Shown: one piece after another, positions 1 through 32,000 of the stretch
Numbering within the stretch: the first letter of the stretch is position 1
Layout of the letters: each line of letters opens with the position of its first letter
Source of the DNA: Rhabdonatronobacter sediminivivens
Lineage (GTDB): Bacteria > Pseudomonadota > Alphaproteobacteria > Rhodobacterales > Rhodobacteraceae
Length of the DNA stretch: 32,000 nucleotides
Direction: 5' to 3'
NCBI RefSeq assembly: GCF_013415485.1
Contig: NZ_JACBXS010000036.1
Coordinates: 1-32,000 of the forward strand
Made by a program: the position numbers and the translations under genes
Notes under the pieces: generated by a model
Database searches by the model: none
Told to the model about the DNA's origin: nothing
The model's input: the letters and a program-made list of their open reading frames with translations, nothing else

Positions 1-2230
1 GCGGATGGGGCGCGGGGGCGGCGGGGACCTCCCAGCCCGAAAGGTCGATGATATTGTGCCAGTCCTGATCCGACAGGTCGATCGCGCCCAGCTCGGCCCC
101 GTGGTGGGTGACCAGCGCGTCGCGCACCAGCGGGCCGATCGGGTGCCAGACCGCGCCGGGGCCGAACCAGCGGCGGATGTTTTCGGCACAGGCGGCGATG
201 TCATAGCGGGGCACGCCTTCGGGGCCGTAATCGCTCATGGGCGGCTGGTTGACGATCACCTTGATGTGCTTCGCGTCGATCTGCGGCAGGTAGCGCTGGT
301 CATGCCACAGGCTGGGCGGATAGCGCAGGATCAGCAGATCGCAGGAGACGTGATCCTCAGGGGTCAGGACCTGGACCGTATCGCCATCGACCGTGTCTAG
401 AACCTCGTCCAGCATCGACAGCTTCACACCGCTTCCGAACATGTCATAGCGGTAGAGTTCGAACAGCCCCGTGCGCAGCCCGTGGGCGCGGTTGAAGCGC
501 GCCTCTTCCAGGCAGGATTTGACGCTGCCGCCGGGCATGCGGAATTCCGACCCGATGATGACGGGGAAATGCGCCCCGGACAGGGGGCGCGCCCGGTCGG
601 ACAGGATGGCGGGAACGGGAAAGGGGCGGGGCGTGGCCGGATCGGCGCTGTAGCGCAGTTCGGCGGCCCGGTGGTGGTGATGGCGTGCCGCGTTGAGATA
701 GGTTTTCAGCGCGCCATGCGCGGCGGCCGGGGACAGGGCCGGGCCGGGGGCGGCATGGGGCCAGCGGGTCAGCAGCAGCGGGGCTTCGGCGGTCAGGGCT
801 TCGGCGGCCGGGGCCAGGGCGCCGGGGTCGGCATGGCGCAGGCGGGCCAGCAGTTCGGCGTCATGGCCCCGGGCCACCCGGTCCCAGGCGCCCAGACGCT
901 CGGTCATCACGGTGCGGCGCAGCAGCAGCGCGCCCGGGTCGGGGGCGCTCAGGGCCATGTCCTCGGTCCAGCCGGTGACCTGAAGCTGCGGGGTCAGCCA
1001 CAGCCGGTTGGCCAGGGTGGCGGCGTGGGTGTCGCTGTCGCGCAGAGGCGCCATCTGCCGGGCGATGCGCTGCGGATGGGCCAGGCTGGTCGCATCCTGC
1101 ACGGTCACGAAAGCGCCCCGGGCCCGGGCCAGCCCGATGTTCAGCGCCTCGGCCTGCAGCGCCGGGGCGGGCAGGTCCAGCAGGCGGATGCGCGGGTCGC
1201 GCGCGGCCGCGGCGGCCACCTGCGCGGCGGTATCGTCGGTGCTGGCGCGGTCGATGACCAGGATCTCCAGCGCGTGCCAGTCCTGCCGCAGAAGGCTGTT
1301 CAGGGTGGCGGCGATGCTGGCGCCGTGGTTGCAGGTGGCCACCAGCACCGAGACCAGCGGCGCGGTGCCGGTCCCGTCAACCCTGCTGTCCGGCGCCCCT
1401 TCGGGCCAGCCCAGCCGGTCGAAGGGGGTATCGGCCTGCCCCCTGCCCGCTTCGGGGCCTTCCACCCCGGAACCCTCCACCTCGGGGCTCTCCAGCACCG
1501 CGCCCGCCAGCCCGGCCCCGGTCCAGACCGCGTTGATCCAGGCCAGACGCTCGGCCGGGGTGGCGCCCAGGTTGGTGCGGGCCAGATGCAGCCGGTCCGA
1601 GGCCAGCCCCGCCGCCGCATCCCGGTCATAATCGGCCAGGGCGGTGTCCCTGTCGCCCAGCAGCTCCAGGCACAGCAGCCAGGCAGGCGCGATCTGGCGG
1701 CGCAGGGCCAGATCAGGGGCCAGTTGCGCGGCGCGGGCCAGCCAGTCCCGGGCCGCGCCACGGGCTGCCGCGCCGTCCCGCGGGTTGGCGCTGTCATGCA
1801 GATAGAGGCAGCCCAGTTCCAGCGCCGCCCGCGCGCGCCGCCCGTCATCGGGGGCGGTTTCGGCCTGCTGGCGCAGATCCTCCTGCACGCGCCGGGTGAA
1901 GCCAAGCGCCAGCCGCCGCAGCCGCAGCGCGGCCATGGAGTGGTCCGTATCCGGGCGGGGGGCACGGCGGGGCAGGTTGCGCCAGCGCCCGATCAGCTCG
2001 TAATGCACCAGCGGATTGAGCCCGCTCTGCGCGGCCTCGGGGTGGGTGTCCAGATAGAAGCGGGTGTCAAAGAACTTGCCCGGATCACGCCCCAGAAACG
2101 CGCCGTATTTCAGGTAATGTTCCGCCGGGGACATCCCCAGCGCCGCAACCTCGGGGTTCCGGGCCATGTACCATTTGCGGTGAAACTGGTCCGATCCTTC
2201 GATCCGGGCGATCTGGGCCTGCCAGTCCAT
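1..2230 (-). CDS. Family-2 glycosyltransferase carrying the shared N-terminal WY/NPLVHY module; 3' end lies outside the window (partial)
   Basis: Not in the supplied track because no stop falls inside the window. My reverse-strand translation from ATG at 2230 reads MDWQAQIARIEGSDQFHRKWYMARNPEVAALGMSPAEHYLKYGAFLGRDPGKFFDTRFYLDTHPEAAQSGLNPLVHYELIGRW. Further on it reads APLVSVLVATCNHGASIAATLNSLLRQDWHALEILVIDRASTDDT, a GT2 Rossmann/DxD-type signature. The frame stays open to position 2, with strongly G/C-biased third codon positions. Confidence 0.8.
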   Translation of the reverse strand, partial: MDWQAQIARIEGSDQFHRKWYMARNPEVAALGMSPAEHYLKYGAFLGRDPGKFFDTRFYLDTHPEAAQSGLNPLVHYELIGRWRNLPRRAPRPDTDHSMAALRLRRLALGFTRRVQEDLRQQAETAPDDGRRARAALELGCLYLHDSANPRDGAAARGAARDWLARAAQLAPDLALRRQIAPAWLLCLELLGDRDTALADYDRDAAAGLASDRLHLARTNLGATPAERLAWINAVWTGAGLAGAVLESPEVEGSGVEGPEAGRGQADTPFDRLGWPEGAPDSRVDGTGTAPLVSVLVATCNHGASIAATLNSLLRQDWHALEILVIDRASTDDTAAQVAAAAARDPRIRLLDLPAPALQAEALNIGLARARGAFVTVQDATSLAHPQRIARQMAPLRDSDTHAATLANRLWLTPQLQVTGWTEDMALSAPDPGALLLRRTVMTERLGAWDRVARGHDAELLARLRHADPGALAPAAEALTAEAPLLLTRWPHAAPGPALSPAAAHGALKTYLNAARHHHHRAAELRYSADPATPRPFPVPAILSDRARPLSGAHFPVIIGSEFRMPGGSVKSCLEEARFNRAHGLRTGLFELYRYDMFGSGVKLSMLDEVLDTVDGDTVQVLTPEDHVSCDLLILRYPPSLWHDQRYLPQIDAKHIKVIVNQPPMSDYGPEGVPRYDIAACAENIRRWFGPGAVWHPIGPLVRDALVTHHGAELGAIDLSDQDWHNIIDLSGWEVPAAPAPHP

Positions 2231-2497
2231 CGGCGTGTCCGCTGCAGCCCCGGCCGGGATATCCGTCTGCGGGCCGGATACGGACGCGGGGCGGGATGTC
2301 GATGTCATGCGCTTGCCTTGCGGATCGTTCCTGTGCGGATCATGCCTGTCCCTGCCTTGCCACGCCGGAACCCTTCCCCGGGGCTGGTTCGGAAGCATCG
2401 TGAATGGCCGTCGGCATGTCAACGCAGGGACGCCGATTTGCCTGGCCCTTCGCGATGCGTCCGGACCGGCCCGCCGGGGTCTTTGGGTCCGGGCGGG

Positions 2498-3673
2498 TCA
2501 GTCCGACTGGAACAGATCGCGGGTCATGACCTTGTCGGCCACATCGGCCAGGTCCGGGGCGCGGCGGTTGGCGACGATCAGCTCGGCCTCGGCCTTGAAG
2601 GCCTCCAGATCGCGGACCACGCGTGAGCCGAAGAAGCTGTCCTCAGCCATGGCGGGTTCGTAGACGATGACCTCGATCCCCTTGGCCTTGATCCGCTTCA
2701 TGATCCCCTGCACCGCGCTCTGGCGCCAGTTGTCCGACCCTTCCTTCATCACCAACCTGTAGACCCCGACCACGCGCGGATGCGCGGCCACGATCTGCTC
2801 GGCGATGAAATCCTTGCGGGTGCGGTTGGCCTCGACCACGGCGGCGATCAGGTTCTGGGGCACGGTGGCGTAATTGGCCAGCAACTGCTTGCTGTCCTTT
2901 GGCAGGCAATAGCCGCCATAACCGAAGGAGGGGTTGTTGTAATGGCTGCCGATGCGCGGGTCCAGGCAGACCCCGTCGATGATCTGGCGCGTGTCCAGCC
3001 CATGGGCCAGCGCATAGCTGTCCAGCTCGTTGAAATAGGCCACGCGCAGGGCAAGGTATGTGTTGGCGAAAAGCTTGATCGCCTCGGCCTCGGTCGGATC
3101 GGTGAAGAGCACCGGACAGTCGCGGCTGATGGCGCCCTGGCGCAGCATTTCGGCAAAGACCTGCGCGCGCGGGCTGCGTTCGCCCACCACAATGCGCGAG
3201 GGGTGCAGGTTGTCATGCAGCGCGCGCCCCTCACGCAGGAATTCGGGGCTGAAGAGGACGTTGTCGGTCTGCTTTTCGGCGCGGACACGGTCGATGAACC
3301 CCACCGGCACCGTGGATTTGACCACCATCACCGCATCGGGCGCGCGCGCGCGGACCTGGTCGACCACCGCTTCGACGCTGGAGGTATCGAAGGCATTGCT
3401 CTGCGGGTCGTAATTGGTGGGGGTGGCGATGATGACGAAATCGGCCCCGCCATAGGCGGTGTCCGGGTCGGTGGTGGCGGCCAGGTCCAGCGGCTTTTCG
3501 GCCAGCCAGGCGGTGCAATCGGCGTCCTGGATGGGGGCGCGGCGGGCGTTGACCGCGGCAACCCGGTCGGGGTCCAGGTCCAGCGCCACGACCTGGTTGT
3601 GCTGGGCCAGCAGGATGGCGTTGGACAGGCCCACATAGCCCAGCCCGGCCACGGCGATCTTCGTCTTGTGCAT
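2498..3673 (-). CDS. ugd: UDP-glucose 6-dehydrogenase
   Basis: [23 protein letters not shown] (NAD-binding GxGxxG), [10 protein letters not shown] catalytic-Cys motif, ~391 aa. I chose ATG at 3673 rather than the track start 3835, because the upstream 54 codons are Arg/Pro/Cys-rich junk. Confidence 0.95.
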
Positions 3674-3725
3674 TGCGAAAAGGATCCCTCTTGAAAAGAC
3701 CATGACGGGCGCCGACCGGGCGCCT

Positions 3726-5411
3726 CTATTTTTCGGCGGAACCGGACAGCGCCGTCTTGACCCGGCGCAGCGGGGCCGTGACCCGCCAGGACGTGCTGTT
3801 GACCAGCAGATCGATGCGCTTGCGCAGGGCATCACGCTTGACCAGTGCCTTTTCCAGCTTGTCGCTCAGCCGGGCGATTTCGGCGGTACGTTCATCGGCC
3901 TGGGCCTGCAGGGCGGTGCAGCTGCGCTGCGCCGTTTCCAGTTGCGCAGCCATTTCGGCCAGGGCGCTGTCGCGCGCGCCCAGCTGCGCCTCGGCGGTGT
4001 CGGCGCGGGTTTCGGCTTCGGTCAGCGCGGCTTCGGCGGTGGTGGCGCGGGTTTCGGCCTCGGCCAGCTGGGCCTCAAGCGCCTTGCGCTGGTCGCGCAG
4101 CTCATTGCCCTGACGCCAGAATTCCTTGCGCCTGGTGTTGGCCTCCTCCAGCTCGGCCTGCATGGTTTCCATCTGTGCGGCCATCTCGGCCTGCGCGGCC
4201 TCGGCGGCGGCGCTCCGCTCCTGATGGGCCGCCACTTCGGCCTGATAGGCCTCTTCGCGGGCTTCCAGCCGTGCGATCAGCTTTTCAACCGCGTCCTGAC
4301 GCTGCGCCAGGCTCTGTTCCAATGCGGCCTGCGCCTGCGCCTGCTGGTCCTGCGTGGCCGTCACCTCGGCCAGGCGCCGATCCCGGGCGGTCAGCTGTGC
4401 GACCAGATCCGCCTGTGCATTCCGGGCCGTGGTCAGCTCCGCCTGCAGCCGGTCGCCCCGTTCGGTCTGGGCGCGCACTGCCTCGCGCAGGTCGAACAGC
4501 TCGGCCTCTGCCCCGGCCATGCGGGCGTGGCGCGCGTCATAGGCCTCGCTGAGGGTGCCATGCCGGTCGCGCAGCTCCTCCAGCGCGGCTTCGACCGCGG
4601 CCTGTTCGCGGGCGCGCTGGTCCAGATCGGCCTCCAGCCGGCGGGCGCGGTTGCTTTCGCTGTCGGCATGATGGGCGGCGGCATTGAGCTGGCCCAGGCG
4701 GCGAAACACCTGATGGACCACATGATGTTCGGGCGAGGCCACGGCAAGCCCGGCCAGGCGCTGCACCCGGCGCGCCCTGTCCTGGCCCGTGTCCTCGGCG
4801 CCATGGCACAGCGCCAGCAGCCCGCCGCCATGATCGAAGCGCACATGGCTGTGGCGCTGTTGCAGCCCGGCCAGCGCATGGGCGGTGTCAGGGTCGCGGG
4901 CGGCGGCCTCCAGCCCGGCCAGGACGGTCACCCCGGGCTGCGCCATGCGGGGGCCCCATTCATTGGTCAGCTGCGCCAGCATCTGCGCGTCCAGCGGGCG
5001 GTCCACCAGCACCAGGTCCAGCCCGTCCTCGACCATGGCCGGGGGCCCGCTGCCCATCTCCAGCCGCGAGAAATCGTCATAATGTTCTTCGTTGTAGCGC
5101 AGCAGATCGGCAGGGATGGCGCCGTCCTTGCGGGTGTCGAAACCGTGGCACACGGCTTCCAGGCCCAGTTTCTCCACCCCTTGGCACAGGGCGAAATGCG
5201 CCACCCCCGTATCCAGCCCCAGGGTGGCGCAGTGGCGCGGGCGCAGATCGGCGATCAGCCAGAACAGGAAGGGCAGATGCTCCAGCCAGCGCGAGGGGCG
5301 CAGGCGCCGCGGGCGCCAGAATATCTCGCGGTTGCCGATGCGCAGGACCGGTTCAGGGTCCGAATGACGAAGCGGGGCGGCAGTATGCGCGCTGGAAACG
5401 GACTGGGACAT
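3726..5411 (-). CDS. Class-I methyltransferase-like (degenerate) N-domain, ~300-aa Ala/Glu/Gln/Arg coiled coil, and C-terminal [13 protein letters not shown] motif
   Basis: N-terminus [17 protein letters not shown]...[16 protein letters not shown]...[11 protein letters not shown] resembles the WxEHxPF-type SAM-methyltransferase family common in LPS/EPS loci. The long heptad-like region runs [39 protein letters not shown] and beyond. 561 aa, good codon bias. Confidence 0.8.
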
Positions 5412-5605
5412 GCGACAGGGCTTCCCGGACTGAAAATTGAGACAAGGATCAGGGCCATCCCTTAACGCATGGCAGGGACGGATGCCAGCCGTGGATGCAA
5501 CGTGCGCTGGCTTCAGGCTTTCTTGGCGGTGCGCCGCTTAGGGTGGCGCCAAGTTTCCCGGCAGCCGCCCTGTCGCCCCCGCACCAACCCCCGGAGCCTG
5601 CGTTC

Positions 5606-6715
5606 ATGTCCGATCTCTCCGCCCGCCTGGGCCTGCCCTATCTGATGCCCGCCCAGGCGCAGAAACATGTCACCCATAACGAGGCCCTGGCCCGCCTGGA
5701 CCTGCTGGTGCAGCTGGTGGTGCAGGGGTTCGAGGCCAGCACCCCGCCCGAAACCCCGCAAGAGGGCCAGATCTGGGCGCTGGGACCGGCCCCCACCGGC
5801 GCCTGGGCGGGCCAGGCCGGGGCGCTGGCCGCCTGGGTGGACGGGGTGTGGCAGTTCATCCCCCCGCAGACCGGCTGGCGCGCCGTGCAGGTGGGGTCCG
5901 AAGGGGCAGAGCTGCGCCTGTTCACCACCGCAGGCTGGGCGGTGCCGCAGGCAGCGCTGCCCGACAGCCTGCCGGGGCTGGGGATCAACACCAGCCATGA
6001 CAGCACCAACCGGCTGGCGGTGGCCGCCGAGGCCACGCTGCTCAGCCACGCAGGCGCGGGCCATCAGCTGAAGCTCAACAAGGCCGCCGCCACCGATACC
6101 GCCAGCCTGCTGTTCCAGACCGGCTGGGGCGGGCGGGCGGAAATGGGCACCGCCGGGACGGATGATTTCGCCATCAAGGTCAGCGCCGATGGCAGCGCCT
6201 GGGCGGACGCGCTGGTGATCGACCGCGCCTCGGGCCGCGCCGCCCTGCCCAATGGCGCCACCATCGCCGGGACCGAGGCCTACCGGCGCGGCAATATCCT
6301 GGGCACGGTCAGCCAGTCCGGCGGGGTGCCCACCGGCGCGGTGATCGATGCGGGCGCCAATGCCAATGGCCATTATGTCCGGTTCGCCGATGGCACCATG
6401 ATCACCGCCACCCGCTTCACCATCACCGAATCCAGCAGTTTCGATGCGCGGCTGACGGCGAATGCAACCCTGCCCGCCGCCTTTCACAGCATCGCCAGCA
6501 TGTATCCGCAGCTCAGCCTGCCCATTCATTCCAGTTCCGCGCTCAGCGGGGTCGATCGCACCGATATTGAAAGCTGGGGCTGCGCGCAGCCGGGCGGGAC
6601 GGGCAGCTTCAGCACCACGCAGATCGGCTGTTCGGTGTTCTGCAAGCCCGGCACGGTCAGCGCCGGCGCCAGCATCGCGGACATGTATCTGACCGTCACC
6701 GGCCGCTGGTTCTGA
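5606..6715 (+). CDS. DUF2793-type phage/GTA tail-fibre-like protein
   Basis: MSDLSARLGLPYLMPAQAQKHVTHNEALARLDLLVQLVV...GQIWALG...WAGQAGALAAWVDGVWQFIPPQTGW is the DUF2793 N-terminal signature as I recall it. The C-terminus GANANGHYVRFADGTMI looks like a fibre-tip domain. ATG at 5606 has GGAG 10 nt upstream, so the track start 5495 is rejected. Confidence 0.85.
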   Translation: MSDLSARLGLPYLMPAQAQKHVTHNEALARLDLLVQLVVQGFEASTPPETPQEGQIWALGPAPTGAWAGQAGALAAWVDGVWQFIPPQTGWRAVQVGSEGAELRLFTTAGWAVPQAALPDSLPGLGINTSHDSTNRLAVAAEATLLSHAGAGHQLKLNKAAATDTASLLFQTGWGGRAEMGTAGTDDFAIKVSADGSAWADALVIDRASGRAALPNGATIAGTEAYRRGNILGTVSQSGGVPTGAVIDAGANANGHYVRFADGTMITATRFTITESSSFDARLTANATLPAAFHSIASMYPQLSLPIHSSSALSGVDRTDIESWGCAQPGGTGSFSTTQIGCSVFCKPGTVSAGASIADMYLTVTGRWF

Positions 6716-6728
6716 AGGAGCGCCCCCC

Positions 6729-7070
6729 ATGAAGATCACCCTGACCCCCGTGTATATGGATGCGCCGCTGGTGCTGGAGCGCGCGGGCGACGTGCTGACC
6801 CTCAACGGCACCGCGTATGATTTCACCCCCCTGCCCGAAGGCGCCACCCTGCCGCGCGCCGCGGTGGGCTGTGACTGGCTGGCCTCGGATGTGGCGCGCG
6901 TGGATGGCGCGCTGCAGCTGACGCTGATCCTGCCCCATGGCGGGCACGCGCCGCCCCGGACCCTGTTTCCGGCGCCGGTCATCGACCCGCCCGACGGGCC
7001 GGTGCCCCTGCCGCCCTTTTCCACATCCGTGCCCACACCCGCAACGGAGGATGACACCGATGGCAATTGA
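6729..7070 (+). CDS. Hypothetical protein, partner of the tail-fibre-like gene
   Basis: AGGAG sits 8 nt upstream of the ATG. It starts 13 nt after the DUF2793 stop. 113 aa with a Pro-rich C-terminus and acceptable codon bias. No recognisable domain. Confidence 0.6.
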   Translation: MKITLTPVYMDAPLVLERAGDVLTLNGTAYDFTPLPEGATLPRAAVGCDWLASDVARVDGALQLTLILPHGGHAPPRTLFPAPVIDPPDGPVPLPPFSTSVPTPATEDDTDGN

Positions 7071-7284
7071 CTGGAATGCAGTGATCAGCGCCGCCGACAA
7101 GGCCGCGGCCCGGGCGATGCGGGGGCGCAAAACAGAGCGGGCGCAGGCGCGGAACTATCTGGCTGAAACCGACTGGTACGTGATCCGCGCCGCCGATACC
7201 GGCGAGCCGATGCCCGCACCGGTGCGCGCCCGGCGCATCGCGGCGCGCCAGATGCTGTCAGGGGACCGGCCCCCTCAGGATTAA
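7060..7284 (+). CDS. Phage tail/tail-fibre assembly chaperone-like small protein
   Basis: MAIDWNAVISAADKAAARAMRGRKTERAQARNYLAETDWYVIRAADTGEPMPAPVRARRIAARQML matches the R..L..TDW....D.G.P.P....YR pattern of tail assembly chaperones. GGAGG lies 9 nt upstream. It overlaps the previous stop by 11 nt. The track start 6937 is rejected. Confidence 0.6.
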   Translation: MAIDWNAVISAADKAAARAMRGRKTERAQARNYLAETDWYVIRAADTGEPMPAPVRARRIAARQMLSGDRPPQD

Positions 7285-7367
7285 GGCGCAGGATCAGGGG
7301 TGGCGCAGTGCGCCCCCCGATGCGCGCCTTGCCCTGCTGCGCTTCCCCCCGTCCGGGGTCATGTGCT

Positions 7368-7390
7368 GCCCCGTCACCGGGTGACGGGGC
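7368..7390. terminator. Perfect 10-bp GC-rich hairpin between convergent genes (candidate bidirectional terminator)
   Basis: gccccgtcac-cgg-gtgacggggc. It lies between the + gene ending at 7284 and the - ORF ending at 7428. No U-tract on either side. Confidence 0.4.
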
Positions 7391-7427
7391 ATCCTGCGTT
7401 CGGGGTCAGCCCCCGGGGGGTGCCCGC

Positions 7428-7622
7428 TCAGGGATCGGCATCATCAAAGAGGTTGAGCCACAGCCGCCCCAGATCGGGGTCCGAACAGGCGGCTTCGCGG
7501 GCGTCTTCGAAGGCTGCGCAGCGGCTTTCGGGGCCGCTTTCGAACTGCGCCGCGCCCGCGCGGGATGCGTCCTGCACCGCGGTCCGGATCGGCAGGGCGG
7601 TCGGATCATTCGGGTATTGCAT
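7428..7622 (-). CDS. Small acidic hypothetical protein (64 aa)
   Basis: MQYPNDPTALPIRTAVQDASRAGAAQFESGPESRCAAFEDAREAACSDPDLGRLWLNLFDDADP. G/C-rich third positions typical of real genes here, and AAAGG upstream of the ATG. No recognisable domain. Confidence 0.45.
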   Translation of the reverse strand: MQYPNDPTALPIRTAVQDASRAGAAQFESGPESRCAAFEDAREAACSDPDLGRLWLNLFDDADP

Positions 7623-7756
7623 GTGTCACCTTTTCTTCGATGATGACAGCATCGCCCCCGCGTATGAAGGTGTCATGACAGTTGCATGAAGTTTGTGCGA
7701 CACCCGCCCGGAAGCGGAAAGCCGTCGCGGCTTATACACTGGGCGGAAACGTTTTC

Positions 7757-7785
7757 TTGAAATGCATAAATGTCAGCTTTATGAC
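7757..7785 (+). promoter_or_regulatory. Candidate sigma70-type promoter (TTGAAA-N17-TATGAC) for the phosphonate operon, overlapped by a TGTCA-N6-TGACA palindrome
   Basis: It lies in the only AT-richer stretch of the window (7623-7847), 60-90 nt upstream of the pepM start. Hexamers were read by eye and there is no experimental support. Confidence 0.3.
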
Positions 7786-7847
7786 ACTCGAACCGTGACG
7801 ACCGTTCCGCGCAGATCGTGGGGCCCGGACGCACGGTCTGACGACAT

Positions 7848-9179
7848 ATGAAAAAACAATTCTGCCGGGGGCAACGAGTGACCAAATCCGTTTACGTGGG
7901 CATGAGCGCCGATCTGATCCATCCGGGCCATATCAACATCCTCAAGCGCGCGGCCGAACTGGGCGAGGTCACCGTGGGCCTGCTGACCGACAAGGCGATT
8001 GCCAGCTACAAGCGCGTCCCCTTCATGGCCTGGGAACAGCGCGCCGAGGTGGTGGGCAACCTCAAGGGTGTGGTCCGCGTGGTCCCGCAGCACACGCTGG
8101 ATTATGTGCCCAACCTGCGCGAATATCGCCCCGATTACGTGGTCCATGGCGATGACTGGCAGACCGGCGTGCAGGCCAAGACCCGTCAGGCGGTGATCGA
8201 TGCGCTGGCCGAATGGGGCGGCGAACTGGTCGAGGTGGCCTATACCCAGGGCGTGTCCTCGACCCAGCTGAACAAGGCGCTCAAGGAGATCGGCACCACC
8301 CCGGACATCCGCCGCGCCAGCCTGCGCCGGATGCTGCATGCCAAGCCGCTGGTGCGCTTTCTGGACCTGCACAATGCGCTCTCGGGGCTGATCATCGAAA
8401 AGGCCTTCATCGACACCCCCCAGGGGCGGCGCGAATTCGACGGGATGTGGGCCAGCTCGCTCACCGATTCCACCGCCAAGGGCAAACCGGATATCGAGGC
8501 CGTGGACACCACGGGGCGGATGAACACCCTCAACGAGGTGCTGGAAGTCACCACCAAGCCGATCATCTATGACGGCGATACCGGCGGCAAGCCCGAGCAT
8601 TTCGTCTTCACCGTGCGCACGCTGGAACGCCTGGGCGTGTCCGCCGTCATCATCGAGGACAAGACCGGGCTGAAGAAGAACTCGCTCTTCGGCACGGATG
8701 TCGCCCAGACCCAGGAAAGCATCGAGGCGTTTTCCGACAAGATCCGCATGGGCAAGCTGGCCCAGCAATCCGAGGATTTCATGATCTTCGCCCGCCTGGA
8801 AAGCCTGATCCTGGGCAAGGGCGTGGATCACGCCATGGAACGGGCCGAGGCGTTTCTGGAGGCCGGCGCCGACGGGATCATGATCCATTCGCGCCAGAAG
8901 ACCCCGGATGAGGTGTTCGAATTCTGCCGCCGCTACAACAAGCTGGAAAACCGCAAGCCGCTGGTGGCCGTGCCCTCAAGCTACAACCAGACCACCGAAC
9001 AGGAACTGGAGGATAACGGCGTCAATATCGTCATCTACGCCAACCAGCTGCTGCGTTCGGCCTATCCGGCGATGCTGGGCACGGCGGTGTCGATCCTGAA
9101 ACACGCGCGGTCTTCGGAATGCGATGAGCGGATGATGCCGATCAAGGAAATCCTGGAGCTGATCCCGGGGACGAAATGA
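7848..9179 (+). CDS. pepM: Bifunctional cytidylyltransferase-phosphoenolpyruvate mutase (Fom1-like architecture)
   Basis: The N-terminal ~130 aa, [26 protein letters not shown], is an HxGH nucleotidyltransferase. The remainder is the PEP mutase core: [45 protein letters not shown]. An alternative in-frame GTG start exists at 7878. Confidence 0.95.
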
Positions 9180-10315
9180 TGATCTCGCCCCGCGCGTTTC
9201 ATGCCGCCCTGGCGGCCGAGGGCGTCGATTTCCTGGCCGGGGTGCCCGATTCCCTGCTCAAGGAGTTCTGCGCCTATGTGGATGCCGCCCTGCCCCCCGA
9301 AGGGCATGTGATCGCCGCCAATGAAGGCACCGCCGTGGGGCTGGCGGCGGGCCATCACCTGGCCACCGGCAGCCTGCCGCTGGTCTATCTGCAGAATTCG
9401 GGGCTGGGGAACACGGTCAACCCGATCCTGTCGCTGGCCGACCCCGAGGTCTACGCCCTGCCGATGATCGTCATGGTGGGCTGGCGCGGCGCCCCCGGCG
9501 TCAAGGATGAGCCCCAGCACGTCAAGCAGGGCCGGGTCACGCCCGCGCTGCTCGATGCGATGGAACTGCCATACCGCGCCCTGGACGGCGACCCCGAGGC
9601 CGCCGCCGAGGCCGCCGCCTGGGCTTGCCGCACCGCGCGCGAGACCTCCGCGCCGGTGGTGCTGCTGGTGCACAAGGGCGCCTTTGCCAAGGCCGAGGAA
9701 AAGCGCCCCGCGCGCGACATCCCCGACACCATGCTGACGCGCGAGGCCGCGATCCGGCTGATCACCGGCACCCTGCCCGCCGGCGCCACCATCGTTGCCA
9801 CCACCGGCATGATCTCGCGCGAGCTCTACGAATCGCGCGGGGCGCTGGGGCAGGACCGGTCCGGCGATTTCCTGACCGTGGGGTCCATGGGTCATGCCTC
9901 GCAGATCGCGCTGGGGATCGCGCGGGCAAGGCCCGGCGCGCAGGTGGTCTGCCTGGATGGCGATGGCGCGGCGCTGATGCATCTGGGCGGCATGGCCACG
10001 GTGGGCACCAGCGCAACCGGCGATCTGCTGCATGTGGTGCTCAACAATGGCGCCCATGACAGCGTCGGCGGGCAGCCCACGGTGGCGCAGCAGATCGCGC
10101 TTACGGGGATCGCGCGGGCCTGCGGCTATGACGCCGTCGAAGGCCCGGTCGAGGCCGAGGCCGATATCCGCGCCCAGGTCGATCGCCTGGCGCAGGCCCC
10201 GGGCCGGCGCTTCCTGGAGGTGCGCGTCCGCCCCGGTTCGCGCGCCGATCTGGGCCGGCCAAAGGAAAGCCCCGCGGAAAACAAGGCGCAATTCATCGCC
10301 CGGCTGCGCGGCTGA
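9176..10315 (+). CDS. ppd: Phosphonopyruvate decarboxylase (ThDP-dependent)
   Basis: [58 protein letters not shown]. Its ATG overlaps the pepM stop (ATGA). Confidence 0.95.
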
Positions 10316-10360
10316 CCCCGCGCGCCGCCACAGGACATTCAGACAGAACGGGAGACGCCG

Positions 10361-11494
10361 ATGCCGTCCCAGCCGTGGAGTTTCCACAACCCCGTGAAGG
10401 TGCAGTTCGGGGCGCAATCGCGCAAGGGGCTGGCCGCCACCCTGGCCGGGCAGAAGCTGCTGGTGGTGACCACCGCCCGCGGGCGCGCGCAATTCACCGA
10501 TGACCCGCATCTGGGCACCATCCAGGCCGATCTGACCTGGGTGGACAGCGTCAGCCCCAATCCCGGGCTGACCGACACGCAAAGGGAAATCGACCGGCTG
10601 GCGGGGCAGGACTTCGATGCGGTGCTGGCCTTTGGCGGCGGCTCGGCCATGGATGCGGCCAAGGCGCTGGCGGCGGCGCTGACCCCGGGGCTGGCCTGCC
10701 GCGATCTGGCCAGGCTGATCGACGATCCGGGCGCGCATCTGGACCGACCCCTGCTGCCCATCCATGCGGTCACCACCACCTCCGGCACCGGGGCCGAGGT
10801 CACGCCCTTTGCCACCATCTGGGACCATGAAAACCGCAGGAAACTGTCGCTGGCCAGCCCGCGTCTGTTCCCGGCCACGGCGGTGGTGGATCCGGAACTG
10901 ACCCACGGGCTGCCCGCTGCGGCCACGCTGGGCACCAGCCTGGACGCCATGAACCAGGCGTTCGAATCGGTCTGGAACCGCAACCGCACGCCGATGACCA
11001 CGCTGATGGCCGCCCGCGCCATCGGCCTGGCGCTGCAGGCGATCCCGCGGCTGGTGGCCGATCTGGACGACCACCCCGCCCGCGCCCAGATCGCCGAGGC
11101 CAGCCTGCTGGCGGGGCTGTGCATCAGCCAGACCCGCACCGCGATCTGCCATTCCATGTCCTATCCGCTGACCGCGCATTTCGGCATCGCCCACGGGCTG
11201 GCCTGTGCCGCCACCATGTCGGCGGTGGCCCATGAGGTGCTGGAGCACGCCCCCGATGGCCTGGACGAGGTCGCCGCGCTGAACGGCATGGCGGGGGCCC
11301 GCGCGCTGGTGGCGCACCTGGACACGGTGCTGGCGGGGACCGATCTGCGCGCCCTTGTCGCCGCCGACCTGCCAGAGCCGGAAGCCATCCTCGCCCTGCG
11401 CGGCGAGATGTTCACGCCCGGGCGCAGTGACAATTTCATCCTGCCCGTGGATCATGACATGCTGGGCCGGGTGCTGACACGCGCCCTTGGTTGA
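10361..11494 (+). CDS. Group III iron-containing alcohol dehydrogenase, predicted phosphonoacetaldehyde reductase (PhpC/FomC-like)
   Basis: WSFHNPVKVQFG, AFGGGSAMDAAKA, and a His-rich metal site ...CHSMSYPLTAHFGIAHG. GGGAG lies 6 nt upstream of the ATG. The functional call rests on its position directly after pepM-ppd. Confidence 0.85.
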   Translation: MPSQPWSFHNPVKVQFGAQSRKGLAATLAGQKLLVVTTARGRAQFTDDPHLGTIQADLTWVDSVSPNPGLTDTQREIDRLAGQDFDAVLAFGGGSAMDAAKALAAALTPGLACRDLARLIDDPGAHLDRPLLPIHAVTTTSGTGAEVTPFATIWDHENRRKLSLASPRLFPATAVVDPELTHGLPAAATLGTSLDAMNQAFESVWNRNRTPMTTLMAARAIGLALQAIPRLVADLDDHPARAQIAEASLLAGLCISQTRTAICHSMSYPLTAHFGIAHGLACAATMSAVAHEVLEHAPDGLDEVAALNGMAGARALVAHLDTVLAGTDLRALVAADLPEPEAILALRGEMFTPGRSDNFILPVDHDMLGRVLTRALG

Positions 11495-11515
11495 AGCCTT
11501 GCCCGGGGGGACAGG

Positions 11516-14158
11516 ATGAAACTGGACGATCAACTCGAAGTCCTCAGGAAATCCCGGCAACTGCATCGCAGATGGTATGCCGAAACCTATGCCGATGCCG
11601 CTGCATCGGGGATGGATCCTGCCGAACATTACCTGCATGAGGGCGCCGCGCGCGGCTTCAACCCGGGCAAGTTCTTCGATACGGATTTCTATCTGGCAAG
11701 CTATCCCGATGTGCTGGCCAGCGGGCTCAATCCGGTGGTGCATTTCGAACTGGTCGGCAGCGCCGAGCGCCGCCTGACCCGGCCGCGCAAGGCCCCCGGC
11801 GCACCCGAGGACATGCTGGCCGAAGATGACATGGCACCGGACTGGACCGAAGGCGCGCATCCCCGGGCCTCGGTTCTGATTGTCCGCGGCGGGGCCCGCG
11901 GGGCGCTGGCCGGGACCGACCTGGGCCCGCGCAACCGGTTCCGGCTGCTGCGCGCGCTCAACAGCGCCGATCCCGCCGCCCCGCAGGACCTGTGCGACCA
12001 GGCGCGGGACCTGTGCGACATGATCGCCCGGCTGCAGATGGAATGGATGCCCGTATCGGAGATTCCGACGGGCAAGGCCACGCCCCTGCCCGCGCTGGAT
12101 GGTCCGGTGGTGGCGGTGATCGGCGATGCCGGCAACAGCCCTGCCGATATCGCCGCATTGACCGCGCTGGCCCGCGCCGAAAACCCGCAGGCCACGCTGG
12201 TGCTGTGCGGCACCGGCCCCGATCCGCAGCCTGACCCGGCCCCACAGGGCGGGCCACAGGACGGGCCACAGAACGGGCCACAGGCTGGTGGCGCGGATGA
12301 GGGTGAGACCATGGTCGCCGAGGCGCCCCCCCTGGCGGATGTCCTGCACACGCAGGCCCCGGTCGAGGCGCTGGCCCGGGCCAGCCGCGCCTATACCCAT
12401 GACGCCCCGGCGGGCATGGATGCGCTGATCCGGGGCGTGCCGCTGACCGTCACCGGTGATCCGTTCTACGCGGGCTGGGGGTTCACCGATGACCGCGCCG
12501 CGCTGCGCGGGCGGGCGCGGGCGATGGATTTCGCGCAGTTCCTGGCCCTGTTGCAGTATTTCGTGCCCGATGCGCTGGCCCGCGATGGCTGGTCCGCCAC
12601 CGCCCTTGAGGACGCGCCCCGGATCGGCGGCTGGCTGGTCGACTGGATCGTATCGGATGACTTCGCCATCCATTACACCGCAGGCGTGATGCGCGACAGT
12701 TTCAGCAAGGACGAGCATTTCAAGCTTGGTCAGCTGTTCGAGAAACGGAAGTTCTGGCGCCGGGCGCGGGCCGCCTATGTCCAGGCCGCCAGTTTCGACC
12801 CGGGCAATGCCCGAATTCATTTCCGCGCCGGCTACATGGCCGAGCGGCGCAAGGAATGGCGCGCGGCCGTCCCCCATTACCGGGTCGCCCTCCGCCTGCT
12901 GCCCGGCAACCCGACCTATCGCTTCCGCATGGGGTTCGCGCTGGAAAAGCAGCGCTTCTGGGAAGAGGCGGTCCATTGCTACGCCGGCGCCCTGTTGCTG
13001 GACAACACCAGCCAGAAGTTCCGCGAGCGGCTGCCCATGGCCCGCACGCTGATGAACTTCGTGCGCGATCACCGCGCGGTCAGCGCCGCGTATCTGTCCG
13101 AACTGCATGACGGCGCCGCCGTGACCACGGCCGACCTGTCGGTCAACGGGGTCTATACGGCGAAATGCCGGCTGCACATGCTGGAACACGAAGGCCGGAA
13201 GACGCGGATCTTCGAGAAGCTGATCATGCCGCACCGGGCGGCCTATGCCCTGCGCGAAGTGATCGCCAACGAGGAACTGGCCAGGCTGGATGTGCCGACC
13301 GATCTGCATTTCCCCGCCCTTCTGGGCGTGATCCGCGCCGAGGACGGTGTGCGCGCCATGTTCTTCGAGAATGTCGAGCTTGCCCCCGAAACCGCCACCG
13401 AAACCGCCACCGGGCGCGCCATCGGGGACCGGGATGGAAGCGGGGACGGCGATGACAGGGCGCGGGCGGTCGAGGCCACGGAGGCGATGGTCGCACCGCT
13501 GACGGCCCTGGCGCTGGCCGATTGCTCCACGATGGCCCTGGACCGGCTGGAAGGGCTCGGCAGTGTCTCGGACGCCGATGAGGAAGAGGCCGAGGACCTG
13601 TTCGGCGAGGTCTATCGCCGCAAGCTTGCCTGCCTGATGGACAGCCCCGAAACCGTGCAGGAGATGGAGCGCTTCATCATCGACAACGCCATCGCCCGCA
13701 AGCGCGACGAAACCGTGACCGATTACGCCACGGAACTGTGCAGCCTGCTGGGCCTGTTGCAGCCGCGGCTGGCGGGCACCTTTGCCGCACTGTCGGCCGT
13801 GCCGGGCCATGGCGATCTGAAGCCCGACAATGTGCTGCGCGACCGCGACGGCAGGCTGGTGCTGATCGACTGGCAGTATCTGGCGCTCATGCCCGCAGGG
13901 TTCGACCTGGCGCGCTTCGCCACCTGGTCGGATCTGGACTGGCACGGCTTCGAGGCGGCGGCGCGCCTTTATGCGCATAATCTGGAAACCCGTTTTCCGG
14001 CGGTGCAGGTGATGTGGTCAAGCTGTCTGTGCTATCTTCTGGATGCGCTGGCGTCGCGGCCGGGATGGGTGCAGGAATCGCATGAGGTTTCGGTGCGCCC
14101 GGCGCTGGCCGCCCTGCGCCGACTGTCGGGCCAGATCACCCTGGGAAGTTCAGAATGA
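11516..14158 (+). CDS. 880-aa multidomain protein: shared N-module, KpsC/KpsS-like (Capsule_synth) domain, TPR, and protein-kinase-like phosphotransferase domain
   Basis: N-terminus MKLDDQLEVLRKSRQLHRRWY...NPGKFFDTDFYLASYPDVLASGLNPVVHFELVG. The middle, THDAPAGMDALIRGVPLTVTGDPFYAGWGFTDDR, resembles the KpsC PFYAGWGLT motif. TPR-like region: FEKRKFWRRARAAYVQAASFDPGNARIHFRAGY. The C-terminus has HGDLKPDNVL...LIDWQY, a kinase catalytic loop. Confidence 0.85.
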   Translation: MKLDDQLEVLRKSRQLHRRWYAETYADAAASGMDPAEHYLHEGAARGFNPGKFFDTDFYLASYPDVLASGLNPVVHFELVGSAERRLTRPRKAPGAPEDMLAEDDMAPDWTEGAHPRASVLIVRGGARGALAGTDLGPRNRFRLLRALNSADPAAPQDLCDQARDLCDMIARLQMEWMPVSEIPTGKATPLPALDGPVVAVIGDAGNSPADIAALTALARAENPQATLVLCGTGPDPQPDPAPQGGPQDGPQNGPQAGGADEGETMVAEAPPLADVLHTQAPVEALARASRAYTHDAPAGMDALIRGVPLTVTGDPFYAGWGFTDDRAALRGRARAMDFAQFLALLQYFVPDALARDGWSATALEDAPRIGGWLVDWIVSDDFAIHYTAGVMRDSFSKDEHFKLGQLFEKRKFWRRARAAYVQAASFDPGNARIHFRAGYMAERRKEWRAAVPHYRVALRLLPGNPTYRFRMGFALEKQRFWEEAVHCYAGALLLDNTSQKFRERLPMARTLMNFVRDHRAVSAAYLSELHDGAAVTTADLSVNGVYTAKCRLHMLEHEGRKTRIFEKLIMPHRAAYALREVIANEELARLDVPTDLHFPALLGVIRAEDGVRAMFFENVELAPETATETATGRAIGDRDGSGDGDDRARAVEATEAMVAPLTALALADCSTMALDRLEGLGSVSDADEEEAEDLFGEVYRRKLACLMDSPETVQEMERFIIDNAIARKRDETVTDYATELCSLLGLLQPRLAGTFAALSAVPGHGDLKPDNVLRDRDGRLVLIDWQYLALMPAGFDLARFATWSDLDWHGFEAAARLYAHNLETRFPAVQVMWSSCLCYLLDALASRPGWVQESHEVSVRPALAALRRLSGQITLGSSE
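12242..12289 (+). repeat. Imperfect 12-bp x4 in-frame tandem repeat, encoding (PQxG)n linker
   Basis: ccacagggcggg / ccacaggacggg / ccacagaacggg / ccacaggctggt, inside the 880-aa gene. Confidence 0.8.
12367..12515 (+). repeat. 149-bp tract, identical except for one base, to 18451-18599 (copy A)
   Basis: Base-by-base comparison at offset 6084 gives a single mismatch, 12457 t versus 18541 c. The flanks diverge immediately on both sides. Confidence 0.9.
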
Positions 14159-16554
14159 AGATGCAACCGACCCCTTCCGCCGCTGCCCCGGTCCAGACGC
14201 CCGCCCTCGAGAAGCCCGCAGCCAAGAAGCCCGCAGCCAAGAAGGCCCCGGCCAGAGCCAAACCGGCAGCGGCGGCGGACAAGGCAGAGATGCTGTTCCA
14301 TGCCCGCGACTGGACAGGCGCGCTGGGGCAGTACCGGCTGGCGGCCCAGGCCCCCGCCCTGCAATCCTGGGCGTGGTTCCGGATCGCGCGCTGCCATGAA
14401 GAGCTGGGCGAAAGCCTGGCCGCGCGCGAATTTCACACGCGCGCCCTGCTGGCCGAGCCGCAGTTCTTCTCGCGGCTGCGGCATCTTGAGCGGATCCTGA
14501 ACCCGGCCGATCCCGCCGACCCCCTCTCCGCGTCGGCGCCCCCCCCGGTCGATACCGGCGGCACGGACCGTCTGGCCCGCACGGTCACCGCGGCGCTGCG
14601 GCCCATGCTGGCCCGGTATGACTGGGACGGCGCGATCGCCGCGCTCAGCCCCGGTTTCGCCGGCGAGCGGCTGTGCAATTTCGTGCGCCTTGGCGCATGC
14701 ATCGATCCGCAGACCGGGCTGGGCCATGGGGCGCAGGCGCTTGAGGCGCTGTATCTGCGCTGCCATCTGGAACGCGCGCTGGAGCGGGGCGACGGCTACC
14801 GTGTCATCCCCGATACCATCACCGAGGGCGAGGACCACAAGTTCACCCGCCAGGAAATCCTGCTGTCGGCACAGGACATGCTGGAGCGGCTTTACGGCGC
14901 GCATGCCGATGCGCTGGATTACCGGCTGGTGGCGGTGCATATCTCGGACCAGCTGCGGTTCTGGGAAACCTCCATCGCCCGCTGGGACGCCCTGTGCACG
15001 GATTATCCCCAGCGCCCGGAGTATCGGGTCAGCCTGGCCTTCGCCTGCATGAAGAACCGCGCCTTCGACCGTGCCGCCGCGCTGCTGGACCAGATCGAAC
15101 CGACCCGGCTGGATGCGGAAGAGCGCAGGAAGGTGGCCCGTATCCGGCGCGAGATCACCGAGCGGCGCAATGCCGGGGTGCTGGCCGATTTCCTGGAGAC
15201 GCTGGCCACGGGGCAGATCGCGCAGGCCAAGGAGATCTTCCTCGACCATGTCATCTTCATGGACGAGATGAACAAGGACCAGCATCTGCCGGTGCTGCAC
15301 GCCCTGATGGCGGCGGCGCAGAAGATCCACACCGGGGATGGCGATTTCTTCTTCAGCCCCGATCTGGCACATTCCGATCTGTTCTTCGGCGCCGATCTGC
15401 CGGACCCGCCGCACAAACCCCTGCCGGACTATCCCGCCGCACCGCCCTTCCGGCTGCTGTCGGTGGCGGGGTTCAATTATTCCGGGTCCGGGGCGGTGGG
15501 GGACTTCCTGTCGGATTACGAACCCGTCCAGGTGCTGGACCGGTCGCAATGCTACATCGGGGCCTGGCGGCTGCTGCAGGCGCAGGCGGGCGACCGGGCG
15601 GATTACTGCCGGCAACTGTGCCGCTTCGTGATGGATGCCTGCCTCGGGCTGGTGGATACCAGCCTGTCGGGGCCGGAAGTGGATTCGGCCAACTGGTTCA
15701 AGCGCCGCTGCCTGCTGCGCGCCTATACCACGCGCAAGCTTGCAACCGCGCCCATGATCGAGGCGCTGTGCCGGATGATCGATTTCGCCGCCGACGCCCA
15801 TCAGCCGGATGGCGGCAATGGCGATGACGGGGCAGCGCCTGAAGCGCCTGACCACCAGGCGGGCGGGCTGGAACAGCAGCTGCGCGATTTTCTGGTCTGG
15901 CATGCGATCGCCCCGCAGGTGACACCGGGCAAGACGCTGGTGGTGATCAACAATGACCTCAAGGCCTCGAAGATCGAGGCCAGCCGCCTGCTGCCCGCCT
16001 GCCCGACCATCACCGCCTTCCGCGACCCGCGCGATCAGTTCGTCGCGCAGATGCGTGAATCCACCTTCAACCGCCGCGATGCCGATGCCTTTGTCGAGAT
16101 GATCGAGGCCCATAACCGCGAATATCTGGAGGGCCGCGCGCGGGTGCAGGCCGCGGGCATCGACAGCATGGAGCTGCGTTTCGAAGCCTTTGTGACCGGT
16201 TCTGCCCTGCGCGACCGGGTGCTGGCCTTTGCCGGGCTGTCGGCGGACACGCCGCGGGTGGCGGCGCCCAGCTTCGACCCGGCCCGCAGCCGGGTGAGTA
16301 TCGGCATCCATCAGGGATATGAGGACCGCGCCGCGATCGACCGGGGGGCCGGGATGAAGATATACCTGCCCGCCCCTGAATACAGGCCGCCCCGTCCCTG
16401 CAGGTCACCCCGGCCTGCATTCAGGGGCACCCCGAGACCACCCAGATGCCAGGAGCCGCGACAAGCATGCGTTACACGAAACCGACCGATATTCCGGGCA
16501 CATCGCTGCGATATCGCGAAAAGCTGCGCCGCGATGAGAACGCCGACTACCTGA
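14155..16554 (+). CDS. 799-aa protein: Lys/Ala/Pro-rich N-terminus, TPR-like helical region, and sulfotransferase-like C-domain. The last ~65 codons look non-coding.
   Basis: Its ATG overlaps the previous stop (ATGA). N-terminus: EKPAAKKPAAKKAPARAKPAAAA. C-domain: FNYSGSGAVGDFL, AFRDPRDQFVAQ, LRFEAFVTGSALRDRVLAFAGL, SIGIH. This domain is paralogous to the C-terminus of the 1716-aa protein. The tail after ~16350 uses rare codons (ATA, AGG, AGA, CGA), spans a strong hairpin and overlaps the next gene. Confidence 0.75.
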   Translation: MKMQPTPSAAAPVQTPALEKPAAKKPAAKKAPARAKPAAAADKAEMLFHARDWTGALGQYRLAAQAPALQSWAWFRIARCHEELGESLAAREFHTRALLAEPQFFSRLRHLERILNPADPADPLSASAPPPVDTGGTDRLARTVTAALRPMLARYDWDGAIAALSPGFAGERLCNFVRLGACIDPQTGLGHGAQALEALYLRCHLERALERGDGYRVIPDTITEGEDHKFTRQEILLSAQDMLERLYGAHADALDYRLVAVHISDQLRFWETSIARWDALCTDYPQRPEYRVSLAFACMKNRAFDRAAALLDQIEPTRLDAEERRKVARIRREITERRNAGVLADFLETLATGQIAQAKEIFLDHVIFMDEMNKDQHLPVLHALMAAAQKIHTGDGDFFFSPDLAHSDLFFGADLPDPPHKPLPDYPAAPPFRLLSVAGFNYSGSGAVGDFLSDYEPVQVLDRSQCYIGAWRLLQAQAGDRADYCRQLCRFVMDACLGLVDTSLSGPEVDSANWFKRRCLLRAYTTRKLATAPMIEALCRMIDFAADAHQPDGGNGDDGAAPEAPDHQAGGLEQQLRDFLVWHAIAPQVTPGKTLVVINNDLKASKIEASRLLPACPTITAFRDPRDQFVAQMRESTFNRRDADAFVEMIEAHNREYLEGRARVQAAGIDSMELRFEAFVTGSALRDRVLAFAGLSADTPRVAAPSFDPARSRVSIGIHQGYEDRAAIDRGAGMKIYLPAPEYRPPRPCRSPRPAFRGTPRPPRCQEPRQACVTRNRPIFRAHRCDIAKSCAAMRTPTT
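16373..16427 (+). other. 17-bp stem (one A-C mismatch) with a 21-nt loop: intercistronic RNA or DNA hairpin
   Basis: cccctgaatacaggccg ... cggcctgcattcagggg. It lies 40 nt upstream of ATG 16467 and its AGGAG (16451-16455). No U-tract. Confidence 0.6.
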
Positions 16555-17300
16555 CCCGGCTGCTCTGGGGGGCGCTGGATTTCTCTGCCTATGGCTACGG
16601 GGTGCATCATGCCGCTGTCCTGGCCGCGCGGCTGGGCCTGCCGGCGATCTCGGCCATCGAATTCGGGGTTGCGGGCGGCAACGGGCTGCTGGCGCTGGAA
16701 CGCCATGCCGAACGGATCGAGGCGGACACCGGCGTGCGCATCGAGGTCTATGGCTTCGACACCGGCACCGGCATGCCTGCGCCGCAGGATTACCGCGACA
16801 TGCCCTACCGGTTCCGCGAAGGCAATTACCGGATGGATGTGGAGGCCTTGCGCGCCCGGCTGACCCGGGCCGAACTGGTGCTGGGCGATGTGGCCGAAAC
16901 CGCGGCGGGCTTCGCCGCCGCGCGCCGCCCCGCCCCCATCGGCTTCGCGGCTTTCGATCTGGATTACCATTCCTCGACCATGGCGGCCTTCAGGCTGTTC
17001 GCGGCCGATCACACCGCCTTTCTGCCGCGCTGCCAGCTGTATTTCGATGACATCATCGGCCACGAGATTTCATCCTACAACCGCTTTGTCGGCGAACTGG
17101 CCGCGATCGAGGATTTCAACGCCGCGCATGCGGAGATGAAGATCGCCCCCAGCATGGCCCTGCACCGCTTTCCCATCAACCTGATCTGGTATCACCAGAT
17201 CTATCTGCTGCACCGCTTCACCCATCCGCAATACGCAACCTATATCAGCGGCGCAGGCCCCGATTCCCTCTCCCTGCAGGGCCCCGCGGATGAGGGCTGA
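16467..17300 (+). CDS. Putative class-I SAM-dependent methyltransferase-like protein
   Basis: MRYTKPTDIPG... with AISAIEFGVAGGNGLLALE (a GxGxG-like motif I) and FAAFDLDYHSST. AGGAG lies 11 nt upstream of ATG 16467, so the track start 16446 is rejected. Confidence 0.75.
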   Translation: MRYTKPTDIPGTSLRYREKLRRDENADYLTRLLWGALDFSAYGYGVHHAAVLAARLGLPAISAIEFGVAGGNGLLALERHAERIEADTGVRIEVYGFDTGTGMPAPQDYRDMPYRFREGNYRMDVEALRARLTRAELVLGDVAETAAGFAAARRPAPIGFAAFDLDYHSSTMAAFRLFAADHTAFLPRCQLYFDDIIGHEISSYNRFVGELAAIEDFNAAHAEMKIAPSMALHRFPINLIWYHQIYLLHRFTHPQYATYISGAGPDSLSLQGPADEG

Positions 17301-17482
17301 GCGCGCGGCCAGGCTGGCGGGCGGCGCCCTGCCCGTATCCTGTCGGCATCTTGCCCGTGCCGGGGCCGCATGCCAGTCTGGCGCAGTTTTCATGCGACGT
17401 GACATGCTCTGCAAACCCGGACCCATATGCCCATGCCTGTGACGCCCTGCCCGCATATCCAGACCGGTGCCCCCCGCGCCCA

Positions 17483-17530
17483 TCTGGCATCACGCGCCCC
17501 TCTGGCATCACGCGCCCCTCTGGCATCACC
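17483..17530 (+). repeat. 18-bp direct tandem repeat x2.7 (tctggcatcacgcgcccc) in the 278-bp gap upstream of the 1716-aa gene
   Basis: 17483-17500 and 17501-17518 are identical. 17519-17530 is a partial third copy. The repeat ends 49 nt before ATG 17579. Confidence 0.9.
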
Positions 17531-17578
17531 CCCGGCCCGATACGTCCTTGTCCTTTCGCCGCTGTCCAGGAACCGCCC

Positions 17579-20500
17579 ATGACCTTCGAAGAACAGTTGA
17601 CGATCCTGCGTGCCTCGCGGCATCTGCACAGGAAGTGGTATCTTCAGACCTATCCCGAAGTGGCCGCCGAAGGGGCCGATCCGGCCGAACACTACCTGCG
17701 CGAGGGGGCGCTCAAAGGGTACAGCCCCGGCAAGTTCTTCGACACGCAGTTGTATCTTTCACTCTATCCCGATGTCGCGGAAAGCGGTCTCAATCCGCTG
17801 GTGCATTACGAACGCATCGGGGCGGGCGAAAACCGCATCGCCAACCCCACCCGGGCGGCCATGCGCGACCGGCAGGAAAAGGTGCGCGCCATCCGCCGCG
17901 CAGAGCAGCAGGGCAACGGCCAGCCCCCCGGAAACAGCGTCGGCACCCCCGCCGAACCCTCCTCCCCCCCCCGCACTGCGGCACCCGCGGCAGAGTGGCG
18001 TGCGAAGGAAGGGTTGCAGAAGGTCATCCGCGGGATCGATTTCACCAAGCGGCGGAACTTTCTGCTGTTCTCGGCCCTGCATGCGGCGACGGATGCGCAG
18101 ATTGCGAAACATGCGGACCTGACCCGCGCGCTGTGTCGGCTGATCACCGATCTTGGCCTCACCTGGCACCAGGGGGGCACCGGGCCGAAACCTGCCACCG
18201 CGGGGGCGCGCCCGGGTATCGCGGTGCTGACCACAGGCAGCTTTGATCCCGAAACCGATCGCGCCCTGCTGGATCTTGCCCGGAGCGAAAACCCGGGCGC
18301 GGATATCCTGATCTGCGCGCCCGAAGGGGTCATCGACATCCAGCCCGCCCCGGGCTGCGCCCCTGATGAGGGGGTCGCGGAAGCGCCGGAGCCTGGCCCT
18401 GCTGCGGGATCGGGCAGATCGCGGCCCGGACCATGCGCCACGCTGGCCCGGGCGCTGGCCCGGGCCAGCCGCGCCTATACCCATGACGCCCCGGCGGGCA
18501 TGGATGCGCTGATCCGGGGCGTGCCGCTGACCGTCACCGGCGATCCGTTCTACGCGGGCTGGGGGTTCACCGATGACCGCGCCGCGCTGCGCGGGCGGGA
18601 GCGCCAGCTGGATGTGACCGGGTTCCTGACGATCCTGTTCTTCCTGCTGCCGGACGACCCCTCCCCGTCCGGAGATCCCGTCGCCAGGGTACTGGACCGG
18701 ATCATCGCCACATACCGGGGGGGGACCGCGCGCAGCGCGGCGGCACTGCCCGACAGATCGGGGCTGATGTCCTATGCCGCCGCCCGCAAGGCCAGGGCCG
18801 AAACCCCCGATGCCCCCCGCTACCAGGCTCATGTCAAGGCCAGGATGGCCCTGAACAGCGCCGCCCTGGCGGCCTGCCAGGCGGGCACCTGGCCGGCCTT
18901 TCTCGAAACCCCTGTGCGCGCGCATCTGTCCCTCGGCACGCGCCGGGAAATGGTCGACCGGCTGATCGGCCAGGCGGGGCTGGCGCGGCTGCGCACGGGC
19001 GCGGCGCGGCGCCTGCTGGCCGCGATGATCTGCGGGCTGGCCCATACCGCCGATCATCTGGACCCGGTGATGCCCGAGGTGGCCCGGCTTCTGGGCCGCG
19101 GGGAATGCGCGCGGCTGATTTCGGCGCTGGCGCGCATCTCGGGGCGCCCCTCGGCGACGCTGGTGCCCGGCTGGATGAGCGATGCCGGGGCAGGCACAGG
19201 GGCAGGGACAGGAGCAGGCACGGGGAGCCCCGCAGCCGCACCCGATGACCTGATGCTGGCGGTGATGCAGGTCCTGCCGGGCCAGGGGGGGGACGGGCTG
19301 CCAACGCTGCTGGACTGGGCGCAGCAGTGCCAGGCGCGCGGGCATCGTGGAGCGGCACTGCAGTTGCTGGAATGCTGTTTCCTGACCGGGCGCTGCCCGC
19401 CCGAGGCGCTGGCCCTGGCCATCGACCTGCTTTGGCAGGGGTTCGAGGTCGCGGCCGCGACCGAGATGCTGACCCTTGCCGCGCGCTGCTGGCCCGAATG
19501 GCAGGGCGGGCATTTCCCCATCCTGCTGGCGCAATTGACGGCAGTGCGCGGCGATGCACCGGCCACGCTTGACGCCCTGATCGGCGTCGCCCATGCCGGC
19601 GCTGCCGATGCCCTGCGCAACGCCACATTTGACGCGCTGCTGGCCCGGCATTACCCCGGCCTGCCGCTGACGGCGGCGCTGGAACGCATGGCGACAGAGG
19701 GGGGTCAGCCGGATGAGGACGGGTCCGGACAGGCCCCCGATCCACTGGCCCCCGATCCACTGGCCCCCGATCCACTGGCCCGCGCGCGCTATCTGTCCGG
19801 CCAGCGCCGCCCGGCCGAGGCCCAGGCCCTGCTGGCCGCGCTTCCGGAGGCCGAAGCCGACAGCGATGCCGCGCGGATCGAGATGAGCACCGCCCTGGCG
19901 CTGCAGGGCCGTTTCAAACAGGCCGACACCCTGCTGGGCCCGAACCCCGAAGGCGCCTGCTTTGACCAGGCGGTCCGGCTGGCCGCGCTTGTCGGCGATA
20001 CCGCCCGGGCAAAGGCCCTGGCCAGCATGGCACGCCGGCGCAAGACCGCGCTGGCCCCCGCAACCCGGCGTCTGATGCACCAGACACGCGGCGATTTTGC
20101 CGGCACGATGGAGGCCTGGCGCGCCGATCCTGCCGCCGCGCTGGCCGCGCGCCATCTGGGCATCCGGCTGGCGCGCAGCCTGCAGGCCCTGACCGCCGGA
20201 ACCGGCCAGCGGCTGCTGGTGGCAATGGTCGACACGCCCGGCGGCGATGCGGCCTGGAGCGGGCTTCTGCCCCGGCTGGCCAGGGCCTGTGCCGGGCATG
20301 AGCTGCATATCGCCTGCGACCGGGGCCTGGCGCCGGTTCTGGCGCGGTCCTTCCCGCAGATCGCATTCGTGCCCTGCGCGCGCCAGCCCGGACCGATACC
20401 GGTCACCGACAGGCCCGGCCACCTGCCCGCGGCCGAGCTTCTGGCGCTGTTCGATGCCGAGGGCTGGGACGCCGCCATCGCCGCGGACCGGGTTGCGCTG

Positions 20501-22729
20501 ATCACCGATCTGGCCGCCGATCTGGCCGACAGTCCCGCCGCGTTCGACCCCCGCCCCGGCCTGCTGCCCGACCCCGTCCGGGTGGAGGCCTGGCAGGCAC
20601 GGCTGGAGGGGTTGCCGCGCCCGCTGGTGGGGCTTGCCTGGCGCGGCGGGCGCGGCAACGGGCTGCTGGCGCGGATGGAGGATCTGACCCCGCAGGAGGT
20701 TGCGCATCTGGTCCAGGCCGCCGAGGCCGGTTTCCTGTGCCTGCACGGACCCGAGGCCGCCGCCGATCTGCGCGAGATCGATGCCGCGGGCACCAACCGG
20801 GTGGTGCGGCCCGCCGACCTGGCCCCCGATCCCGCAGCAGACCCGGCAGCAGGCCCGGCCACCGACCCGGTTGCGGACCCCGAGGAGATGCTGGCGCTGA
20901 TGGCCTGTCTTGATGCGGTGATCGCCACCGATCCGCAGACCCGCGCGCTGGCGGGGGCGGGCGGCTGCCGGGTCTGGTACCCGGCACCGATGCCGTCCAA
21001 CCGGGACTGGGGGCGTTTCGCGCTGATGGAAACCGATTACCGCTTCGCCACGGCCACCTATGTGGATGCGCCCCGCCCCGGCGACCGCTCCGGGCTGGTG
21101 AAACGGCTGGCGCAGGGGGTTGCCGAACTGGCCCGTGACGATCTGAACCGCCGTCTTGACCGGATCGAGACGCTTCTGGCCACCGAGAACGCGGGCAGCG
21201 AGGCGATGAACTATGAATTCCGCCGCGCCATCATCGATGCCGAGGAAGACATCCTGACCCACCGCATCCACCGTGATGCCCGCTACTGGGCGATCCGCGC
21301 GCGGGTGGTGGAGAAACTGGGCGTGCGCGCCGAAGCGGCGCTGTGCTGGGGCCAGGCCTGCGCCCAGACCCGCACGCCTGATCCCGCCCTTCTGCGCGCC
21401 CACTGGATCGCACAGGTCTGGGCCGGCCAGCCCGACCTGGCCGAACGCTTCGGCCCGGTGGATCACACCGACCTCCCGGCCGAGGCGCTGTCCCATGTCA
21501 CCACATTGCGCAACGACCGCATTGCCAATGACCTGTGCGACGAGGGGCTGCACCTGCTGGCCGAAGGCCAGCGCGAGAGCGCCGCCGACAAGTTCCGCCA
21601 GGCCGTGCGCGCCTCGTGGCAGCAGCCAGACCATGGCGCGCCGCTGGAGGAGATGGTCACGCGGCTGGCCCGGCTTGATGTCTTTGCCAACCCGCCCGCG
21701 CCCCGGCGCGAAATCGCCATGCGGGTCCGCGCGCTGCCGGATCTGACCTCGTATATCACCCATGCCTCGACCCTGCCGGCGCAAAGCCATCGCGGGCAGG
21801 CGGATCTGGCGGCAGATCAGCCGCGCTCGGTCTTCTGTTCGGGGTATATCTTCTCGGGCTCGGGGGCGGTGGTGGATTTCCTGCGCCAGAGCGCGGCGGT
21901 CACCGTGCCGGGCTATGTGGATGGCGACATCCAGCCCTTCGATACCGAACTCAACATCCTGCGCCGTTTCTACGGGCTGCAGCATCTGCTGGACCTGCCG
22001 CCTGAACAGCTGTCGATCGAACATCTGGGCGAATTCCTGCTGGGCTCGGTGCTGGGGCTGATCGCGTATCCCTCGGACCGCTACCGGCTGGACATGTCGC
22101 GCAAACGCTCGCTGCGCGGCGCCTTCGAAGCCACCGGCCGGATGCCCGACCTGATCGATCTGTGCGATCTTCTGCTGGATACGGTTGAAAGCGGCAGCGG
22201 CCCCGATGCCGAGATCATCCTGGATGCCGCCTGTCGCATGGTGAACGGTCTGGCGCCACGGCTGGCCCGGCCCGGTCAGCCGGTGGTGCTGTGGAACAAC
22301 TGCATCCAGGCCTGGAACGCGCGCACCCTGGCGGTGATGGAGCGGTCGGTGATGGTTGCCGTGCAGCGCGATCCGCGCGACCAGTATGCGTCCCAATTCT
22401 ATGAGCGTGGCGACAAGGACCGCCGGAACGAGCTGGAGAACTTCATCTCCCGCACGCATCATCACCAGCGCATGCGCGCACAGCTGGACCTGATACCGGG
22501 GCTGCGCGCGCGCATCCTGGATGTGCGTTTCGAGGATGTGGTCACCGATCCGGACACCCGCGCCAGGCTTCTGGACTTCGCCGCCCTTCCCTCAGACGGG
22601 TTCCGCGAGGGGCTGTATTTCCAGCCCCCGGACTCGCTGCGCAACATCGGCATTCACCGCGCCTTCCCCGATCAGGACGCCATCGGACGGATCGCGCGGG
22701 AATTCCCGGACCTGCTCTGGAAAGGCTGA
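17579..22729 (+). CDS. 1716-aa megaprotein: shared N-module, KpsC/KpsS-like domain, TPR/helical region, GT9-like GT-B domain, second helical region, and sulfotransferase-like domain
   Basis: MTFEEQLTILRASRHLHRKWYLQTYPEVAAEGADPAEHYLREGALKGYSPGKFFDTQLYLSLYPDVAESGLNPLVHYERIG. KpsC/S-like: THDAPAGMDALIRGVPLTVTGDPFYAGWGFTDDR. GT9-like: LVGLAWRGGRGNG...EEMLALMACLDAVIATDPQTRALAGAGGCRVWYPAP...DW. Sulfotransferase-like: YIFSGSGAVVDFL, VQRDPRDQYASQ, VRFEDVVTDPDTRARLLDFAAL, NIGIH. AGGA lies 9 nt upstream of ATG 17579, so the track start 17351 is rejected. Confidence 0.9.
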   Translation: MTFEEQLTILRASRHLHRKWYLQTYPEVAAEGADPAEHYLREGALKGYSPGKFFDTQLYLSLYPDVAESGLNPLVHYERIGAGENRIANPTRAAMRDRQEKVRAIRRAEQQGNGQPPGNSVGTPAEPSSPPRTAAPAAEWRAKEGLQKVIRGIDFTKRRNFLLFSALHAATDAQIAKHADLTRALCRLITDLGLTWHQGGTGPKPATAGARPGIAVLTTGSFDPETDRALLDLARSENPGADILICAPEGVIDIQPAPGCAPDEGVAEAPEPGPAAGSGRSRPGPCATLARALARASRAYTHDAPAGMDALIRGVPLTVTGDPFYAGWGFTDDRAALRGRERQLDVTGFLTILFFLLPDDPSPSGDPVARVLDRIIATYRGGTARSAAALPDRSGLMSYAAARKARAETPDAPRYQAHVKARMALNSAALAACQAGTWPAFLETPVRAHLSLGTRREMVDRLIGQAGLARLRTGAARRLLAAMICGLAHTADHLDPVMPEVARLLGRGECARLISALARISGRPSATLVPGWMSDAGAGTGAGTGAGTGSPAAAPDDLMLAVMQVLPGQGGDGLPTLLDWAQQCQARGHRGAALQLLECCFLTGRCPPEALALAIDLLWQGFEVAAATEMLTLAARCWPEWQGGHFPILLAQLTAVRGDAPATLDALIGVAHAGAADALRNATFDALLARHYPGLPLTAALERMATEGGQPDEDGSGQAPDPLAPDPLAPDPLARARYLSGQRRPAEAQALLAALPEAEADSDAARIEMSTALALQGRFKQADTLLGPNPEGACFDQAVRLAALVGDTARAKALASMARRRKTALAPATRRLMHQTRGDFAGTMEAWRADPAAALAARHLGIRLARSLQALTAGTGQRLLVAMVDTPGGDAAWSGLLPRLARACAGHELHIACDRGLAPVLARSFPQIAFVPCARQPGPIPVTDRPGHLPAAELLALFDAEGWDAAIAADRVALITDLAADLADSPAAFDPRPGLLPDPVRVEAWQARLEGLPRPLVGLAWRGGRGNGLLARMEDLTPQEVAHLVQAAEAGFLCLHGPEAAADLREIDAAGTNRVVRPADLAPDPAADPAAGPATDPVADPEEMLALMACLDAVIATDPQTRALAGAGGCRVWYPAPMPSNRDWGRFALMETDYRFATATYVDAPRPGDRSGLVKRLAQGVAELARDDLNRRLDRIETLLATENAGSEAMNYEFRRAIIDAEEDILTHRIHRDARYWAIRARVVEKLGVRAEAALCWGQACAQTRTPDPALLRAHWIAQVWAGQPDLAERFGPVDHTDLPAEALSHVTTLRNDRIANDLCDEGLHLLAEGQRESAADKFRQAVRASWQQPDHGAPLEEMVTRLARLDVFANPPAPRREIAMRVRALPDLTSYITHASTLPAQSHRGQADLAADQPRSVFCSGYIFSGSGAVVDFLRQSAAVTVPGYVDGDIQPFDTELNILRRFYGLQHLLDLPPEQLSIEHLGEFLLGSVLGLIAYPSDRYRLDMSRKRSLRGAFEATGRMPDLIDLCDLLLDTVESGSGPDAEIILDAACRMVNGLAPRLARPGQPVVLWNNCIQAWNARTLAVMERSVMVAVQRDPRDQYASQFYERGDKDRRNELENFISRTHHHQRMRAQLDLIPGLRARILDVRFEDVVTDPDTRARLLDFAALPSDGFREGLYFQPPDSLRNIGIHRAFPDQDAIGRIAREFPDLLWKG
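18451..18599 (+). repeat. 149-bp tract, identical except for one base, to 12367-12515 (copy B)
   Basis: See copy A. Both copies encode the identical peptide ALARASRAYTHDAPAGMDALIRGVPLTVTGDPFYAGWGFTDDRAALRGR. Confidence 0.9.
19187..19222 (+). repeat. Imperfect 12-bp x3 in-frame repeat, encoding (GAGT)3
   Basis: ggggcaggcaca / ggggcagggaca / ggagcaggcacg, inside the 1716-aa gene. Confidence 0.8.
19732..19780 (+). repeat. Perfect 15-bp x3.3 in-frame tandem repeat, encoding (PDPLA)3
   Basis: cccgatccactggcc occurs at 19736-19750, 19751-19765 and 19766-19780, preceded by a partial ggcc. Confidence 0.95.
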
Positions 22730-22907
22730 GGGCCATATGCGGATCCACCCCGCCCCCCTGCGTGTGAAGCTGCCTGCAGAAGTGACCCACTCGGGTGGAT
22801 TTGCGGTTCTCGCCCCCGGCAGTTGCGGATAACCTGCAGGCCGGGCCGCCGAAACTGCCAGCGTCACGGTGGGGTGCCCGGCCACAAGGGAAGACTGGAC
22901 CCGTGCA

Positions 22908-23660
22908 ATGACCGGCTTTGCAGACAGCAGGAAAAACAGACCCGCAGACACGCGAAGCCCTTCGAAGGAGACGGATGCTTCGGCGCCATCCGCGCTCGAT
23001 GTGGCCATCGCATCCCTGGCGACCCGGGGCAAGCTGCGCTTCGTGCAGGTCGGTGCCAATGACGGCAAGCTGGAAGACCCGATACATCACCATGTTCTGG
23101 CGCATGGGGCCGAGGCCCTTCTGATCGAACCCCAGCCCTGGCTGATCGCGGCGCTGCGCGACAATTACGCCGCCTTTCGCGGCAAGCTGATGATCGAGAA
23201 CATCGCCATCGGCCCGGACCACGGCACGCTGTCCCTGCATACCCTGAAGCGCGCGTTCTGGGACGATTACACCGCCCGGGACGGCCGCAGCCCGACCATC
23301 CTGTTCTCCCCGGACCGGGATCTGCTCAGACGCCGTATTGCCAGACGCATGAAGGTGGACATCGACGAGGCCGAGCGGCGCCTGGACACCATCGATGTGC
23401 CCATGGCGCCGCTGTCGGATGTGCTGGCCCGCCACGGCATGACGGATATCGACGTGCTGCAGGTCGATTGCGAGGGCTGGGACGTCAAGGTCATCCTGTC
23501 GCTGGGAGAGGTCCGCCCCGCCGTGATCCATTTCGAATCCCTGAGCCTGAGCGACGCCGACAGGCAGGCGTTTTCGGACTGGAGCAGGCAGAACGGTTAT
23601 GGCTGCATTCAGGGCTGGAAGGACACGCTGGCGATCCGCGGCCTGTCCCATCCCGCATGA
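22908..23660 (+). CDS. FkbM-family methyltransferase
   Basis: LRFVQVGANDGKLEDPI, LLIEPQP, IDVLQVDCEGWDVKVILSL, VIHFES. The start is uncertain: ATG 22908 or GTG 22869. Confidence 0.85.
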   Translation: MTGFADSRKNRPADTRSPSKETDASAPSALDVAIASLATRGKLRFVQVGANDGKLEDPIHHHVLAHGAEALLIEPQPWLIAALRDNYAAFRGKLMIENIAIGPDHGTLSLHTLKRAFWDDYTARDGRSPTILFSPDRDLLRRRIARRMKVDIDEAERRLDTIDVPMAPLSDVLARHGMTDIDVLQVDCEGWDVKVILSLGEVRPAVIHFESLSLSDADRQAFSDWSRQNGYGCIQGWKDTLAIRGLSHPA

Positions 23661-23661
23661 C

Positions 23662-23680
23662 CGCGCCCCCCGTGGGCGCG
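23662..23680. terminator. 7-bp GC stem with 5-nt loop in the 46-bp gap between convergent operons
   Basis: cgcgccc-cccgt-gggcgcg, starting 2 nt after the FkbM stop. No U-tract. Confidence 0.35.
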
Positions 23681-23706
23681 CAGGGTGCAGGCCGGGCACA
23701 GGGGGG

Positions 23707-24426
23707 CTAGAGCAGGCTGATCCCCCGCGCCTTGCGCGCCAGGGCAATGTCTTCGAGCAGGTGGAACTGGTCCTCCCAGTCGATATCCATGACCAGCCGT
23801 TCGGGCATGTCATGCAGATACGGGTTGGTGCCGATCCGGTCATCGACCGCGCGCATCCGGGCGAAGGGCATCAGATAGGCGGCGTGGTTGATCTCGAACA
23901 GCGGCTTGATGTCCTGGCTGCGGGGCCATTTCTCGACCGTGTTGTCGTAATTGTAAGGGCCGTTTTCATCCCAGATGAACTTGTGCAGCGTGGTGACGGT
24001 GACCAGGCTGTCATGGCCCCGCGCTTCGGCCGCCCGCCAGGCGGCGATCAGGTCCGCAAACACCGCCGCGGTGAGGAACGGATGCGTCACATGGGTCATC
24101 ATCATCACGCCGGTCTCGCGCAGGGTCGCGGCGTAGCGGATGAAGGCGCTAATCGGGGTTGAGGACGCGCCCAGCTCATCGGGGCGTTCGATGGGACTCA
24201 CGCGGCGGTCATGGTCCCGGGCAAACTGCGTGGCATAGTCCAGCACCACGGGATCATTGGTCGAGACAATGATCTCCGAGACCTCGGGCACCCGGGCAAG
24301 CTGGTTCAGCTTCAGCTCCAGCAACCCGCCGTCGAAGCCGGCGAAGGGGCGGGTGTTCTTCTGCTTCACCCGCTCGCTGCCCGCGCGGGCGGGGATCAGG
24401 GCGATGACCCTGCCTGTGTCAGTCAT
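23707..24426 (-). CDS. Acylneuraminate cytidylyltransferase-family protein (CMP-ulosonic acid synthetase-like), paralog 1
   Basis: VIALIPARAGSERVKQKNTRPFAG is the N-terminal CTP_transf_3-type motif. 239 aa. Confidence 0.85.
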   Translation of the reverse strand: MTDTGRVIALIPARAGSERVKQKNTRPFAGFDGGLLELKLNQLARVPEVSEIIVSTNDPVVLDYATQFARDHDRRVSPIERPDELGASSTPISAFIRYAATLRETGVMMMTHVTHPFLTAAVFADLIAAWRAAEARGHDSLVTVTTLHKFIWDENGPYNYDNTVEKWPRSQDIKPLFEINHAAYLMPFARMRAVDDRIGTNPYLHDMPERLVMDIDWEDQFHLLEDIALARKARGISLL

Positions 24427-24510
24427 GCGTGCGGTATCCCGTTGCTGCAGTCATGGGGCGCACCCCGCGCAGGCAAACCCCGGCCGGGGCGCAGCGATCA
24501 CGCGGACCCG

Positions 24511-25251
24511 TCACGGGGCCTGGAAGTCCGGGTAAGGTATGCCGTTCTCGCGGATCCAGTCCTCGGTGGTCTTGAGGTCCTCAAGGCTGTGGACATCCAG
24601 GCAGCCCTTGGTCGGATACGGCTTGATCCGGGTGCCCATGCAATCCCACGGCCCCTGCCCGCCCGGCGTGCGGATCGCATCCGCGCGCAGCACCCAGATG
24701 GAATGATCGAAGAAATAGCAGGTGGGCAGGTCCTGGCGGTTGGCCGAGACCGGCGCCCCGGTATCGACAAAGGGTTTCAGCAGGCCTTCGTCGGTCACGC
24801 CCTTGGCGCGCATGGGATGGTATTCGTTGTGTTCATGGCTGGGCACCACGGAACTGAGGCTCGCATCCGCCAGAAGCTGGTCGATGCAATCGTCGATGAT
24901 CTGTTCGGATATGGTGCCGACATTGGCATGCTGCACGATCACGATATCCACCGGGCCGTCGGCCTCGATCACCTTCAGCGCATGGCGCACCGCATCGCAG
25001 CTTTGCGCGGTGTCGCTGGCCAGTTCATCGGGACGGCGGATCTTCGCATACCCGGCCTGTGCCGCCGTATCGAGGATCTTCTCGTCATCGCTGCTGATGT
25101 AGTAACGGCCGATATGGCGGCTGCGCCGCGCCGCCGCCGCTGCCCAATGCAGCAGCGGATGGCCCAGCACCGGCAGGATGTTCTTGTCTTTCAGCGAGCT
25201 TCCCCCCCGCCCGATCATCAATGCCGCGATCGTCGCGCGCTTTTCACTCAT
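24511..25251 (-). CDS. Acylneuraminate cytidylyltransferase-family protein, paralog 2
   Basis: MSEKRATIAALMIGRGGSSLKDKNILPVLGHPLLHW. ATG at 25251 lies 5 nt after the upstream stop. The track start 25410 is rejected because that extension is Arg/Gly junk. Confidence 0.85.
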   Translation of the reverse strand: MSEKRATIAALMIGRGGSSLKDKNILPVLGHPLLHWAAAAARRSRHIGRYYISSDDEKILDTAAQAGYAKIRRPDELASDTAQSCDAVRHALKVIEADGPVDIVIVQHANVGTISEQIIDDCIDQLLADASLSSVVPSHEHNEYHPMRAKGVTDEGLLKPFVDTGAPVSANRQDLPTCYFFDHSIWVLRADAIRTPGGQGPWDCMGTRIKPYPTKGCLDVHSLEDLKTTEDWIRENGIPYPDFQAP

Positions 25252-25256
25252 GCCGC

Positions 25257-26798
25257 TTACCCTGCCTTTCGGAAATACTTGTGGTGTTCGCTCTCGTTCA
25301 CGCGCTTCTCCTCCGAGCCGATGATCACCTCGGCCTCGCGGATGGCGGCGACGTAATCGGCGAATTCGCGGGTGGTCAGATCCAGCGCCACGGCATCGAA
25401 ATGGGCCCATTCGGTATTGCCCAGCTTCACATGCTTTTCCACCATCCGCGCGCCCGCCGCCACCGCCAGGGTTGACGCCAGGGCGCCGAAATCATGGCTG
25501 GAATAGGCCGGGACGATATGGGGGTGCGCCTTCGACAGATCCCGGTAATGGCGGATCACGCCGATGTCGCAATCATGCAGCGGCGTGGGATAGGCGGAGT
25601 TGCACTGCATCAGATACAGCCGGTCGCAACTGGTGAAGGTCTCCAGCACCCATTGTTCATAGGCGGTGTCGGTCATGCCCGTGGACAGCACGATCCCGCC
25701 TTTGTACGTGTTCGCCACATGGGCCAGATAGTCGGTATGTTCCGAAATGGTCGAGGGCAGCTTGACCAGCTCGGGCTCGAACTGCTGCATGAAGCGGAAC
25801 GAGGGTTCATCGAGCACCGAGGCGAACCAGCGGATGCCAAGATCACGGCACAGCCGGTCCAGGAATTCGAAATCTTCCTGGCTCAGTTCCAGCGCGTGGC
25901 GATAATCGCGGAAGGTGGTGCCGAAGGGCGAGACATATTTCCCGTCCAGCTGCTCCTTGGGGTAGAAGCTTTCCACGTCGCGCTTCTGGACCTTGACGAA
26001 ATCGGCCCCTGCGGCGCGGGCGGCGCGCACCATGCGTTCCAGCCGGTTGCGGTCGCCGAAATGGTTGGTGGTCAGTTCCGCGGTGACCAGCACCCGGTCG
26101 GGGTCGGTGTCGGTGCCGCTGTCCAGTTCGGGCAGGAAACGGGTGTTCAGCTCCTCAGGGGTCAGGCCGGAAAACGCCCGGTCGCCCACATGCTGGATGT
26201 CCACCTCGCTGTCGCGCAGCATGTACAGGGTGTTGATGAAATAGAATTCCTGCGGGGAAATGCGGGCCATGCGCTCGCCGGTCTCGGTGGGGGCGTAATC
26301 ATGGTCGATGGCATGGGCATAGCCCTTGGTGGCGGCGAAATCGAAGCCCAGCATATAGACCGTCTGGGTGCGCCCGCGCTGGCGCGCGATCAGGCGCGCC
26401 AGCCGCAGCGCCGAGACAAAGAGCACATCCTCGATCACGAAATCCTCGCCCGGGGTGTCGGTGACCAGGCGGCTCATCATCACGTCGGTGCCTTCCTGAT
26501 CGCCGCGCACATGGCGCGCGTGCGCCACATCGCCGCGCGGCGGGGCGATATCCTGCGGGGTCACATAAAGCCGTGAGCGCCAGCCGCTGGCCTTGAGCGC
26601 CTCATGCACCCAGCCGTCATGAAAGATGGTGATGTCGCAGGGCGCAATGCGTTCGGCATCGTTGAGCCCGATCACCAGCGCATTGGACAGAAGCGCCGGG
26701 TTGATCCGGTCAACCGACGGTCCCTTGCCCAGAATGAAGATCGTATCGGTGCCGAATGTCGACGCGATACTTTCGACCCGGTTCGAGAAATTCGCCAT
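25257..26798 (-). CDS. NeuB-family (sialic/ulosonic acid synthase) TIM-barrel domain fused to an N-terminal ~235-aa GxGPS transferase-like domain; no SAF domain
   Basis: C-terminal half: VTAELTTNHFGDRNRLERMVRAARAAGADFVKVQKRD...VKLPSTI...YSSHDFG...ARMVEKHV. N-terminal half: TIFILGKGPSVDRINPALLSNALVIGLNDA...TVYMLGFDF. Start ATG 26798 has GAAGGGA ~10 nt upstream; the alternative is 26828. Confidence 0.85.
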   Translation of the reverse strand: MANFSNRVESIASTFGTDTIFILGKGPSVDRINPALLSNALVIGLNDAERIAPCDITIFHDGWVHEALKASGWRSRLYVTPQDIAPPRGDVAHARHVRGDQEGTDVMMSRLVTDTPGEDFVIEDVLFVSALRLARLIARQRGRTQTVYMLGFDFAATKGYAHAIDHDYAPTETGERMARISPQEFYFINTLYMLRDSEVDIQHVGDRAFSGLTPEELNTRFLPELDSGTDTDPDRVLVTAELTTNHFGDRNRLERMVRAARAAGADFVKVQKRDVESFYPKEQLDGKYVSPFGTTFRDYRHALELSQEDFEFLDRLCRDLGIRWFASVLDEPSFRFMQQFEPELVKLPSTISEHTDYLAHVANTYKGGIVLSTGMTDTAYEQWVLETFTSCDRLYLMQCNSAYPTPLHDCDIGVIRHYRDLSKAHPHIVPAYSSHDFGALASTLAVAAGARMVEKHVKLGNTEWAHFDAVALDLTTREFADYVAAIREAEVIIGSEEKRVNESEHHKYFRKAG

Positions 26799-27534
26799 GA
26801 TAGGGTTTCCCTTCAACTTCGATATCACAATGATGTTCGCGCGCCAGCATCAGCCCGGGCAGCAGATCCCAGGAATAGGCCCCGCGCGGGTTGGTAAAAC
26901 GGGCAAAGGCCCCGCGCACGACATTATACAGGTTATACACCGCGCAGCCCATCAGGCGGCTTTCGCGGGTCTCGGCCATGCCTTGCAGGATTTCATCACA
27001 CATGGATGACGAAAACCCGCGAATGCGCGACCGGATGGGCACCAGCGTATCGCCGGTCATCAGATGTTCGTTCAGTTCGGGCAGATACAGCAGGCTGCCC
27101 AGATGGGTTGTCCCGTGCCAGAGCGTGAAGGACACGCCCCATTCCTTCAGGCCGGAACAGAAATTCTCGGTCCCGTCGATCGGGTCCAGGATGGCGTAAT
27201 AGCCCGCACTGGTCAGGTCGGTCTCGGCGGAAAAGGTTTCTTCGCCGGCGAAGGTGACATCGGGGATGCGCGCGGCCAGATAGTCATGGATCAGGGTTTC
27301 GATCAGCACGTCCGAGGCGGTGACCGGGCTGCCATCGGGCTTGATGGTGATGTCATAGCGGCTGGCCTGGATGCGCTCCATGTTGGCGCGCACCAGATCC
27401 ATCAGCCCCGCCATCAGGGCGCGGGTCTGCGCCAGATCCGGCAGGGTGTCGGCCTGCAGGCGCGGTTCGGCGGCGGTCGATGCGGCGGCGGTCGATGCAG
27501 CAGGGGGCGGGGCGGCGGGGGGCGGAGGCGTCAT
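26710..27534 (-). CDS. Inositol monophosphatase / CysQ-family phosphatase
   Basis: ILDPIDGTENF and YSWDLLPGLMLARE motifs. Its ATG overlaps the upstream stop (ATGA). Its 3' end overlaps the next gene by 89 nt. The N-terminus is Pro/Ala-rich and contains a 15-bp x2 repeat at 27469-27498. Confidence 0.85.
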   Translation of the reverse strand: MTPPPPAAPPPAASTAAASTAAEPRLQADTLPDLAQTRALMAGLMDLVRANMERIQASRYDITIKPDGSPVTASDVLIETLIHDYLAARIPDVTFAGEETFSAETDLTSAGYYAILDPIDGTENFCSGLKEWGVSFTLWHGTTHLGSLLYLPELNEHLMTGDTLVPIRSRIRGFSSSMCDEILQGMAETRESRLMGCAVYNLYNVVRGAFARFTNPRGAYSWDLLPGLMLAREHHCDIEVEGKPYHGEFLEPGRKYRVDIRHRYDLHSGQGTVG

Positions 27535-30500
27535 TCTGCGGCATTCCTTTCGGCGTCAGCTTTGGACGGAGGGGGATCAAGCGGCTTTTCCAGCCCCAGC
27601 AGGTCGAAGAAATCCACCCGCTCCAGCATGTCCAGCTTGCCCCCCGGCGAGGCGTTGTAGAGCCGGCAGCCATCGCTTTCGACGGCCTTCTGCAGATTGG
27701 CAAAGGCCAGGTTGACCATCTCGGTGCCCGATCCGCCGGGGCGGAAATTGGCCAGCCGTTCGGTCTCCTTGCGGCCGCCGCCGTAGAAATGCGTCACCGC
27801 GCCGGAATAATCCAGATCGACCCCGATGATGTAGATTTCCGAATAGCCCATCAGATGCGCCAGCTGCGCGGCCAGCACCACCACGGTCTCGCCGCGGTGG
27901 AAATGCAGCGGCGCATGGCGGAAGGGGGCCAGCGACAGCTTCAGCCCCGAAGACCCCAGCGGGATCGCGGGCACCGTGGGCGGCTTGCGCCACAGGCAGT
28001 TCGAGGCGACGAAGAATTTCTCGACCGAGGCGCCGTCGGCGTCGATCTCCCCGGCGTGGTTCTTGTAGACAAGCGGATCGGCCACCACCAGGTATTTCGG
28101 CTGCGGCAGGCCCACATCCAGCGCCCGCATCCCGCGGTTGACGCAGAAGATATCCTCGCCCGCCAGCGCGCCCAGCGGCAGATCGGCGATCGACGGGGCA
28201 TTGCCGACGATGAAGCAGCGCTTGCGCCCGGCCAGGTTCAGGGTGGTGCCCGCATCGAAGCCCAGATGGCGCTGCTGCCAGTCGCCGATACGCTCGGCCA
28301 TCTGGGTGAAGCCCAGCCGTTCGGCACAGGCCAGCAACCGCGCGACCACGCCCGCCGACAGCGGCAGGCGGAACAGCAGCCCCGTGGTCAGCGACATGGC
28401 GAACCCGTCCAGGTCGTTCTGCGCCAGCTGGTCCAGAAAGGCGGTGGCCTCGGCCTCGGCCCCGGCGACATCGGCGCGCCCCAGCATGATGTCGATCTTG
28501 TTGCGGATGACGTTCCAGACCTTCCTGACGTTCGCGTCGGTCAGCTCGCCGGGGGCGGGCAGGGCCAGCAGCGCTTCGACCTGCTCCCAGTCGCGCCGGC
28601 GCATGAAGAACTGCAGCAGCTCTTCTTGCTGCACCGGGTCCATCTCCAGCCCCTGGGCGGCGGTCTCGGCGATCCGGGCGGCATGGGTCACGGCGACCGC
28701 ATCGCCCTGCGCGGGATTGAGCAGCATGCCGATGGAATCGGACAGGAACTTGCCGTCATAAAGCGTGGCGATGCGCAAAAGCAGCTCGTGGATTTCCTGC
28801 GGCAGGAAGGATTGCGGCGCGGGGTGCAGCCGGATCAGGTCATAGATCCAGCGGGTGACGCGCAGTGTCTCGATGCTCTTTGGCAGTTTCTGCGTCACCG
28901 CCGCCTGCATCACATCGCGCATGGCGGCGAAATCGCCGCGCCGGTAATGGATTTCGATCATGGCGCGCAGCCACAAGGTGTCGCGCGCGTAGCGGGCCGT
29001 GTATGTCTCCAGCACTTCCTCGCAGTCCTCCAGCCGCGAACTTTCCAGCAACGAGAGCACCAGCGAGGGAAAATAGATGCGCGGCTCCGGCGCGCTTTCC
29101 AGCAGCTTGCGCACCCACCAGATCGAGGCCGAATGGCGGGTATTCGCCGACAGGAGCCGCGCCACCATGGCGCGGACATTCTCGGGGTAGAAGCGGCGGG
29201 CGCGGCGGGCAAACAGCAGCGCCCCGGCCTCGTCCACCGATTGCACGGTGGTGGCCAGCGTCAACATGCCGGTGGCGCGCAGCCGGCCGATGCGGATGGC
29301 CTCGGTGCGCGCGCGCGCGTTTTCGACCCCGATGCGATAGACCCATTCGGGCGGCATGGCCCCGGCCTCGGTGGGGTCGATGGCTTCGACCTTCTGCCAG
29401 CGCTCCAGCGCCACGGCCCAGGCATCCTGGGCGATGGCGACCTCGGAATGCAGCTTCAGATAGGCGATCTCGCGCGGGAATTTGGTGACCAGGCGCTTGG
29501 CCTCTTCTTCGGCCGCGTCCGGATCCCCGGCCTGCACCAGCGCGCGCACGCCGCGCAGATAGCTGCTGGTCTTGGCCACGCCGGTGGCCTTCAGCCCGCG
29601 CTTCAACCAGATATCGGCGGCGCGGGCCCAATCGCCCTGCGCTTCGGCCAGCAGCCCGTCGGCGCGCTGAAAGCCGGTATCCGCATCATGGCTGGCGCGC
29701 AGCCCTTCGACCAGGGCCTCGGCCCGGGGCAGGTCGCCCAGCTGGACAAAGGCTTCGACCACCGAAAGCTGCAGCTTCGGCTCCACCAGGGCGCCGCTGT
29801 CCTCGATCATCTGCCAGCGCAGGGCGACATCGCTCCAGCGTCTGGCCTTCAGCGCCAGCCGGCACCAGGCCTCCAGCAGCAGGGGGTTGGCCTCGAACCG
29901 GGCCAGACCGTCGCGCAGGATCGCATCGGCGCGGGCCAGATCGCCCATTTCCGCCGCCGCCTGGCTCAGCCCGACATAGGGTTCGGCAGGCAGCGCCAGC
30001 GCGTGCTGCCAATGGCGCGAGGCCTCCAGCCAGTCGCCCTTCTTCGCTGCCGCACGGGCCTTGGCCGACAGCCGGTCCAGGGCGGTGCTCTGGCCCGGAG
30101 CGGCGGCGGGCGGGGCGGCGGGCGGCGGGGTGGCGGGGCCGGGTTTCAGCGTGGCCTTGAGCTTGCGTATCTCCTCCTGGGCGGCCTTGGTGGCGGCCTC
30201 GGCAGCGGCCTTGCGGGCTTCGGCAATGGCGGTCTTCCGGACGGATTCGGCCTCCTTGCGGCGGGCGGCTTCCGTGGCCTTCCGGGCCTTCTGGTCCTCG
30301 CTCGCGGCCTTGGCGGGGTTGATGATCCGGTTTTCCGCAACACCGATCACTTCATAGTGGACCAGCGGGTTCAGCCCGCTGGTGGCCACATCCGGGTAGC
30401 GCGAGACATAGAGCGCCGTGTCGAAGAACTTGCCGGGGTTATACCCTTTCTGCGCGCCCTCGGTCAGGTAATGCTCGGCCGGGTCCAGGCCCTGCGCCTT

Positions 30501-30584
30501 CACCTCGGGATAGGTGCTGCGATACCAGCTCTTGTGCAGGTGCTTGGAATTCTTTATCTTTTCCAGTTGTTCGGAAATATCCAC
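27531..30584 (-). CDS. 1017-aa protein: shared N-module, Ala/Lys/Glu coiled coil, long TPR array, and C-terminal GT42/DUF115 (Maf)-like CMP-nonulosonate transferase-like domain
   Basis: GTG start with GGAGG ~8 nt upstream. (M)DISEQLEKIKNSKHLHKSWYRSTYPEVKAQGLDPAEHYLTEGAQKGYNPGKFFDTALYVSRYPDVATSGLNPLVHYEVIG. C-terminus: CFIVGNAPSIADLPLGALAGEDIFCVNRG...LMGYSEIYIIGVDLDY, compare Cst-II IIAGNGPSLKEID...DVFRCNQF...LGYKEIYLSGIDFY. Confidence 0.85.
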   Translation of the reverse strand: MDISEQLEKIKNSKHLHKSWYRSTYPEVKAQGLDPAEHYLTEGAQKGYNPGKFFDTALYVSRYPDVATSGLNPLVHYEVIGVAENRIINPAKAASEDQKARKATEAARRKEAESVRKTAIAEARKAAAEAATKAAQEEIRKLKATLKPGPATPPPAAPPAAAPGQSTALDRLSAKARAAAKKGDWLEASRHWQHALALPAEPYVGLSQAAAEMGDLARADAILRDGLARFEANPLLLEAWCRLALKARRWSDVALRWQMIEDSGALVEPKLQLSVVEAFVQLGDLPRAEALVEGLRASHDADTGFQRADGLLAEAQGDWARAADIWLKRGLKATGVAKTSSYLRGVRALVQAGDPDAAEEEAKRLVTKFPREIAYLKLHSEVAIAQDAWAVALERWQKVEAIDPTEAGAMPPEWVYRIGVENARARTEAIRIGRLRATGMLTLATTVQSVDEAGALLFARRARRFYPENVRAMVARLLSANTRHSASIWWVRKLLESAPEPRIYFPSLVLSLLESSRLEDCEEVLETYTARYARDTLWLRAMIEIHYRRGDFAAMRDVMQAAVTQKLPKSIETLRVTRWIYDLIRLHPAPQSFLPQEIHELLLRIATLYDGKFLSDSIGMLLNPAQGDAVAVTHAARIAETAAQGLEMDPVQQEELLQFFMRRRDWEQVEALLALPAPGELTDANVRKVWNVIRNKIDIMLGRADVAGAEAEATAFLDQLAQNDLDGFAMSLTTGLLFRLPLSAGVVARLLACAERLGFTQMAERIGDWQQRHLGFDAGTTLNLAGRKRCFIVGNAPSIADLPLGALAGEDIFCVNRGMRALDVGLPQPKYLVVADPLVYKNHAGEIDADGASVEKFFVASNCLWRKPPTVPAIPLGSSGLKLSLAPFRHAPLHFHRGETVVVLAAQLAHLMGYSEIYIIGVDLDYSGAVTHFYGGGRKETERLANFRPGGSGTEMVNLAFANLQKAVESDGCRLYNASPGGKLDMLERVDFFDLLGLEKPLDPPPSKADAERNAAE

Positions 30585-30696
30585 CGTCTGACCCCTCCGA
30601 CAGACCCTGTGCTGTCGTGTTGTGCGGCCCCGCCACCGCGCCGGACGGTCCGCGCCTGTCTCTCAATCTGTTACTGCACTGCAGCATGAACAATAT

Positions 30697-31467
30697 TCAG
30701 GCTGTAGCCGGTTCTCCGTAATCTGTCGAGCCTTTGCCTGCATAGCTGGCGCGGGCATAGAAACCAATGACAGAGGTCAAATCCGCCGCCCCGATCATCC
30801 CCGGCACCAGGGCGAATTCGGCCATCCGCCCGATGGTGCGCACCGGTTGCGCGAAGCGTTCCACGGTGTGATAGGCGGGGCGGTCGGTATAGTCATCGAA
30901 CAGCACCGTGACCGGGCGGGTGATGCGCAGCGCCACGCTGGCCAGGCAGGCGGCCCGGAAGCGGCCGTCGATCAGCACCAGATCGGGGTGGCGAAAGAAG
31001 GGCTGATCCCAGATATCCAGCGGGTAGCGGTGAAACTGCGCCCAGGCGGCATCGCTGCGCGGCCGGCCCCAGGCGCCGGTGGGGCCGATATCGACATGAT
31101 GCACCACCACCGGCGAGGGCAGGCGCGCACGGTCCAGCGCCAGTTGCAGCCGCAGCGCCCAGGCGCGGTCGGATTCGACGCTGAAGATCATCTTGCCGGG
31201 CAGCCGCGCCGCCACCCAGGTGGACCCGCCCGAGCCATATTCCAGGATCACCCCCGCCCCCGCCTGGGCGGCGCGCAGATGGGCGGCCTCGGCCGCGGGG
31301 AAGGTCAGCTCGAACGCGGCGCCTGCACTGTCCGGCGCGGGGGCATCGGGGGCGTCGGAAGCGGCAGCATCGGAGGCGGGCGTCTCAGGGGCGGGGGGCG
31401 TTTCGGAAGCAGGGGGCGTTTCGGGCGCAGCATCCGGAGACGGGCTGTCCTGGGGCGGCTGGGTCAT
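30697..31467 (-). CDS. Putative class-I SAM-dependent methyltransferase with Pro/Ala/Asp-rich N-terminus
   Basis: VILEYGSGGSTWVAARL (motif I), PDLVLIDGRFR, TVLFDDY. AAGAGG lies 11 nt upstream of ATG 31467. The track start 31911 is rejected. Confidence 0.8.
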   Translation of the reverse strand: MTQPPQDSPSPDAAPETPPASETPPAPETPASDAAASDAPDAPAPDSAGAAFELTFPAAEAAHLRAAQAGAGVILEYGSGGSTWVAARLPGKMIFSVESDRAWALRLQLALDRARLPSPVVVHHVDIGPTGAWGRPRSDAAWAQFHRYPLDIWDQPFFRHPDLVLIDGRFRAACLASVALRITRPVTVLFDDYTDRPAYHTVERFAQPVRTIGRMAEFALVPGMIGAADLTSVIGFYARASYAGKGSTDYGEPATA

Positions 31468-31707
31468 CGCGGAACGGGCCTCTTGTGGCATCTGGGGCGC
31501 GCGGGCAGTTTCAGCACATGTTAGGGGCCATTGTGGCCGCGCGCACGCGGTTTTGCAAAGCCTGTCCTGAAATTGCAGGTCCGGTTCAAGGGGCACGCCC
31601 TCTTGCACCCCTGCCCGGCAGGGGGCAGGAAGTAGGCAGCACGGGCGACAGGCCCATGCGACAAGGGCGCAAAGCAGCAGAGGCGGGGCAGACCATGGCG
31701 GCGGCGG

Positions 31708-32000
31708 GATGAGGACGATCGGATCGCCGGGGCGGTTTTCGCCCTTCCGGCTGCTGCGGGTGCTGCGCTTCGGGCTGGCGCGGCGGCGCAACCGCGCCCC
31801 TCTGCCCGCGCCGCTGCGCGCGCTGGAGACCCTGCGCCGCAAGCATGATGAGCTGGGGTTCACCGCCCCCGTCCAGACCGAGCTGGCCGCGGTCGCGGCG
31901 ACCTCACGCAACCCCGCGCAACGGGCGCTGGCGCGGCTCTATCTGGCCCGCATGGCGCTGGAGGAGACCGACCCCCCTACCGTGATCGACCCCCGCCCCA
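31708..32000 (+). CDS. 5' end of a further gene running off the right edge, possibly another glycosyltransferase
   Basis: Not in the track because no stop falls in the window. MRTIGSPGRFSPFRLLRVLRFGLARRRNRAPLPAPLRALETLRRKHDELGFTAPVQTELAAVAATSRNPAQRALARLYLARMALEE. Strong G/C third-position bias. It resembles the region just after the N-module of the GT2 at 1-2230 (AALRLRRLALGFTRRVQEDL...ARAALELGCLYL). The exact start is uncertain. Confidence 0.5.

Follow-up and report, generated by a model that had tools for sequence, protein, structure and literature searches.

Four genes of the window, i.e. the whole stretch of DNA analysed here (32,000 nucleotides), share an N-terminal module of about 90 aa (Table 1). 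In a MAFFT alignment, the first 86 residues of the four copies align without gaps, with 37 invariant columns, and pairwise identity ranges from 42 to 60 residues out of 86 (49–70%). A profile HMM built from these four copies was used to search the six-frame translation of the window. Exactly four matches were obtained (E 1e-47 to 1e-53) and no further copy was found, the next-best score being no better than E 0.7. The gap-free N-terminus of about 85 residues that an earlier note on this DNA had described in four genes is thus borne out. The ATG at 17579 is aligned with the other three module starts and with those of P0162 and P0006. Within each module, units 1 and 2 have 10–13 of 38 residues in common, so that the internal duplication proposed earlier stands, with a unit of 38 aa instead of about 35. 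All eight units also match, with a spacing of 38 aa, an independent unit HMM made from 1153 units taken from unrelated proteins (E 1e-13 to 1e-15). The modules of the 1716-aa and 1017-aa proteins are closer to each other (70% identity) than either is to orthologous modules. A recent duplication as the source of the four copies was considered and rejected, the DNA identity between modules being only 71–78%.

Table 1. Position of the N-terminal modules and of related features in the window
Feature	Position	Strand	Start codon	Content	Basis
Module of the GT2 protein	1946–2230	-	ATG at 2230	cap helix; unit 1 ~2188–2075; unit 2 ~2074–1961	HMM, alignment
Module of the 880-aa protein	11516–11800	+	ATG at 11516	unit 1 ~11558–11671; unit 2 ~11672–11785	HMM, alignment
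Module of the 1716-aa protein	17579–17863	+	ATG at 17579	unit 1 ~17621–17734; unit 2 ~17735–17848	HMM, alignment
Module of the 1017-aa protein	30300–30584	-	GTG at 30584	unit 1 ~30542–30429; unit 2 ~30428–30315	HMM, alignment, AF2
561-aa protein	3726–5411	-		weak Methyltransf_24-like N-domain (E 0.023) and long coiled coil	
178-nt stretch	12367–12544	+		93% identical to 18451–18628	

Then, we searched for the domains that follow the module. The GT2 gene starts at 2230 and extends beyond the left window edge (743 aa or more), with PF00535 at residues 294–404. According to Pfam, the module of the 880-aa protein (11516–14158) is followed by a Capsule_synth (KpsC/S) fragment, TPR and an APH kinase domain, and that of the 1716-aa protein (17579–22729) by a Capsule_synth (KpsC/S-like) fragment and a weak C-terminal match to Sulfotransfer_3. 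The 1017-aa protein (30584 down to 27531) has a charged helix and a linker rich in Pro and Ala after the module, together with TPR and MptE-like/DUF115 (Maf type) regions; a PDB sequence search with this protein gave no match. Two labels from the earlier note need correction: the ‘GT42-like’ region of the 1017-aa protein is in fact MptE-like/Maf, and the ‘GT9-like’ region of the 1716-aa protein has no support in Pfam. Moreover, the paralogy of the 880-aa and 1716-aa proteins extends through some 350 N-terminal aa, i.e. beyond the module alone. The four different downstream architectures announced earlier are mostly found again by Pfam, but because of this paralogy they amount to three independent ones. 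The 178-nt stretch marks a sequence exchange between the paralogous regions of these two genes.

The 561-aa protein is a homologue of upstream partner proteins that elsewhere end in one or two repeat units. Neither the module HMM nor the unit HMM detected a unit in it, and its N-domain gave no match in a PDB sequence search. Module copies in the window are N-terminal only, with neither a tail-to-head unit pair nor a unit-bearing scaffold. No ABC transporter gene (Wzm/Wzt, KpsM/T) lies in these 32 kb and no transmembrane protein was found there except for one weak segment; the locus runs past both ends of the window.

Outside the window, the module profile retrieved at least 21,463 protein clusters (E ≤ 1e-3). 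The module is thus not something particular to four enzymes: it consists of a cap helix and two copies of a tandemly repeated unit of 38 residues and three helices. The unit consensus, LFDxxWYLxxYPDVAxxGxNPLxHYLxxGxxEGRxPxP, contains conserved aromatic, His, Asp and Arg positions. The period of 38 aa was found in 1112 unit spacings, in arrays of 1–24 units. Searches with the module and with multi-repeat proteins revealed no model for the repeat in Pfam-A, NCBIfam or the PDB sequences; the module itself had no Pfam match even at E ≤ 10, and no TPR or Sel1 model was among the results. Full-text literature searches with repeat motif strings returned no relevant paper. The repeat is a very common and yet uncatalogued family.

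The AF2 monomer model of the two-unit module (pLDDT 95.5, pTM 0.85) contains three helices per unit (18–24, 26–31 and 35–43; 56–62, 65–69 and 73–81), and a nine-unit array is predicted with the same helix pattern (pLDDT 85). The module is therefore predicted to fold autonomously as an all-helical domain. Neither model had a significant fold match in the PDB with Foldseek. The best match, 3n7q_A (mTERF), was not significant (E 8.9, TM 0.13), i.e. there is no real similarity to mTERF proteins, which bind nucleic acid, although their repeats, too, are about 30–38 residues long and contain three short helices each. TPR, Sel1-like and other alpha-solenoid repeats, of 34–44 residues and two antiparallel helices, are binding scaffolds that also occur in polysaccharide secretion systems. 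Like them, the 38-aa repeat is short, helical, tandem, variable in number and non-catalytic; unlike them, it has three helices per unit, no match to the Pfam TPR or Sel1 models and no PDB solenoid match with Foldseek.

Several observations support the view that the module is a separable, non-catalytic accessory domain, as the earlier note had proposed. Among orthologues of the 1017-aa enzyme, P0158, P0162 and P0170 carry the module while P0161, P0167 and P0168 do not, the module-less ones still being 57–68% identical to the enzyme. Low-complexity linkers tether the module to the rest of the protein, and about 200 aa separate it from PF00535 in the GT2 protein of the window. In addition to this predicted autonomous folding, the module is attached to catalytic partners of many folds (GT-A, GT-B, Maf, KpsC/S-like, methyltransferase and sulfotransferase). 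It is thus not an integral part of one catalytic fold, its partners including GT2, GT1/4, WbsX, RgpF, Maf, KpsC/S-like, methyltransferase, sulfotransferase and M10 domains.

We then surveyed the domains of repeat carriers in 52 top matches and in 64 ORFs from 44 genomes. Most carriers have GT2, GT1/4, WbsX, RgpF, methyltransferase or sulfotransferase domains, and plasmid annotations agree with this glycan-enzyme context; the link of the repeat to glycan loci is strong. Such a context brings in the main rival to a docking adaptor, namely that the repeat is a putative substrate-binding element. It would hold the nascent glycan or a lipid-linked intermediate and so direct all tailoring enzymes to one and the same polymer, long arrays acting as a track for the growing chain. 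Action on glycans is indeed the sole common feature of carrier enzymes of any fold, 1–24 units with a strict periodicity suit a periodic ligand, and the conserved aromatic and polar positions of the unit are in keeping with such binding. The same idea covers the giant proteins and split gene pairs described below, as well as arrays on M10 metalloproteases and RTX/Ig-like proteins; some contexts are better explained in this way. These last carriers are probably extracellular, which one would not expect of a docking device in the cytoplasm. On the other side, the unit consensus is nearly identical across phyla whose glycans differ chemically. The subtype of the window (positions DPAEHYL, NPGKFFDT and SGLNPLVHYE) is also preserved in the four different enzymes and between genera, a sequence conservation that fits a conserved partner. 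Furthermore, in the Foldseek comparison with the PDB, the predicted all-helical fold resembles no known carbohydrate-binding module. The CBMs of glycan-assembly proteins, for instance those of Wzt and of K. pneumoniae O7 ORF6, the latter predicted to be Ig-like (PMC11231755), are likewise accessory non-catalytic domains that place enzymes or transporters at the glycan, but they are beta-sandwiches with demonstrated or predicted glycan binding. Overall, we regard substrate binding as a serious but rather unlikely explanation.

In ten giant proteins, a single chain combines Sulfotransfer_3, a coiled coil, a repeat array and GT modules (P0015, P0019, P0123 and P0075 among them). Their array, of variable length, follows the coiled coil and precedes the GT modules, as expected if the solenoid were a rigid spacer or ruler that, placed in series with a coiled-coil ruler, merely keeps catalytic modules a set distance apart. 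The short N-terminal modules would then be leftovers of split arrays, and the cap helix, which aligns with helix 3 of a preceding unit, fits such remnants. This explanation seems very improbable to us: a domain of two units that opens the protein has nothing to separate, the module is well conserved in the four enzymes (at the 49–70% identity given above) and in orthologues from other genera, and P0173, P0174 and P0178 contain ‘cap plus two units’ modules repeated like beads.

At split loci this architecture is divided between an upstream and a downstream gene, whose proteins are homologues of the two ends of the giants. The split falls inside the array at 14 of the 53 loci: the upstream gene ends with one or two units and the next gene begins with units, at a nearly constant unit-to-unit distance of 68–105 nt in 12 of these 14 pairs. 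Examples are found on E. coli plasmid pEC81-2, where kps-like ABC export genes adjoin the pair, and on D. shibae pDSHI02. That the split pairs are frameshift artefacts was rejected, as ATG or GTG starts come after the stop codons and the arrangement recurs in 14 loci of different orders.

The fused terminator–coiled-coil–array–GT giants and the stereotyped split pairs bearing units on both sides lend indirect support to the role that we favour for the module, that of a putative recruitment or docking adaptor of a glycan-assembly complex, with a probability of roughly 45%. Carried on a flexible linker, it would draw enzymes of the cytoplasm that build or tailor glycans into a shared assembly complex through protein–protein contacts, which could consist of stacking of repeat units, side-by-side association or binding to a scaffold protein. 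We infer both the protein–protein nature of the contact and the gathering of the four window enzymes by the module. The docking reading is also suggested by one Paracoccus locus, at which the Maf orthologue lacks the module and no repeat-bearing ORF was found within 10 kb on each side (a single locus), i.e. module and repeat-bearing ORFs are absent together. However, the window offers no obvious partner for the modules, its coiled-coil protein being devoid of units, and the split pairs could result from simple gene fission in a tolerant array, with halves that do not interact. In addition, the giants have no need for docking and carry 10–24 units, which points to an additional or different role, for instance as a spacer or a glycan track.

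A docking adaptor would have parallels in PKS/NRPS docking domains and in dockerin–cohesin pairs, which also are small terminal domains placed at an upstream C-terminus and a downstream N-terminus, in adjacent genes that can be fused or split. No kinship in sequence or fold links them to the repeat, whose pairing is putative and whose copies in the window are N-terminal without a complementary tail. Another comparison is offered by ABC-transporter-type polysaccharide assembly, in which coiled-coil terminator proteins recruit polymerases; the arrangement proposed here would be of this kind. [quoted passage not shown] As in WbdD–WbdA and WbbB, the order in relatives carrying the repeat is a terminating transferase (sulfotransferase or methyltransferase), a coiled coil and polymerase GT modules, and these parts are either fused into a single chain or spread over separate proteins that need recruitment. 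The window itself holds a weak methyltransferase-like coiled-coil protein and KpsC/S-like domains. In contrast to the repeat relatives, the described systems have no array of 38-aa repeats, recruitment being assigned to a C-terminal region of WbdD. The window, beyond whose ends the locus continues, has no ABC transporter, and its coiled-coil protein has no repeat unit.

The same region of WbdD-type proteins contains a membrane-binding element (PMC11231755). The module might target the membrane or a small ligand, with putative binding of phospholipid, undecaprenyl phosphate or a nucleotide placing soluble enzymes at the inner membrane face. Neither transmembrane segments nor signal peptides are present in the four module-bearing enzymes, although their substrates must be membrane-linked intermediates. 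Membrane targeting is disfavoured by the acidic character of the consensus unit and the neutral net charge of the window modules. An amphipathic helix is not apparent, and in the AF2 model the cap helix is packed into the domain. We consider this explanation improbable.

In a broader scheme, the 38-residue repeat might be a general and as yet unnamed assembly element of bacterial cytoplasmic glycan factories, in which units on separate chains would stack into a composite solenoid joining terminator, polymerase and tailoring enzymes, while the length of the array, added in series to the coiled coil, would help to set glycan chain length or guide the nascent chain. The enzymes so joined at this locus would be the GT2, the kinase-type, the sulfotransferase-type and the nonulosonic-acid transferase proteins. 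This broader scheme is speculative and we hold it to be doubtful.

The recruitment of separate catalytic modules into one complex is understood in part for ABC-transporter-type polysaccharide assembly. In WbdD–WbdA, the recruitment region has been mapped but a transferable motif is not known (PMC11231755). An abundant and easily recognised repeat, found at the terminator–polymerase junction and at the N-termini of tailoring enzymes, is a candidate for such a recruiting element. The repeat profile would also provide annotators with a new domain model for a region now unannotated in tens of thousands of proteins, and it would help to delimit the catalytic modules of giant glycosyltransferases.

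Finally, the best identity to the module in the searched genome collection was 65%, and a metagenome contig (L050) is 98% identical to the window over positions 24092–32000.

The N-termini of the GT2, 880-aa, 1716-aa and 1017-aa proteins, translated from their start codons (ATG in three genes, GTG in one), align without gaps over 86 columns, 37 of which are invariant, and the pairs share 42-60 of the 86 residues. A profile built from these four copies was scanned over the six frames of the window and recovered exactly four matches (E 1e-47 to 1e-53), the next best being no better than E 0.7. The gapless module that an earlier note had described in four genes is thus borne out. The internal duplication it reported is also real, but the unit has 38 residues and not ~35: all eight units of the window, spaced by 38 residues, match an independent unit profile (1153 units taken from unrelated proteins) with E values of 1e-13 to 1e-15.

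The four copies were said to head four different architectures. Pfam mostly confirmed separate domain sets (see table), but the label "GT9-like" found no Pfam support, and Maf/MptE-like is a better name than "GT42-like". Moreover, the 880-aa protein is a paralogue of the 1716-aa protein across their first ~350 residues (43% identity, E 3e-72), so the module heads three independent architectures. The same two genes share a 178-nt stretch with 93% DNA identity, whose product is an identical ~50-aa KpsC/S-type motif, ALARASRAYTHDAPAGMDALIRGVPLTVTGDPFYAGWGFTDDRAALRGR. Given this stretch and the paralogy, gene conversion or a recent exchange is likely.

Features of the window (start codon position only for the four module genes)
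Feature	Position	Strand	Content
GT2 protein, C-terminal domain	1-347	-	Extends past window end
GT2 protein	start 2230	-	GT2 domain, residues 294-404 (Pfam)
561-aa protein	3726-5411	-	Weak Methyltransf_24-like domain; coiled coil
DUF2793 protein	5495-6715		Between coiled-coil gene and phosphonate genes
Phosphonate biosynthesis set	7848-11494		PEP mutase-cytidylyltransferase fusion; phosphonopyruvate decarboxylase (TPP enzyme); Fe-alcohol dehydrogenase
880-aa protein	start 11516	+	KpsC/S-type Capsule_synth fragment; TPR; APH kinase domain (Pfam)
178-nt stretch, 880-aa gene	12367-12544		
178-nt stretch, 1716-aa gene	18451-18628		
1716-aa protein	start 17579	+	Capsule_synth fragment; weak Sulfotransfer_3 match (Pfam)
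Short tandem repeats	12242-12284; 14195-14244; 17475-17529; 19732-19781		Near-perfect, 12-18 nt
Nonulosonic-acid-type core	23707-27534		523-aa NeuB with N-terminal extension; two CTP_transf_3 cytidylyltransferases; IMPase-like phosphatase
1017-aa protein	start 30584	-	TPR; MptE-like (DUF115, Maf type) (Pfam)
ORF	30697-31911	-	ILEYGSGGST motif, methyltransferase-like look, in C-terminal ~200 aa

No model matching the module was found in Pfam-A, NCBIfam or PDB sequences. An exhaustive search of 1.84 billion cluster representatives with the module profile retrieved 21,463 proteins with E<=1e-3, of which 13,879 reach E<=1e-10, the top ones having up to 20 matched stretches each. In the best 150 matches, 1112 spacings between units measure exactly 38 residues, and arrays reach 24 units, in N-terminal, C-terminal or mid-protein position. 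The unit consensus is LFDxxWYLxxYPDVAxxGxNPLxHYLxxGxxEGRxPxP. The module of the window comprises one cap helix, which aligns with the third helix of a preceding unit in longer arrays, followed by two units. What had been read as one module common to four enzymes does occur in four copies, but it represents two units of a very large, uncatalogued repeat family tied to glycan-assembly enzymes, which the earlier note had missed. The AlphaFold2 model of the module alone is a compact, all-helical domain with three short helices per unit (pLDDT 95.5, pTM 0.85), and the same helix pattern is predicted for a nine-unit array of a relative (pLDDT 85). In its presumed manner of working the repeat would resemble helical-repeat scaffolds or docking elements. 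Membership of the TPR/Sel1 repeats was ruled out by a profile test and by helix number, and the module belongs to no catalytic fold.

Orthologues of the 1017-aa enzyme keep the module in Jannaschia, Gemmobacter and one metagenome, while those of Natronohydrobacter, Roseinatronobacter and Paracoccus have another short N-terminus in its place, the rest being 57-68% identical. At the Paracoccus locus, no repeat-bearing ORF was found up to 10 kb on either side. The linkers following the module in the window are charged, Pro/Ala-rich or otherwise of low complexity; that of the Jannaschia orthologue is AKP-rich, unlike the window's. The module is a helical repeat domain that is non-catalytic, can be separated from the enzymes and folds independently; orthologues with and without it, as well as the low-complexity linkers, support its previously proposed accessory nature. 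No signal peptide or TM segment is present in any of the four proteins. In a neighbour-joining tree, weak owing to the short sequences, the 1017-aa module groups with its counterparts from orthologues, as the GT2 module does with modules from GT2 homologues. Identity between the 1716-aa and 1017-aa modules is 70%, higher than among orthologous modules, which suggests that modules have spread within the genome. One tandem repeat (18 nt x 3.1) immediately precedes the 1716-aa start, and others are in frame within linkers (DPLAP x3, GPQx and AAKKP repeats); these repeats are possibly length-variable.

At many related loci, the gene of a coiled-coil protein with one or two C-terminal units is directly followed, after proper stop and start codons, by a glycosyltransferase gene opening with the cap helix and units. 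Counted systematically, 14 of 53 loci have a tail-to-head pair of this type, with a near-constant unit-to-unit distance (68-105 nt) in 12 of the 14; they include E. coli plasmid pEC81-2 (a kps-like ABC-transporter locus) and D. shibae plasmid pDSHI02. In addition, ten of the giants from the exhaustive search match the upstream partner by homology at their N-terminus and the downstream partner at their C-terminus, the repeat array lying in between; Pfam shows Sulfotransfer_3, a coiled coil and the array, followed by WbsX, RgpF, GT2 or GT4 modules. The same layout characterises coiled-coil terminator-polymerase systems of ABC-transporter-dependent glycan assembly, in which modules are variably spread over one or several proteins and cohesion depends on recruitment close to where the coiled-coil protein ends (PMC11231755, PMC3482155). 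In the relatives, the split point of this layout falls within the repeat array. A pure spacer or ruler could fit long arrays and leaves the two-unit N-terminal domain unexplained; it is the least probable of the readings considered, with membrane or small-ligand targeting, also of low probability, slightly ahead of it.

The non-repeat parts of the 52 top matches are mainly GT1/4, GT2, RgpF, WsaF, WbsX and methyltransferases. Searching with the window subtype gave 64 repeat-bearing ORFs in 44 genomes, with GT2 in 39, GT1/4 in 17, and WbsX, sulfotransferase, methyltransferase, RgpF or GT9 domains in others. Plasmid annotations show the same contexts, plus a minority of M10 metalloproteases (one with six C-terminal units), a trypsin-like protease, and Ig-like and RTX-type proteins. 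On Pseudoroseomonas cervicalis plasmid pL11-A (locus L049, 2570-6651), two neighbouring M10 (serralysin-like) metalloproteases bear six C-terminal units each, i.e. the repeat occurs outside glycan enzymes. Its link with glycan enzymes is strong, not exclusive. In the main competing reading, which is less likely than the one preferred below, the module would bind the glycan itself or a lipid-linked intermediate of it. This would account for the long arrays of the fused giants and for those carried by proteases and RTX-type proteins; against it speaks the near-identical consensus across organisms making different glycans. The best reading, to which we give a probability of about 45%, is that of a recruitment adaptor: through protein-protein contact, the module would bring enzymes to a shared assembly complex. 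It is favoured by the pairs split inside the array, by relatives in which the parts are fused, by recruitment being a known requirement of such systems, and by the additional conservation that the window subtype shows across enzymes and genera. The assembly-line docking suggested earlier is a plausible hypothesis. Accessory binding repeats on glycan enzymes are already known as a kind; neither this repeat nor its fold, nor its placement where terminator and polymerase parts meet, turned up in the databases and literature searched.

The window itself contains no tail-to-head pair according to the profile scans, and unit and module profiles detected no repeat unit in its 561-aa coiled-coil protein. 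This protein and the GT2 protein are homologous to the upstream and downstream partners of the related locus L004, respectively, and on the minus strand their genes keep this order and flank one for UDP-glucose dehydrogenase. The 561-aa protein ends soon after an 11-residue motif also present in the pEC81-2 methyltransferase (SWKLTAPVR), where it directly precedes the two C-terminal units. Its homologues in L004, L012 and L023 have C-terminal units, and L048 is also listed for this methyltransferase-like protein and its motif.

The phosphonate set directly upstream of the 880-aa gene suggests a phosphonate-decorated glycan. DUF2793 homologues occur in several related loci (L005, L007, L013, L015, L022). 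The nonulosonic-acid-type core adjoins the Maf-like gene here, in Jannaschia, in Paracoccus and in a 98%-identical metagenome contig (L046, L047, L050). In the latter (ENA ERZ27265939, 8774-11827, i.e. window ~27531-30584), the Maf-like gene is split into two called ORFs, one of 396 aa that carries the module and one of 608 aa, owing either to a frameshift or stop or to an assembly error. In the neighbouring ORF, the C-terminal ~200 aa have no Pfam match; its homologues (55-62% identical) adjoin module-bearing genes in L004, L012, L014, L035 and L037. Finally, the GT2 C-terminal domain resembles the C-terminus of a Paracoccus GT4 protein (L047) and shows 78% DNA identity with L050 5441-5784, part of a 904-aa unannotated protein which, in this close relative, is located past the window's right end.

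Follow-up and report, generated by a model that had tools for sequence, protein, structure and literature searches.

A Fom1-type gene cassette predicted to supply CMP-activated 2-hydroxyethylphosphonate within a glycan locus of Rhabdonatronobacter sediminivivens

In fosfomycin biosynthesis in Streptomyces, Fom1 combines an HxGH cytidylyltransferase (CyTase) and a PEP mutase (PepM) in one protein, and the route leads from PEP via phosphonopyruvate (PnPy), phosphonoacetaldehyde (PnAA) and 2-hydroxyethylphosphonate (HEP) to CMP-HEP, which is then C-methylated; HEP cytidylyltransferase activity of the Fom1 CyTase domain is documented (cited in PMC6697681). In the Pnt logic (Rice et al. 2019, PMC6697681), PntC makes CMP-AEP, and LicD-like transferases are involved in producing cell-surface phosphonates. 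The characterised PntCs are LicC-like (PF12804) and act on 2-aminoethylphosphonate (AEP), and PF01467 fusions account for 23.6% of Ppm enzymes (PMC6697681).

The HEP (PhpC) branch represents 8.5% of the inventoried ppm neighbourhoods, including those of the proteobacteria Campylobacter and Helicobacter (Li & Horsman 2022, PMC8942020). For the HEP-exopolysaccharides of Glycomyces sp. and Stackebrandtia nassauensis, a pepM-ppd-phpC core is located in a polysaccharide locus and yields glycan-bound HEP (PMC8942020). Marine surveys, which are without a CMP-HEP mechanism, describe pepM-aepY-phpC with LicD-type choline phosphotransferase, choline kinase, nucleotidyltransferase and sulfatase neighbours, and propose phosphonates as esters on surface glycans or on glycoproteins, the latter involving PglL-type oligosaccharyltransferases (Lockwood et al. 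2022, PMC9381506; Acker et al. 2022, PMC8931226).

Here we analysed a 32-kb window of Rhabdonatronobacter sediminivivens (GCF_013415485.1, contig NZ_JACBXS010000036.1, positions 1 to 32,000, forward strand), in which 20 genes (g01-g20) were called by third-position GC content and each was scanned against Pfam; all absences reported for the window refer to these 20 genes. Positions 7848/7878-11494 contain a three-gene cassette, g07-g09, on the plus strand. Profile searches for PEP_mutase, CTP_transf_like, phosphonopyruvate decarboxylase and Fe-ADH all returned matches in these genes, and their Pfam and NCBIfam E-values are far beyond chance.

The CyTase-PEP mutase fusion claimed in a preliminary description of this DNA is confirmed for g07, which encodes a Fom1-type bifunctional protein with a CTP_transf_like domain (PF01467; aa 20-140, E 4.4e-12; ~7905-8267) and a PEP_mutase domain (PF13714; aa 160-416, E 8.3e-54; ~8325-9095). 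The HPGH motif occupies aa 25-28 (nt 7920-7931) inside a 13-residue segment, the ten-residue PEP mutase motif lies at aa 270-279 (nt 8655-8684), and the NCBIfam PEP mutase model TIGR02320 scores 396 bits against a cut-off of 319.55. The 443-aa ORF described previously is present (7848..9179), but because all close homologues have 433 aa, translation probably begins at the GTG at 7878, which would yield the same length. The N-terminal domain shares 96 of 134 residues (71.6%), without gaps, with the crystallised CyTase domain of Fom1 (PDB 5x3d).

The start codon of g08 (9176..10315, plus strand) overlaps the g07 stop in ATGA, and its product was correctly recognised earlier as a phosphonopyruvate decarboxylase (Ppd/AepY/Fom2-type; TPP_enzyme_N and TPP_enzyme_C; TIGR03297, 467 bits, cut-off 312.5). 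The third gene, g09 (10361..11494, plus strand), encodes a group III Fe/Zn alcohol dehydrogenase (ADH) of the PhpC/FomC type (Fe-ADH, E 2.7e-33; ADH_Fe_C) with the previously noted GGGSAMDAAKA motif at aa 92. Its best PDB match is 6jko/6jkp, to the metal site of which D195, Q199, H264 and H278 align, and its top plasmid-borne homologues are annotated as PsrA or phosphonoacetaldehyde reductase and adjoin phnX/phnCDE. The phylogenetic placement suggested at the outset gave a favourable but qualified result: in a neighbour-joining comparison with PhpC/PsrA-type references and four generic Fe-ADHs, with Streptomyces PhpC, FomC and DhpG lying outside the comparison, a bipartition found in 200/200 bootstrap replicates separates g09 and the PhpC/PsrA-type references from all four generic enzymes, whereas the match to the top NCBIfam family, TIGR03405 (PhpC/PsrA), falls short of the 423.7-bit cut-off at 291.7 (next family, 147). 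Thus, g09 is predicted to be a phosphonoacetaldehyde reductase that makes HEP.

At the level of sequence families, the four enzyme identities (PepM, Ppd, ADH and CyTase) are established, and the predicted chemistry follows the fosfomycin route as far as CMP-HEP. The PepM domain of g07 would convert PEP to phosphonopyruvate; Ppd would decarboxylate the latter to phosphonoacetaldehyde, pulling the unfavourable equilibrium forward; the PhpC-type enzyme would convert the aldehyde to HEP; and the N-terminal CyTase domain of g07 would use HEP and CTP to form CMP-HEP, a phosphono-phosphate anhydride resembling a CDP-alcohol. A transferase would then attach the HEP-phosphonyl group to a hydroxyl group of a glycoconjugate at the cell surface, so that CMP is released and HEP is bound as a phosphonate ester. 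We infer that the cassette ends with CMP-HEP and that a glycan receives the HEP group.

The three genes differ from their fosfomycin counterparts in being contiguous and colinear, with the start/stop overlap between the first two, and the window lacks homologues of Fom3 (B12 radical-SAM methylase), Fom4 (HppE epoxidase), FomD and FomA/B. No radical-SAM, HppE, DUF402 or aminotransferase domain was found by the Pfam scan of the 20 genes, no AEP transaminase was found among them, and no gap between genes in the 32 kb could accommodate a gene of ~370 aa, so that the earlier claims of the absence of an aminotransferase and of Fom3, Fom4 and FomD equivalents hold for the called genes. Whereas in the fosfomycin pathway CMP-HEP is C-methylated, the neighbours here are glycan enzymes, and CMP-HEP is therefore presumably consumed by a transferase. 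The resemblance to the Pnt logic lies in a Ppm-fused enzyme that activates a phosphonate with a nucleotide in a cell-surface glycan neighbourhood; the differences are the PF01467 rather than PF12804 domain, HEP rather than AEP as the predicted substrate, and the lack of the LicD-like transferase. The core genes and the predicted product, HEP on a glycan, are those of the actinomycete HEP loci, but the window belongs to an alphaproteobacterial (Rhodobacteraceae-like) host and contains KpsC-like, sulfotransferase-fold, NeuB and Maf-like genes in place of the actinomycete gene set.

A comparison set of 83 related loci was used to assess the context of the cassette. At least 72 of these contain the trio in colinear order (E below 1e-20), and 81 contain Ppd. 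Eleven loci lack an ADH match, but eight of them end at a contig end and one (L080) has an ADH that Pfam recognises as a divergent member; this leaves L039 and L083 as the only loci in which the fusion gene has neither Ppd nor ADH beside it. LicD-like phosphotransferases were detected in 32 loci and TagF-like, CDP-glycerol-type transferases in 31. Either type is represented in 60/83 loci; in 42 loci the distance to the trio is at most 400 nt, and of the 53 loci that extend 4 kb or more on each side, 43 (~81%) have one. Phosphotransferases of the LicD-like and TagF-like type use CDP- or CMP-activated donors, and their usual place after the trio is what would be expected if CMP-HEP is a phosphonyl donor for glycans. 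Taken with the 5x3d and TIGR03405 matches, the comparison lends in silico support to the role proposed earlier for HEP-CMP as an activated donor for a surface glycan. We consider it probable, with some reserve, that g07-g09 make CMP-HEP as the donor for HEP on a cell-surface glycoconjugate, with the array in the window as context.

The same comparison bears on whether the cassette ends in AEP or methylphosphonate, made by a transaminase or MpnS encoded elsewhere in the genome and activated by the CyTase domain. Such genes could lie beyond the 32 kb, as could LicD, and neighbourhoods containing AEPT also hold PF01467-fused Ppm enzymes (PMC8942020). However, the ADH accompanies the fusion clade almost without exception, no AEP-type transaminase was identified beside the clade in the 83 loci, where the recurrent aminotransferases are DegT-type sugar enzymes, and the CyTase domain is closely similar to the HEP-specific domain of Fom1, all of which makes this end product highly improbable. 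At least as improbable is a diffusible phosphonate natural product or a phosphonolipid, even though several Streptomyces antibiotics are made via HEP (PMC8942020, PMC13576164) and phospholipid head groups likewise use CDP-type activation (PMC6697681): among the 20 genes, neither HEP-antibiotic tailoring enzymes such as HEPD or MpnS nor NRPS, ATP-grasp or CDP-alcohol phosphatidyltransferase were detected, and the neighbours in the window and the related loci are overwhelmingly glycan enzymes.

Among species-representative genomes, at least 589 stretches, from many phyla and including archaea, carry a fusion 67-92% identical to g07; judging from these comparisons, g07-g09 is a conserved, horizontally spread cassette acting as a unit. 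The rarity implied in the preliminary description was therefore overstated: the cassette is present in hundreds of microbial species, and because catalogues already include the nucleotidyl-activated HEP branch (PMC6697681, PMC8942020, PMC9381506), the find is solid but fairly ordinary.

The window itself is atypical: it has no LicD/TagF gene, and the operon runs on into giant TPR proteins. The cassette heads a plus-strand array of ~16 kb (g07-g14), in which g10 (11516..14158, 880 aa) starts 21 nt past the ADH gene and consists of an N-terminal module, a KpsC-like domain (Capsule_synth), TPR repeats and a weak C-terminal APH/choline-kinase-like domain, the last recalling the choline kinases of the marine loci. 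It is paralogous to the N-terminus of g13 (17351..22729), a giant protein of 1792 aa with the N-terminal module, a KpsC-like domain at aa ~290-440 (Capsule_synth), ~1000 aa without recognisable similarity, and a sulfotransferase-fold C-terminal domain at aa ~1500-1792 (weak Sulfotransfer_3). Both match PDB structures of KpsC over its conserved C-terminal motif (g10, 8fux/6mgc, E ~4e-7, aa 280-329; g13, E 1e-5, aa 294-411), but the similarity is short and weak, confined to ~50-110 residues with a predicted-structure pLDDT of 35, and the 'HP' region of KpsC is replaced. The core of g10 had no homologues in a large protein database, and homologues of the KpsC-like domains were detectable only in the window and in L006, where a g13 homologue directly follows the ADH gene. 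We infer that the KpsC-like domain of g10, the candidate CMP-HEP transferase, or that of g13 would transfer HEP in the window. The KpsC/KpsS beta-Kdo transferases and the Maf/FlmG glycosyltransferases that attach nonulosonic acid to flagellin depend on CMP-sugars, and the KpsC-like domains may simply use CMP-ulosonic acid.

Several further proteins could modify the phosphonate, so that CMP-HEP would be a transient handle and the mature decoration a derivative of HEP formed on CMP or after transfer, by O-methylation, sulfation or phosphorylation. The possible methyltransferases are g12 (16446..17300, plus strand, 284 aa, probably starting downstream of 16554), with weak matches to Methyltransf_24 and to the sugar O-methyltransferase CalS11 (E 0.034) and a 60% identical homologue in L022; g14 (22869..23660), the last gene of the plus-strand array, of the FkbM family (PF05050, E 6e-12; TIGR01444, 56.5 bits, above cut-off); and g20 (30697..31911, minus strand, 404 aa), with a C-terminal methyltransferase-like domain (PDB 3cvo, E 5e-52, aa 200-381). 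Sulfation would fall to the sulfotransferase-fold domains of g13 (AF2 model pLDDT 82; the top Foldseek matches are all PAPS sulfotransferases) and of its homologue in g11 (14155..16554, plus strand), a 799-aa protein with N-terminal TPR repeats matched in the PDB and this fold at aa ~445-760 (custom-built HMM, 311 bits); phosphorylation would fall to the kinase-like domain of g10. Sulfotransferase-fold domains occur beside the cassette in 12/83 loci, in L001 with one fused to a LicD-like domain, a phosphatase gene of the inositol-monophosphatase family (g18, 26710..27534, minus strand; PF00459, E 5.8e-18) with weak CysQ/HisN similarity (TIGR02067 and TIGR01331 far below cut-offs) is nearby, and in the fosfomycin route the next enzyme acts on CMP-HEP (PMC6697681, PMC8158854). 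Nevertheless, derivatisation appears unlikely, given the lack of a Fom3-type methylase, the weakness of all the methyltransferase, sulfotransferase-fold and kinase-like assignments, and the possibility that the sulfotransferase-fold domains act on the glycan. The usual targets of FkbM-type and CalS11-like methyltransferases are sugars, which they O-methylate. HEP was reportedly described by Yu et al. in 2014 as ester-linked to hexose and glycerol, with O-methylated sugars, which would parallel the methyltransferases of the window.

Facing the array on the minus strand is a separate operon, with opposed stop codons (23660 and 23707). It comprises two divergent CMP-ulosonic-acid synthetase-like cytidylyltransferases, g15 (23707-24426) and g16 (24511-25410) (PF02348 CTP_transf_3; best NCBIfam PseF, 45 and 64 bits, far below cut-off); a NeuB-family ulosonic-acid synthase, g17 (25257..26828; PF03102, E 3.7e-44), with its NeuB domain at aa ~245-515, an uncertain N-terminal extension or true start, and pseudaminic acid synthase 8h2c as its best PDB match (E 7.6e-22; NeuB and PseI models below cut-offs); g18; and g19 (27531..30584), a 1017-aa protein with the N-terminal module, TPR repeats and a weak MptE/Maf-like domain (PF01973, E 2.2e-5, below the gathering score), for which a PDB sequence search gave no match. 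The ulosonic-acid genes are highly divergent from characterised NeuB/PseF. The domain architecture of g19 resembles that of a Maf/FlmG-type protein glycosyltransferase (PMC7591256); Maf and FlmG act on flagellin, of which the 32 kb contain no gene, and this and the KpsC-like enzymes replace the PglL-type enzymes of the marine proposal. On the other side of the cassette, g01 (2-2422, minus strand), a GT2 glycosyltransferase with the N-terminal module (PF00535, E 1.2e-19) that runs off the window, and g02 (2498-3835, minus strand), a UDP-glucose 6-dehydrogenase (NF011631, 613 bits; TIGR03026 above cut-off), provide an upstream glycan-locus context. The glycosyl or other group transferases reported earlier as neighbours are thus found, as GT2, KpsC-like, FkbM and Maf-like proteins along with NeuB and the two CMP-synthetase-like genes.

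In the proposed scheme, the cassette array, with its TPR giants, KpsC-like, sulfotransferase-fold and weak kinase-like domains and methyltransferases, would converge on the operon for CMP-activated ulosonic acid and Maf/FlmG-like transfer, and the acceptor would be part of an ulosonic-acid glycoconjugate, a capsule-like polymer or a glycoprotein. Of the coupling to ulosonic-acid genes claimed earlier, their adjacency stands, but because they form a separate convergent operon, the suggestion of coupling comes only from proximity and recurrence (NeuB within 10 kb of the trio in 13/83 loci). That fraction, the opposed orientation and the absence of NeuB genes from the closest cassette relatives (L001, L002/L003, L004 and L008) would fit two independent surface-glycan systems lying side by side, with HEP unrelated to the NeuB product and decorating another polymer, such as a polysaccharide with glucuronic acid whose synthesis involves g01/g02 or genes elsewhere. 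We regard such independence as a possibility to be taken seriously but doubtful. The N-terminal module of ~90 aa is common to g01, g10, g13 and g19, which lie to either side of the junction, and this points to their functioning as one ensemble; the KpsC-like domains, a type that in known systems uses CMP-ulosonic acid, lie inside the HEP operon itself. In Alteromonadales and Idiomarina, moreover, HEP cassettes sit within NulO islands, and locus L011 of Idiomarina has the trio embedded among flgK, flgL, two flagellin genes and NeuB.

Raw ORF lists were crowded with shadow ORFs because of the high G+C content of the window (~68%), and genes were therefore called by third-position G+C content, which yielded 20 genes (g01-g20). 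The preliminary description had singled out three of them: a cytidylyltransferase (CyTase) with an HxGH motif fused to a PEP mutase core, a phosphonopyruvate decarboxylase (Ppd) that starts within an ATGA overlap, and a group III iron-dependent alcohol dehydrogenase (Fe-ADH). All three genes are real and their coordinates were right, as judged by the gene calls and by matches to Pfam and NCBIfam profiles. The fusion gene g07 (7848-9179, plus strand) encodes a CTP_transf_like domain (PF01467, aa 20-140, E = 4.4e-12), with HPGH at aa 25-28 and GVSST as its C-terminal motif, and a PEP_mutase domain (aa 160-416 by Pfam), with the EDKxxxxxNS signature at aa 270-279; the protein scores 396 bits against TIGR02320, for which the cut-off is 319.55. 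Because every close homolog of g07 is 433 aa long, the GTG at 7878 appears to be a more likely start than 7848. The Ppd gene g08 (9176-10315, plus strand) begins inside the ATGA shared with the end of g07, contains the TPP domains PF02776 and PF02775, and scores 467 bits against the TIGR03297 equivalog (cut-off 312.5). Directly 3' of it, after a gap of 45 nt, lies g09 (10361-11494, plus strand), the group III Fe-ADH (PF00465 and PF25137), with GGGSAMDAAKA at aa 92. At the level of sequence, the enzyme assignments of this trio are secure. The N-terminal domain of g07 is predicted to catalyze the reaction HEP + CTP -> CMP-HEP + PPi, where HEP is 2-hydroxyethylphosphonate.

The CyTase domain of g07 aligns without gaps with that of Streptomyces Fom1 in the crystal structure 5x3d, with 96 of 134 residues identical (71.6%, E = 5e-61), which is very close for a comparison of an alphaproteobacterial-type protein with a Streptomyces one. 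Among the NCBIfam models, g09 fits TIGR03405 (renamed PsrA) best, over the full length and with 291.7 bits, twice the score of any other family and below the equivalog cut-off of 423.7. PsrA is the Burkholderia homolog of the characterized PhpC-type HEP dehydrogenase, and the closest PDB relative of g09, 6jko/6jkp, served as the template for PhpC (PMC13576164). The metal site is retained, with D195, Q199, H264, and H278 of g09 aligned with the Zn ligands of 6jkp (ligands according to PMC13576164). The preliminary description had likened g09 to FomC, a phosphonoacetaldehyde (PnAA) reductase. In a small neighbor-joining sample, which comprised the window ADH, 20 cassette ADHs, three PsrA or PnAA-reductase references with a phnX/phnCDE context, and four generic Fe-ADHs but no Streptomyces PhpC, FomC, or DhpG, a bipartition separates g09 and the three references from all four generic Fe-ADHs in 200 of 200 bootstrap replicates; the tree addresses placement among the PhpC, FomC, and DhpG clades only in part. 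Synteny with pepM and ppd was the criterion of Lockwood et al. 2022 (PMC9381506), and g09 adjoins ppd, with the same order in at least 72 of the 83 related loci that we compared. A catabolic role for g09 was rejected in view of its location with pepM and ppd. The PhpC-type enzymes of degradative clusters sit with phnX, phnCDE, and LysR-type regulators, and the best plasmid-borne relatives of g09, annotated as PsrA or phosphonoacetaldehyde reductase, adjoin phnX or phnCDE.

In contrast to the 2-aminoethylphosphonate (AEP) pathway (Ppm-Ppd-AEPT), there is no Aminotran_5 AEP transaminase within the window: as previously stated, no aminotransferase is encoded here, given that none of the 20 called genes contains an aminotransferase domain by Pfam and that the gene map has no gap large enough for one. 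Likewise, no AEP-type transaminase was found among the recurrent neighbor families of the 83 related loci, where the recurrent aminotransferase family beside the cassette is of the DegT type, a sugar enzyme. Unlike the fosfomycin (fom) cluster, the window lacks Fom3 (B12 radical-SAM methylase), Fom4 (HppE), and FomD (DUF402), in agreement with the earlier reading; the radical-SAM, HppE, and DUF402 domains were detected by Pfam in none of the 20 called genes. With respect to the methylphosphonate and hydroxymethylphosphonate branch, neither MpnS nor HEPD was found at the sequence level among the unassigned proteins of the window (PDB searches with g10, g11, g12, g13, g19, and g20).

Both the conservation and the spread of the fusion protein are extraordinary. 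Exact-sequence look-ups of the fusion protein and Ppd of the window retrieved no record. Its top 120 database matches, some of them already labelled by JGI, are 79-93% identical, about 433 aa long (425-448), and contain both domains. A scan of one genome per species with the fusion detected at least 589 related stretches, the best 80 of which cover it at full length with 66-92% identity and belong to Alpha-, Gamma-, and Deltaproteobacteria, Bacteroidota, Chloroflexi, Firmicutes, Patescibacteria, and methanogenic archaea. Across 83 loci, compared with up to 10 kb on each side, Ppd is found 3' of the fusion in 81 and an ADH follows as well in at least 72; the gene order never varies. Among the 11 loci without a strong ADH match, eight stop at a contig edge and one (L080) encodes a divergent ADH recognized by Pfam; L039 and L083 are the only two of the 83 that truly lack both Ppd and ADH. 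Thus, the trio is a unit, because Ppd and ADH are nearly constant, follow the same order, and are accompanied by no identified adjoining AEP-type transaminase. Such unity is to be expected if the CyTase domain acts on the product of the ADH. The co-located ADHs are 24-79% identical to g09, whereas the fusion retains 66-92% identity across distant phyla; the cassette gives the impression of horizontal mobility, its parts evolving at very unequal rates. In L006, a gene for a phage-type integrase adjoins the cassette directly on the upstream side. A search of a plasmid collection with the DNA of the trio retrieved only distant aepX/aepY pieces (65-75% identity).

The neighboring ORFs of the related loci were clustered, and the recurrent families were annotated. 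The commonest of the neighbor families able to use an activated donor are the TagF-like CDP-glycerol:poly(glycerophosphate) glycerophosphotransferases (PF04464) and the LicD-family phosphotransferases (PF04991). HMMs built from 21 TagF-like and 14 LicD-like neighbor proteins identified TagF-like proteins in 31, LicD-like proteins in 32, and either in 60 of the 83 loci. A gene of one of these families, usually the fourth in the operon, lies at most 400 nt from the trio in 42 of the 83 loci, and one is present in 43 of the 53 loci that have at least 4 kb on both sides; in L021, L016, L058, and L047, for example, it is encoded directly 3' of the ADH. Enzymes of the LicD and TagF families move a phospho-alcohol from a CDP- or CMP-activated donor to a glycan hydroxyl, and CMP-HEP resembles such a donor. 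The earlier proposal that CMP-HEP is a glycan donor draws its strongest support, at the family level, from the 60 loci with a LicD-like or TagF-like gene, and at that level, decoration of a glycan as the fate of CMP-HEP is well supported. These neighbors agree with a marine survey in which pepM-aepY-phpC clusters are noted to have LicD-type and choline-kinase genes beside them (PMC9381506) and with the general Pnt proposal (PMC6697681).

As in a Pnt-type surface-tailoring locus, the phosphonate core genes of the window are found amid glycan-assembly genes, and the glycan neighborhood reported in the preliminary description is borne out by GT2, UDP-glucose dehydrogenase, KpsC-like, FkbM, NeuB, CMP-synthetase-like, and Maf-like genes. 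Unlike the Pnt-type locus and the usual HEP cassettes, the window contains no LicD-like or TagF-like gene, the respective HMMs having no match in its six-frame translation, and it is an atypical member of the cassette family. The idea of a divergent LicD or TagF hidden in g10-g13 was rejected, as HMMs derived from the neighbors in related loci match nothing there.

The plus-strand array runs on 3' of the ADH with short gaps or overlaps. Following a 21-nt gap comes g10 (880 aa), which combines a KpsC-like motif with TPR repeats and a weak APH/choline-kinase-like domain. TPR repeats are also present in g11 (799 aa), the C-terminal domain of which is ~320 aa long. After g12, possibly a methyltransferase, comes g13 (1792 aa); its N-terminal region is KpsC-like and paralogous to that of g10, and at its C-terminus it has the same ~320-aa domain as g11. 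The next gene, g14, encodes an FkbM methyltransferase. A promoter and terminator scan of 6700-24600 yielded nothing above shuffled expectation, which is consistent with an uninterrupted g07-g14 array without proving it.

KpsC-type enzymes use a CMP-activated donor, the fold normally taking CMP-Kdo. Because of this donor type and because g10 occupies the usual position of LicD or TagF, we infer that the KpsC-like domains of g10 and g13 are candidates for the CMP-HEP transferase; they may equally use a CMP-ulosonic acid instead. KpsC structures are matched by g10 and g13 over only 50-110 residues (E = 4e-7 and 1e-5, respectively). Homologs of the KpsC-like regions were detected only in the window itself and in L006, a Maricaulaceae locus, and for the core of the g10 region (aa 100-360) none was found in a database of 5.8 billion proteins; the AF2 model of this core, built from the two window paralogs, has a pLDDT of 35.5. 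The KpsC-like motif itself is contained in a 178-nt direct repeat (12367-12544 and 18451-18628, 93% DNA identity) that encodes an identical sequence of ~49 aa (ALARASRAYTHDAPAGMDALIRGVPLTVTGDPFYAGWGFTDDRAALRGR) in g10 and g13, the remainder of the paralogous N-terminal regions being only ~43% identical; this pattern points either to gene conversion or to a constraint of unusual strength.

The ~320-aa domain of g11 and g13 contains GWSGSG and RDPRDQ motifs. Its AF2 model has a pLDDT of 82 and a pTM of 0.83, and all Foldseek matches of this model in the PDB are PAPS-dependent sulfotransferases, with a probability of 1.0 and modest TM-scores (0.35-0.5). Of the 83 loci, 12 have the sulfotransferase-fold domain beside the cassette, and in an independent metagenomic contig, L084, a gene with this fold lies directly 3' of the ADH. 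No counterpart of the canonical PF13469-type sulfotransferases of loci L008 and L011 was found in the window or elsewhere among the loci. In L001, the protein encoded directly 3' of the trio (13615-16293, 892 aa) consists of a LicD-like motif (HGTLLGLVRNGDLIENDDDFD) fused to a sulfotransferase-fold domain of the g11/g13 type. In L084, the trio and the sulfotransferase-fold gene are flanked by several genes of the teichoic-acid type, which encode a TagD-like CTP:glycerol-3-P cytidylyltransferase, a glycerol-3-P dehydrogenase, two TagF-domain proteins, and a Stealth protein; this contig has the appearance of a mixed glycerol-phosphate/HEP polymer locus.

The minus-strand genes (g15-g20) converge on g14, with stops at 23660 and 23707. 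They comprise two divergent CMP-ulosonate-synthetase-like genes; a NeuB-family synthase, the best PDB match of which is pseudaminic acid synthase (E = 7.6e-22); a phosphatase of the IMPase family, weakly similar to CysQ (PAP phosphatase) and HisN and encoded at 26710-27534 between the NeuB and Maf-like genes; g19, a 1017-aa TPR protein with a weak Maf/MptE-like domain; and g20 (30697-31911), which has no Pfam or NCBIfam match and the C-terminal half of which aligns with PDB 3cvo, annotated as a 'methyltransferase-like protein of unknown function' (E = 5e-52). All genes on the ulosonic-acid side score far below the equivalog level, and neither PseB/PseC-type genes nor a flagellin gene were found in the window. 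If the phosphatase acted like CysQ, this would agree with a truly PAPS-dependent activity of the sulfotransferase-fold domains.

A link between the HEP operon and the ulosonic-acid genes is suggested by their adjacency, by a shared module of ~90 aa, and by recurrence in other loci. This N-terminal module (consensus DPAEHYLxEGAxxGxxPGKFFDTxxYLxxYPDVxxSGLNPxxHY) is common to g01 (aa 65-150), g10 (aa 1-94), g13 (aa 77-180), and g19 (aa 1-107), four large proteins of transferase-like type encoded on both strands. Family by family, NeuB, CMP-nonulosonic acid (NulO) synthetase, PseG-like, GNAT, and DegT genes are present beside the cassette in 10-17 of the 83 loci. The ~90-aa module is also found at 2694-3428 of L025, with about four copies in a giant TagF-like protein from Lysobacter sp. 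A03.

In L011, from an Idiomarina sp. MAG, the HEP trio is embedded in a flagellar glycosylation island (193-21023) with the gene order flgK, flgL, two flagellins, NeuB, GNAT, SDR, AMP-ligase, trio, GT2, GT1-like, two DegT, and sulfotransferase. This arrangement suggests phosphonate-modified flagellin glycans in some gammaproteobacteria; in the open-access literature, we found no paper tying PEP mutase or Ppd to glycosylation of flagellin or with nonulosonic acids.

Fom1-type fusions are not rare; fusions of PF01467 with Ppm account for 23.6% of Ppm enzymes (PMC6697681). The HEP branch represents 8.5% of the inventoried ppm neighborhoods, including those of Campylobacter and Helicobacter, with a known product for only two of the 10 HEP-branch gene-cluster families (PMC8942020), and phosphonoglycoproteins have already been proposed (PMC8931226). 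In the literature searched, CMP-HEP figures only as an intermediate of fosfomycin biosynthesis. Among the major components of marine dissolved organic phosphorus are HEP and methylphosphonate esters of polysaccharides; no characterized enzyme is known to us that links a CMP-activated phosphonate to a glycan. The near-invariant cross-phylum cassette together with its usual LicD-like or TagF-like gene provides a concrete, testable four-gene module for phosphonoglycan synthesis, for which Paraglaciecola hydrolytica, Alteromonas lipotrueae, Nitrincola alkalilacustris, and Ectothiorhodospira shaposhnikovii can be nominated as cultured hosts. What the window contributes is a variant that lacks the usual transferase and another case of a cassette adjoining ulosonic-acid genes, which is useful but incremental.

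A bolder reading is that, with LicD and TagF absent, the KpsC-like domains of g10 and g13 may constitute a new class of CMP-HEP:glycan phosphonyltransferases, a route foreign to the usual HEP cassettes, and that the fused sulfotransferase-fold domains may add sulfate to the free hydroxyl of the esterified HEP or to the glycan. The product would then be an ulosonic-acid polymer or a glycoprotein that bears both phosphonate and sulfate, and the HEP cassettes in flagellin or NulO islands of Idiomarina and Alteromonadales would yield phosphonylated flagellin glycans, of which we found no description in the literature. That the new transferase class, the sulfate-bearing decoration, and the phosphonylated flagellin glycans of relatives all hold together strikes us as improbable.

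Immediately upstream of the phosphonate operon, three genes are found with no evident relation to the locus: a 561-aa coiled-coil protein with a weak crescentin-rod match (3726-5411, minus strand), a DUF2793 protein (5495-6715, plus strand), and a small ORF of 113 aa (6729-7070, plus strand). An Rfam scan of the window detected no RNA family at the gathering score and, therefore, no known riboswitch upstream of the trio. An AT-rich stretch (~7750-7790) precedes the operon, and a weakly coding ORF 5' of g07 (7300-7689, plus strand) shares 49% identity over 71 aa with positions 1480-1680 of L005, located just 5' of pepM in a Rubritepida MAG; this similarity could reflect a conserved small gene or a regulatory region.

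Follow-up and report, generated by a model that had tools for sequence, protein, structure and literature searches.

Phosphonate and ulosonic-acid gene cassettes converge in a soluble-enzyme island of a Rhodobacteraceae genome

Introduction

Does the convergence of a phosphonate operon and a sialic-acid-type operon in one bacterial genome mark a single system, and what would such a system build? The window, by which the whole 32,000-nucleotide stretch of Rhabdonatronobacter sediminivivens DNA analysed here is meant, belongs to a large island that encodes soluble multi-domain enzymes in a marine-type Rhodobacteraceae genome. The initial annotation read its two operons as one system for a phosphonate- and ulosonic-acid-containing glycoconjugate. 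The comparisons below point to two gene cassettes, separate elsewhere and joined here, that would provide an activated phosphonate and an activated sialic-acid-like sugar.

Gene content of the island

Gene models were picked by GC3 frame bias, and domain scans were run on the chosen models (Table 1). All 14 genes and the 46-bp gap lie where the initial annotation had placed them, and so do the three ATGA overlaps (9176, 14155 and 27531), which were read straight from the sequence. Its domain calls are borne out by the scans, some weakly; the MptE-like, Methyltransf_24 and Sulfotransfer_3 matches all fall under the curated cutoffs. The hairpin reported for the gap is present and GC-rich, with an energy of -28.4 kcal/mol that is no better than that of shuffled sequence (z = -0.45), and neither a T-run nor a terminator call was found there.

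Table 1. Features of the window, with positions in nucleotides (ST-like, sulfotransferase-fold)
Feature	Position	Strand	Domains and matches
Giant glycosyltransferase	1-2230	-	N-module, GT2 domain (Glycos_transf_2 71 bits), C-terminal region; continues off the left end
UDP-glucose 6-dehydrogenase	2498-3673	-	All three UDPG_MGDP_dh domains; supplies UDP-GlcA
Methyltransferase-like coiled-coil protein	3726-5411	-	N-terminal Methyltransf_24-like domain, ~330 aa coiled coil
CyTase-PepM, Fom1-type fusion	7848-9179	+	TIGR02320 396 bits (cutoff 320); start may be GTG 7878
Ppd, phosphonopyruvate decarboxylase	9176-10315	+	TIGR03297 467 bits (cutoff 312)
Fe-ADH	10361-11494	+	Fe-ADH 115 bits; TIGR03405 292 bits, under its cutoff
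p880, 880 aa	11516-14158	+	N-module, KpsC-like region (Capsule_synth), TPR, APH/choline-kinase-like domain
p799, 799 aa	14155-16554	+	Helical/TPR-like N-terminal part; ST-like domain ~aa 433-739
p284, 284/277 aa	16446/16467-17300	+	Weakly TylF/Methyltransf_24-like
p1716, 1716 aa	17579-22729	+	N-module, KpsC-like (Capsule_synth), helical, alpha/beta domain, helical, C-terminal ST-like
FkbM methyltransferase	22869-23660	+	Methyltransf_21 46 bits; TIGR01444 56 bits
Convergence gap	23661-23706		46 bp between the two operons; GC-rich hairpin
cyt1, CMP-sugar-acid synthetase-like	23707-24426	-	CTP_transf_3
cyt2	24511-25251	-	CTP_transf_3
NeuB fusion	25257-26798	-	MptE/GT42-like N-domain; NeuB-family synthase without SAF domain (NeuB 151 bits; PseI structure 8H2C E=8e-22)
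IMPase/CysQ-superfamily phosphatase	26710-27534	-	Inositol_P 66 bits
p1017, 1017 aa	27531-30584	-	N-module, TPR region, GT42/MptE-like C-domain (weak MptE-like match)
Methyltransferase-like protein	30697-31467	-	PDB 3CVO E=1.4e-52

The plus-strand operon holds the genes of the Fom1-like route to CMP-HEP that had been claimed for it, as seen from the TIGR02320 and TIGR03297 matches and from the match of the CyTase domain to the Fom1 CyTase structure 5X3D (E=5e-61). The Fe-ADH, whose gene lies downstream of PepM-Ppd in 69 of 80 related loci, probably reduces phosphonoacetaldehyde to 2-hydroxyethylphosphonate (HEP). Proteins of a closely related Pseudorhodobacter MAG (L001) are 91% identical to the CyTase-PepM fusion and 81% identical to p284, which is retained in the minimal operon and resembles methyltransferases weakly (Methyltransf_24 E=0.076; CalS11 E=0.03). 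The KpsC-like, GT42/Maf-like and sulfotransferase-like domains noted earlier are all present, with weak MptE-like and sulfotransferase-like matches (among them Sulfotransfer_3 in p1716) and a KpsC-like match limited to roughly one third of the KpsC fold. The N-terminal 352 aa of p880 are 44% identical to p1792, and no homology was found for the last ~60 aa of p799.

The minus-strand operon likewise carries the CMP-ulosonic acid supply genes attributed to it, namely the NeuB fusion, the Inositol_P phosphatase and two CTP_transf_3 genes. In 67 related loci the IMPase-like gene lies next to that of the NeuB fusion. Sequence comparison of cyt1 and cyt2 detected no similarity; a gene of the cyt1 type is found with the cassette in L007 and in many metagenome loci, and one of the cyt2 type in L003 and L173. 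The candidate ulosonic-acid transferase is p1017, whose C-domain is matched by the N-domain of the NeuB fusion (hhalign probability 81%, E=1.2e-5).

The island reaches wider than these operons, to at least 39 kb, and has giant GT2 enzymes, a UDP-glucose dehydrogenase and a coiled-coil protein on its flanks, along with a TupA-like ATP-grasp protein and a GT4; further glycosyltransferases lie just past the right end of the window. The giant at the left end, an open frame on the minus strand, is homologous to the 951-aa GT2 of L001, and its N-module is 50-55% identical to those of p880, p1792 and p1017; plus-strand ORFs 5-400 and 482-2626 were rejected as frame artefacts. The coiled-coil protein has Crescentin-rod and further coiled-coil matches and, like its L001 homologue, a Methyltransf_24 match (E=0.0016, under the curated cutoff); its predicted architecture is that of WbdD-type chain terminators. 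The initial annotation placed polymerisation elsewhere, which is wrong in part given this protein and the N-module giant inside the window, and the glycosyltransferases beyond the right end also bear on that claim. The absence of export genes from the window stands: domain scans of its proteins found no transporter, Wzx/Wzy, Wza or PGT domain. None of the proteins in the 32 kb has a credible hydrophobic segment for a transmembrane helix, and the window and the 7.3 kb to its right yielded neither a transporter nor an outer-membrane export gene, nor any lipid-carrier or lipid-acceptor enzyme.

One system or two cassettes

Eighty other genomes have the phosphonate triad, each without a NeuB cassette of the window's type nearby, and NeuB-fusion, IMPase-like or p1017 genes are found in 0/80 of these PepM-triad loci. 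Conversely, the cassette of IMPase-like, MptE-like–NeuB fusion and CMP-transferase genes occurs without PepM nearby in 80 metagenome loci, with PepM, Ppd or ADH in 0/80. Each operon also stands alone in a close relative: in L001 the phosphonate operon has GT2 genes after it but no cassette, and the minus operon is found by itself in Jannaschia (L003) and several other Rhodobacterales. In L007 the four-gene cassette stands amid unrelated genes, beside a transposase; this and the lack of co-occurrence make it look mobile and self-contained. Since each cassette is self-sufficient elsewhere, the two may serve different polymers here, for example LPS and capsule, as mere neighbours in a variable glycan island. 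That reading is unlikely, though it must be taken seriously.

It is opposed by the repetition of the arrangement in L173. The p1716 family is rare, being known from four loci only, three of them informative; in two of these, the window and L173, the operon that holds it and the cassette converge. The L173 operon converges on a cyt2 that is 93% identical to that of the window, despite a large protein only 47-64% identical to p1716. The shared N-terminal module of the initial annotation is real, occurring in four window proteins at 50-69% identity, and joins p1017 to the plus-operon giants; the p1017 copy is 69% identical to those of plus-operon proteins versus 57% to its Jannaschia orthologue. 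The KpsC-like domains of the plus operon, moreover, would require a CMP-ulosonate-type donor. The L173 convergence with its discordant divergence and the N-module similarities favour a link between the cassettes. The one-system proposal is supported in part: judged by co-conservation, the test that the initial annotation itself set, it fails in general, but L173 and the p1017 N-module keep it alive.

Proposed function

The explanation that we prefer, and to which we give an even chance, is that the window forms the centre of a soluble-enzyme island for cytoplasmic assembly of a probably ABC-exported surface polysaccharide, with the two cassettes joined and with modular polymerase/terminator enzymes. 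The polymer would be assembled and tailored by soluble enzymes on the cytoplasmic membrane face and exported by an ABC transporter presumably encoded outside the available sequence. PepM, Ppd and Fe-ADH, assigned at family level, would make HEP, and the cytidylyltransferase domain at the PepM N terminus would activate it to CMP-HEP, by homology with Fom1. Attachment of the phosphonate to the glycan may fall to p1716, p799 and p880, which appear to occupy the place of the LicD or TagF-like phosphotransferases of other PepM loci; among them they carry a KpsC-like transferase region of the CMP-ulosonate type, helical spacers, and APH-type kinase and sulfotransferase-fold domains, and they are accompanied by the putative methyltransferases p284 and FkbM. 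The NeuB-family synthase would condense PEP with a sugar that is common and probably phosphorylated, after which the IMPase-like phosphatase would remove the phosphate, a CTP_transf_3 enzyme would form the CMP-ulosonic acid and p1017, with its TPR and GT42-like parts, would transfer it. A single polymer would then bear phosphonate, methyl groups and ulosonic acid as side or chain-end decorations.

A polysaccharide product is favoured by the lack of any membrane protein in 32 kb together with the GT2 giants, UDP-Glc dehydrogenase, TupA-like ATP-grasp and GT4, by the family identities of the supply enzymes, and by NeuB-cassette loci elsewhere, which hold ABC-2 permease, ABC ATPase, Wzz/KpsE-like, KpsC-like and ManC genes. 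The N-module and helical regions, together with the methyltransferase-like coiled-coil protein, point to a multiprotein polymerase/terminator complex such as those that build ABC-transporter-dependent O-antigens and capsules, and the island architecture matches published systems (PMC11231755, PMC3482155). The lack of a transporter in the window and the 7.3 kb to its right counts against export, and the partial KpsC-like match and the sub-cutoff MptE-like, Methyltransf_24 and Sulfotransfer_3 matches count against the explanation as a whole.

Comparison with known systems

Modular polymerase-terminators include Escherichia coli O9a WbdD, Klebsiella O12 WbbB and those of Klebsiella O4 and O7 (PMC11231755, PMC3482155). 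The island shares with ABC-dependent systems its soluble multi-module enzymes with helical or coiled-coil spacers, terminal or side modification by kinase, methyltransferase or Kdo-type transferase modules, the variable spread of modules over polypeptides forming a complex, and the methyltransferase-like coiled-coil protein. It differs in showing no ABC transporter, CBM-bearing Wzt or undecaprenyl-linked primer enzymes, in its mostly TPR-like spacers and in its presumed decorations, a C-P phosphonate and an ulosonic acid derived from NeuB; the sulfotransferase-fold module and the shared ~90-aa N-module have no counterpart there. Group 2 (Kps) capsules and rhizobial K-antigens (KpsC/KpsS beta-Kdo transferases, PDB 6MGB, 8FUW) offer cytoplasmic assembly, ulosonic-acid chemistry and the KpsC-like signature GxPFYAGWGFTDD found in p880 and p1716, and ABC-2, ABC ATPase, Wzz/KpsE-like and KpsC-like genes are found with the NeuB cassette in L092 and L161. 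The alignment to KpsC covers no more than about 50-115 residues, however, within 880- and 1716-aa proteins that carry other modules, and the available sequence has no kpsMTED genes.

The CMP-activated phosphonate donor logic is that of PntC and LicD surface tailoring (PMC6697681, PMC8942020), with p1716, p799 and p880 in place of a LicD/TagF-like transferase. Campylobacter jejuni capsule tailoring (MeOPN from CDP-phosphoramidate 3'-phosphate; GlcA amidation; PMC11800397) has a similar CMP-linked phosphorus group as presumed donor, methyltransferases, UDP-GlcA with a nearby ATP-grasp enzyme and multi-domain polymerising glycosyltransferases, whereas the island has a C-P phosphonate rather than a phosphoramidate and an APH-type kinase domain where no APS-kinase-type 3'-kinase was recognised.

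A protein acceptor, which the initial annotation offered as its alternative, is doubtful. Maf and FlmG add nonulosonic acids to flagellin before export (PMC7591256, PMC4065374), and p1017 could act likewise with no need of polysaccharide export genes: like it, Maf and FlmG are soluble transferases with a helical or TPR part and a DUF115/MptE-like or GT domain, and their genes adjoin NeuB and CMP-synthetase genes. All window proteins are soluble, TPR regions stand ahead of catalytic domains, Maf itself belongs to the MptE-like/DUF115 family, large RTX-type secreted proteins are encoded next to the cassette in Jannaschia, and glycoproteins have been proposed as phosphonate carriers (PMC8931226). 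Gene context, however, lends no support: neither the window nor the annotated p1017-type loci have a flagellin or flagellar gene, the island lacks Pse or Leg precursor genes, and the neighbours are GT2, GT4 and UDP-Glc dehydrogenase, with Wzz-like and ABC genes in several loci. The p1017 C-domain profile is also closer to the GT42 oligosaccharide sialyltransferases CstII/CstI (E=0.005) than to Maf 5MU5 (E=1.6), and the island NeuB has a second MptE-like domain as its fusion partner and goes with an IMPase-like phosphatase.

That the plus operon makes a fosfomycin-like small molecule instead of a glycoconjugate is very improbable. Its first three genes parallel Fom1, Fom2 and FomC, but Pfam scans of the window proteins found no radical-SAM, epoxidase, hydrolase or resistance-type domains of the later pathway (methylation, CMP hydrolysis, epoxidation), the operon continues with 800-1700-aa proteins of KpsC-like, TPR and kinase type amid glycosyltransferases, and the same fusion PepM accompanies LicD or TagF-like transferases across phyla.

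The sulfotransferase-fold family beside PepM

A new lead is that the ST-like domain family adjoins PepM clusters across phyla. Among the 81 other PepM loci compared (the 80 related loci and L001), LicD occurs in 20, TagF-like transferases in 17 and both in none; neither was found in the window. The ST-like family is present in 7/81 of these loci versus 0/84 NeuB loci, mostly where LicD and TagF-like transferases are missing. TagF-like and ST-like genes occur together in L032 and L172, which leaves room for the ST-like domain to be something other than the phosphonate transferase. That this domain uses a PAPS-like donor is a speculation. As an independent check, three of four ST-like proteins found by profile alone directly adjoin CyTase-PepM/Ppd genes. 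Elsewhere ST-like domains are fused to GT2, GT1, FkbM and alginate lyase domains, which points to polysaccharide tailoring.

Gene content and organization

The window has a G+C content of ~68%, which fills raw ORF lists with shadow frames, and its genes were picked by codon-position GC plus homology. With this selection and domain scans, every gene listed in the initial annotation is found where it had been placed, and the three ATGA overlaps described there are borne out when read directly from the sequence. The plus-operon proteins p880, p799, p284 and p1716 are named by their length in amino acids, as is p1017, the TPR and GT42/MptE-like protein of the minus operon; cyt1 and cyt2 are the two CTP_transf_3 genes, which are unrelated to each other in sequence. 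Plus-strand ORFs at 5-400 and 482-2626 were rejected as frame artefacts; the real gene there lies on the minus strand and encodes a giant GT2 enzyme with the N-terminal module discussed below.

Genes of the two convergent operons and the matches that support them
Gene	Position	Strand	Domain or match
CyTase-PepM	7848-9179	+	TIGR02320 396 bits, above cutoff
Ppd	9176-10315	+	TIGR03297 467 bits, above cutoff
Fe-ADH	10361-11494	+	Fe-ADH Pfam above cutoff
p880, 880 aa	11516-14158	+	Capsule_synth, APH/choline-kinase-like C-terminal domain
p799, 799 aa	14155-16554	+	ST-like domain at residues 433-739
p284, 284/277 aa, TylF-like	16446/16467-17300	+	
p1716, 1716 aa	17579-22729	+	KpsC-like region, ST-like C-terminal domain
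FkbM methyltransferase	22869-23660	+	
cyt1, CTP_transf_3	23707-24426	-	
cyt2, CTP_transf_3	24511-25251	-	
NeuB fusion	25257-26798	-	NeuB 151.5 bits
Inositol_P-family phosphatase (IMPase-like)	26710-27534	-	
p1017, 1017 aa, TPR/MptE-like	27531-30584	-	
Methyltransferase-like protein	30697-31467	-	PDB 3CVO match, E=1e-52

Two gene boundaries merit comment. The last ~60 codons of the p799 ORF (16375-16554) are Pro/Arg-rich and have no counterpart in the homologous p1716 C-terminus, and they run past position 16467, where the gene that follows begins; the tail may reflect a lost stop, a frameshift or a true 88-nt overlap. The IMPase-like and NeuB-fusion genes overlap out of frame by ~60-90 nt, and the overlap is kept in three genomes (window 26710-26798, the Jannaschia locus L003 13823-13914 and L007 13843-13904). 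The NeuB-fusion N-terminal residues encoded within it are conserved, which indicates that the upstream NeuB-fusion start is real.

The two operons had been described as converging on a 46-bp gap containing a hairpin. The gap (23661-23706) and a GC-rich hairpin are both present, but the hairpin is no more stable than expected by chance, since its folding energy of -28.4 kcal/mol is the same as that of shuffled sequence (z = -0.45). It has no T-tract, so the hairpin is not evidence of a terminator, and scanning the region where the operons converge for terminators and promoters returned nothing at the 46-bp gap. An Rfam scan of the whole window found no family, and a megablast search of the plus operon against plasmids gave no match. 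The ~425 nt located 5' of the PepM start (7423-7847) are conserved with L001, a Pseudorhodobacter MAG locus carrying the phosphonate operon, as one alignment block with 83% identity overall. A 57-codon minus-strand ORF that was called in L001 maps within this block, which has no Rfam match and may be a conserved regulatory region.

Phosphonate supply

The first genes of the plus operon encode an early phosphonate pathway. PepM is a PEP mutase at the equivalog level (cutoff for TIGR02320, 319.55 bits) and is 91-92% identical to proteins of Rhodobacteraceae and Pseudorhodobacter MAGs; a look-up of the exact fusion sequence returned no recorded protein. Its CyTase domain (residues 5-138) matches PDB entry 5X3D (E=5.1e-61, 210 bits), the CyTase domain of Fom1 (PDB name 'Phosphoenolpyruvate phosphomutase', 160 aa). 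The Ppd and Fe-ADH genes lie directly 3' of PepM, and Fe-ADH scores below the TIGR03405 cutoff (292 versus 424 bits). As shown at the family level, these enzymes would convert PEP via phosphonopyruvate and phosphonoacetaldehyde to 2-hydroxyethylphosphonate (HEP), and homology to Fom1 suggests that the CyTase domain would then form CMP-HEP. Among the window proteins, Pfam scans found no radical-SAM or other domain expected of the later fosfomycin enzymes Fom3, FomD and Fom4, which act in methylation, CMP hydrolysis and epoxidation.

Distribution of the two gene sets

The initial annotation proposed that the two operons form one system and took their co-conservation in other genomes as the measure. 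By that measure they are independent cassettes. A genome scan for the PepM fusion yielded 80 loci from many phyla (65-92% identity), and a metagenome scan for the NeuB fusion yielded another 80 (38-84% identity). In a tblastn matrix of all window proteins, PepM-Ppd-ADH occur in nearly all PepM loci, with the NeuB fusion, IMPase-like protein and p1017 in 0/80. Conversely, the IMPase-like gene, the NeuB fusion and cyt1 or cyt2 are found in nearly all NeuB loci, with PepM, Ppd and ADH in 0/80. Individual loci follow the same pattern. The order at L001 is a DUF2793 gene, a small ORF, PepM, Ppd, ADH, p284 and p1705, then convergent GT2 genes, together with a nucleotidyltransferase and a UDP-Glc dehydrogenase beyond p1705; the NeuB cassette, p880, p799 and FkbM are absent from it. 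Loci of the p1017 type lack PepM and have the order p1017, IMPase-like, NeuB fusion, CMP-transferase; their neighbours are RTX proteins in Jannaschia, a transposase on one metagenome scaffold, and GT2 and UDP-Glc dehydrogenase genes in a Natronohydrobacter MAG.

Two observations nevertheless speak for the proposed connection, and both involve p1716, for which a set of 5.8 billion proteins contains a single full-length relative (60% identity, from a Pseudorhodobacter MAG). A profile search of 1.84 billion representatives identified another p1716-like protein, P0130 (1577 aa), on the 7-kb contig L173, which carries the 3' end of ADH, the p1716-like gene, a stand-alone APH kinase gene and a convergent cyt2. 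This cyt2 is 93% identical to that of the window in protein and 91% in DNA, and the p1716-like gene shares 67% DNA and 47-64% protein identity with p1716. The same junction in a second lineage, with such discordant divergence, argues for a repeated or maintained association rather than an accident. Two of the three informative p1716-type loci adjoin the NeuB cassette; the fourth locus, L012, ends inside the gene. The second observation is that the N-module of p1017 is 69% identical to that of p1716, versus 57% to that of its own Jannaschia orthologue. A p284 homologue (42% identity) is encoded 480 nt downstream of the NeuB-fusion gene on a short metagenome contig (L125 2084-2881), a weak further link between the two gene sets.

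A sulfotransferase-fold domain associated with PepM clusters

The C-terminal 300 residues of p1716 and the corresponding domain of p799 are paralogous (27% identity), and p1716 matches the Pfam family Sulfotransfer_3 at a sub-threshold 21.3 bits (cutoff 27). An AF2 model of this sulfotransferase-like (ST-like) domain built from 13 diverse sequences has a pLDDT of 80.9 and a pTM of 0.81. The best 30 Foldseek matches in the PDB are all PAPS-dependent sulfotransferase-family proteins, one of them a retinol dehydratase, with a probability of 1.00 for the top 17 and TM values of 0.37-0.52 for the top 18; CurM ST, TPST2, Stf1 and Stf9 are among the top matches (TM 0.40-0.52). Given the model confidence and these matches, the predicted sulfotransferase fold is a sound assignment despite the sub-threshold Pfam score. 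Canonical sulfotransferases have K/R at the basic position of the 5'-PSB loop and an Arg and a Ser in the 3'-PB motif. The ST-like motifs are atypical: the consensus, GWSGSGAV, has an aromatic residue at that 5'-PSB position; an RDPR motif is invariant in the family, and the Ser at +8 (3'-PB) is present in p1716 and absent from most members.

The family comprises 389 clusters at E<=1e-30 in a profile search of 1.84 billion representatives, and its distribution was compared with that of LicD and TagF-like glycerophosphotransferases, the expected users of CMP-activated phosphonate. Among the 81 PepM loci other than the window (80 from the genome scan plus L001), LicD occurs in 20, a TagF-like gene in 17 and both together in none; the window has neither. 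The ST-like HMM is positive in 7 of these 81 loci and in 0 of 84 NeuB loci, the seven coming from Rhodobacteraceae, Maricaulaceae, Rhodanobacteraceae, Desulfosarcina, Chitinophagaceae and Spirochaetia. An independent profile search gave 11 ST-like members; three of the four looked up directly adjoin CyTase-PepM/Ppd genes, one in an AEP-type cluster and one with a TagF-like gene as well. Members are fused to FkbM, GT2/GT1, alginate-lyase, TPR or LamG modules, and no fusion to PepM, CyTase or Ppd was found among nine long members scanned. The fusions to FkbM, GT and lyase modules, combined with PepM adjacency, point to a glycan-tailoring family linked to phosphonate clusters. Strict mutual exclusion between ST-like and LicD/TagF genes was rejected, with TagF-like and ST-like genes together in L032 and L172. 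The IMPase/CysQ-like gene was also considered as the source of a PAP-type phosphatase that works with the ST-like domain, and this was rejected because the gene accompanies the NeuB cassette rather than PepM.

Judging from their context, p1716, p799 and p880 would transfer phosphonate to a growing or finished glycan, with the ST-fold domain as the most likely donor-binding catalytic module. The KpsC-like module is an alternative donor-binding module, because its solved relatives bind CMP-Kdo. It is conceivable, though we think it rather unlikely, that the ST-like domain of p1716 and p799 represents a third, unrecognised class of phosphonate-installing enzyme that replaces LicD/TagF-type transferases. 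It would move the phosphonyl group onto the glycan from CMP-HEP, or from a kinase-made 3'-phospho-CMP-HEP resembling PAPS as a donor. If the ST-fold proposal is true, a p1716-type 'super-enzyme' and the NeuB-fusion cassette would together make an undescribed glycan carrying HEP and an ulosonic acid. The literature searched contains no paper linking pepM to sulfotransferases in bacteria.

Modular architecture of the large proteins

The N-terminal module that the initial annotation had recognized as shared is real, and it heads p880, p1716, p1017 and a fourth protein overlooked there, the minus-strand GT2 giant whose gene is cut by the left end of the window (<1-2230). The module consists of ~90 aa with two YP(D/E)V…NP..HY repeats, which are also found, often in many copies, in large GT2/GT4 proteins of Methylobacterium and other bacteria. 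The likeness between p880 and p1716 extends over the first 352 residues of p880 (44% identity) and includes a 178-nt direct repeat with 93% DNA identity (12367-12544 in p880 and 18451-18628 in p1716). This repeat encodes the KpsC/KpsS signature …GDPFYAGWGFTDD, and its near-identity suggests recent gene conversion keeping the two predicted catalytic cores alike.

Capsule_synth (PF05159) matches both p880 and p1716, the two scores being 26.3 and 24.5 bits (cutoff 20), spanning only profile positions ~233-280 of 310. By phmmer, p1716 residues 218-335 align to KpsC 165-271 (E=1e-5) and p880 residues 280-329 to KpsC 223-272, with the N-terminal KpsC subdomain unaligned in both. Among solved structures, this region finds relatives in KpsC beta-Kdo transferases alone (E=1e-5 to 4e-7, ~50-115 residues aligned). 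The middle domain of p1716 gave an AlphaFold model too poor to use (pLDDT 48, alignment of 3 sequences), and its profile found nothing relevant in the PDB; the only Pfam hint is Glyco_transf_9 (E=0.2, in two of four members). An APH-family kinase recurs with p1716-type proteins, as the APH/choline-kinase-like C-terminus of p880 (13136-14155) and as the stand-alone gene directly 3' of the p1716-like gene in L173 (5096-6220); the two kinases show no similarity at E<=1e-4.

The NeuB cassette

The NeuB match (PF03102, cutoff 22.1 bits) covers the full profile (1-241), a complete TIM barrel. Scores fall far below the equivalog cutoffs for both NeuB (TIGR03569, 131.9 versus 399.65 bits) and PseI (TIGR03586, 113 versus 340 bits), and both alignments end at model position ~271-274 of 327-329, indicating that the fusion has no C-terminal SAF domain. 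Its 240-aa N-domain is remotely homologous to the C-domain of p1017 (81% probability by hhalign, E=1.2e-5) and its profile has no credible match among PDB sequences; it is putatively MptE/GT42-like, an assignment drawn solely from that comparison with p1017. For its part, p1017 falls below the MptE-like cutoff (PF01973, 24.8 versus 34.6 bits), its orthologues carry precomputed PF01973 annotations and two are named DUF115/MptE-like by NCBI. The profile of its C-domain, which has a GNAPS motif, finds the GT42 sialyltransferases CstII/CstI (E=0.005-0.02) ahead of Maf 5MU5 (E=1.6). There are ~15 relatives of p1017, all from Rhodobacterales.

From these families, the NeuB-type synthase would condense PEP with a common sugar phosphate, the IMPase-like enzyme would dephosphorylate the condensation product, the CMP-transferase would activate the resulting ulosonic acid with CMP and p1017 would transfer it. 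The best guess is a Kdn-like product, because ManC genes are found near the cassette in several loci. The NeuB-cassette loci carry genes for an ABC-2 permease, ABC ATPase, Wzz/KpsE-like and KpsC-like proteins, hexapeptide acetyltransferase, GT2 giants and ManC. Their context is that of a polysaccharide, sometimes capsule-like and never flagellar; the window and the loci L003 and L005-L008 are free of flagellin and flagellar genes.

Relation to known systems

The initial annotation held that the combination of domains at the locus matches no characterised system. The general kind of locus, an island whose modular soluble enzymes build a surface glycan decorated with phosphonate and ulosonic acid, is known. 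The particular solution is undescribed in the literature searched, namely the multi-module p1716, the ST-fold family tied to PepM and the cassette of IMPase-like, MptE-like-NeuB and CMP-transferase genes. Phosphonates form a large, poorly understood share of marine organic phosphorus, and to our knowledge the mechanism of their attachment is established only for LicD-type enzymes. Their proposed carriers are glycans or glycoproteins of the cell surface (PMC8931226). The ST-fold family, which lies beside PepM clusters in Alpha- and Gammaproteobacteria, Desulfobacterota, Bacteroidota and Spirochaetota, is a candidate alternative attachment machinery. The widespread and uncharacterised three-gene NeuB cassette, which probably makes an ulosonic acid, is offered as a further lead, and the rare 1700-aa multi-module enzyme suits the dissection of how modular polymerase/terminator complexes evolve.

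The surrounding island

Domain scans agree with the initial annotation that export genes are absent from the window, finding no transporter, flippase, Wzy, Wza or phosphoglycosyl-transferase domain, and none of the encoded proteins has a credible transmembrane segment. DNA identity to ENA contig k141_212430 reaches 98%, and positions 24092-32000 are 98% identical to contig L005, which extends 7.3 kb further right with a 904-aa GT2-GT1 fusion, a TupA-like ATP-grasp protein, a GT4, a 366-aa protein and no transporter. Neither the window nor this flank holds an ABC transporter (Wzm/Wzt, KpsMT); such genes are present in some related NeuB-cassette loci. The TupA-like gene (L005 3293-4978) lies near the UDP-glucose dehydrogenase gene of the window (2498-3673), a pairing reminiscent of the Campylobacter jejuni capsule, whose glucuronic acid is amidated in an ATP-dependent reaction (PMC11800397).

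The left minus-strand operon encodes a coiled-coil protein (3726-5411), the UDP-Glc dehydrogenase and the N-module GT2 giant, in that order. The coiled-coil protein has a Methyltransf_24-like head (E=0.0016, below cutoff) followed by ~330 aa of coiled coil, and resembles a terminator on a coiled coil as an architectural match only. Its C-terminus carries a SWR.TAPLR motif, which also occurs in other coiled-coil proteins tied to glycan assembly and may serve in membrane association or recruitment. A coiled-coil ruler with a terminating enzyme is a hallmark of ABC-transporter-dependent glycan assembly, where the terminators are kinase/methyltransferase pairs or Kdo transferases and the modules are divided among several proteins that interact (PMC11231755, PMC3482155). 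The window likewise has a kinase, several methyltransferases, candidate ulosonate transferases (KpsC-like and GT42-like) and helical spacers.

Directly upstream of the phosphonate operon are genes for a DUF2793 protein (5495-6715, plus strand) and a small ORF (6729-7070, plus strand), and the same pair occupies the same place in L001 (2951-4695). Two polysaccharide loci from metagenomes likewise have a DUF2793 gene <10 kb from the NeuB cassette (L096 2091-3665 and L114 5734-6927). The DUF2793 protein is homologous to the gene-transfer-agent (GTA) tail-fibre protein rcc00171 of Rhodobacter capsulatus (PMC5026251, PMC10883770). The adjacency may arise because tail fibre and receptor glycan vary together, and the repeated presence of a GTA tail-fibre gene beside such loci hints that the glycan decorations set GTA or phage receptor specificity.

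Follow-up and report, generated by a model that had tools for sequence, protein, structure and literature searches.

We conclude that the 1716-aa megaprotein encoded in the window (the entire stretch of 32,000 nucleotides, or 32 kb, that was analyzed) is best explained as a natural fusion that joins two protein types, both widespread in stand-alone form, one (family A) that combines a KpsC-like domain, TPR and a GT9-like domain, and the other (family B) that combines TPR with a sulfotransferase (ST)-fold domain, placed behind a short shared N-terminal module (N-module). We see about an even chance that this fusion is a cytoplasmic tailoring enzyme for a surface glycan decorated with 2-hydroxyethylphosphonate (HEP), and it is quite probable that the fusion, the genomic context and the vestigial state of one of the domains all belong to the explanation. 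The original prediction, which read the protein as three transferase-like domains stacked in a tailoring line for a single glycan, had missed the operon link between the megaprotein and the HEP synthesis genes, as well as the association of the C-terminal module with ppm. The parts of the protein are the following.

17579..22729, + strand: megaprotein CDS, 1716 aa (open reading frame, GC3, full-length orthologues)
17579..17914, + strand: N-module, aa 1-112 (BLASTP, HMM)
18026..18703, + strand: KpsC-like remnant, aa 150-375 (PF05159, KpsC PDB chains, motif alignment)
18704..20185, + strand: Ala/Leu-rich helical (TPR-like) region, aa 376-869 (weak TPR_19 match, E 0.0099)
20186..21193, + strand: GT9-like GT-B domain, aa 870-1205 (AF2, Foldseek, family profile)
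21194..21823, + strand: second helical/TPR-like region, aa 1206-1415 (alignment to family B)
21824..22726, + strand: sulfotransferase-fold domain, aa 1416-1716 (AF2, Foldseek, Sulfotransfer_3)

Could a protein of this size be an artefact in which an assembly error or frameshift fused several genes? Long open reading frames do occur by chance in DNA of 70% GC, and the antisense strand has one of 1568 aa. The chance that the megaprotein is such an artefact is nevertheless practically negligible: its frame is single and unbroken on the + strand (17351-22729, with the ATG at 17579 giving 1716 aa), the GC content at its codon positions is what a gene would show, and collinear orthologues come from independent assemblies, namely an NCBI MAG, a Logan assembly and another SRA assembly. 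One of these orthologues, P0001 (1705 aa; NCBI MAG and Logan assembly), is 60% identical over 100% of the query, and another, P0018 (1577 aa), is also full-length and collinear at 50% identity. The antisense frame itself was rejected as a gene because its GC3 is lower (0.76 against 0.82) and the homologues belong to the + frame. Thus, the claim of one uninterrupted frame encoding one polypeptide is borne out, and a split by assembly frameshifts, which had been named as the finding that would overturn it, is contradicted by the independent orthologues. The ATG at 17579 is taken as the start because P0001 opens with MTFDEQL, residue 1 of both g880 and the Maf-like gene is where their paralogous N-modules begin, and AGGA lies 9 nt upstream. 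The exact sequence of the megaprotein is absent from the protein collection searched, a tblastn search of plasmids gave no match, and scans for promoters and terminators around the gene yielded nothing informative. No transmembrane segment was found in the megaprotein (the maximum Kyte-Doolittle 19-aa window is 1.45), and the protein is predicted to be soluble and cytoplasmic.

The evidence for a fusion comes from an exhaustive phmmer search, the matches of which fall into two non-overlapping families: family A proteins are about 1100-1200 aa long and family B proteins about 500 aa. The family B proteins P0019 and P0020 align to the megaprotein from aa 1243 and aa 1200, respectively, each through to the C-terminus, which places the junction at about aa 1190-1245. 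Among 1.84 billion representatives, only 2 further proteins span both the GT9-like and the ST-like domain. A word-indexed search with a combined alignment of the two families returned just 17 generic TPR+GT9 proteins and none of family B. In the survey of separate genes that had been proposed, both halves are found standing alone elsewhere; the domain order, previously considered atypical along with the size, is so only in part, given that the full architecture is rare but the succession of KpsC-like, TPR and GT9-like domains is common in nonulosonic-acid capsule loci.

The N-module consists of two repeats of the form Y..YPDV..G.(D/N)P..HY and has no Pfam match at E<=10. It is present where it had been predicted, and the window contains 4 copies by HMM search: in the megaprotein, in g880, in the Maf-like protein and in one GT2. 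The megaprotein copy is 61% identical to aa 1-114 of the Maf-like protein, and a BLASTP match of g880 aa 1-352 to the megaprotein (43% identity) takes in the N-module as well. Recent gene conversion among the copies was considered and rejected because their DNA identity is merely 61-64%. The two helical spacers are TPR-like by homology, as had been proposed: relatives of the megaprotein carry TPR_14 and TPR_19 matches, and the N-terminal regions of family B proteins match consensus TPR structures (E 4e-29). The first region is homologous to the helical part of family A from about aa 600-730 onward, and the second is the counterpart of the N-terminal TPR part of the stand-alone family B proteins. 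The two in-frame tandem repeats reported in the first region were recovered by TRF, GAGT at 19187-19225 (12 bp x3.2) and APDPL at 19732-19781 (15 bp x3.3, 100% matches; the three full APDPL units span 19733-19777), and neither is found in P0001.

The similarity to KpsC is genuine and extends over part of one lobe only, so that the earlier reading of a KpsC/S-like domain holds for the resemblance and fails for the extent. The Capsule_synth profile (PF05159) scores 24.6 bits, above its cut-off of 20, at aa 295-337, covering profile positions 236-278 of 310, and the KpsC chains in the PDB align to aa 218-335 (E 1e-5) through KpsC residues of about 165-271, a part of the CMP-binding lobe that includes SRAYTHDAPAGMDALIRGVPLTVTGDPFYAGWGFTDDR of the megaprotein. 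Of the N-terminal acceptor lobe and the helical subdomain, only about 55 aa remain between the linker and the KpsC-like lobe; P0009, in contrast, aligns to KpsC 18-305. Retaining beta-Kdo transferases are defined by the acceptor lobe together with the QxxxD motif, with its catalytic Asp nucleophile, and the HP motif, the His of which contacts the CMP phosphate (PMC10148158). In the megaprotein, VLTTGSFDP stands in place of QxxxD, and ICAPEG aligns to KVHPDV of KpsC, which leaves no HP; the FYAGWGFTDDR motif is retained. All three features are missing from the megaprotein, P0001 and P0018 alike, and both motifs are intact in the family A relatives P0022, P0033, P0041 and P0054. Because these features are missing, the KpsC-like domain of the megaprotein is, judging by its sequence, almost certainly not catalytic. 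Its likeness to KpsC/KpsS (GT107; PF05159; PDB 6MGB, 6MGC, 8FUX) thus comes down to the CMP-binding lobe and a Pfam match above cut-off, and the lost motifs and the shrunken acceptor lobe and helical subdomain set it apart.

The GT9-like domain had been described as a GT-B half-domain; the GT9-like fold stands, and the half-domain does not, because both the AF2 model (pLDDT 81.6) and the alignment show two Rossmann lobes (about aa 878-1205). The best Foldseek match is the GT9 structure 3TOV (E 2.7e-7, TM 0.49/0.56), followed by WaaF, WaaC and TibC (1PSW, 2H1H, 4RAP). The domain shares with these GT9 enzymes the two-lobe fold and a Gly-Asp-containing loop after beta-strand 1, and differs from them in TM-scores of about 0.5, in its C-lobe DTG/H motif and in having no match to Glyco_transf_9 (PF01075), which was sought in aa 880-1270 at E<=10. 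PF01075 matches weakly in 4 of 14 relatives (best E 0.0016) and is precomputed for more distant TPR relatives; furthermore, the family profile matches uncharacterized proteobacterial proteins that combine TPR with PF01075 (domain E of about 1e-16 to 1e-33). The motifs PGGD (aa 887-890) and LVGLAWRGG (aa 1016-1024), the latter opening the predicted pattern that ends in DW, are in place, and so is the predicted insert, the PD/PA-rich stretch PDPAADPAAGPATDPVADP (aa 1083-1101, nt 20825-20881); compared with the family, about 14 of its residues are inserted, and apart from the megaprotein only P0001 has them. The domain keeps 28 of the 43 family-conserved columns; it no longer has the polar residues R49, S170, R178, E270 and R292 that are conserved in its family, and after beta-strand 1 the family sequence FGPGDEIRF is replaced by DTPGGDAAW, in which the acid is displaced by one position (in WaaC, the catalytic Asp after this strand is Asp13). 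No heptose-synthesis genes were seen in the 32-kb window. When the GT9-like region by itself served as query, a word-indexed homologue search came back empty and missed even the 60%-identical orthologue.

The C-terminal domain is a sulfotransferase by fold, as originally proposed. The AF2 model (pLDDT 88.1) has sulfotransferases as all of its best 24 Foldseek matches in the PDB (best TM 0.44/0.48-0.49), with OLS-ST 4GOX (E 7e-5), TPST2, CurM-ST, Stf9 and Stf1 in the lead. Sulfotransfer_3 (PF13469) matches 24 of 31 family members, and on the megaprotein it scores 21.4-23.7 bits against a cut-off of 27, through the C-terminal half of the profile only. The domain has in common with the Sulfotransfer_3, TPST, CurM-ST, OLS-ST and Stf proteins a motif of the form R-D-x-R-D...S, a motif like YEDL and, following the P-loop, a conserved Glu (E1457). 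The first of these, R1597 through S1605 of RDPRDQYAS (aa 1597-1605), is of the 3'-phosphate-binding (3'-PB) type and has RDGRDVVCS as its counterpart in a canonical Sulfotransfer_3 protein, to which the YEDL-type motif aligns as well; VRFEDVV (aa 1649-1655) is conserved too. In the loop that binds the 5'-phosphosulfate of PAPS, canonical sulfotransferases have a catalytic Lys/Arg, in PKSGTT or PRSGTT. The P-loop GYIFSGSGAVVD of the megaprotein (aa 1422-1433) contains no Lys/Arg; it reads GYIFSGSGA, against an invariant GF.WSGSGA in the family, so that Phe or Trp replaces the catalytic residue. The Ser of the 3'-PB motif is Ser or Ala about equally often among the family members read. Of the 32 conserved columns, 28 are unchanged in the domain and the other 4 carry conservative substitutions; every polar family-conserved residue is kept. 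The family profiles retrieved no sulfotransferase or glycosyltransferase from the PDB sequences, and with the untrimmed family B profile TPR structures dominate.

What, then, could such a domain do? The genes that precede the megaprotein suggest an answer.

7848-9179, + strand: Ppm with an N-terminal PF01467 cytidylyltransferase (CTase) (Pfam, Ppm motif)
9176-10315, + strand: Ppd (Pfam)
10361-11494, + strand: Fe-ADH (Pfam)
11516-14158, + strand: g880, N-module, KpsC-like remnant, TPR and APH/choline-kinase-like domain (BLASTP, Pfam)
14155-16554, + strand: g799, TPR and family B ST-fold (family B HMM, E 3e-85)
16446..17300, + strand: g284, 284 aa (weak Methyltransf_24, E 0.076)

Like Fom1, the enzyme that makes CMP-HEP, the Ppm combines the EDKxxxxxNS motif with a fused PF01467 domain, and the domains of the upstream genes correspond one by one to those of Fom1, Fom2 and FomC (Fom1 being cytidylyltransferase plus Ppm); going by the characterized homologues, they would convert PEP to HEP and then to CMP-HEP. 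The resemblance to the PntC/LicD-type tailoring of phosphonyl compounds is one of cell-surface context, and the window differs from the Fom, PntC and LicD systems in having no Fom3, Fom4, FomD or LicD-like transferase. The genes g880 and g799 overlap at ATGA and make up a paralogous split module (11516..16554); a frameshift in g799 that would hide the last helix was considered and rejected, the motif being found in no frame. The window further encodes NeuB, two CTP_transf_3 proteins and the Maf-like protein of 1017 aa. The Ppm-CTase/Ppd/Fe-ADH trio also precedes the orthologue in locus L001, and the Pseudorhodobacter locus, in which the megaprotein likewise comes after the HEP genes, keeps nothing else from this window than DUF2793, Ppm-CTase, Ppd, ADH, g284 and the megaprotein; g880, g799, NeuB and Maf are absent there, and GT2s and a UDP-glucose dehydrogenase are present. 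A conserved partner by sequence, g284 (possibly a class-I methyltransferase) precedes the megaprotein both here and in Pseudorhodobacter and has homologues that are 80% identical in L008 and 60% identical in L009/L010.

The link to phosphonate synthesis extends to the stand-alone proteins. In 11 of 32 species-level family B loci, a Ppm-CTase fusion is encoded within 10 kb, where about 0.01 loci would be expected by chance (ppm is present in about 5% of genomes), and these loci come from five phyla (Alpha- and Gammaproteobacteria, Verrucomicrobia, Actinomycetota and Spirochaetia). All 5 family B loci nearest to the megaprotein have Ppm-CTase, with gaps mostly below 100 nt, and P0021 lies directly upstream of Ppm-CTase/Ppd/ADH; P0035 has no ppm within 8 kb, and the contigs of P0019 and P0025 are too short for gene context. 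In the other 21 loci no ppm is nearby, and the neighbors are glycopolymer genes of a generic kind (for ABC-2 transporters, TagF-like enzymes, glycosyltransferases and diverse nucleotidyltransferases), so family B as a whole is not phosphonate-specific. PAPS-synthesis genes were not found among the neighbors of family B; canonical sulfotransferases are encoded near some of its members. The context of family A is different: of its 79 loci, 28 have NeuB within 10 kb and none has Ppm or family B, and P0022 is located in a kps/Pse locus with export genes. A literature search yielded nothing relevant that connects a sulfotransferase with ppm.

In the scenario that we favor, the soluble megaprotein would act in the cytoplasm on a surface glycan, with the N-module and the TPR arrays tethering it to other N-module enzymes or to the acceptor; the KpsC-like piece, stripped of its motifs, would be a vestigial non-catalytic lobe, sugar addition or binding is a possible, although uncertain, role of the GT9-like domain, and the intact ST-fold domain would carry out the phosphonate-linked step. 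That this last domain is functionally part of the HEP pathway seems reasonably likely. The step itself could be either HEP transfer from CMP-HEP or sulfation of the glycan. We prefer the former, whereby the domain would move the phosphonyl group from CMP-HEP onto a glycan hydroxyl with a geometry like that of sulfuryl transfer from PAPS, the leaving group being a nucleoside 5'-phosphate and Glu1457 the candidate base. Nevertheless, the domain is only a tentative candidate for a CMP-HEP transferase, and the broader proposal that the ST-fold of family B, in the megaprotein and g799, is a new kind of enzyme in which CMP-HEP replaces PAPS and a sugar hydroxyl receives the phosphonyl group is, if anything, slightly more doubtful. 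The canonical-looking 3'-phosphate motif suits PAPS equally well or better, and some loci offer alternative candidates for HEP transfer, such as the TagF-like enzymes (L005/L010) and the APH-like domain of g880.

The obvious competitor is an ordinary PAPS-dependent sulfotransferase that sulfates, and perhaps glycosylates, a glycan on which HEP is placed by other enzymes; the ppm linkage would then reflect a shared locus rather than shared chemistry, and the glycan could be both sulfated and phosphonylated. This possibility has a real if minor chance of being correct: the leading structural neighbors, the Sulfotransfer_3 matches in most of the family, the 3'-PB-type and YEDL-type motifs, a conserved Glu that could serve as base as in TPST, and the canonical sulfotransferases near some family B genes are all in its favor. 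It has to contend, however, with the Trp/Phe in the 5'-phosphosulfate loop (the (F/W)SGSGA signature), the score below the Pfam cut-off, the failure of the family profile to match any solved sulfotransferase by sequence, the Ala in about half of the 3'-PB motifs read, and the operon linkage of the closest relatives to ppm and not to sulfate activation genes; locus sharing alone can hardly account for direct adjacency to ppm in five phyla. The sulfotransferase loop without Lys/Arg also weighs against the original notion of three active transferases (for Kdo or another ulosonic acid, for heptose and for sulfate) working in series on one glycan. All three similarities are real and the KpsC motifs are intact in four family A relatives, but their loss from the megaprotein and both orthologues, with the acceptor lobe, and the five missing polar residues and shifted acid of the GT9-like domain make such a line distinctly unlikely.

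Two further possibilities concern the helical arrays. By analogy, the megaprotein might be a factor of the FlmG/Maf type, with TPRs that would bind flagellin or a secreted protein and a nonulosonic-acid glycan that would be modified, for example with HEP or sulfate. FlmG, the flagellin pseudaminyl/legionaminyl transferase of Caulobacter, resembles the megaprotein in architecture, with a TPR region followed by GT-B (here aa 376-869 and 870-1205), and also in its cytoplasmic location and the nonulosonic-acid pathway in its locus, and NeuB, the CTP_transf_3 proteins, the Maf-like protein that shares the N-module and the megaprotein are all predicted to be cytoplasmic. We nonetheless consider this unlikely: the megaprotein is about three times larger and has extra domains, there is no flagellin or flagellar gene in the 32 kb, the family A relatives reside in kps capsule loci with export genes, and Pseudorhodobacter has at this locus no Maf but GT2s and UDP-glucose dehydrogenase. 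A mostly non-catalytic scaffold, a pseudoenzyme that organizes the enzymes of the locus through its TPR arrays and N-module, would account for the degenerate KpsC-like lobe, the diverged GT9-like domain, about 700 aa of helical repeats and linkers with strain-specific low-complexity repeats; it is very unlikely given that the ST-fold domain retains every polar family-conserved residue and that the frame has been kept at 1577-1716 aa in three lineages with 50-69% identity.

If HEP tailoring is indeed the function, the product would belong with the phosphonoglycans of Stackebrandtia and Glycomyces and the marine HEP esters, in which HEP is esterified to polysaccharide. The methyltransferases in the megaprotein locus would fit HEP exopolysaccharides, the predicted product; the linkage and methylation of phosphonoglycans are reportedly detailed in work of Yu and colleagues from 2014. 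HEP-esterified polysaccharides dominate the phosphonates of marine dissolved organic matter; they hold a major share of the organic phosphorus in the sea and give rise to aerobic methane. The tailoring steps that follow Ppm in phosphonyl pathways have been described as unknown, and to our knowledge LicD-like enzymes are merely suspected of attaching 2-aminoethylphosphonate (AEP) to surface glycans and no enzyme has been proposed for HEP. If the scenario is correct, the phosphonyl transferases that have long been missing from the synthesis of HEP-esterified polysaccharides would be found in family B, and the megaprotein, as a Rosetta-stone fusion, would reveal to which pathway the acceptor belongs, namely that of a nonulosonic-acid, capsule-type glycan. 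The megaprotein is a testable candidate for the enzyme that places HEP on surface sugars, and the occurrence of the ST-fold family beside Fom1-type ppm in five phyla defines a concrete set of proteins for assay. The vestigial state of one of the three "transferase" domains also calls for caution in annotation, as stacking Pfam names inflates the catalytic content. Finally, the N-module, present on four enzymes of one locus, may be a co-localization tag for the whole glycan pathway.

The gene for the megaprotein is a single ORF that runs without interruption on the plus strand from 17351 to 22729, as the original prediction held, and the ATG at 17579 yields a product of 1716 aa (185 kDa) devoid of transmembrane segments. 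An AGGA lies 9 nt 5' of this ATG, and the start fits both the N-terminus of the orthologue P0001 (MTFDEQL) and the paralogous N-terminal modules encoded by two neighbouring genes, which start at residue 1 of their own proteins; the GC3 of the frame (0.82) is typical for genes of this ~69% GC window. Two collinear full-length orthologues come from independent assemblies, namely P0001 (1705 aa), from a Pseudorhodobacter MAG and also present in a Logan assembly, and P0018 (1577 aa, without the N-module that forms aa 1-112 of the megaprotein), from another SRA assembly, so that the possibility raised at the outset, an ORF split by assembly frameshifts, is excluded. The predicted in-frame repeats and Pro/Asp/Ala insert were both found in their expected places. 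An antisense ORF of 1568 aa (17759-22465, minus strand) mirrors the gene and could trap a gene caller; with a GC3 of 0.76 versus 0.82, it was rejected as a high-GC shadow ORF. The 278-nt gap between g284, the preceding gene, and the megaprotein start contains a near-perfect 18-bp x3.1 tandem repeat (CGCGCCCCTCTGGCATCA) at 17475-17529, which is in frame with the megaprotein ORF yet 5' of the supported ATG.

An exhaustive phmmer search with megaprotein aa 517-1716 as the query against 1.84 billion representatives returned 577 matches that sort into two disjoint families. Family A covers aa ~731-1186 and makes up the C-terminal part of ~1100-1200-aa proteins with the order Capsule_synth, TPR, GT9-like, along with shorter stand-alone forms; family B covers aa ~1411-1716 and corresponds to the C-terminal 300 aa of ~500-530-aa proteins in which the TPR part is N-terminal. 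Because the family A proteins stop at megaprotein aa ~1186, and the alignments of P0019 (481 aa) and P0020 (569 aa) begin at aa 1243 and 1200, respectively, and reach the C-terminus, the megaprotein can be dissected into the N-module, family A and family B, with the joint near aa 1190-1245. Among all the representatives searched, this A+B fusion is common to the megaprotein, P0001 and P0018 only; the architecture is rare and new, and assembled from known kinds.

The original interpretation is supported in part: a real, single fused polypeptide with three similarities to transferases stands, but the KpsC-like piece is vestigial to judge from the alignments, the GT9-like domain has diverged, and the sulfotransferase-like loop is devoid of Lys/Arg. 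A Pfam scan of the whole megaprotein gave two matches only, to Capsule_synth and Sulfotransfer_3. The former (aa 295-337, 24.6 bits) exceeds the cut-off, and KpsC sequences from the PDB align to aa 218-335 (E 1e-5), covering just KpsC residues 165-271; the proposed similarity is genuine. Three features define the retaining beta-Kdo transferases of the KpsC type, namely the QxxxD nucleophile motif, the HP motif and an acceptor lobe at the N-terminus (PMC10148158). In an alignment with E. coli KpsC and relatives, both motifs are missing in the megaprotein, its two orthologues, g880 (a gene of the same operon) and the family A protein P0009; the megaprotein has VLTTGSFDP and ICAPEG in their place, and just ~55 structured residues precede the KpsC-like lobe. 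With all three defining features gone, the megaprotein falls outside the KpsC family. The stand-alone family A proteins fall into two groups, one with intact catalytic motifs (P0022, P0033, P0041 and P0054, which keep GQVxxDxS and (K/R)PHPDV) and one in which these are lost (P0009, P0036, P0040, P0044 and P0063), so that decay of the N-terminal glycosyltransferase lobe is recurrent rather than peculiar to the megaprotein.

No Pfam match was found in aa ~870-1270, and GT9 membership of the megaprotein is not demonstrable by the Pfam threshold. The family A profile picks up generic TPR + PF01075 (GT9) proteins with domain E values of ~1e-16 to 1e-33, and 4 of 14 family A members weakly match Glyco_transf_9. 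The AF2 model of aa 870-1270 (pLDDT 81.6) is a GT-B fold whose closest PDB neighbours are GT9 enzymes, 3TOV (E 2.7e-7) followed by WaaF, WaaC and TibC, in agreement with the heptosyltransferase-like assignment; the fold has two complete lobes, however, and not the half-domain initially described. The megaprotein retains 28 of the 43 columns conserved in stand-alone family A relatives, with several polar residues (R49, S170, R178, E270 and R292) lost and the Gly-Asp acid shifted.

The C-terminal domain is sulfotransferase-like in fold, as had been proposed: its AF2 model has a pLDDT of 88.1, and the top 24 PDB neighbours, including OLS-ST, TPST2, CurM-ST, Stf9 and Stf1, are all sulfotransferases. 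Sulfotransfer_3 is matched by 24 of 31 family B members, but the match in the megaprotein (aa 1586-1671, 21.4 bits) is under the Pfam cut-off, such that membership is not demonstrable by that threshold. The family B invariants comprise a P-loop (GF.WSGSGA..D), a Glu ~25 residues on, NN, RDPRDQ and FE.FV; 28 of 32 conserved columns are held by the megaprotein and the remaining changes are conservative, so this domain is intact. In the P-loop, Trp/Phe occupies the position of the catalytic Lys/Arg of PAPS sulfotransferases. The near-invariant Asp1433 is a possible metal ligand.

The features relevant to the genomic context are as follows.

Operon, plus strand (Pfam): Ppm-CTase, Ppd, Fe-ADH, g880, g799, g284, megaprotein, FkbM methyltransferase
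5495-6715 (2951-4354 in the Pseudorhodobacter locus, L001): DUF2793 protein gene, conserved immediately 5' of the phosphonate genes of both Rhabdonatronobacter and Pseudorhodobacter
11516-16554, plus strand: g880 + g799, split-paralogue-like gene pair
23707-30584, minus strand: nonulosonic-acid gene set (two CTP_transf_3, NeuB, inositol-monophosphatase-family gene, Maf-like protein)
17579-17914, plus strand: N-module copy, megaprotein
11516-11850, plus strand: N-module copy, g880
30584-30250, minus strand: N-module copy, Maf-like protein
~2230-1975, minus strand, inside ORF 2..2497: N-module copy, GT2

The window Ppm, identical to NYS26209.1 (Rhabdonatronobacter sediminivivens, Rhodobacteraceae), combines an N-terminal PF01467 cytidylyltransferase with a true Ppm motif, and the Ppd gene overlaps its gene by ATGA. 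This fusion is the arrangement of Fom1, which makes CMP-2-hydroxyethylphosphonate (CMP-HEP), and HEP is made by Fe-ADH of the PhpC/FomC type. The Pseudorhodobacter locus retains only DUF2793, Ppm-CTase, Ppd, ADH, g284 and the megaprotein, hence the conserved core consists of the HEP genes together with g284 and the megaprotein. The nonulosonic-acid genes, including that for the 1017-aa TPR + MptE/Maf-like protein, lie downstream and are convergent with the operon; there are no flagellar genes within the 32-kb window.

With one genome per GTDB species, family B is represented by 32 loci, 11 of which, including all five most megaprotein-like, encode a Ppm-CTase fusion within 10 kb, mostly directly adjacent. 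Given that ppm is found in ~5% of genomes, ~0.01 such loci would be expected by chance. The linked loci come from Alpha- and Gammaproteobacteria, Verrucomicrobia, Actinomycetota and Spirochaetia; the stand-alone family B protein P0021 is immediately upstream of a Ppm-CTase/Ppd/Fe-ADH trio. In the remaining 21 loci, the neighbouring genes are of a generic glycopolymer type (ABC-2 transporters, TagF-like enzymes, glycosyltransferases, assorted cytidylyltransferases), and therefore the ppm link holds for a subfamily and not for the entire family B. The pattern for family A is the opposite: NeuB is within 10 kb in 28 of 79 metagenomic loci (20 of the 38 that are at least 12 kb long), whereas Ppm and family B are each near family A in 0 of 79. 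P0022 (family A) is encoded in a capsule locus of the kps type, together with a complete gene set resembling that for pseudaminic acid.

So what might the megaprotein do? The upstream genes would make CMP-HEP, and the megaprotein would be a cytoplasmic enzyme acting on a surface glycan or its precursor, with the ST-fold domain performing the phosphonate-linked step, the GT9-like domain perhaps supplying or holding the sugar acceptor, and the TPR arrays and N-module probably organising a complex. The version that we favour, if only tentatively, is phosphonyl transfer from CMP-HEP by the ST-fold domain, with Glu1457 as the candidate base; this reaction is formally akin to sulfuryl transfer from PAPS because the leaving group is a nucleoside 5'-phosphate. 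It is about equally likely that this glycan undergoes ordinary PAPS-dependent sulfation, and the canonical-looking RDPRDQYAS, which aligns with the 3'-phosphate-binding motif of a canonical sulfotransferase, speaks for it.

The nearest pathway analogue of the neighbourhood is Fom1/Fom2/FomC, and the nearest product analogue, HEP-bearing exopolysaccharides; in its mode of action the megaprotein would have something in common with multi-domain capsule and O-antigen enzymes, and its TPR + GT-B layout resembles that of FlmG. A literature search for a sulfotransferase-like protein tied to ppm found no report, and the chief value of the present findings lies in this ppm-associated ST-fold family, which the megaprotein fusion and the g880/g799 pair tie to a nonulosonic-acid-type glycan pathway.

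That pair resembles a megaprotein paralogue divided over two genes, in which a kinase replaces the GT9-like domain: g880 consists of the N-module, a KpsC-like remnant, TPR and an APH/choline-kinase-like domain, and g799, which overlaps it by ATGA (14155-14158), of TPR and a family B ST-fold. A separate APH gene is found 3' of the P0018 orthologue (L004 5096-6220). The final ~70 residues of g799 (16340-16554) are Arg/Pro-rich and lack the final helix of family B (I..IE..FP.LL), a motif absent from all other frames as well, and its end extends 108 nt past the start of g284; possible explanations are a degenerate tail or loss of the stop. The N-module (~85-112 aa, two Y..YPDV..G.(D/N)P..HY repeats, no Pfam family) stands at the N-terminus of four large enzymes of the window. 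In the Pseudorhodobacter locus it heads the megaprotein orthologue and a GT2 of 951 aa, and it also heads numerous giant GT2 proteins from other loci. The copies within the window are just 61-64% identical at the DNA level, indicating old paralogy and not recent conversion; the module possibly serves these enzymes as a common tag for docking or localisation. Family B ST-fold domains are also fused into other giant enzymes (L017 6125-10792, L016 8132-10891, L027 7247-10372), one of them a 1556-aa GT4 + GT2 + DUF7024 + ST-like protein of an uncultured alphaproteobacterium, with genes for a cytidylyltransferase, an HpcH/HpaI-family enzyme, a HAD hydrolase and an aminotransferase located 3' of it.

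Follow-up and report, generated by a model that had tools for sequence, protein, structure and literature searches.

What does a NeuB-type synthase make when it lacks the SAF domain, carries an additional N-terminal domain, and is encoded between a phosphatase and a cytidylyltransferase? The question is raised by a 513-aa protein encoded in the window, the 32,000-nucleotide stretch of DNA analyzed here (68 % GC). The features of the locus used below are as follows:

23707..24426, minus strand: second cytidylyltransferase, 239 aa, outside the conserved triad (Pfam CTP_transf_3, E 2.4e-9)
24511..25251, minus strand: cytidylyltransferase of the acylneuraminate/KdsB superfamily (Pfam CTP_transf_3, E 4.8e-14)
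25257..26798, minus strand: fusion gene, 513 aa, N-terminal GT42-like domain plus NeuB-type barrel without SAF (ORF, Pfam, full-length homologues)
25260..26093, minus strand: NeuB-type TIM barrel, residues 236-513 (Pfam, TIGR, alignment to NmNeuB and PseI, Foldseek)
26124..26798, minus strand: N-terminal domain (N-domain), residues 1-225, Rossmann-like alpha/beta (AF2, hhalign to the neighbour domain)
26710..26798, minus strand: 89-nt out-of-frame overlap between the IMPase and fusion genes (sequence read)
26710..27534, minus strand: IMPase-family phosphatase, 274 aa, with DPIDGT and WD motifs, directly upstream of the fusion (Pfam Inositol_P, E 5.8e-18)
27531..30584, minus strand: 1017-aa protein with TPR repeats and a C-terminal GT42/DUF115-like domain (Pfam, hhalign, PHROG)
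27531-28319, minus strand: GT42/DUF115-like, sialyltransferase-type domain of the 1017-aa protein, residues ~756-1017

Every sequence motif quoted in the earlier note was present in the 513-aa protein. The N-domain contained ILGKGPS (22-28), GLND (44-47), and YMLGFDF (148-154), and the barrel contained E241-LTTNHFGD, G264-ADFVKVQKRD, K346-LPS, S433-SHD, and V453-EKHV. The division proposed there, a separate N-terminal domain followed by a NeuB barrel without SAF, was borne out by the Pfam and TIGR matches. Amino-sugar pathway genes were absent from the window; the earlier note's statement that NeuC, PseB/C, and LegB/C are lacking was true for every ORF scanned.

The fusion gene starts with ATG (MANFSN), and an upstream GTG at 26828 is not needed as a start codon because the homologues begin at the same Met. 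The GC contents of its three codon positions were 0.63, 0.42, and 0.81, the pattern of a real gene; by the same criterion, long antisense ORFs such as 25494-26576, 27480-30689, and 17759-22465 were set aside. The fusion was encoded in 203 species genomes from five phyla and, rarely, on capsule plasmids of E. coli and Enterobacter, and more than 120 clusters (90 % identity) were full length, at about 510 aa. This conservation is far beyond chance. An assembly artefact or a pair of split genes was rejected on the single-ORF architecture found in the 203 species genomes and on plasmids; both halves are thus one gene in more than 200 genomes, which excludes the possibility, raised earlier, that a corrected assembly would separate them. 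Carriers of the cassette include marine Rhodobacterales, sphingomonads, Nesterenkonia, and picocyanobacteria, as well as Pectobacterium peruviense IFB5232 and the E. coli capsule plasmid p2-S1-ZIM-01-A. A literature search by accession number and for NeuB with IMPase, DUF115 with NeuB, and teichulosonic acid or Kdn clusters yielded no description of the fusion. It is a real, widely conserved, and unstudied enzyme. Public databases annotate the family as "N-acetylneuraminate synthase family protein" or "sialic acid synthase SpsE". Genome-based glycan prediction that followed this annotation would infer sialic acid in cases where this sugar is almost certainly not the product.

The C-terminal half matched Pfam NeuB (PF03102) at residues 256-498 over the entire profile (positions 1-241 of 241; E 3.5e-44), and no SAF domain was detected by Pfam in the 513-aa protein. 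The NeuB equivalog TIGR03569 aligned at model positions 2-271 of 329 only; since the alignment stops before the model end, the SAF part is missing. Alignments to TIGR03569 and to the PseI equivalog TIGR03586 ended at model positions 271-274 of 327-329, and both scores were below the cut-offs (131.9 versus 399.65 bits and 113.2 versus 340.25 bits, respectively). By Foldseek, the barrel resembled PseI with an E value of 2.4e-14 and a target-normalised TM score of 0.68; the closest structures were PseI, NeuB, and SpsE, followed by DAH7PS and KDO8PS. Alignment to NmNeuB placed the metal ligands H215 and H236 at H435 and H456. The equivalents of E25, K53, Q55, and K129 were E241, K269, Q271, and K346, and those of S132, S154, S213, and E234 were S349, S372, S433, and E454; all of these were invariant or near-invariant, and the equivalents of Y186 and D247 were likewise invariant in the family. 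With every metal and PEP ligand present, the idea of a dead barrel was rejected, and a loss of these ligands, which the earlier note had listed for checking, was not found. The C-terminal half is a NeuB-type barrel with intact metal and PEP ligands, predicted to condense PEP with an aldose in a metal-dependent reaction.

The barrel shares with the NeuB/PseI/LegI family (PF03102; NeuB of N. meningitidis, 1XUZ; PseI of C. jejuni, 8H2C) the TIM-barrel fold, the two metal-binding His, the PEP-binding Lys and Ser residues, and the counterparts of E25 and E234. In contrast to that family, the fusion has no SAF domain and no counterpart of R314, the residue supplied by SAF in NmNeuB. The catalytic E134 of NmNeuB is replaced by I351, and the pocket residues F112 and N184 are replaced by D330 and S401; these three replacements were invariant among close homologues. 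The elements that fit ManNAc (SAF with R314, F112, and E134) are lost. The fusion further differs in its extra 225-aa N-terminal domain, in scoring far under the equivalog cut-offs, and in having no accompanying amino-sugar genes. Invariant basic residues new to the barrel are K272, R273, R300, and H466, together with K498, H506, and K507, and an invariant SPFG..Y-R insert is also present. Residues ~494-513 form a flexible tail (pLDDT <51) at the usual place of SAF, with the conserved motif K498...SEHHKY508.

The fusion is the middle gene of a cassette of three. In the window, the bases of the overlap encode both the tail of the IMPase (YRVDIRHRYDLHSGQGTVG, ending at the stop codon) and the N-terminus of the fusion (MANFSNRVESIASTFGTDTIFILGKGPSV). 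In 66 of 82 loci, the adjacent upstream gene on the same strand encoded an IMPase, and in 55 of 60 loci the two genes overlapped by 47-104 nt with the same frame offset. The probable start of the cytidylyltransferase (MSEKRAT) lies 6 nt past the fusion stop codon, and the listed ORF extends upstream to 25410. Directly downstream of the fusion, a cytidylyltransferase was found in 64 loci, belonging to one orthologous cluster (c2) in 49 and to the KdsB type in 15; the latter loci were mostly actinobacterial, and the representative tested passed NCBIfam NF003952 (KdsB). The conserved genomic unit consists only of IMPase, fusion, and cytidylyltransferase, in this order, while the rest of the loci varies. 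This cassette is horizontally mobile, and its probable effect is to place an acidic sugar on capsules or cell-wall polymers.

The probable product of the cassette is an activated sugar acid, non-aminated and either sialic-acid-like or Kdo-like, destined for the surface polysaccharides of bacteria. The fusion would be the committed-step enzyme of a compact module of three genes. Its barrel would condense PEP with a sugar phosphate from central metabolism, for example Man-6-P or Ara-5-P; use of a sugar phosphate is inferred from the coupled phosphatase and the new invariant basic residues. With an aldose phosphate from central metabolism, a NeuC-type step is not needed. The translationally coupled IMPase would remove the phosphate from the ulosonate phosphate, and the cytidylyltransferase would then form the CMP-sugar. 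The product, a non-aminated 3-deoxy-2-ulosonic acid resembling Kdn or Kdo and activated with CMP, would be supplied to surface polysaccharide loci of the ABC-transporter type and transferred by locus-specific sialyltransferase-like glycosyltransferases (GTs), here the 1017-aa protein with TPR repeats and a GT42-like domain. The IMPase might instead act before the barrel, freeing the aldose. The earlier suggestion that the sugar need not be Neu5Ac can be strengthened, as Neu5Ac is unlikely.

The phosphatase-coupled, Kdn- or Kdo-like route suggested in the earlier note fits the triad of IMPase, fusion, and cytidylyltransferase, but the phosphatase is of the IMPase type and not the HAD type of the known routes. 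Phosphorylated sialic acid routes, such as animal NANS/NANP and Bacteroides Kdn-9-P synthase/phosphatase, use a HAD-family phosphatase. These routes follow the same logic, from a NeuB-family synthase through a phosphatase to a CMP-synthetase; the cassette differs from them in its IMPase and in a synthase without SAF. The Kdo pathway (KdsD-KdsA-KdsC-KdsB) likewise shares the four-step logic with a phosphate intermediate, and the 15 loci with a KdsB-type partner recall it. However, the fusion synthase is of the NeuB type and not the KdsA type, and KDO8PS is related to it only distantly by fold; KdsC is not the phosphatase here, nor is the N-domain a SIS isomerase. The types of partner cytidylyltransferase point in different directions as to the sugar (NeuA-like in 49 loci, KdsB-type in 15), and the product could be other than Neu5Ac, Pse, Leg, Kdn, or Kdo. 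Once identified, the sugar would bring bacterial glycobiology a further biosynthetic route and perhaps a new monosaccharide, and an IMPase subfamily would gain a function.

The N-domain was more difficult to place. Its AF2 model had a pLDDT of 81.9 and a pTM of 0.81, and the full-length model of the fusion reached a pTM of 0.82, which suggests that the N-domain and the barrel pack together. Pfam returned nothing at E<=10 for the N-domain, first with 1 and then with 19 members; a profile search against PDB sequences gave no match, and Foldseek against the PDB gave nothing at E<=1e-3, including no GT42 or GT29 structure. The Foldseek matches were viral predicted structures only (E 4e-7 to 1e-3), two of which bear MptE-like/DUF115 names. 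A search of 1.84 billion representative proteins gave only 88 matches to the N-domain, and all full-length ones were the fusion. In contrast, hhalign of the N-domain with the C-domain of the 1017-aa neighbour gave a probability of 93.7 % (E 2e-7), compared with <=1.4 % for all of seven unrelated control families, which supports the earlier observation that the motifs of the two domains run parallel. A BLASTP alignment between the N-domain and the 1017-aa protein was colinear but fell short of significance (E 0.39).

The further likeness to GT42/DUF115 proteins proposed in the earlier note held for the neighbour domain, but was less clear for the N-domain itself. The 1017-aa protein matched Pfam MptE-like (E 2.2e-5) as well as TPR, and its C-domain matched CstII by hhalign (93.2 %) and the PHROG alpha-2,3-sialyltransferase (E 6.9e-4). 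Direct comparison of the N-domain with CstII was weak (22 %) and covered motif 1 only, and its match to the PHROG alpha-2,3-sialyltransferase was also weak (E 0.45). With GT42 (CstII, 1RO7) and DUF115/Maf/MptE-like proteins (PF01973), the N-domain has in common the motif order GxGxS, N, GxDF, a variant Rossmann-like fold, and a flexible loop after GxDF. The N-domain had 27 % identity compared with 53 % for the barrel, and it evolves twice as fast. The N-domain appears to be a strongly diverged paralogue of a GT42-type transferase.

The near-invariant residues of the N-domain were G24-K25-G26, N46-D47, G151-F-D-F154, H203-x-G205, and S210. In the AF2 model, all of them lie at the C-terminal ends of beta-strands, where they are predicted to form the ligand-binding crest of the fold. 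When aligned through the bridge profile of the neighbour domain, the equivalents of the CstII donor site were near-invariant: GNGPS as GKGxS (G24-S28), N31 as N46, and GIDF as GFDF. A lid-like disordered loop (158-178) follows GFDF, at the place where CstII has its CMP-ordered lid. The equivalent of CstII Y156 is A155, those of Y162 and R129 were not conserved, and Y160 of the N-domain was variable; no conserved His equivalent to H188 was found at the lid end, where the sequence is I-S-x-Q-E (180-184), with equivalences beyond 159 resting on secondary-structure register and not on a significant alignment. The N-domain thus differs from GT42/DUF115 proteins at H188, Y156, Y162, and R129, as well as in having no Pfam or PDB fold match. 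The GKGxS motif and weak Foldseek matches to the SIS domains of GFAT and GlcN6P-deaminase also brought a SIS-type sugar-phosphate isomerase to mind; this idea was rejected because an hhalign comparison with the SIS domain of verified E. coli KdsD reached 1.1 %.

The N-domain most likely serves as an accessory domain or sensor that binds a nucleotide or a CMP-sugar. It would no longer be the transferase of the pathway but would dock on the barrel, and its likeliest role would be that of an end-product sensor throttling the first committed step. The DAH7P synthases (T. maritima, with an ACT-like N-domain, 1RZM; Listeria/Geobacillus DAH7PS-CM, 3NVT and 5J6F) are sister PEP-utilising barrels with an added domain; their extra domains, some derived from enzymes, sense a downstream product, and DAH7PS was among the fold matches of the barrel. 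The accessory fold and the pathway of the fusion differ from theirs, so the likeness is one of analogy only. Taken as a whole, a CMP-ulosonic-acid module with the barrel as synthase and the N-domain as sensor or accessory is the best explanation, which we hold tentatively. More speculative, and on balance unlikely in all its details, is a self-contained CMP-ulosonic acid route in which a NeuB-type barrel acts on a sugar phosphate, an IMPase-type enzyme serves as ulosonate-phosphate phosphatase, and a pseudo-sialyltransferase N-domain binds the module's own CMP-sugar and controls the committed step allosterically. To our knowledge, a regulatory pseudo-sialyltransferase on a synthase of the sialic acid family has not been described, nor was one found in the literature searched.

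The N-domain may instead be an active, diverged GT of the GT42/DUF115 type that adds the module's CMP-ulosonic acid to an acceptor, for example in homo-oligomer building or chain capping, so that the module both makes and attaches its sugar. This reading, a strong rival though somewhat less likely than the sensor, draws on the homology to the GT42-like domain, the near-invariant equivalents of the CstII donor-site motifs, and the lid-like loop; an active enzyme would keep the same conserved crest, and the Q183-E184 pair near the H188 position could serve as a base. Moreover, the N-domain is the sole GT-type domain in every locus, the flanking GTs being variable or unrecognised, and multi-enzyme fusions are common in ABC-transporter capsule systems. 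However, no His was found at the H188 position, Ala stands in for Y156, and neither Y162 nor R129 has a conserved equivalent; no GT42/GT29 PDB structure (Foldseek) and no Pfam, GT42, or DUF115 model (19 members) was matched. With CMP activation falling between the two fused steps, these would not be consecutive. Moreover, the neighbouring gene in the same window encodes a GT42-like domain much closer to the canonical form, and one acceptor for Actinobacteria, Cyanobacteria, and Proteobacteria is hard to imagine.

A fusion of consecutive steps would be obtained if the barrel's aldose phosphate were made by the N-domain, acting as an MptE-like phosphotransferase dependent on a nucleotide or as a small-molecule enzyme of another kind, giving the order kinase, synthase, phosphatase of the animal GNE/NANS/NANP route. 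Such steps are the usual partners in fusions, and a kinase would account for the constant, dedicated phosphatase. The DUF115/MptE-like superfamily includes an ATP-dependent pyrophosphokinase, after which Pfam names the family of the neighbour domain, one viral fold match bears the MptE name, and K25 of the crest with the acidic D47 and D153 could bind a Mg-nucleotide. We nevertheless consider this improbable: no kinase was matched in sequence (Pfam, PDB profile) or fold (Foldseek), the best-supported homologue is sialyltransferase-like and not MptE, Man-6-P and Ara-5-P are already supplied by central metabolism, and the related SIS-type isomerase idea failed. An ordinary Neu5Ac, Pse, or Leg synthase whose extra domain is an inert remnant in decay, useful only for structure or dimerisation, would agree with the faster evolution of the N-domain and with the absence of SAF from about 30 % of NulO synthases (PMC8208679). 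It is very improbable in view of the scores far under the equivalog cut-offs (132 versus 400 bits for NeuB, 113 versus 340 bits for PseI), the loss of E134, F112, and R314, the absence of amino-sugar pathway genes, the obligatory IMPase linkage, and the near-invariant polar crest in five phyla, which an inert domain would not keep. The N-domain is a clean test case for deciding if a glycosyltransferase fold was taken over for sensing or has stayed an enzyme.

Under the preferred reading, with the N-domain as sensor or accessory, transfer would fall to separate GTs, and the 1017-aa protein is a candidate for the dedicated transferase of this locus. Of 83 loci, 68 had no further GT within 9 kb that was recognisable as sialyltransferase-like, a count that speaks against this reading; in the other 15, including this window, separate, more canonical GT42-like or GT29-like GTs lay beside the module. 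A fixed transferase slot upstream of the IMPase was not found, this position being variable or empty. Among the other conserved neighbour families, c15 (607 aa in E. coli), c10, c8, and c22 were tried as hidden GT42 relatives and rejected (hhalign <=2 %). A GT29-like motif L was present in c22 and in one c15 member.

The fusion protein, which is labelled sialic acid synthase in databases, is encoded by the following ORF.

25257-26798, minus strand, 513-aa fusion ORF with an ATG start (MANFSN...)

Its homologues shared the start Met in the alignment, and its codon-position GC (0.63/0.42/0.81) matched that of genuine genes of this 68% GC window. The only domain that Pfam detected was NeuB, covered in full by residues 256-498 (E 3.5e-44); residues 1-235 of the window protein and of 18 homologues gave no Pfam match even at E<=10. 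Alignments to the NCBIfam NeuB and PseI equivalogs stopped at model position ~271-274 of 327-329, with scores of 132 bits (NeuB; cut-off 400) and 113 bits (PseI; cut-off 340). These partial, sub-threshold matches confirmed the claim of the earlier note that the barrel is SAF-less, indicating that SAF is truly absent and that the barrel lies outside both characterised orthologue groups. Long ORFs on the opposite strand were rejected as genes because of their inverse codon-position GC pattern.

9062-13978, 14032-16311 and 17759-22465, minus strand, spurious antisense ORFs (up to 1638 aa, GC1 > GC3)
27480-30689 and 25494-26576, plus strand, spurious antisense ORFs (GC1 > GC3)

Those antisense ORFs that were scanned matched no family, and all of them are artefacts of the high GC content (68%).

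The fusion is genuine and old. Among 5.8 billion protein clusters searched, >120 matched it at 61-100% identity; most were ~505-527 aa long, and the shorter ones missed just part of one end. Scanning one genome per species, we found the fusion in 203 species, including Alphaproteobacteria, Gammaproteobacteria (Halomonas, Pectobacterium, Azomonas, and Silvania), Actinobacteria (Nesterenkonia and Demequina), a Deinococcales MAG, and Cyanobacteria (including Prochlorococcus). It also occurred in kps-type capsule loci of one E. coli and one Enterobacter plasmid (45-47% identity over 98-99% of the length), being rare in E. coli (4 of 5,426 complete genomes). An N-domain HMM had only 88 matches among 1.84 billion representative proteins. 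All full-length matches (482-533 aa) were the same fusion and the remainder were short, the majority of them probably fragments; leaving aside these short sequences, whose completeness was unchecked, the N-domain was not seen outside the fusion architecture among these representatives.

To assign barrel residues, the family profile was aligned to N. meningitidis NeuB (NmNeuB).

Barrel residue equivalences (NmNeuB/fusion)
Kept: E25/E241, K53/K269, Q55/Q271, K129/K346, S132/S349, S154/S372, Y186/Y403, S213/S433, H215/H435, E234/E454, H236/H456, D247/D468 (approximate)
Changed: E134/I351, F112/D330, N184/S401, T56-H57/K272-R273

The kept residues were invariant or nearly so throughout the fusion family, and the SAF residues R314 and F288 of NmNeuB had no counterpart in the alignment. 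The nearest folds were PseI (E 2.4e-14), NeuB, and SpsE, followed by DAH7PS and KDO8PS. Judged from these residues, the barrel is predicted to be a competent NeuB-type PEP-condensing barrel without ManNAc-specific elements, and its polar and basic replacements would suit a hydroxylated, probably phosphorylated aldose over an acetamido sugar. Family-specific invariant residues were S290-P-F-G293, Y299-R300, and H466-F-D468, together with a C-terminal tail, K498...E504-H-H506-K507-Y508, modelled by AlphaFold with pLDDT below ~51. This flexible basic tail may replace SAF in its capping role. SAF-less NeuB homologues are already known, making up ~30% of 13,941 NulO synthases (PMC8208679).

When all ORFs lying within 9 kb of the fusion were clustered de novo, only three families recurred: an IMPase family (60 loci), the fusion itself (83 loci, window included), and a cytidylyltransferase directly downstream, which was NeuA-like in 49 loci and of the KdsB type in 15, mostly actinobacterial (a tested KdsB-type representative scored 214 bits against a cut-off of 193 in NCBIfam NF003952). 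An IMPase-family gene lay directly upstream on the same strand in 66 of 82 loci, and most loci lacking it there were contig-end cuts or Nesterenkonia loci. These data showed that the fusion, an IMPase-type phosphatase, and a cytidylyltransferase form an obligatory genetic triad. The window IMPase retained the catalytic motifs DPIDGT and WD in translation.

26710-26798, minus strand, 89-nt IMPase/fusion overlap in different frames (likewise in loci L003-L080)
24511-25251 and 23707-24426, minus strand, tandem cytidylyltransferases after the fusion, only the first belonging to the conserved triad

The shared bases comprise the last ~20-30 IMPase codons and the first ~15-35 fusion codons. The overlap measured 47-104 nt (mode 74) at an identical frame offset in 55 of 60 loci from several phyla, and just 4 nt in E. 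coli, Enterobacter, Silvania, and one cyanobacterium. The arrangement suggests that the two genes are tightly coupled in translation and inherited together. The second cytidylyltransferase may activate another acid sugar or a phosphonate.

AlphaFold, given a 19-sequence alignment, produced a confident Rossmann-like alpha/beta model of the N-domain (pLDDT 81.9, pTM 0.81) with a single disordered loop, residues 158-178. Foldseek found no PDB structure at E<=1e-3; it matched 15 viral predicted structures (E 4e-7 to 1e-3, query-normalised TM 0.36-0.57), one of them named MptE-like, and a DUF115-named entry came next at E 0.014. In profile-profile comparison, a 106-sequence N-domain profile matched the C-domain family of the neighbouring 1017-aa TPR protein with 93.7% probability (E 2e-7; 129 columns, N-domain 18-159), versus <=1.4% for seven unrelated control families of the same loci, several of them Rossmann-like. 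That C-domain matched the GT42 sialyltransferase CstII (sequence checked as identical to 1RO7) at 93.2% (E 2.9e-7, 142 columns), Pfam MptE-like at E 2.2e-5, under the gathering score, and a PHROG family named alpha-2,3-sialyltransferase over the whole profile (E 6.9e-4). Compared directly, the N-domain and CstII aligned at motif 1 only (22%), and the N-domain hit no PHROG family other than this sialyltransferase one, and not significantly (E 0.45). The profile-profile matches indicate that the two-motif parallel previously noticed between the N-domain and the C-domain of the neighbour reflects genuine homology, and on these profiles the N-domain is assigned to the GT42/DUF115 superfamily as a highly divergent member.

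The near-invariant residues G24, K25, G26, N46, D47, G151, F152, D153, F154, H203, G205, and S210 all mapped to C-terminal beta-strand ends in the model. Folds of this kind usually bind their ligands along that crest, and the placement speaks against a role in structure alone. A bridge alignment related the domain to CstII.

CstII G8-N-G-P-S12, N-domain G24-K-G-x-S28
CstII N31, N-domain N46
CstII G152-I-D-F155, N-domain G151-F-D-F154
CstII Y156, N-domain A155
CstII R129, gap in the N-domain

His188 is the established catalytic base of CstII and closes its lid, which becomes ordered when CMP binds (PMC4202792). No conserved His was present at this position of the N-domain, where I-S-x-Q-E (180-184) is placed by secondary-structure register only; the disordered loop 158-178 sits at the lid position. 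The N-domain appears to derive from a sialyltransferase-type fold; its ligand crest is conserved, but it lacks the known GT42 catalytic residues. Its rate of evolution is about double that of the barrel: distant representatives shared on average 27% (N-domain) versus 53% (barrel) identity with the window protein, and the E. coli homologue 33% versus 59%. The pTM of the full-length model (0.82) suggests that the two parts pack in a defined way.

In the proposed mechanism, the barrel would condense PEP with an aldose phosphate from central metabolism, Man-6-P giving a Kdn-type and Ara-5-P a Kdo-type product. The IMPase would remove the phosphate from the product, the cytidylyltransferase would then activate it, and locus-specific GTs would transfer the activated sugar, a role that would fall in the window to the 1017-aa TPR and GT42-like protein. 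We tentatively regard the N-domain as an accessory nucleotide- or CMP-sugar-binding domain that would sense the end product or cap the active site, in analogy to DAH7P synthases with their fused regulatory domains, because equivalents of H188 and Y156 are missing, the domain evolves fast, no other partner was found for it, and more canonical transferase domains coexist with it. Its retained donor-site motifs, and its being the sole GT-type domain that always accompanies the triad, make a true synthase-transferase fusion a serious, if somewhat less likely, rival. An MptE-like kinase would neatly account for the obligatory phosphatase, but we consider it improbable. An SIS isomerase was also tested and rejected. 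The chemistry of the barrel is familiar NeuB-type. A literature search found no paper on the fusion architecture or on the triad; no earlier description covers the arrangement of domains, the pairing of the fusion with an IMPase-type phosphatase, or the non-aminated ulosonic acid that is probably made.

No window ORF carried NeuC, PseB/C, or LegB/C-type domains, bearing out the earlier reading. The slot upstream of the IMPase was variable or empty across loci, other content including ABC-transporter components, GT2 enzymes, methyltransferases, and dTDP-sugar genes. Recognisable sialyltransferase-like GTs adjoined the triad in 15 of 83 loci. The window, its relatives, and one Sphingomonas locus had GT42-like enzymes, and GT29-like ones (the animal or plant sialyltransferase family) were seen in a cyanobacterium (Pfam PF00777, E 1.3e-13), Sphingobium, Reyranella, and Demequina; in Nesterenkonia, Demequina, and another actinobacterial genome, GT29-like proteins carried fused TPR repeats.

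L041, 6687-9236; L039, 7474-8208; L024, 8054-9196; L051, 17856-19343; L066, 3304-5316; and relatives, proteins with GT29-type motif L next to the triad
L001 (E. coli plasmid NZ_CP145673), 8792-13527, triad
L002 (Enterobacter plasmid NZ_CP058198), 8846-13551, triad
L079 (actinobacterial), 15093-16007, minus strand, second NeuB homologue, SAF-less and far more canonical (TIGR03569, 263 bits)

Because GT29-type enzymes can accept CMP-Kdo in addition to CMP-sialic acids (PMC11288761), these neighbours do not separate C8 from C9 products. On both plasmids the triad lay in region 2 of kps (ABC-transporter) capsule loci flanked by IS elements, beside a 600-aa protein, a double GT2, and a large SAM methyltransferase with a coiled coil; the cyanobacterial GT29 motif L was fused to the same 600-aa family. 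Since a second, more canonical NeuB homologue accompanies the fusion at L079, two different ulosonic acids may be made there.

The remaining genes of the window included a phosphonate biosynthesis trio and two very large proteins.

7848-11494, plus strand, phosphonate biosynthesis trio
11516-14158, plus strand, 880-aa protein with a short KpsC/KpsS 'Capsule_synth' match
17351-22729, plus strand, 1792-aa protein with a short KpsC/KpsS 'Capsule_synth' match
2498-3835, minus strand, UDP-glucose 6-dehydrogenase
3726-5411, minus strand, crescentin- or SMC-like coiled-coil protein
5495-6715, plus strand, DUF2793 protein
22869-23660, plus strand, FkbM-type methyltransferase

The 880-aa and 1792-aa proteins had no family match over most of their length and resemble multi-domain enzymes for capsule polymerisation or modification. 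The former also had TPR repeats plus a phosphotransferase domain of APH/choline-kinase-like type, and the latter a weak sulfotransferase-like C-terminus. The trio consists of a PEP mutase fused to an N-terminal cytidylyltransferase-like domain (TIGR02320, 396 bits), a phosphonopyruvate decarboxylase (TIGR03297, 467 bits), and a phosphonate-type Fe-alcohol dehydrogenase; the window locus probably builds a phosphonate-decorated (2-hydroxyethylphosphonate-type) polysaccharide.
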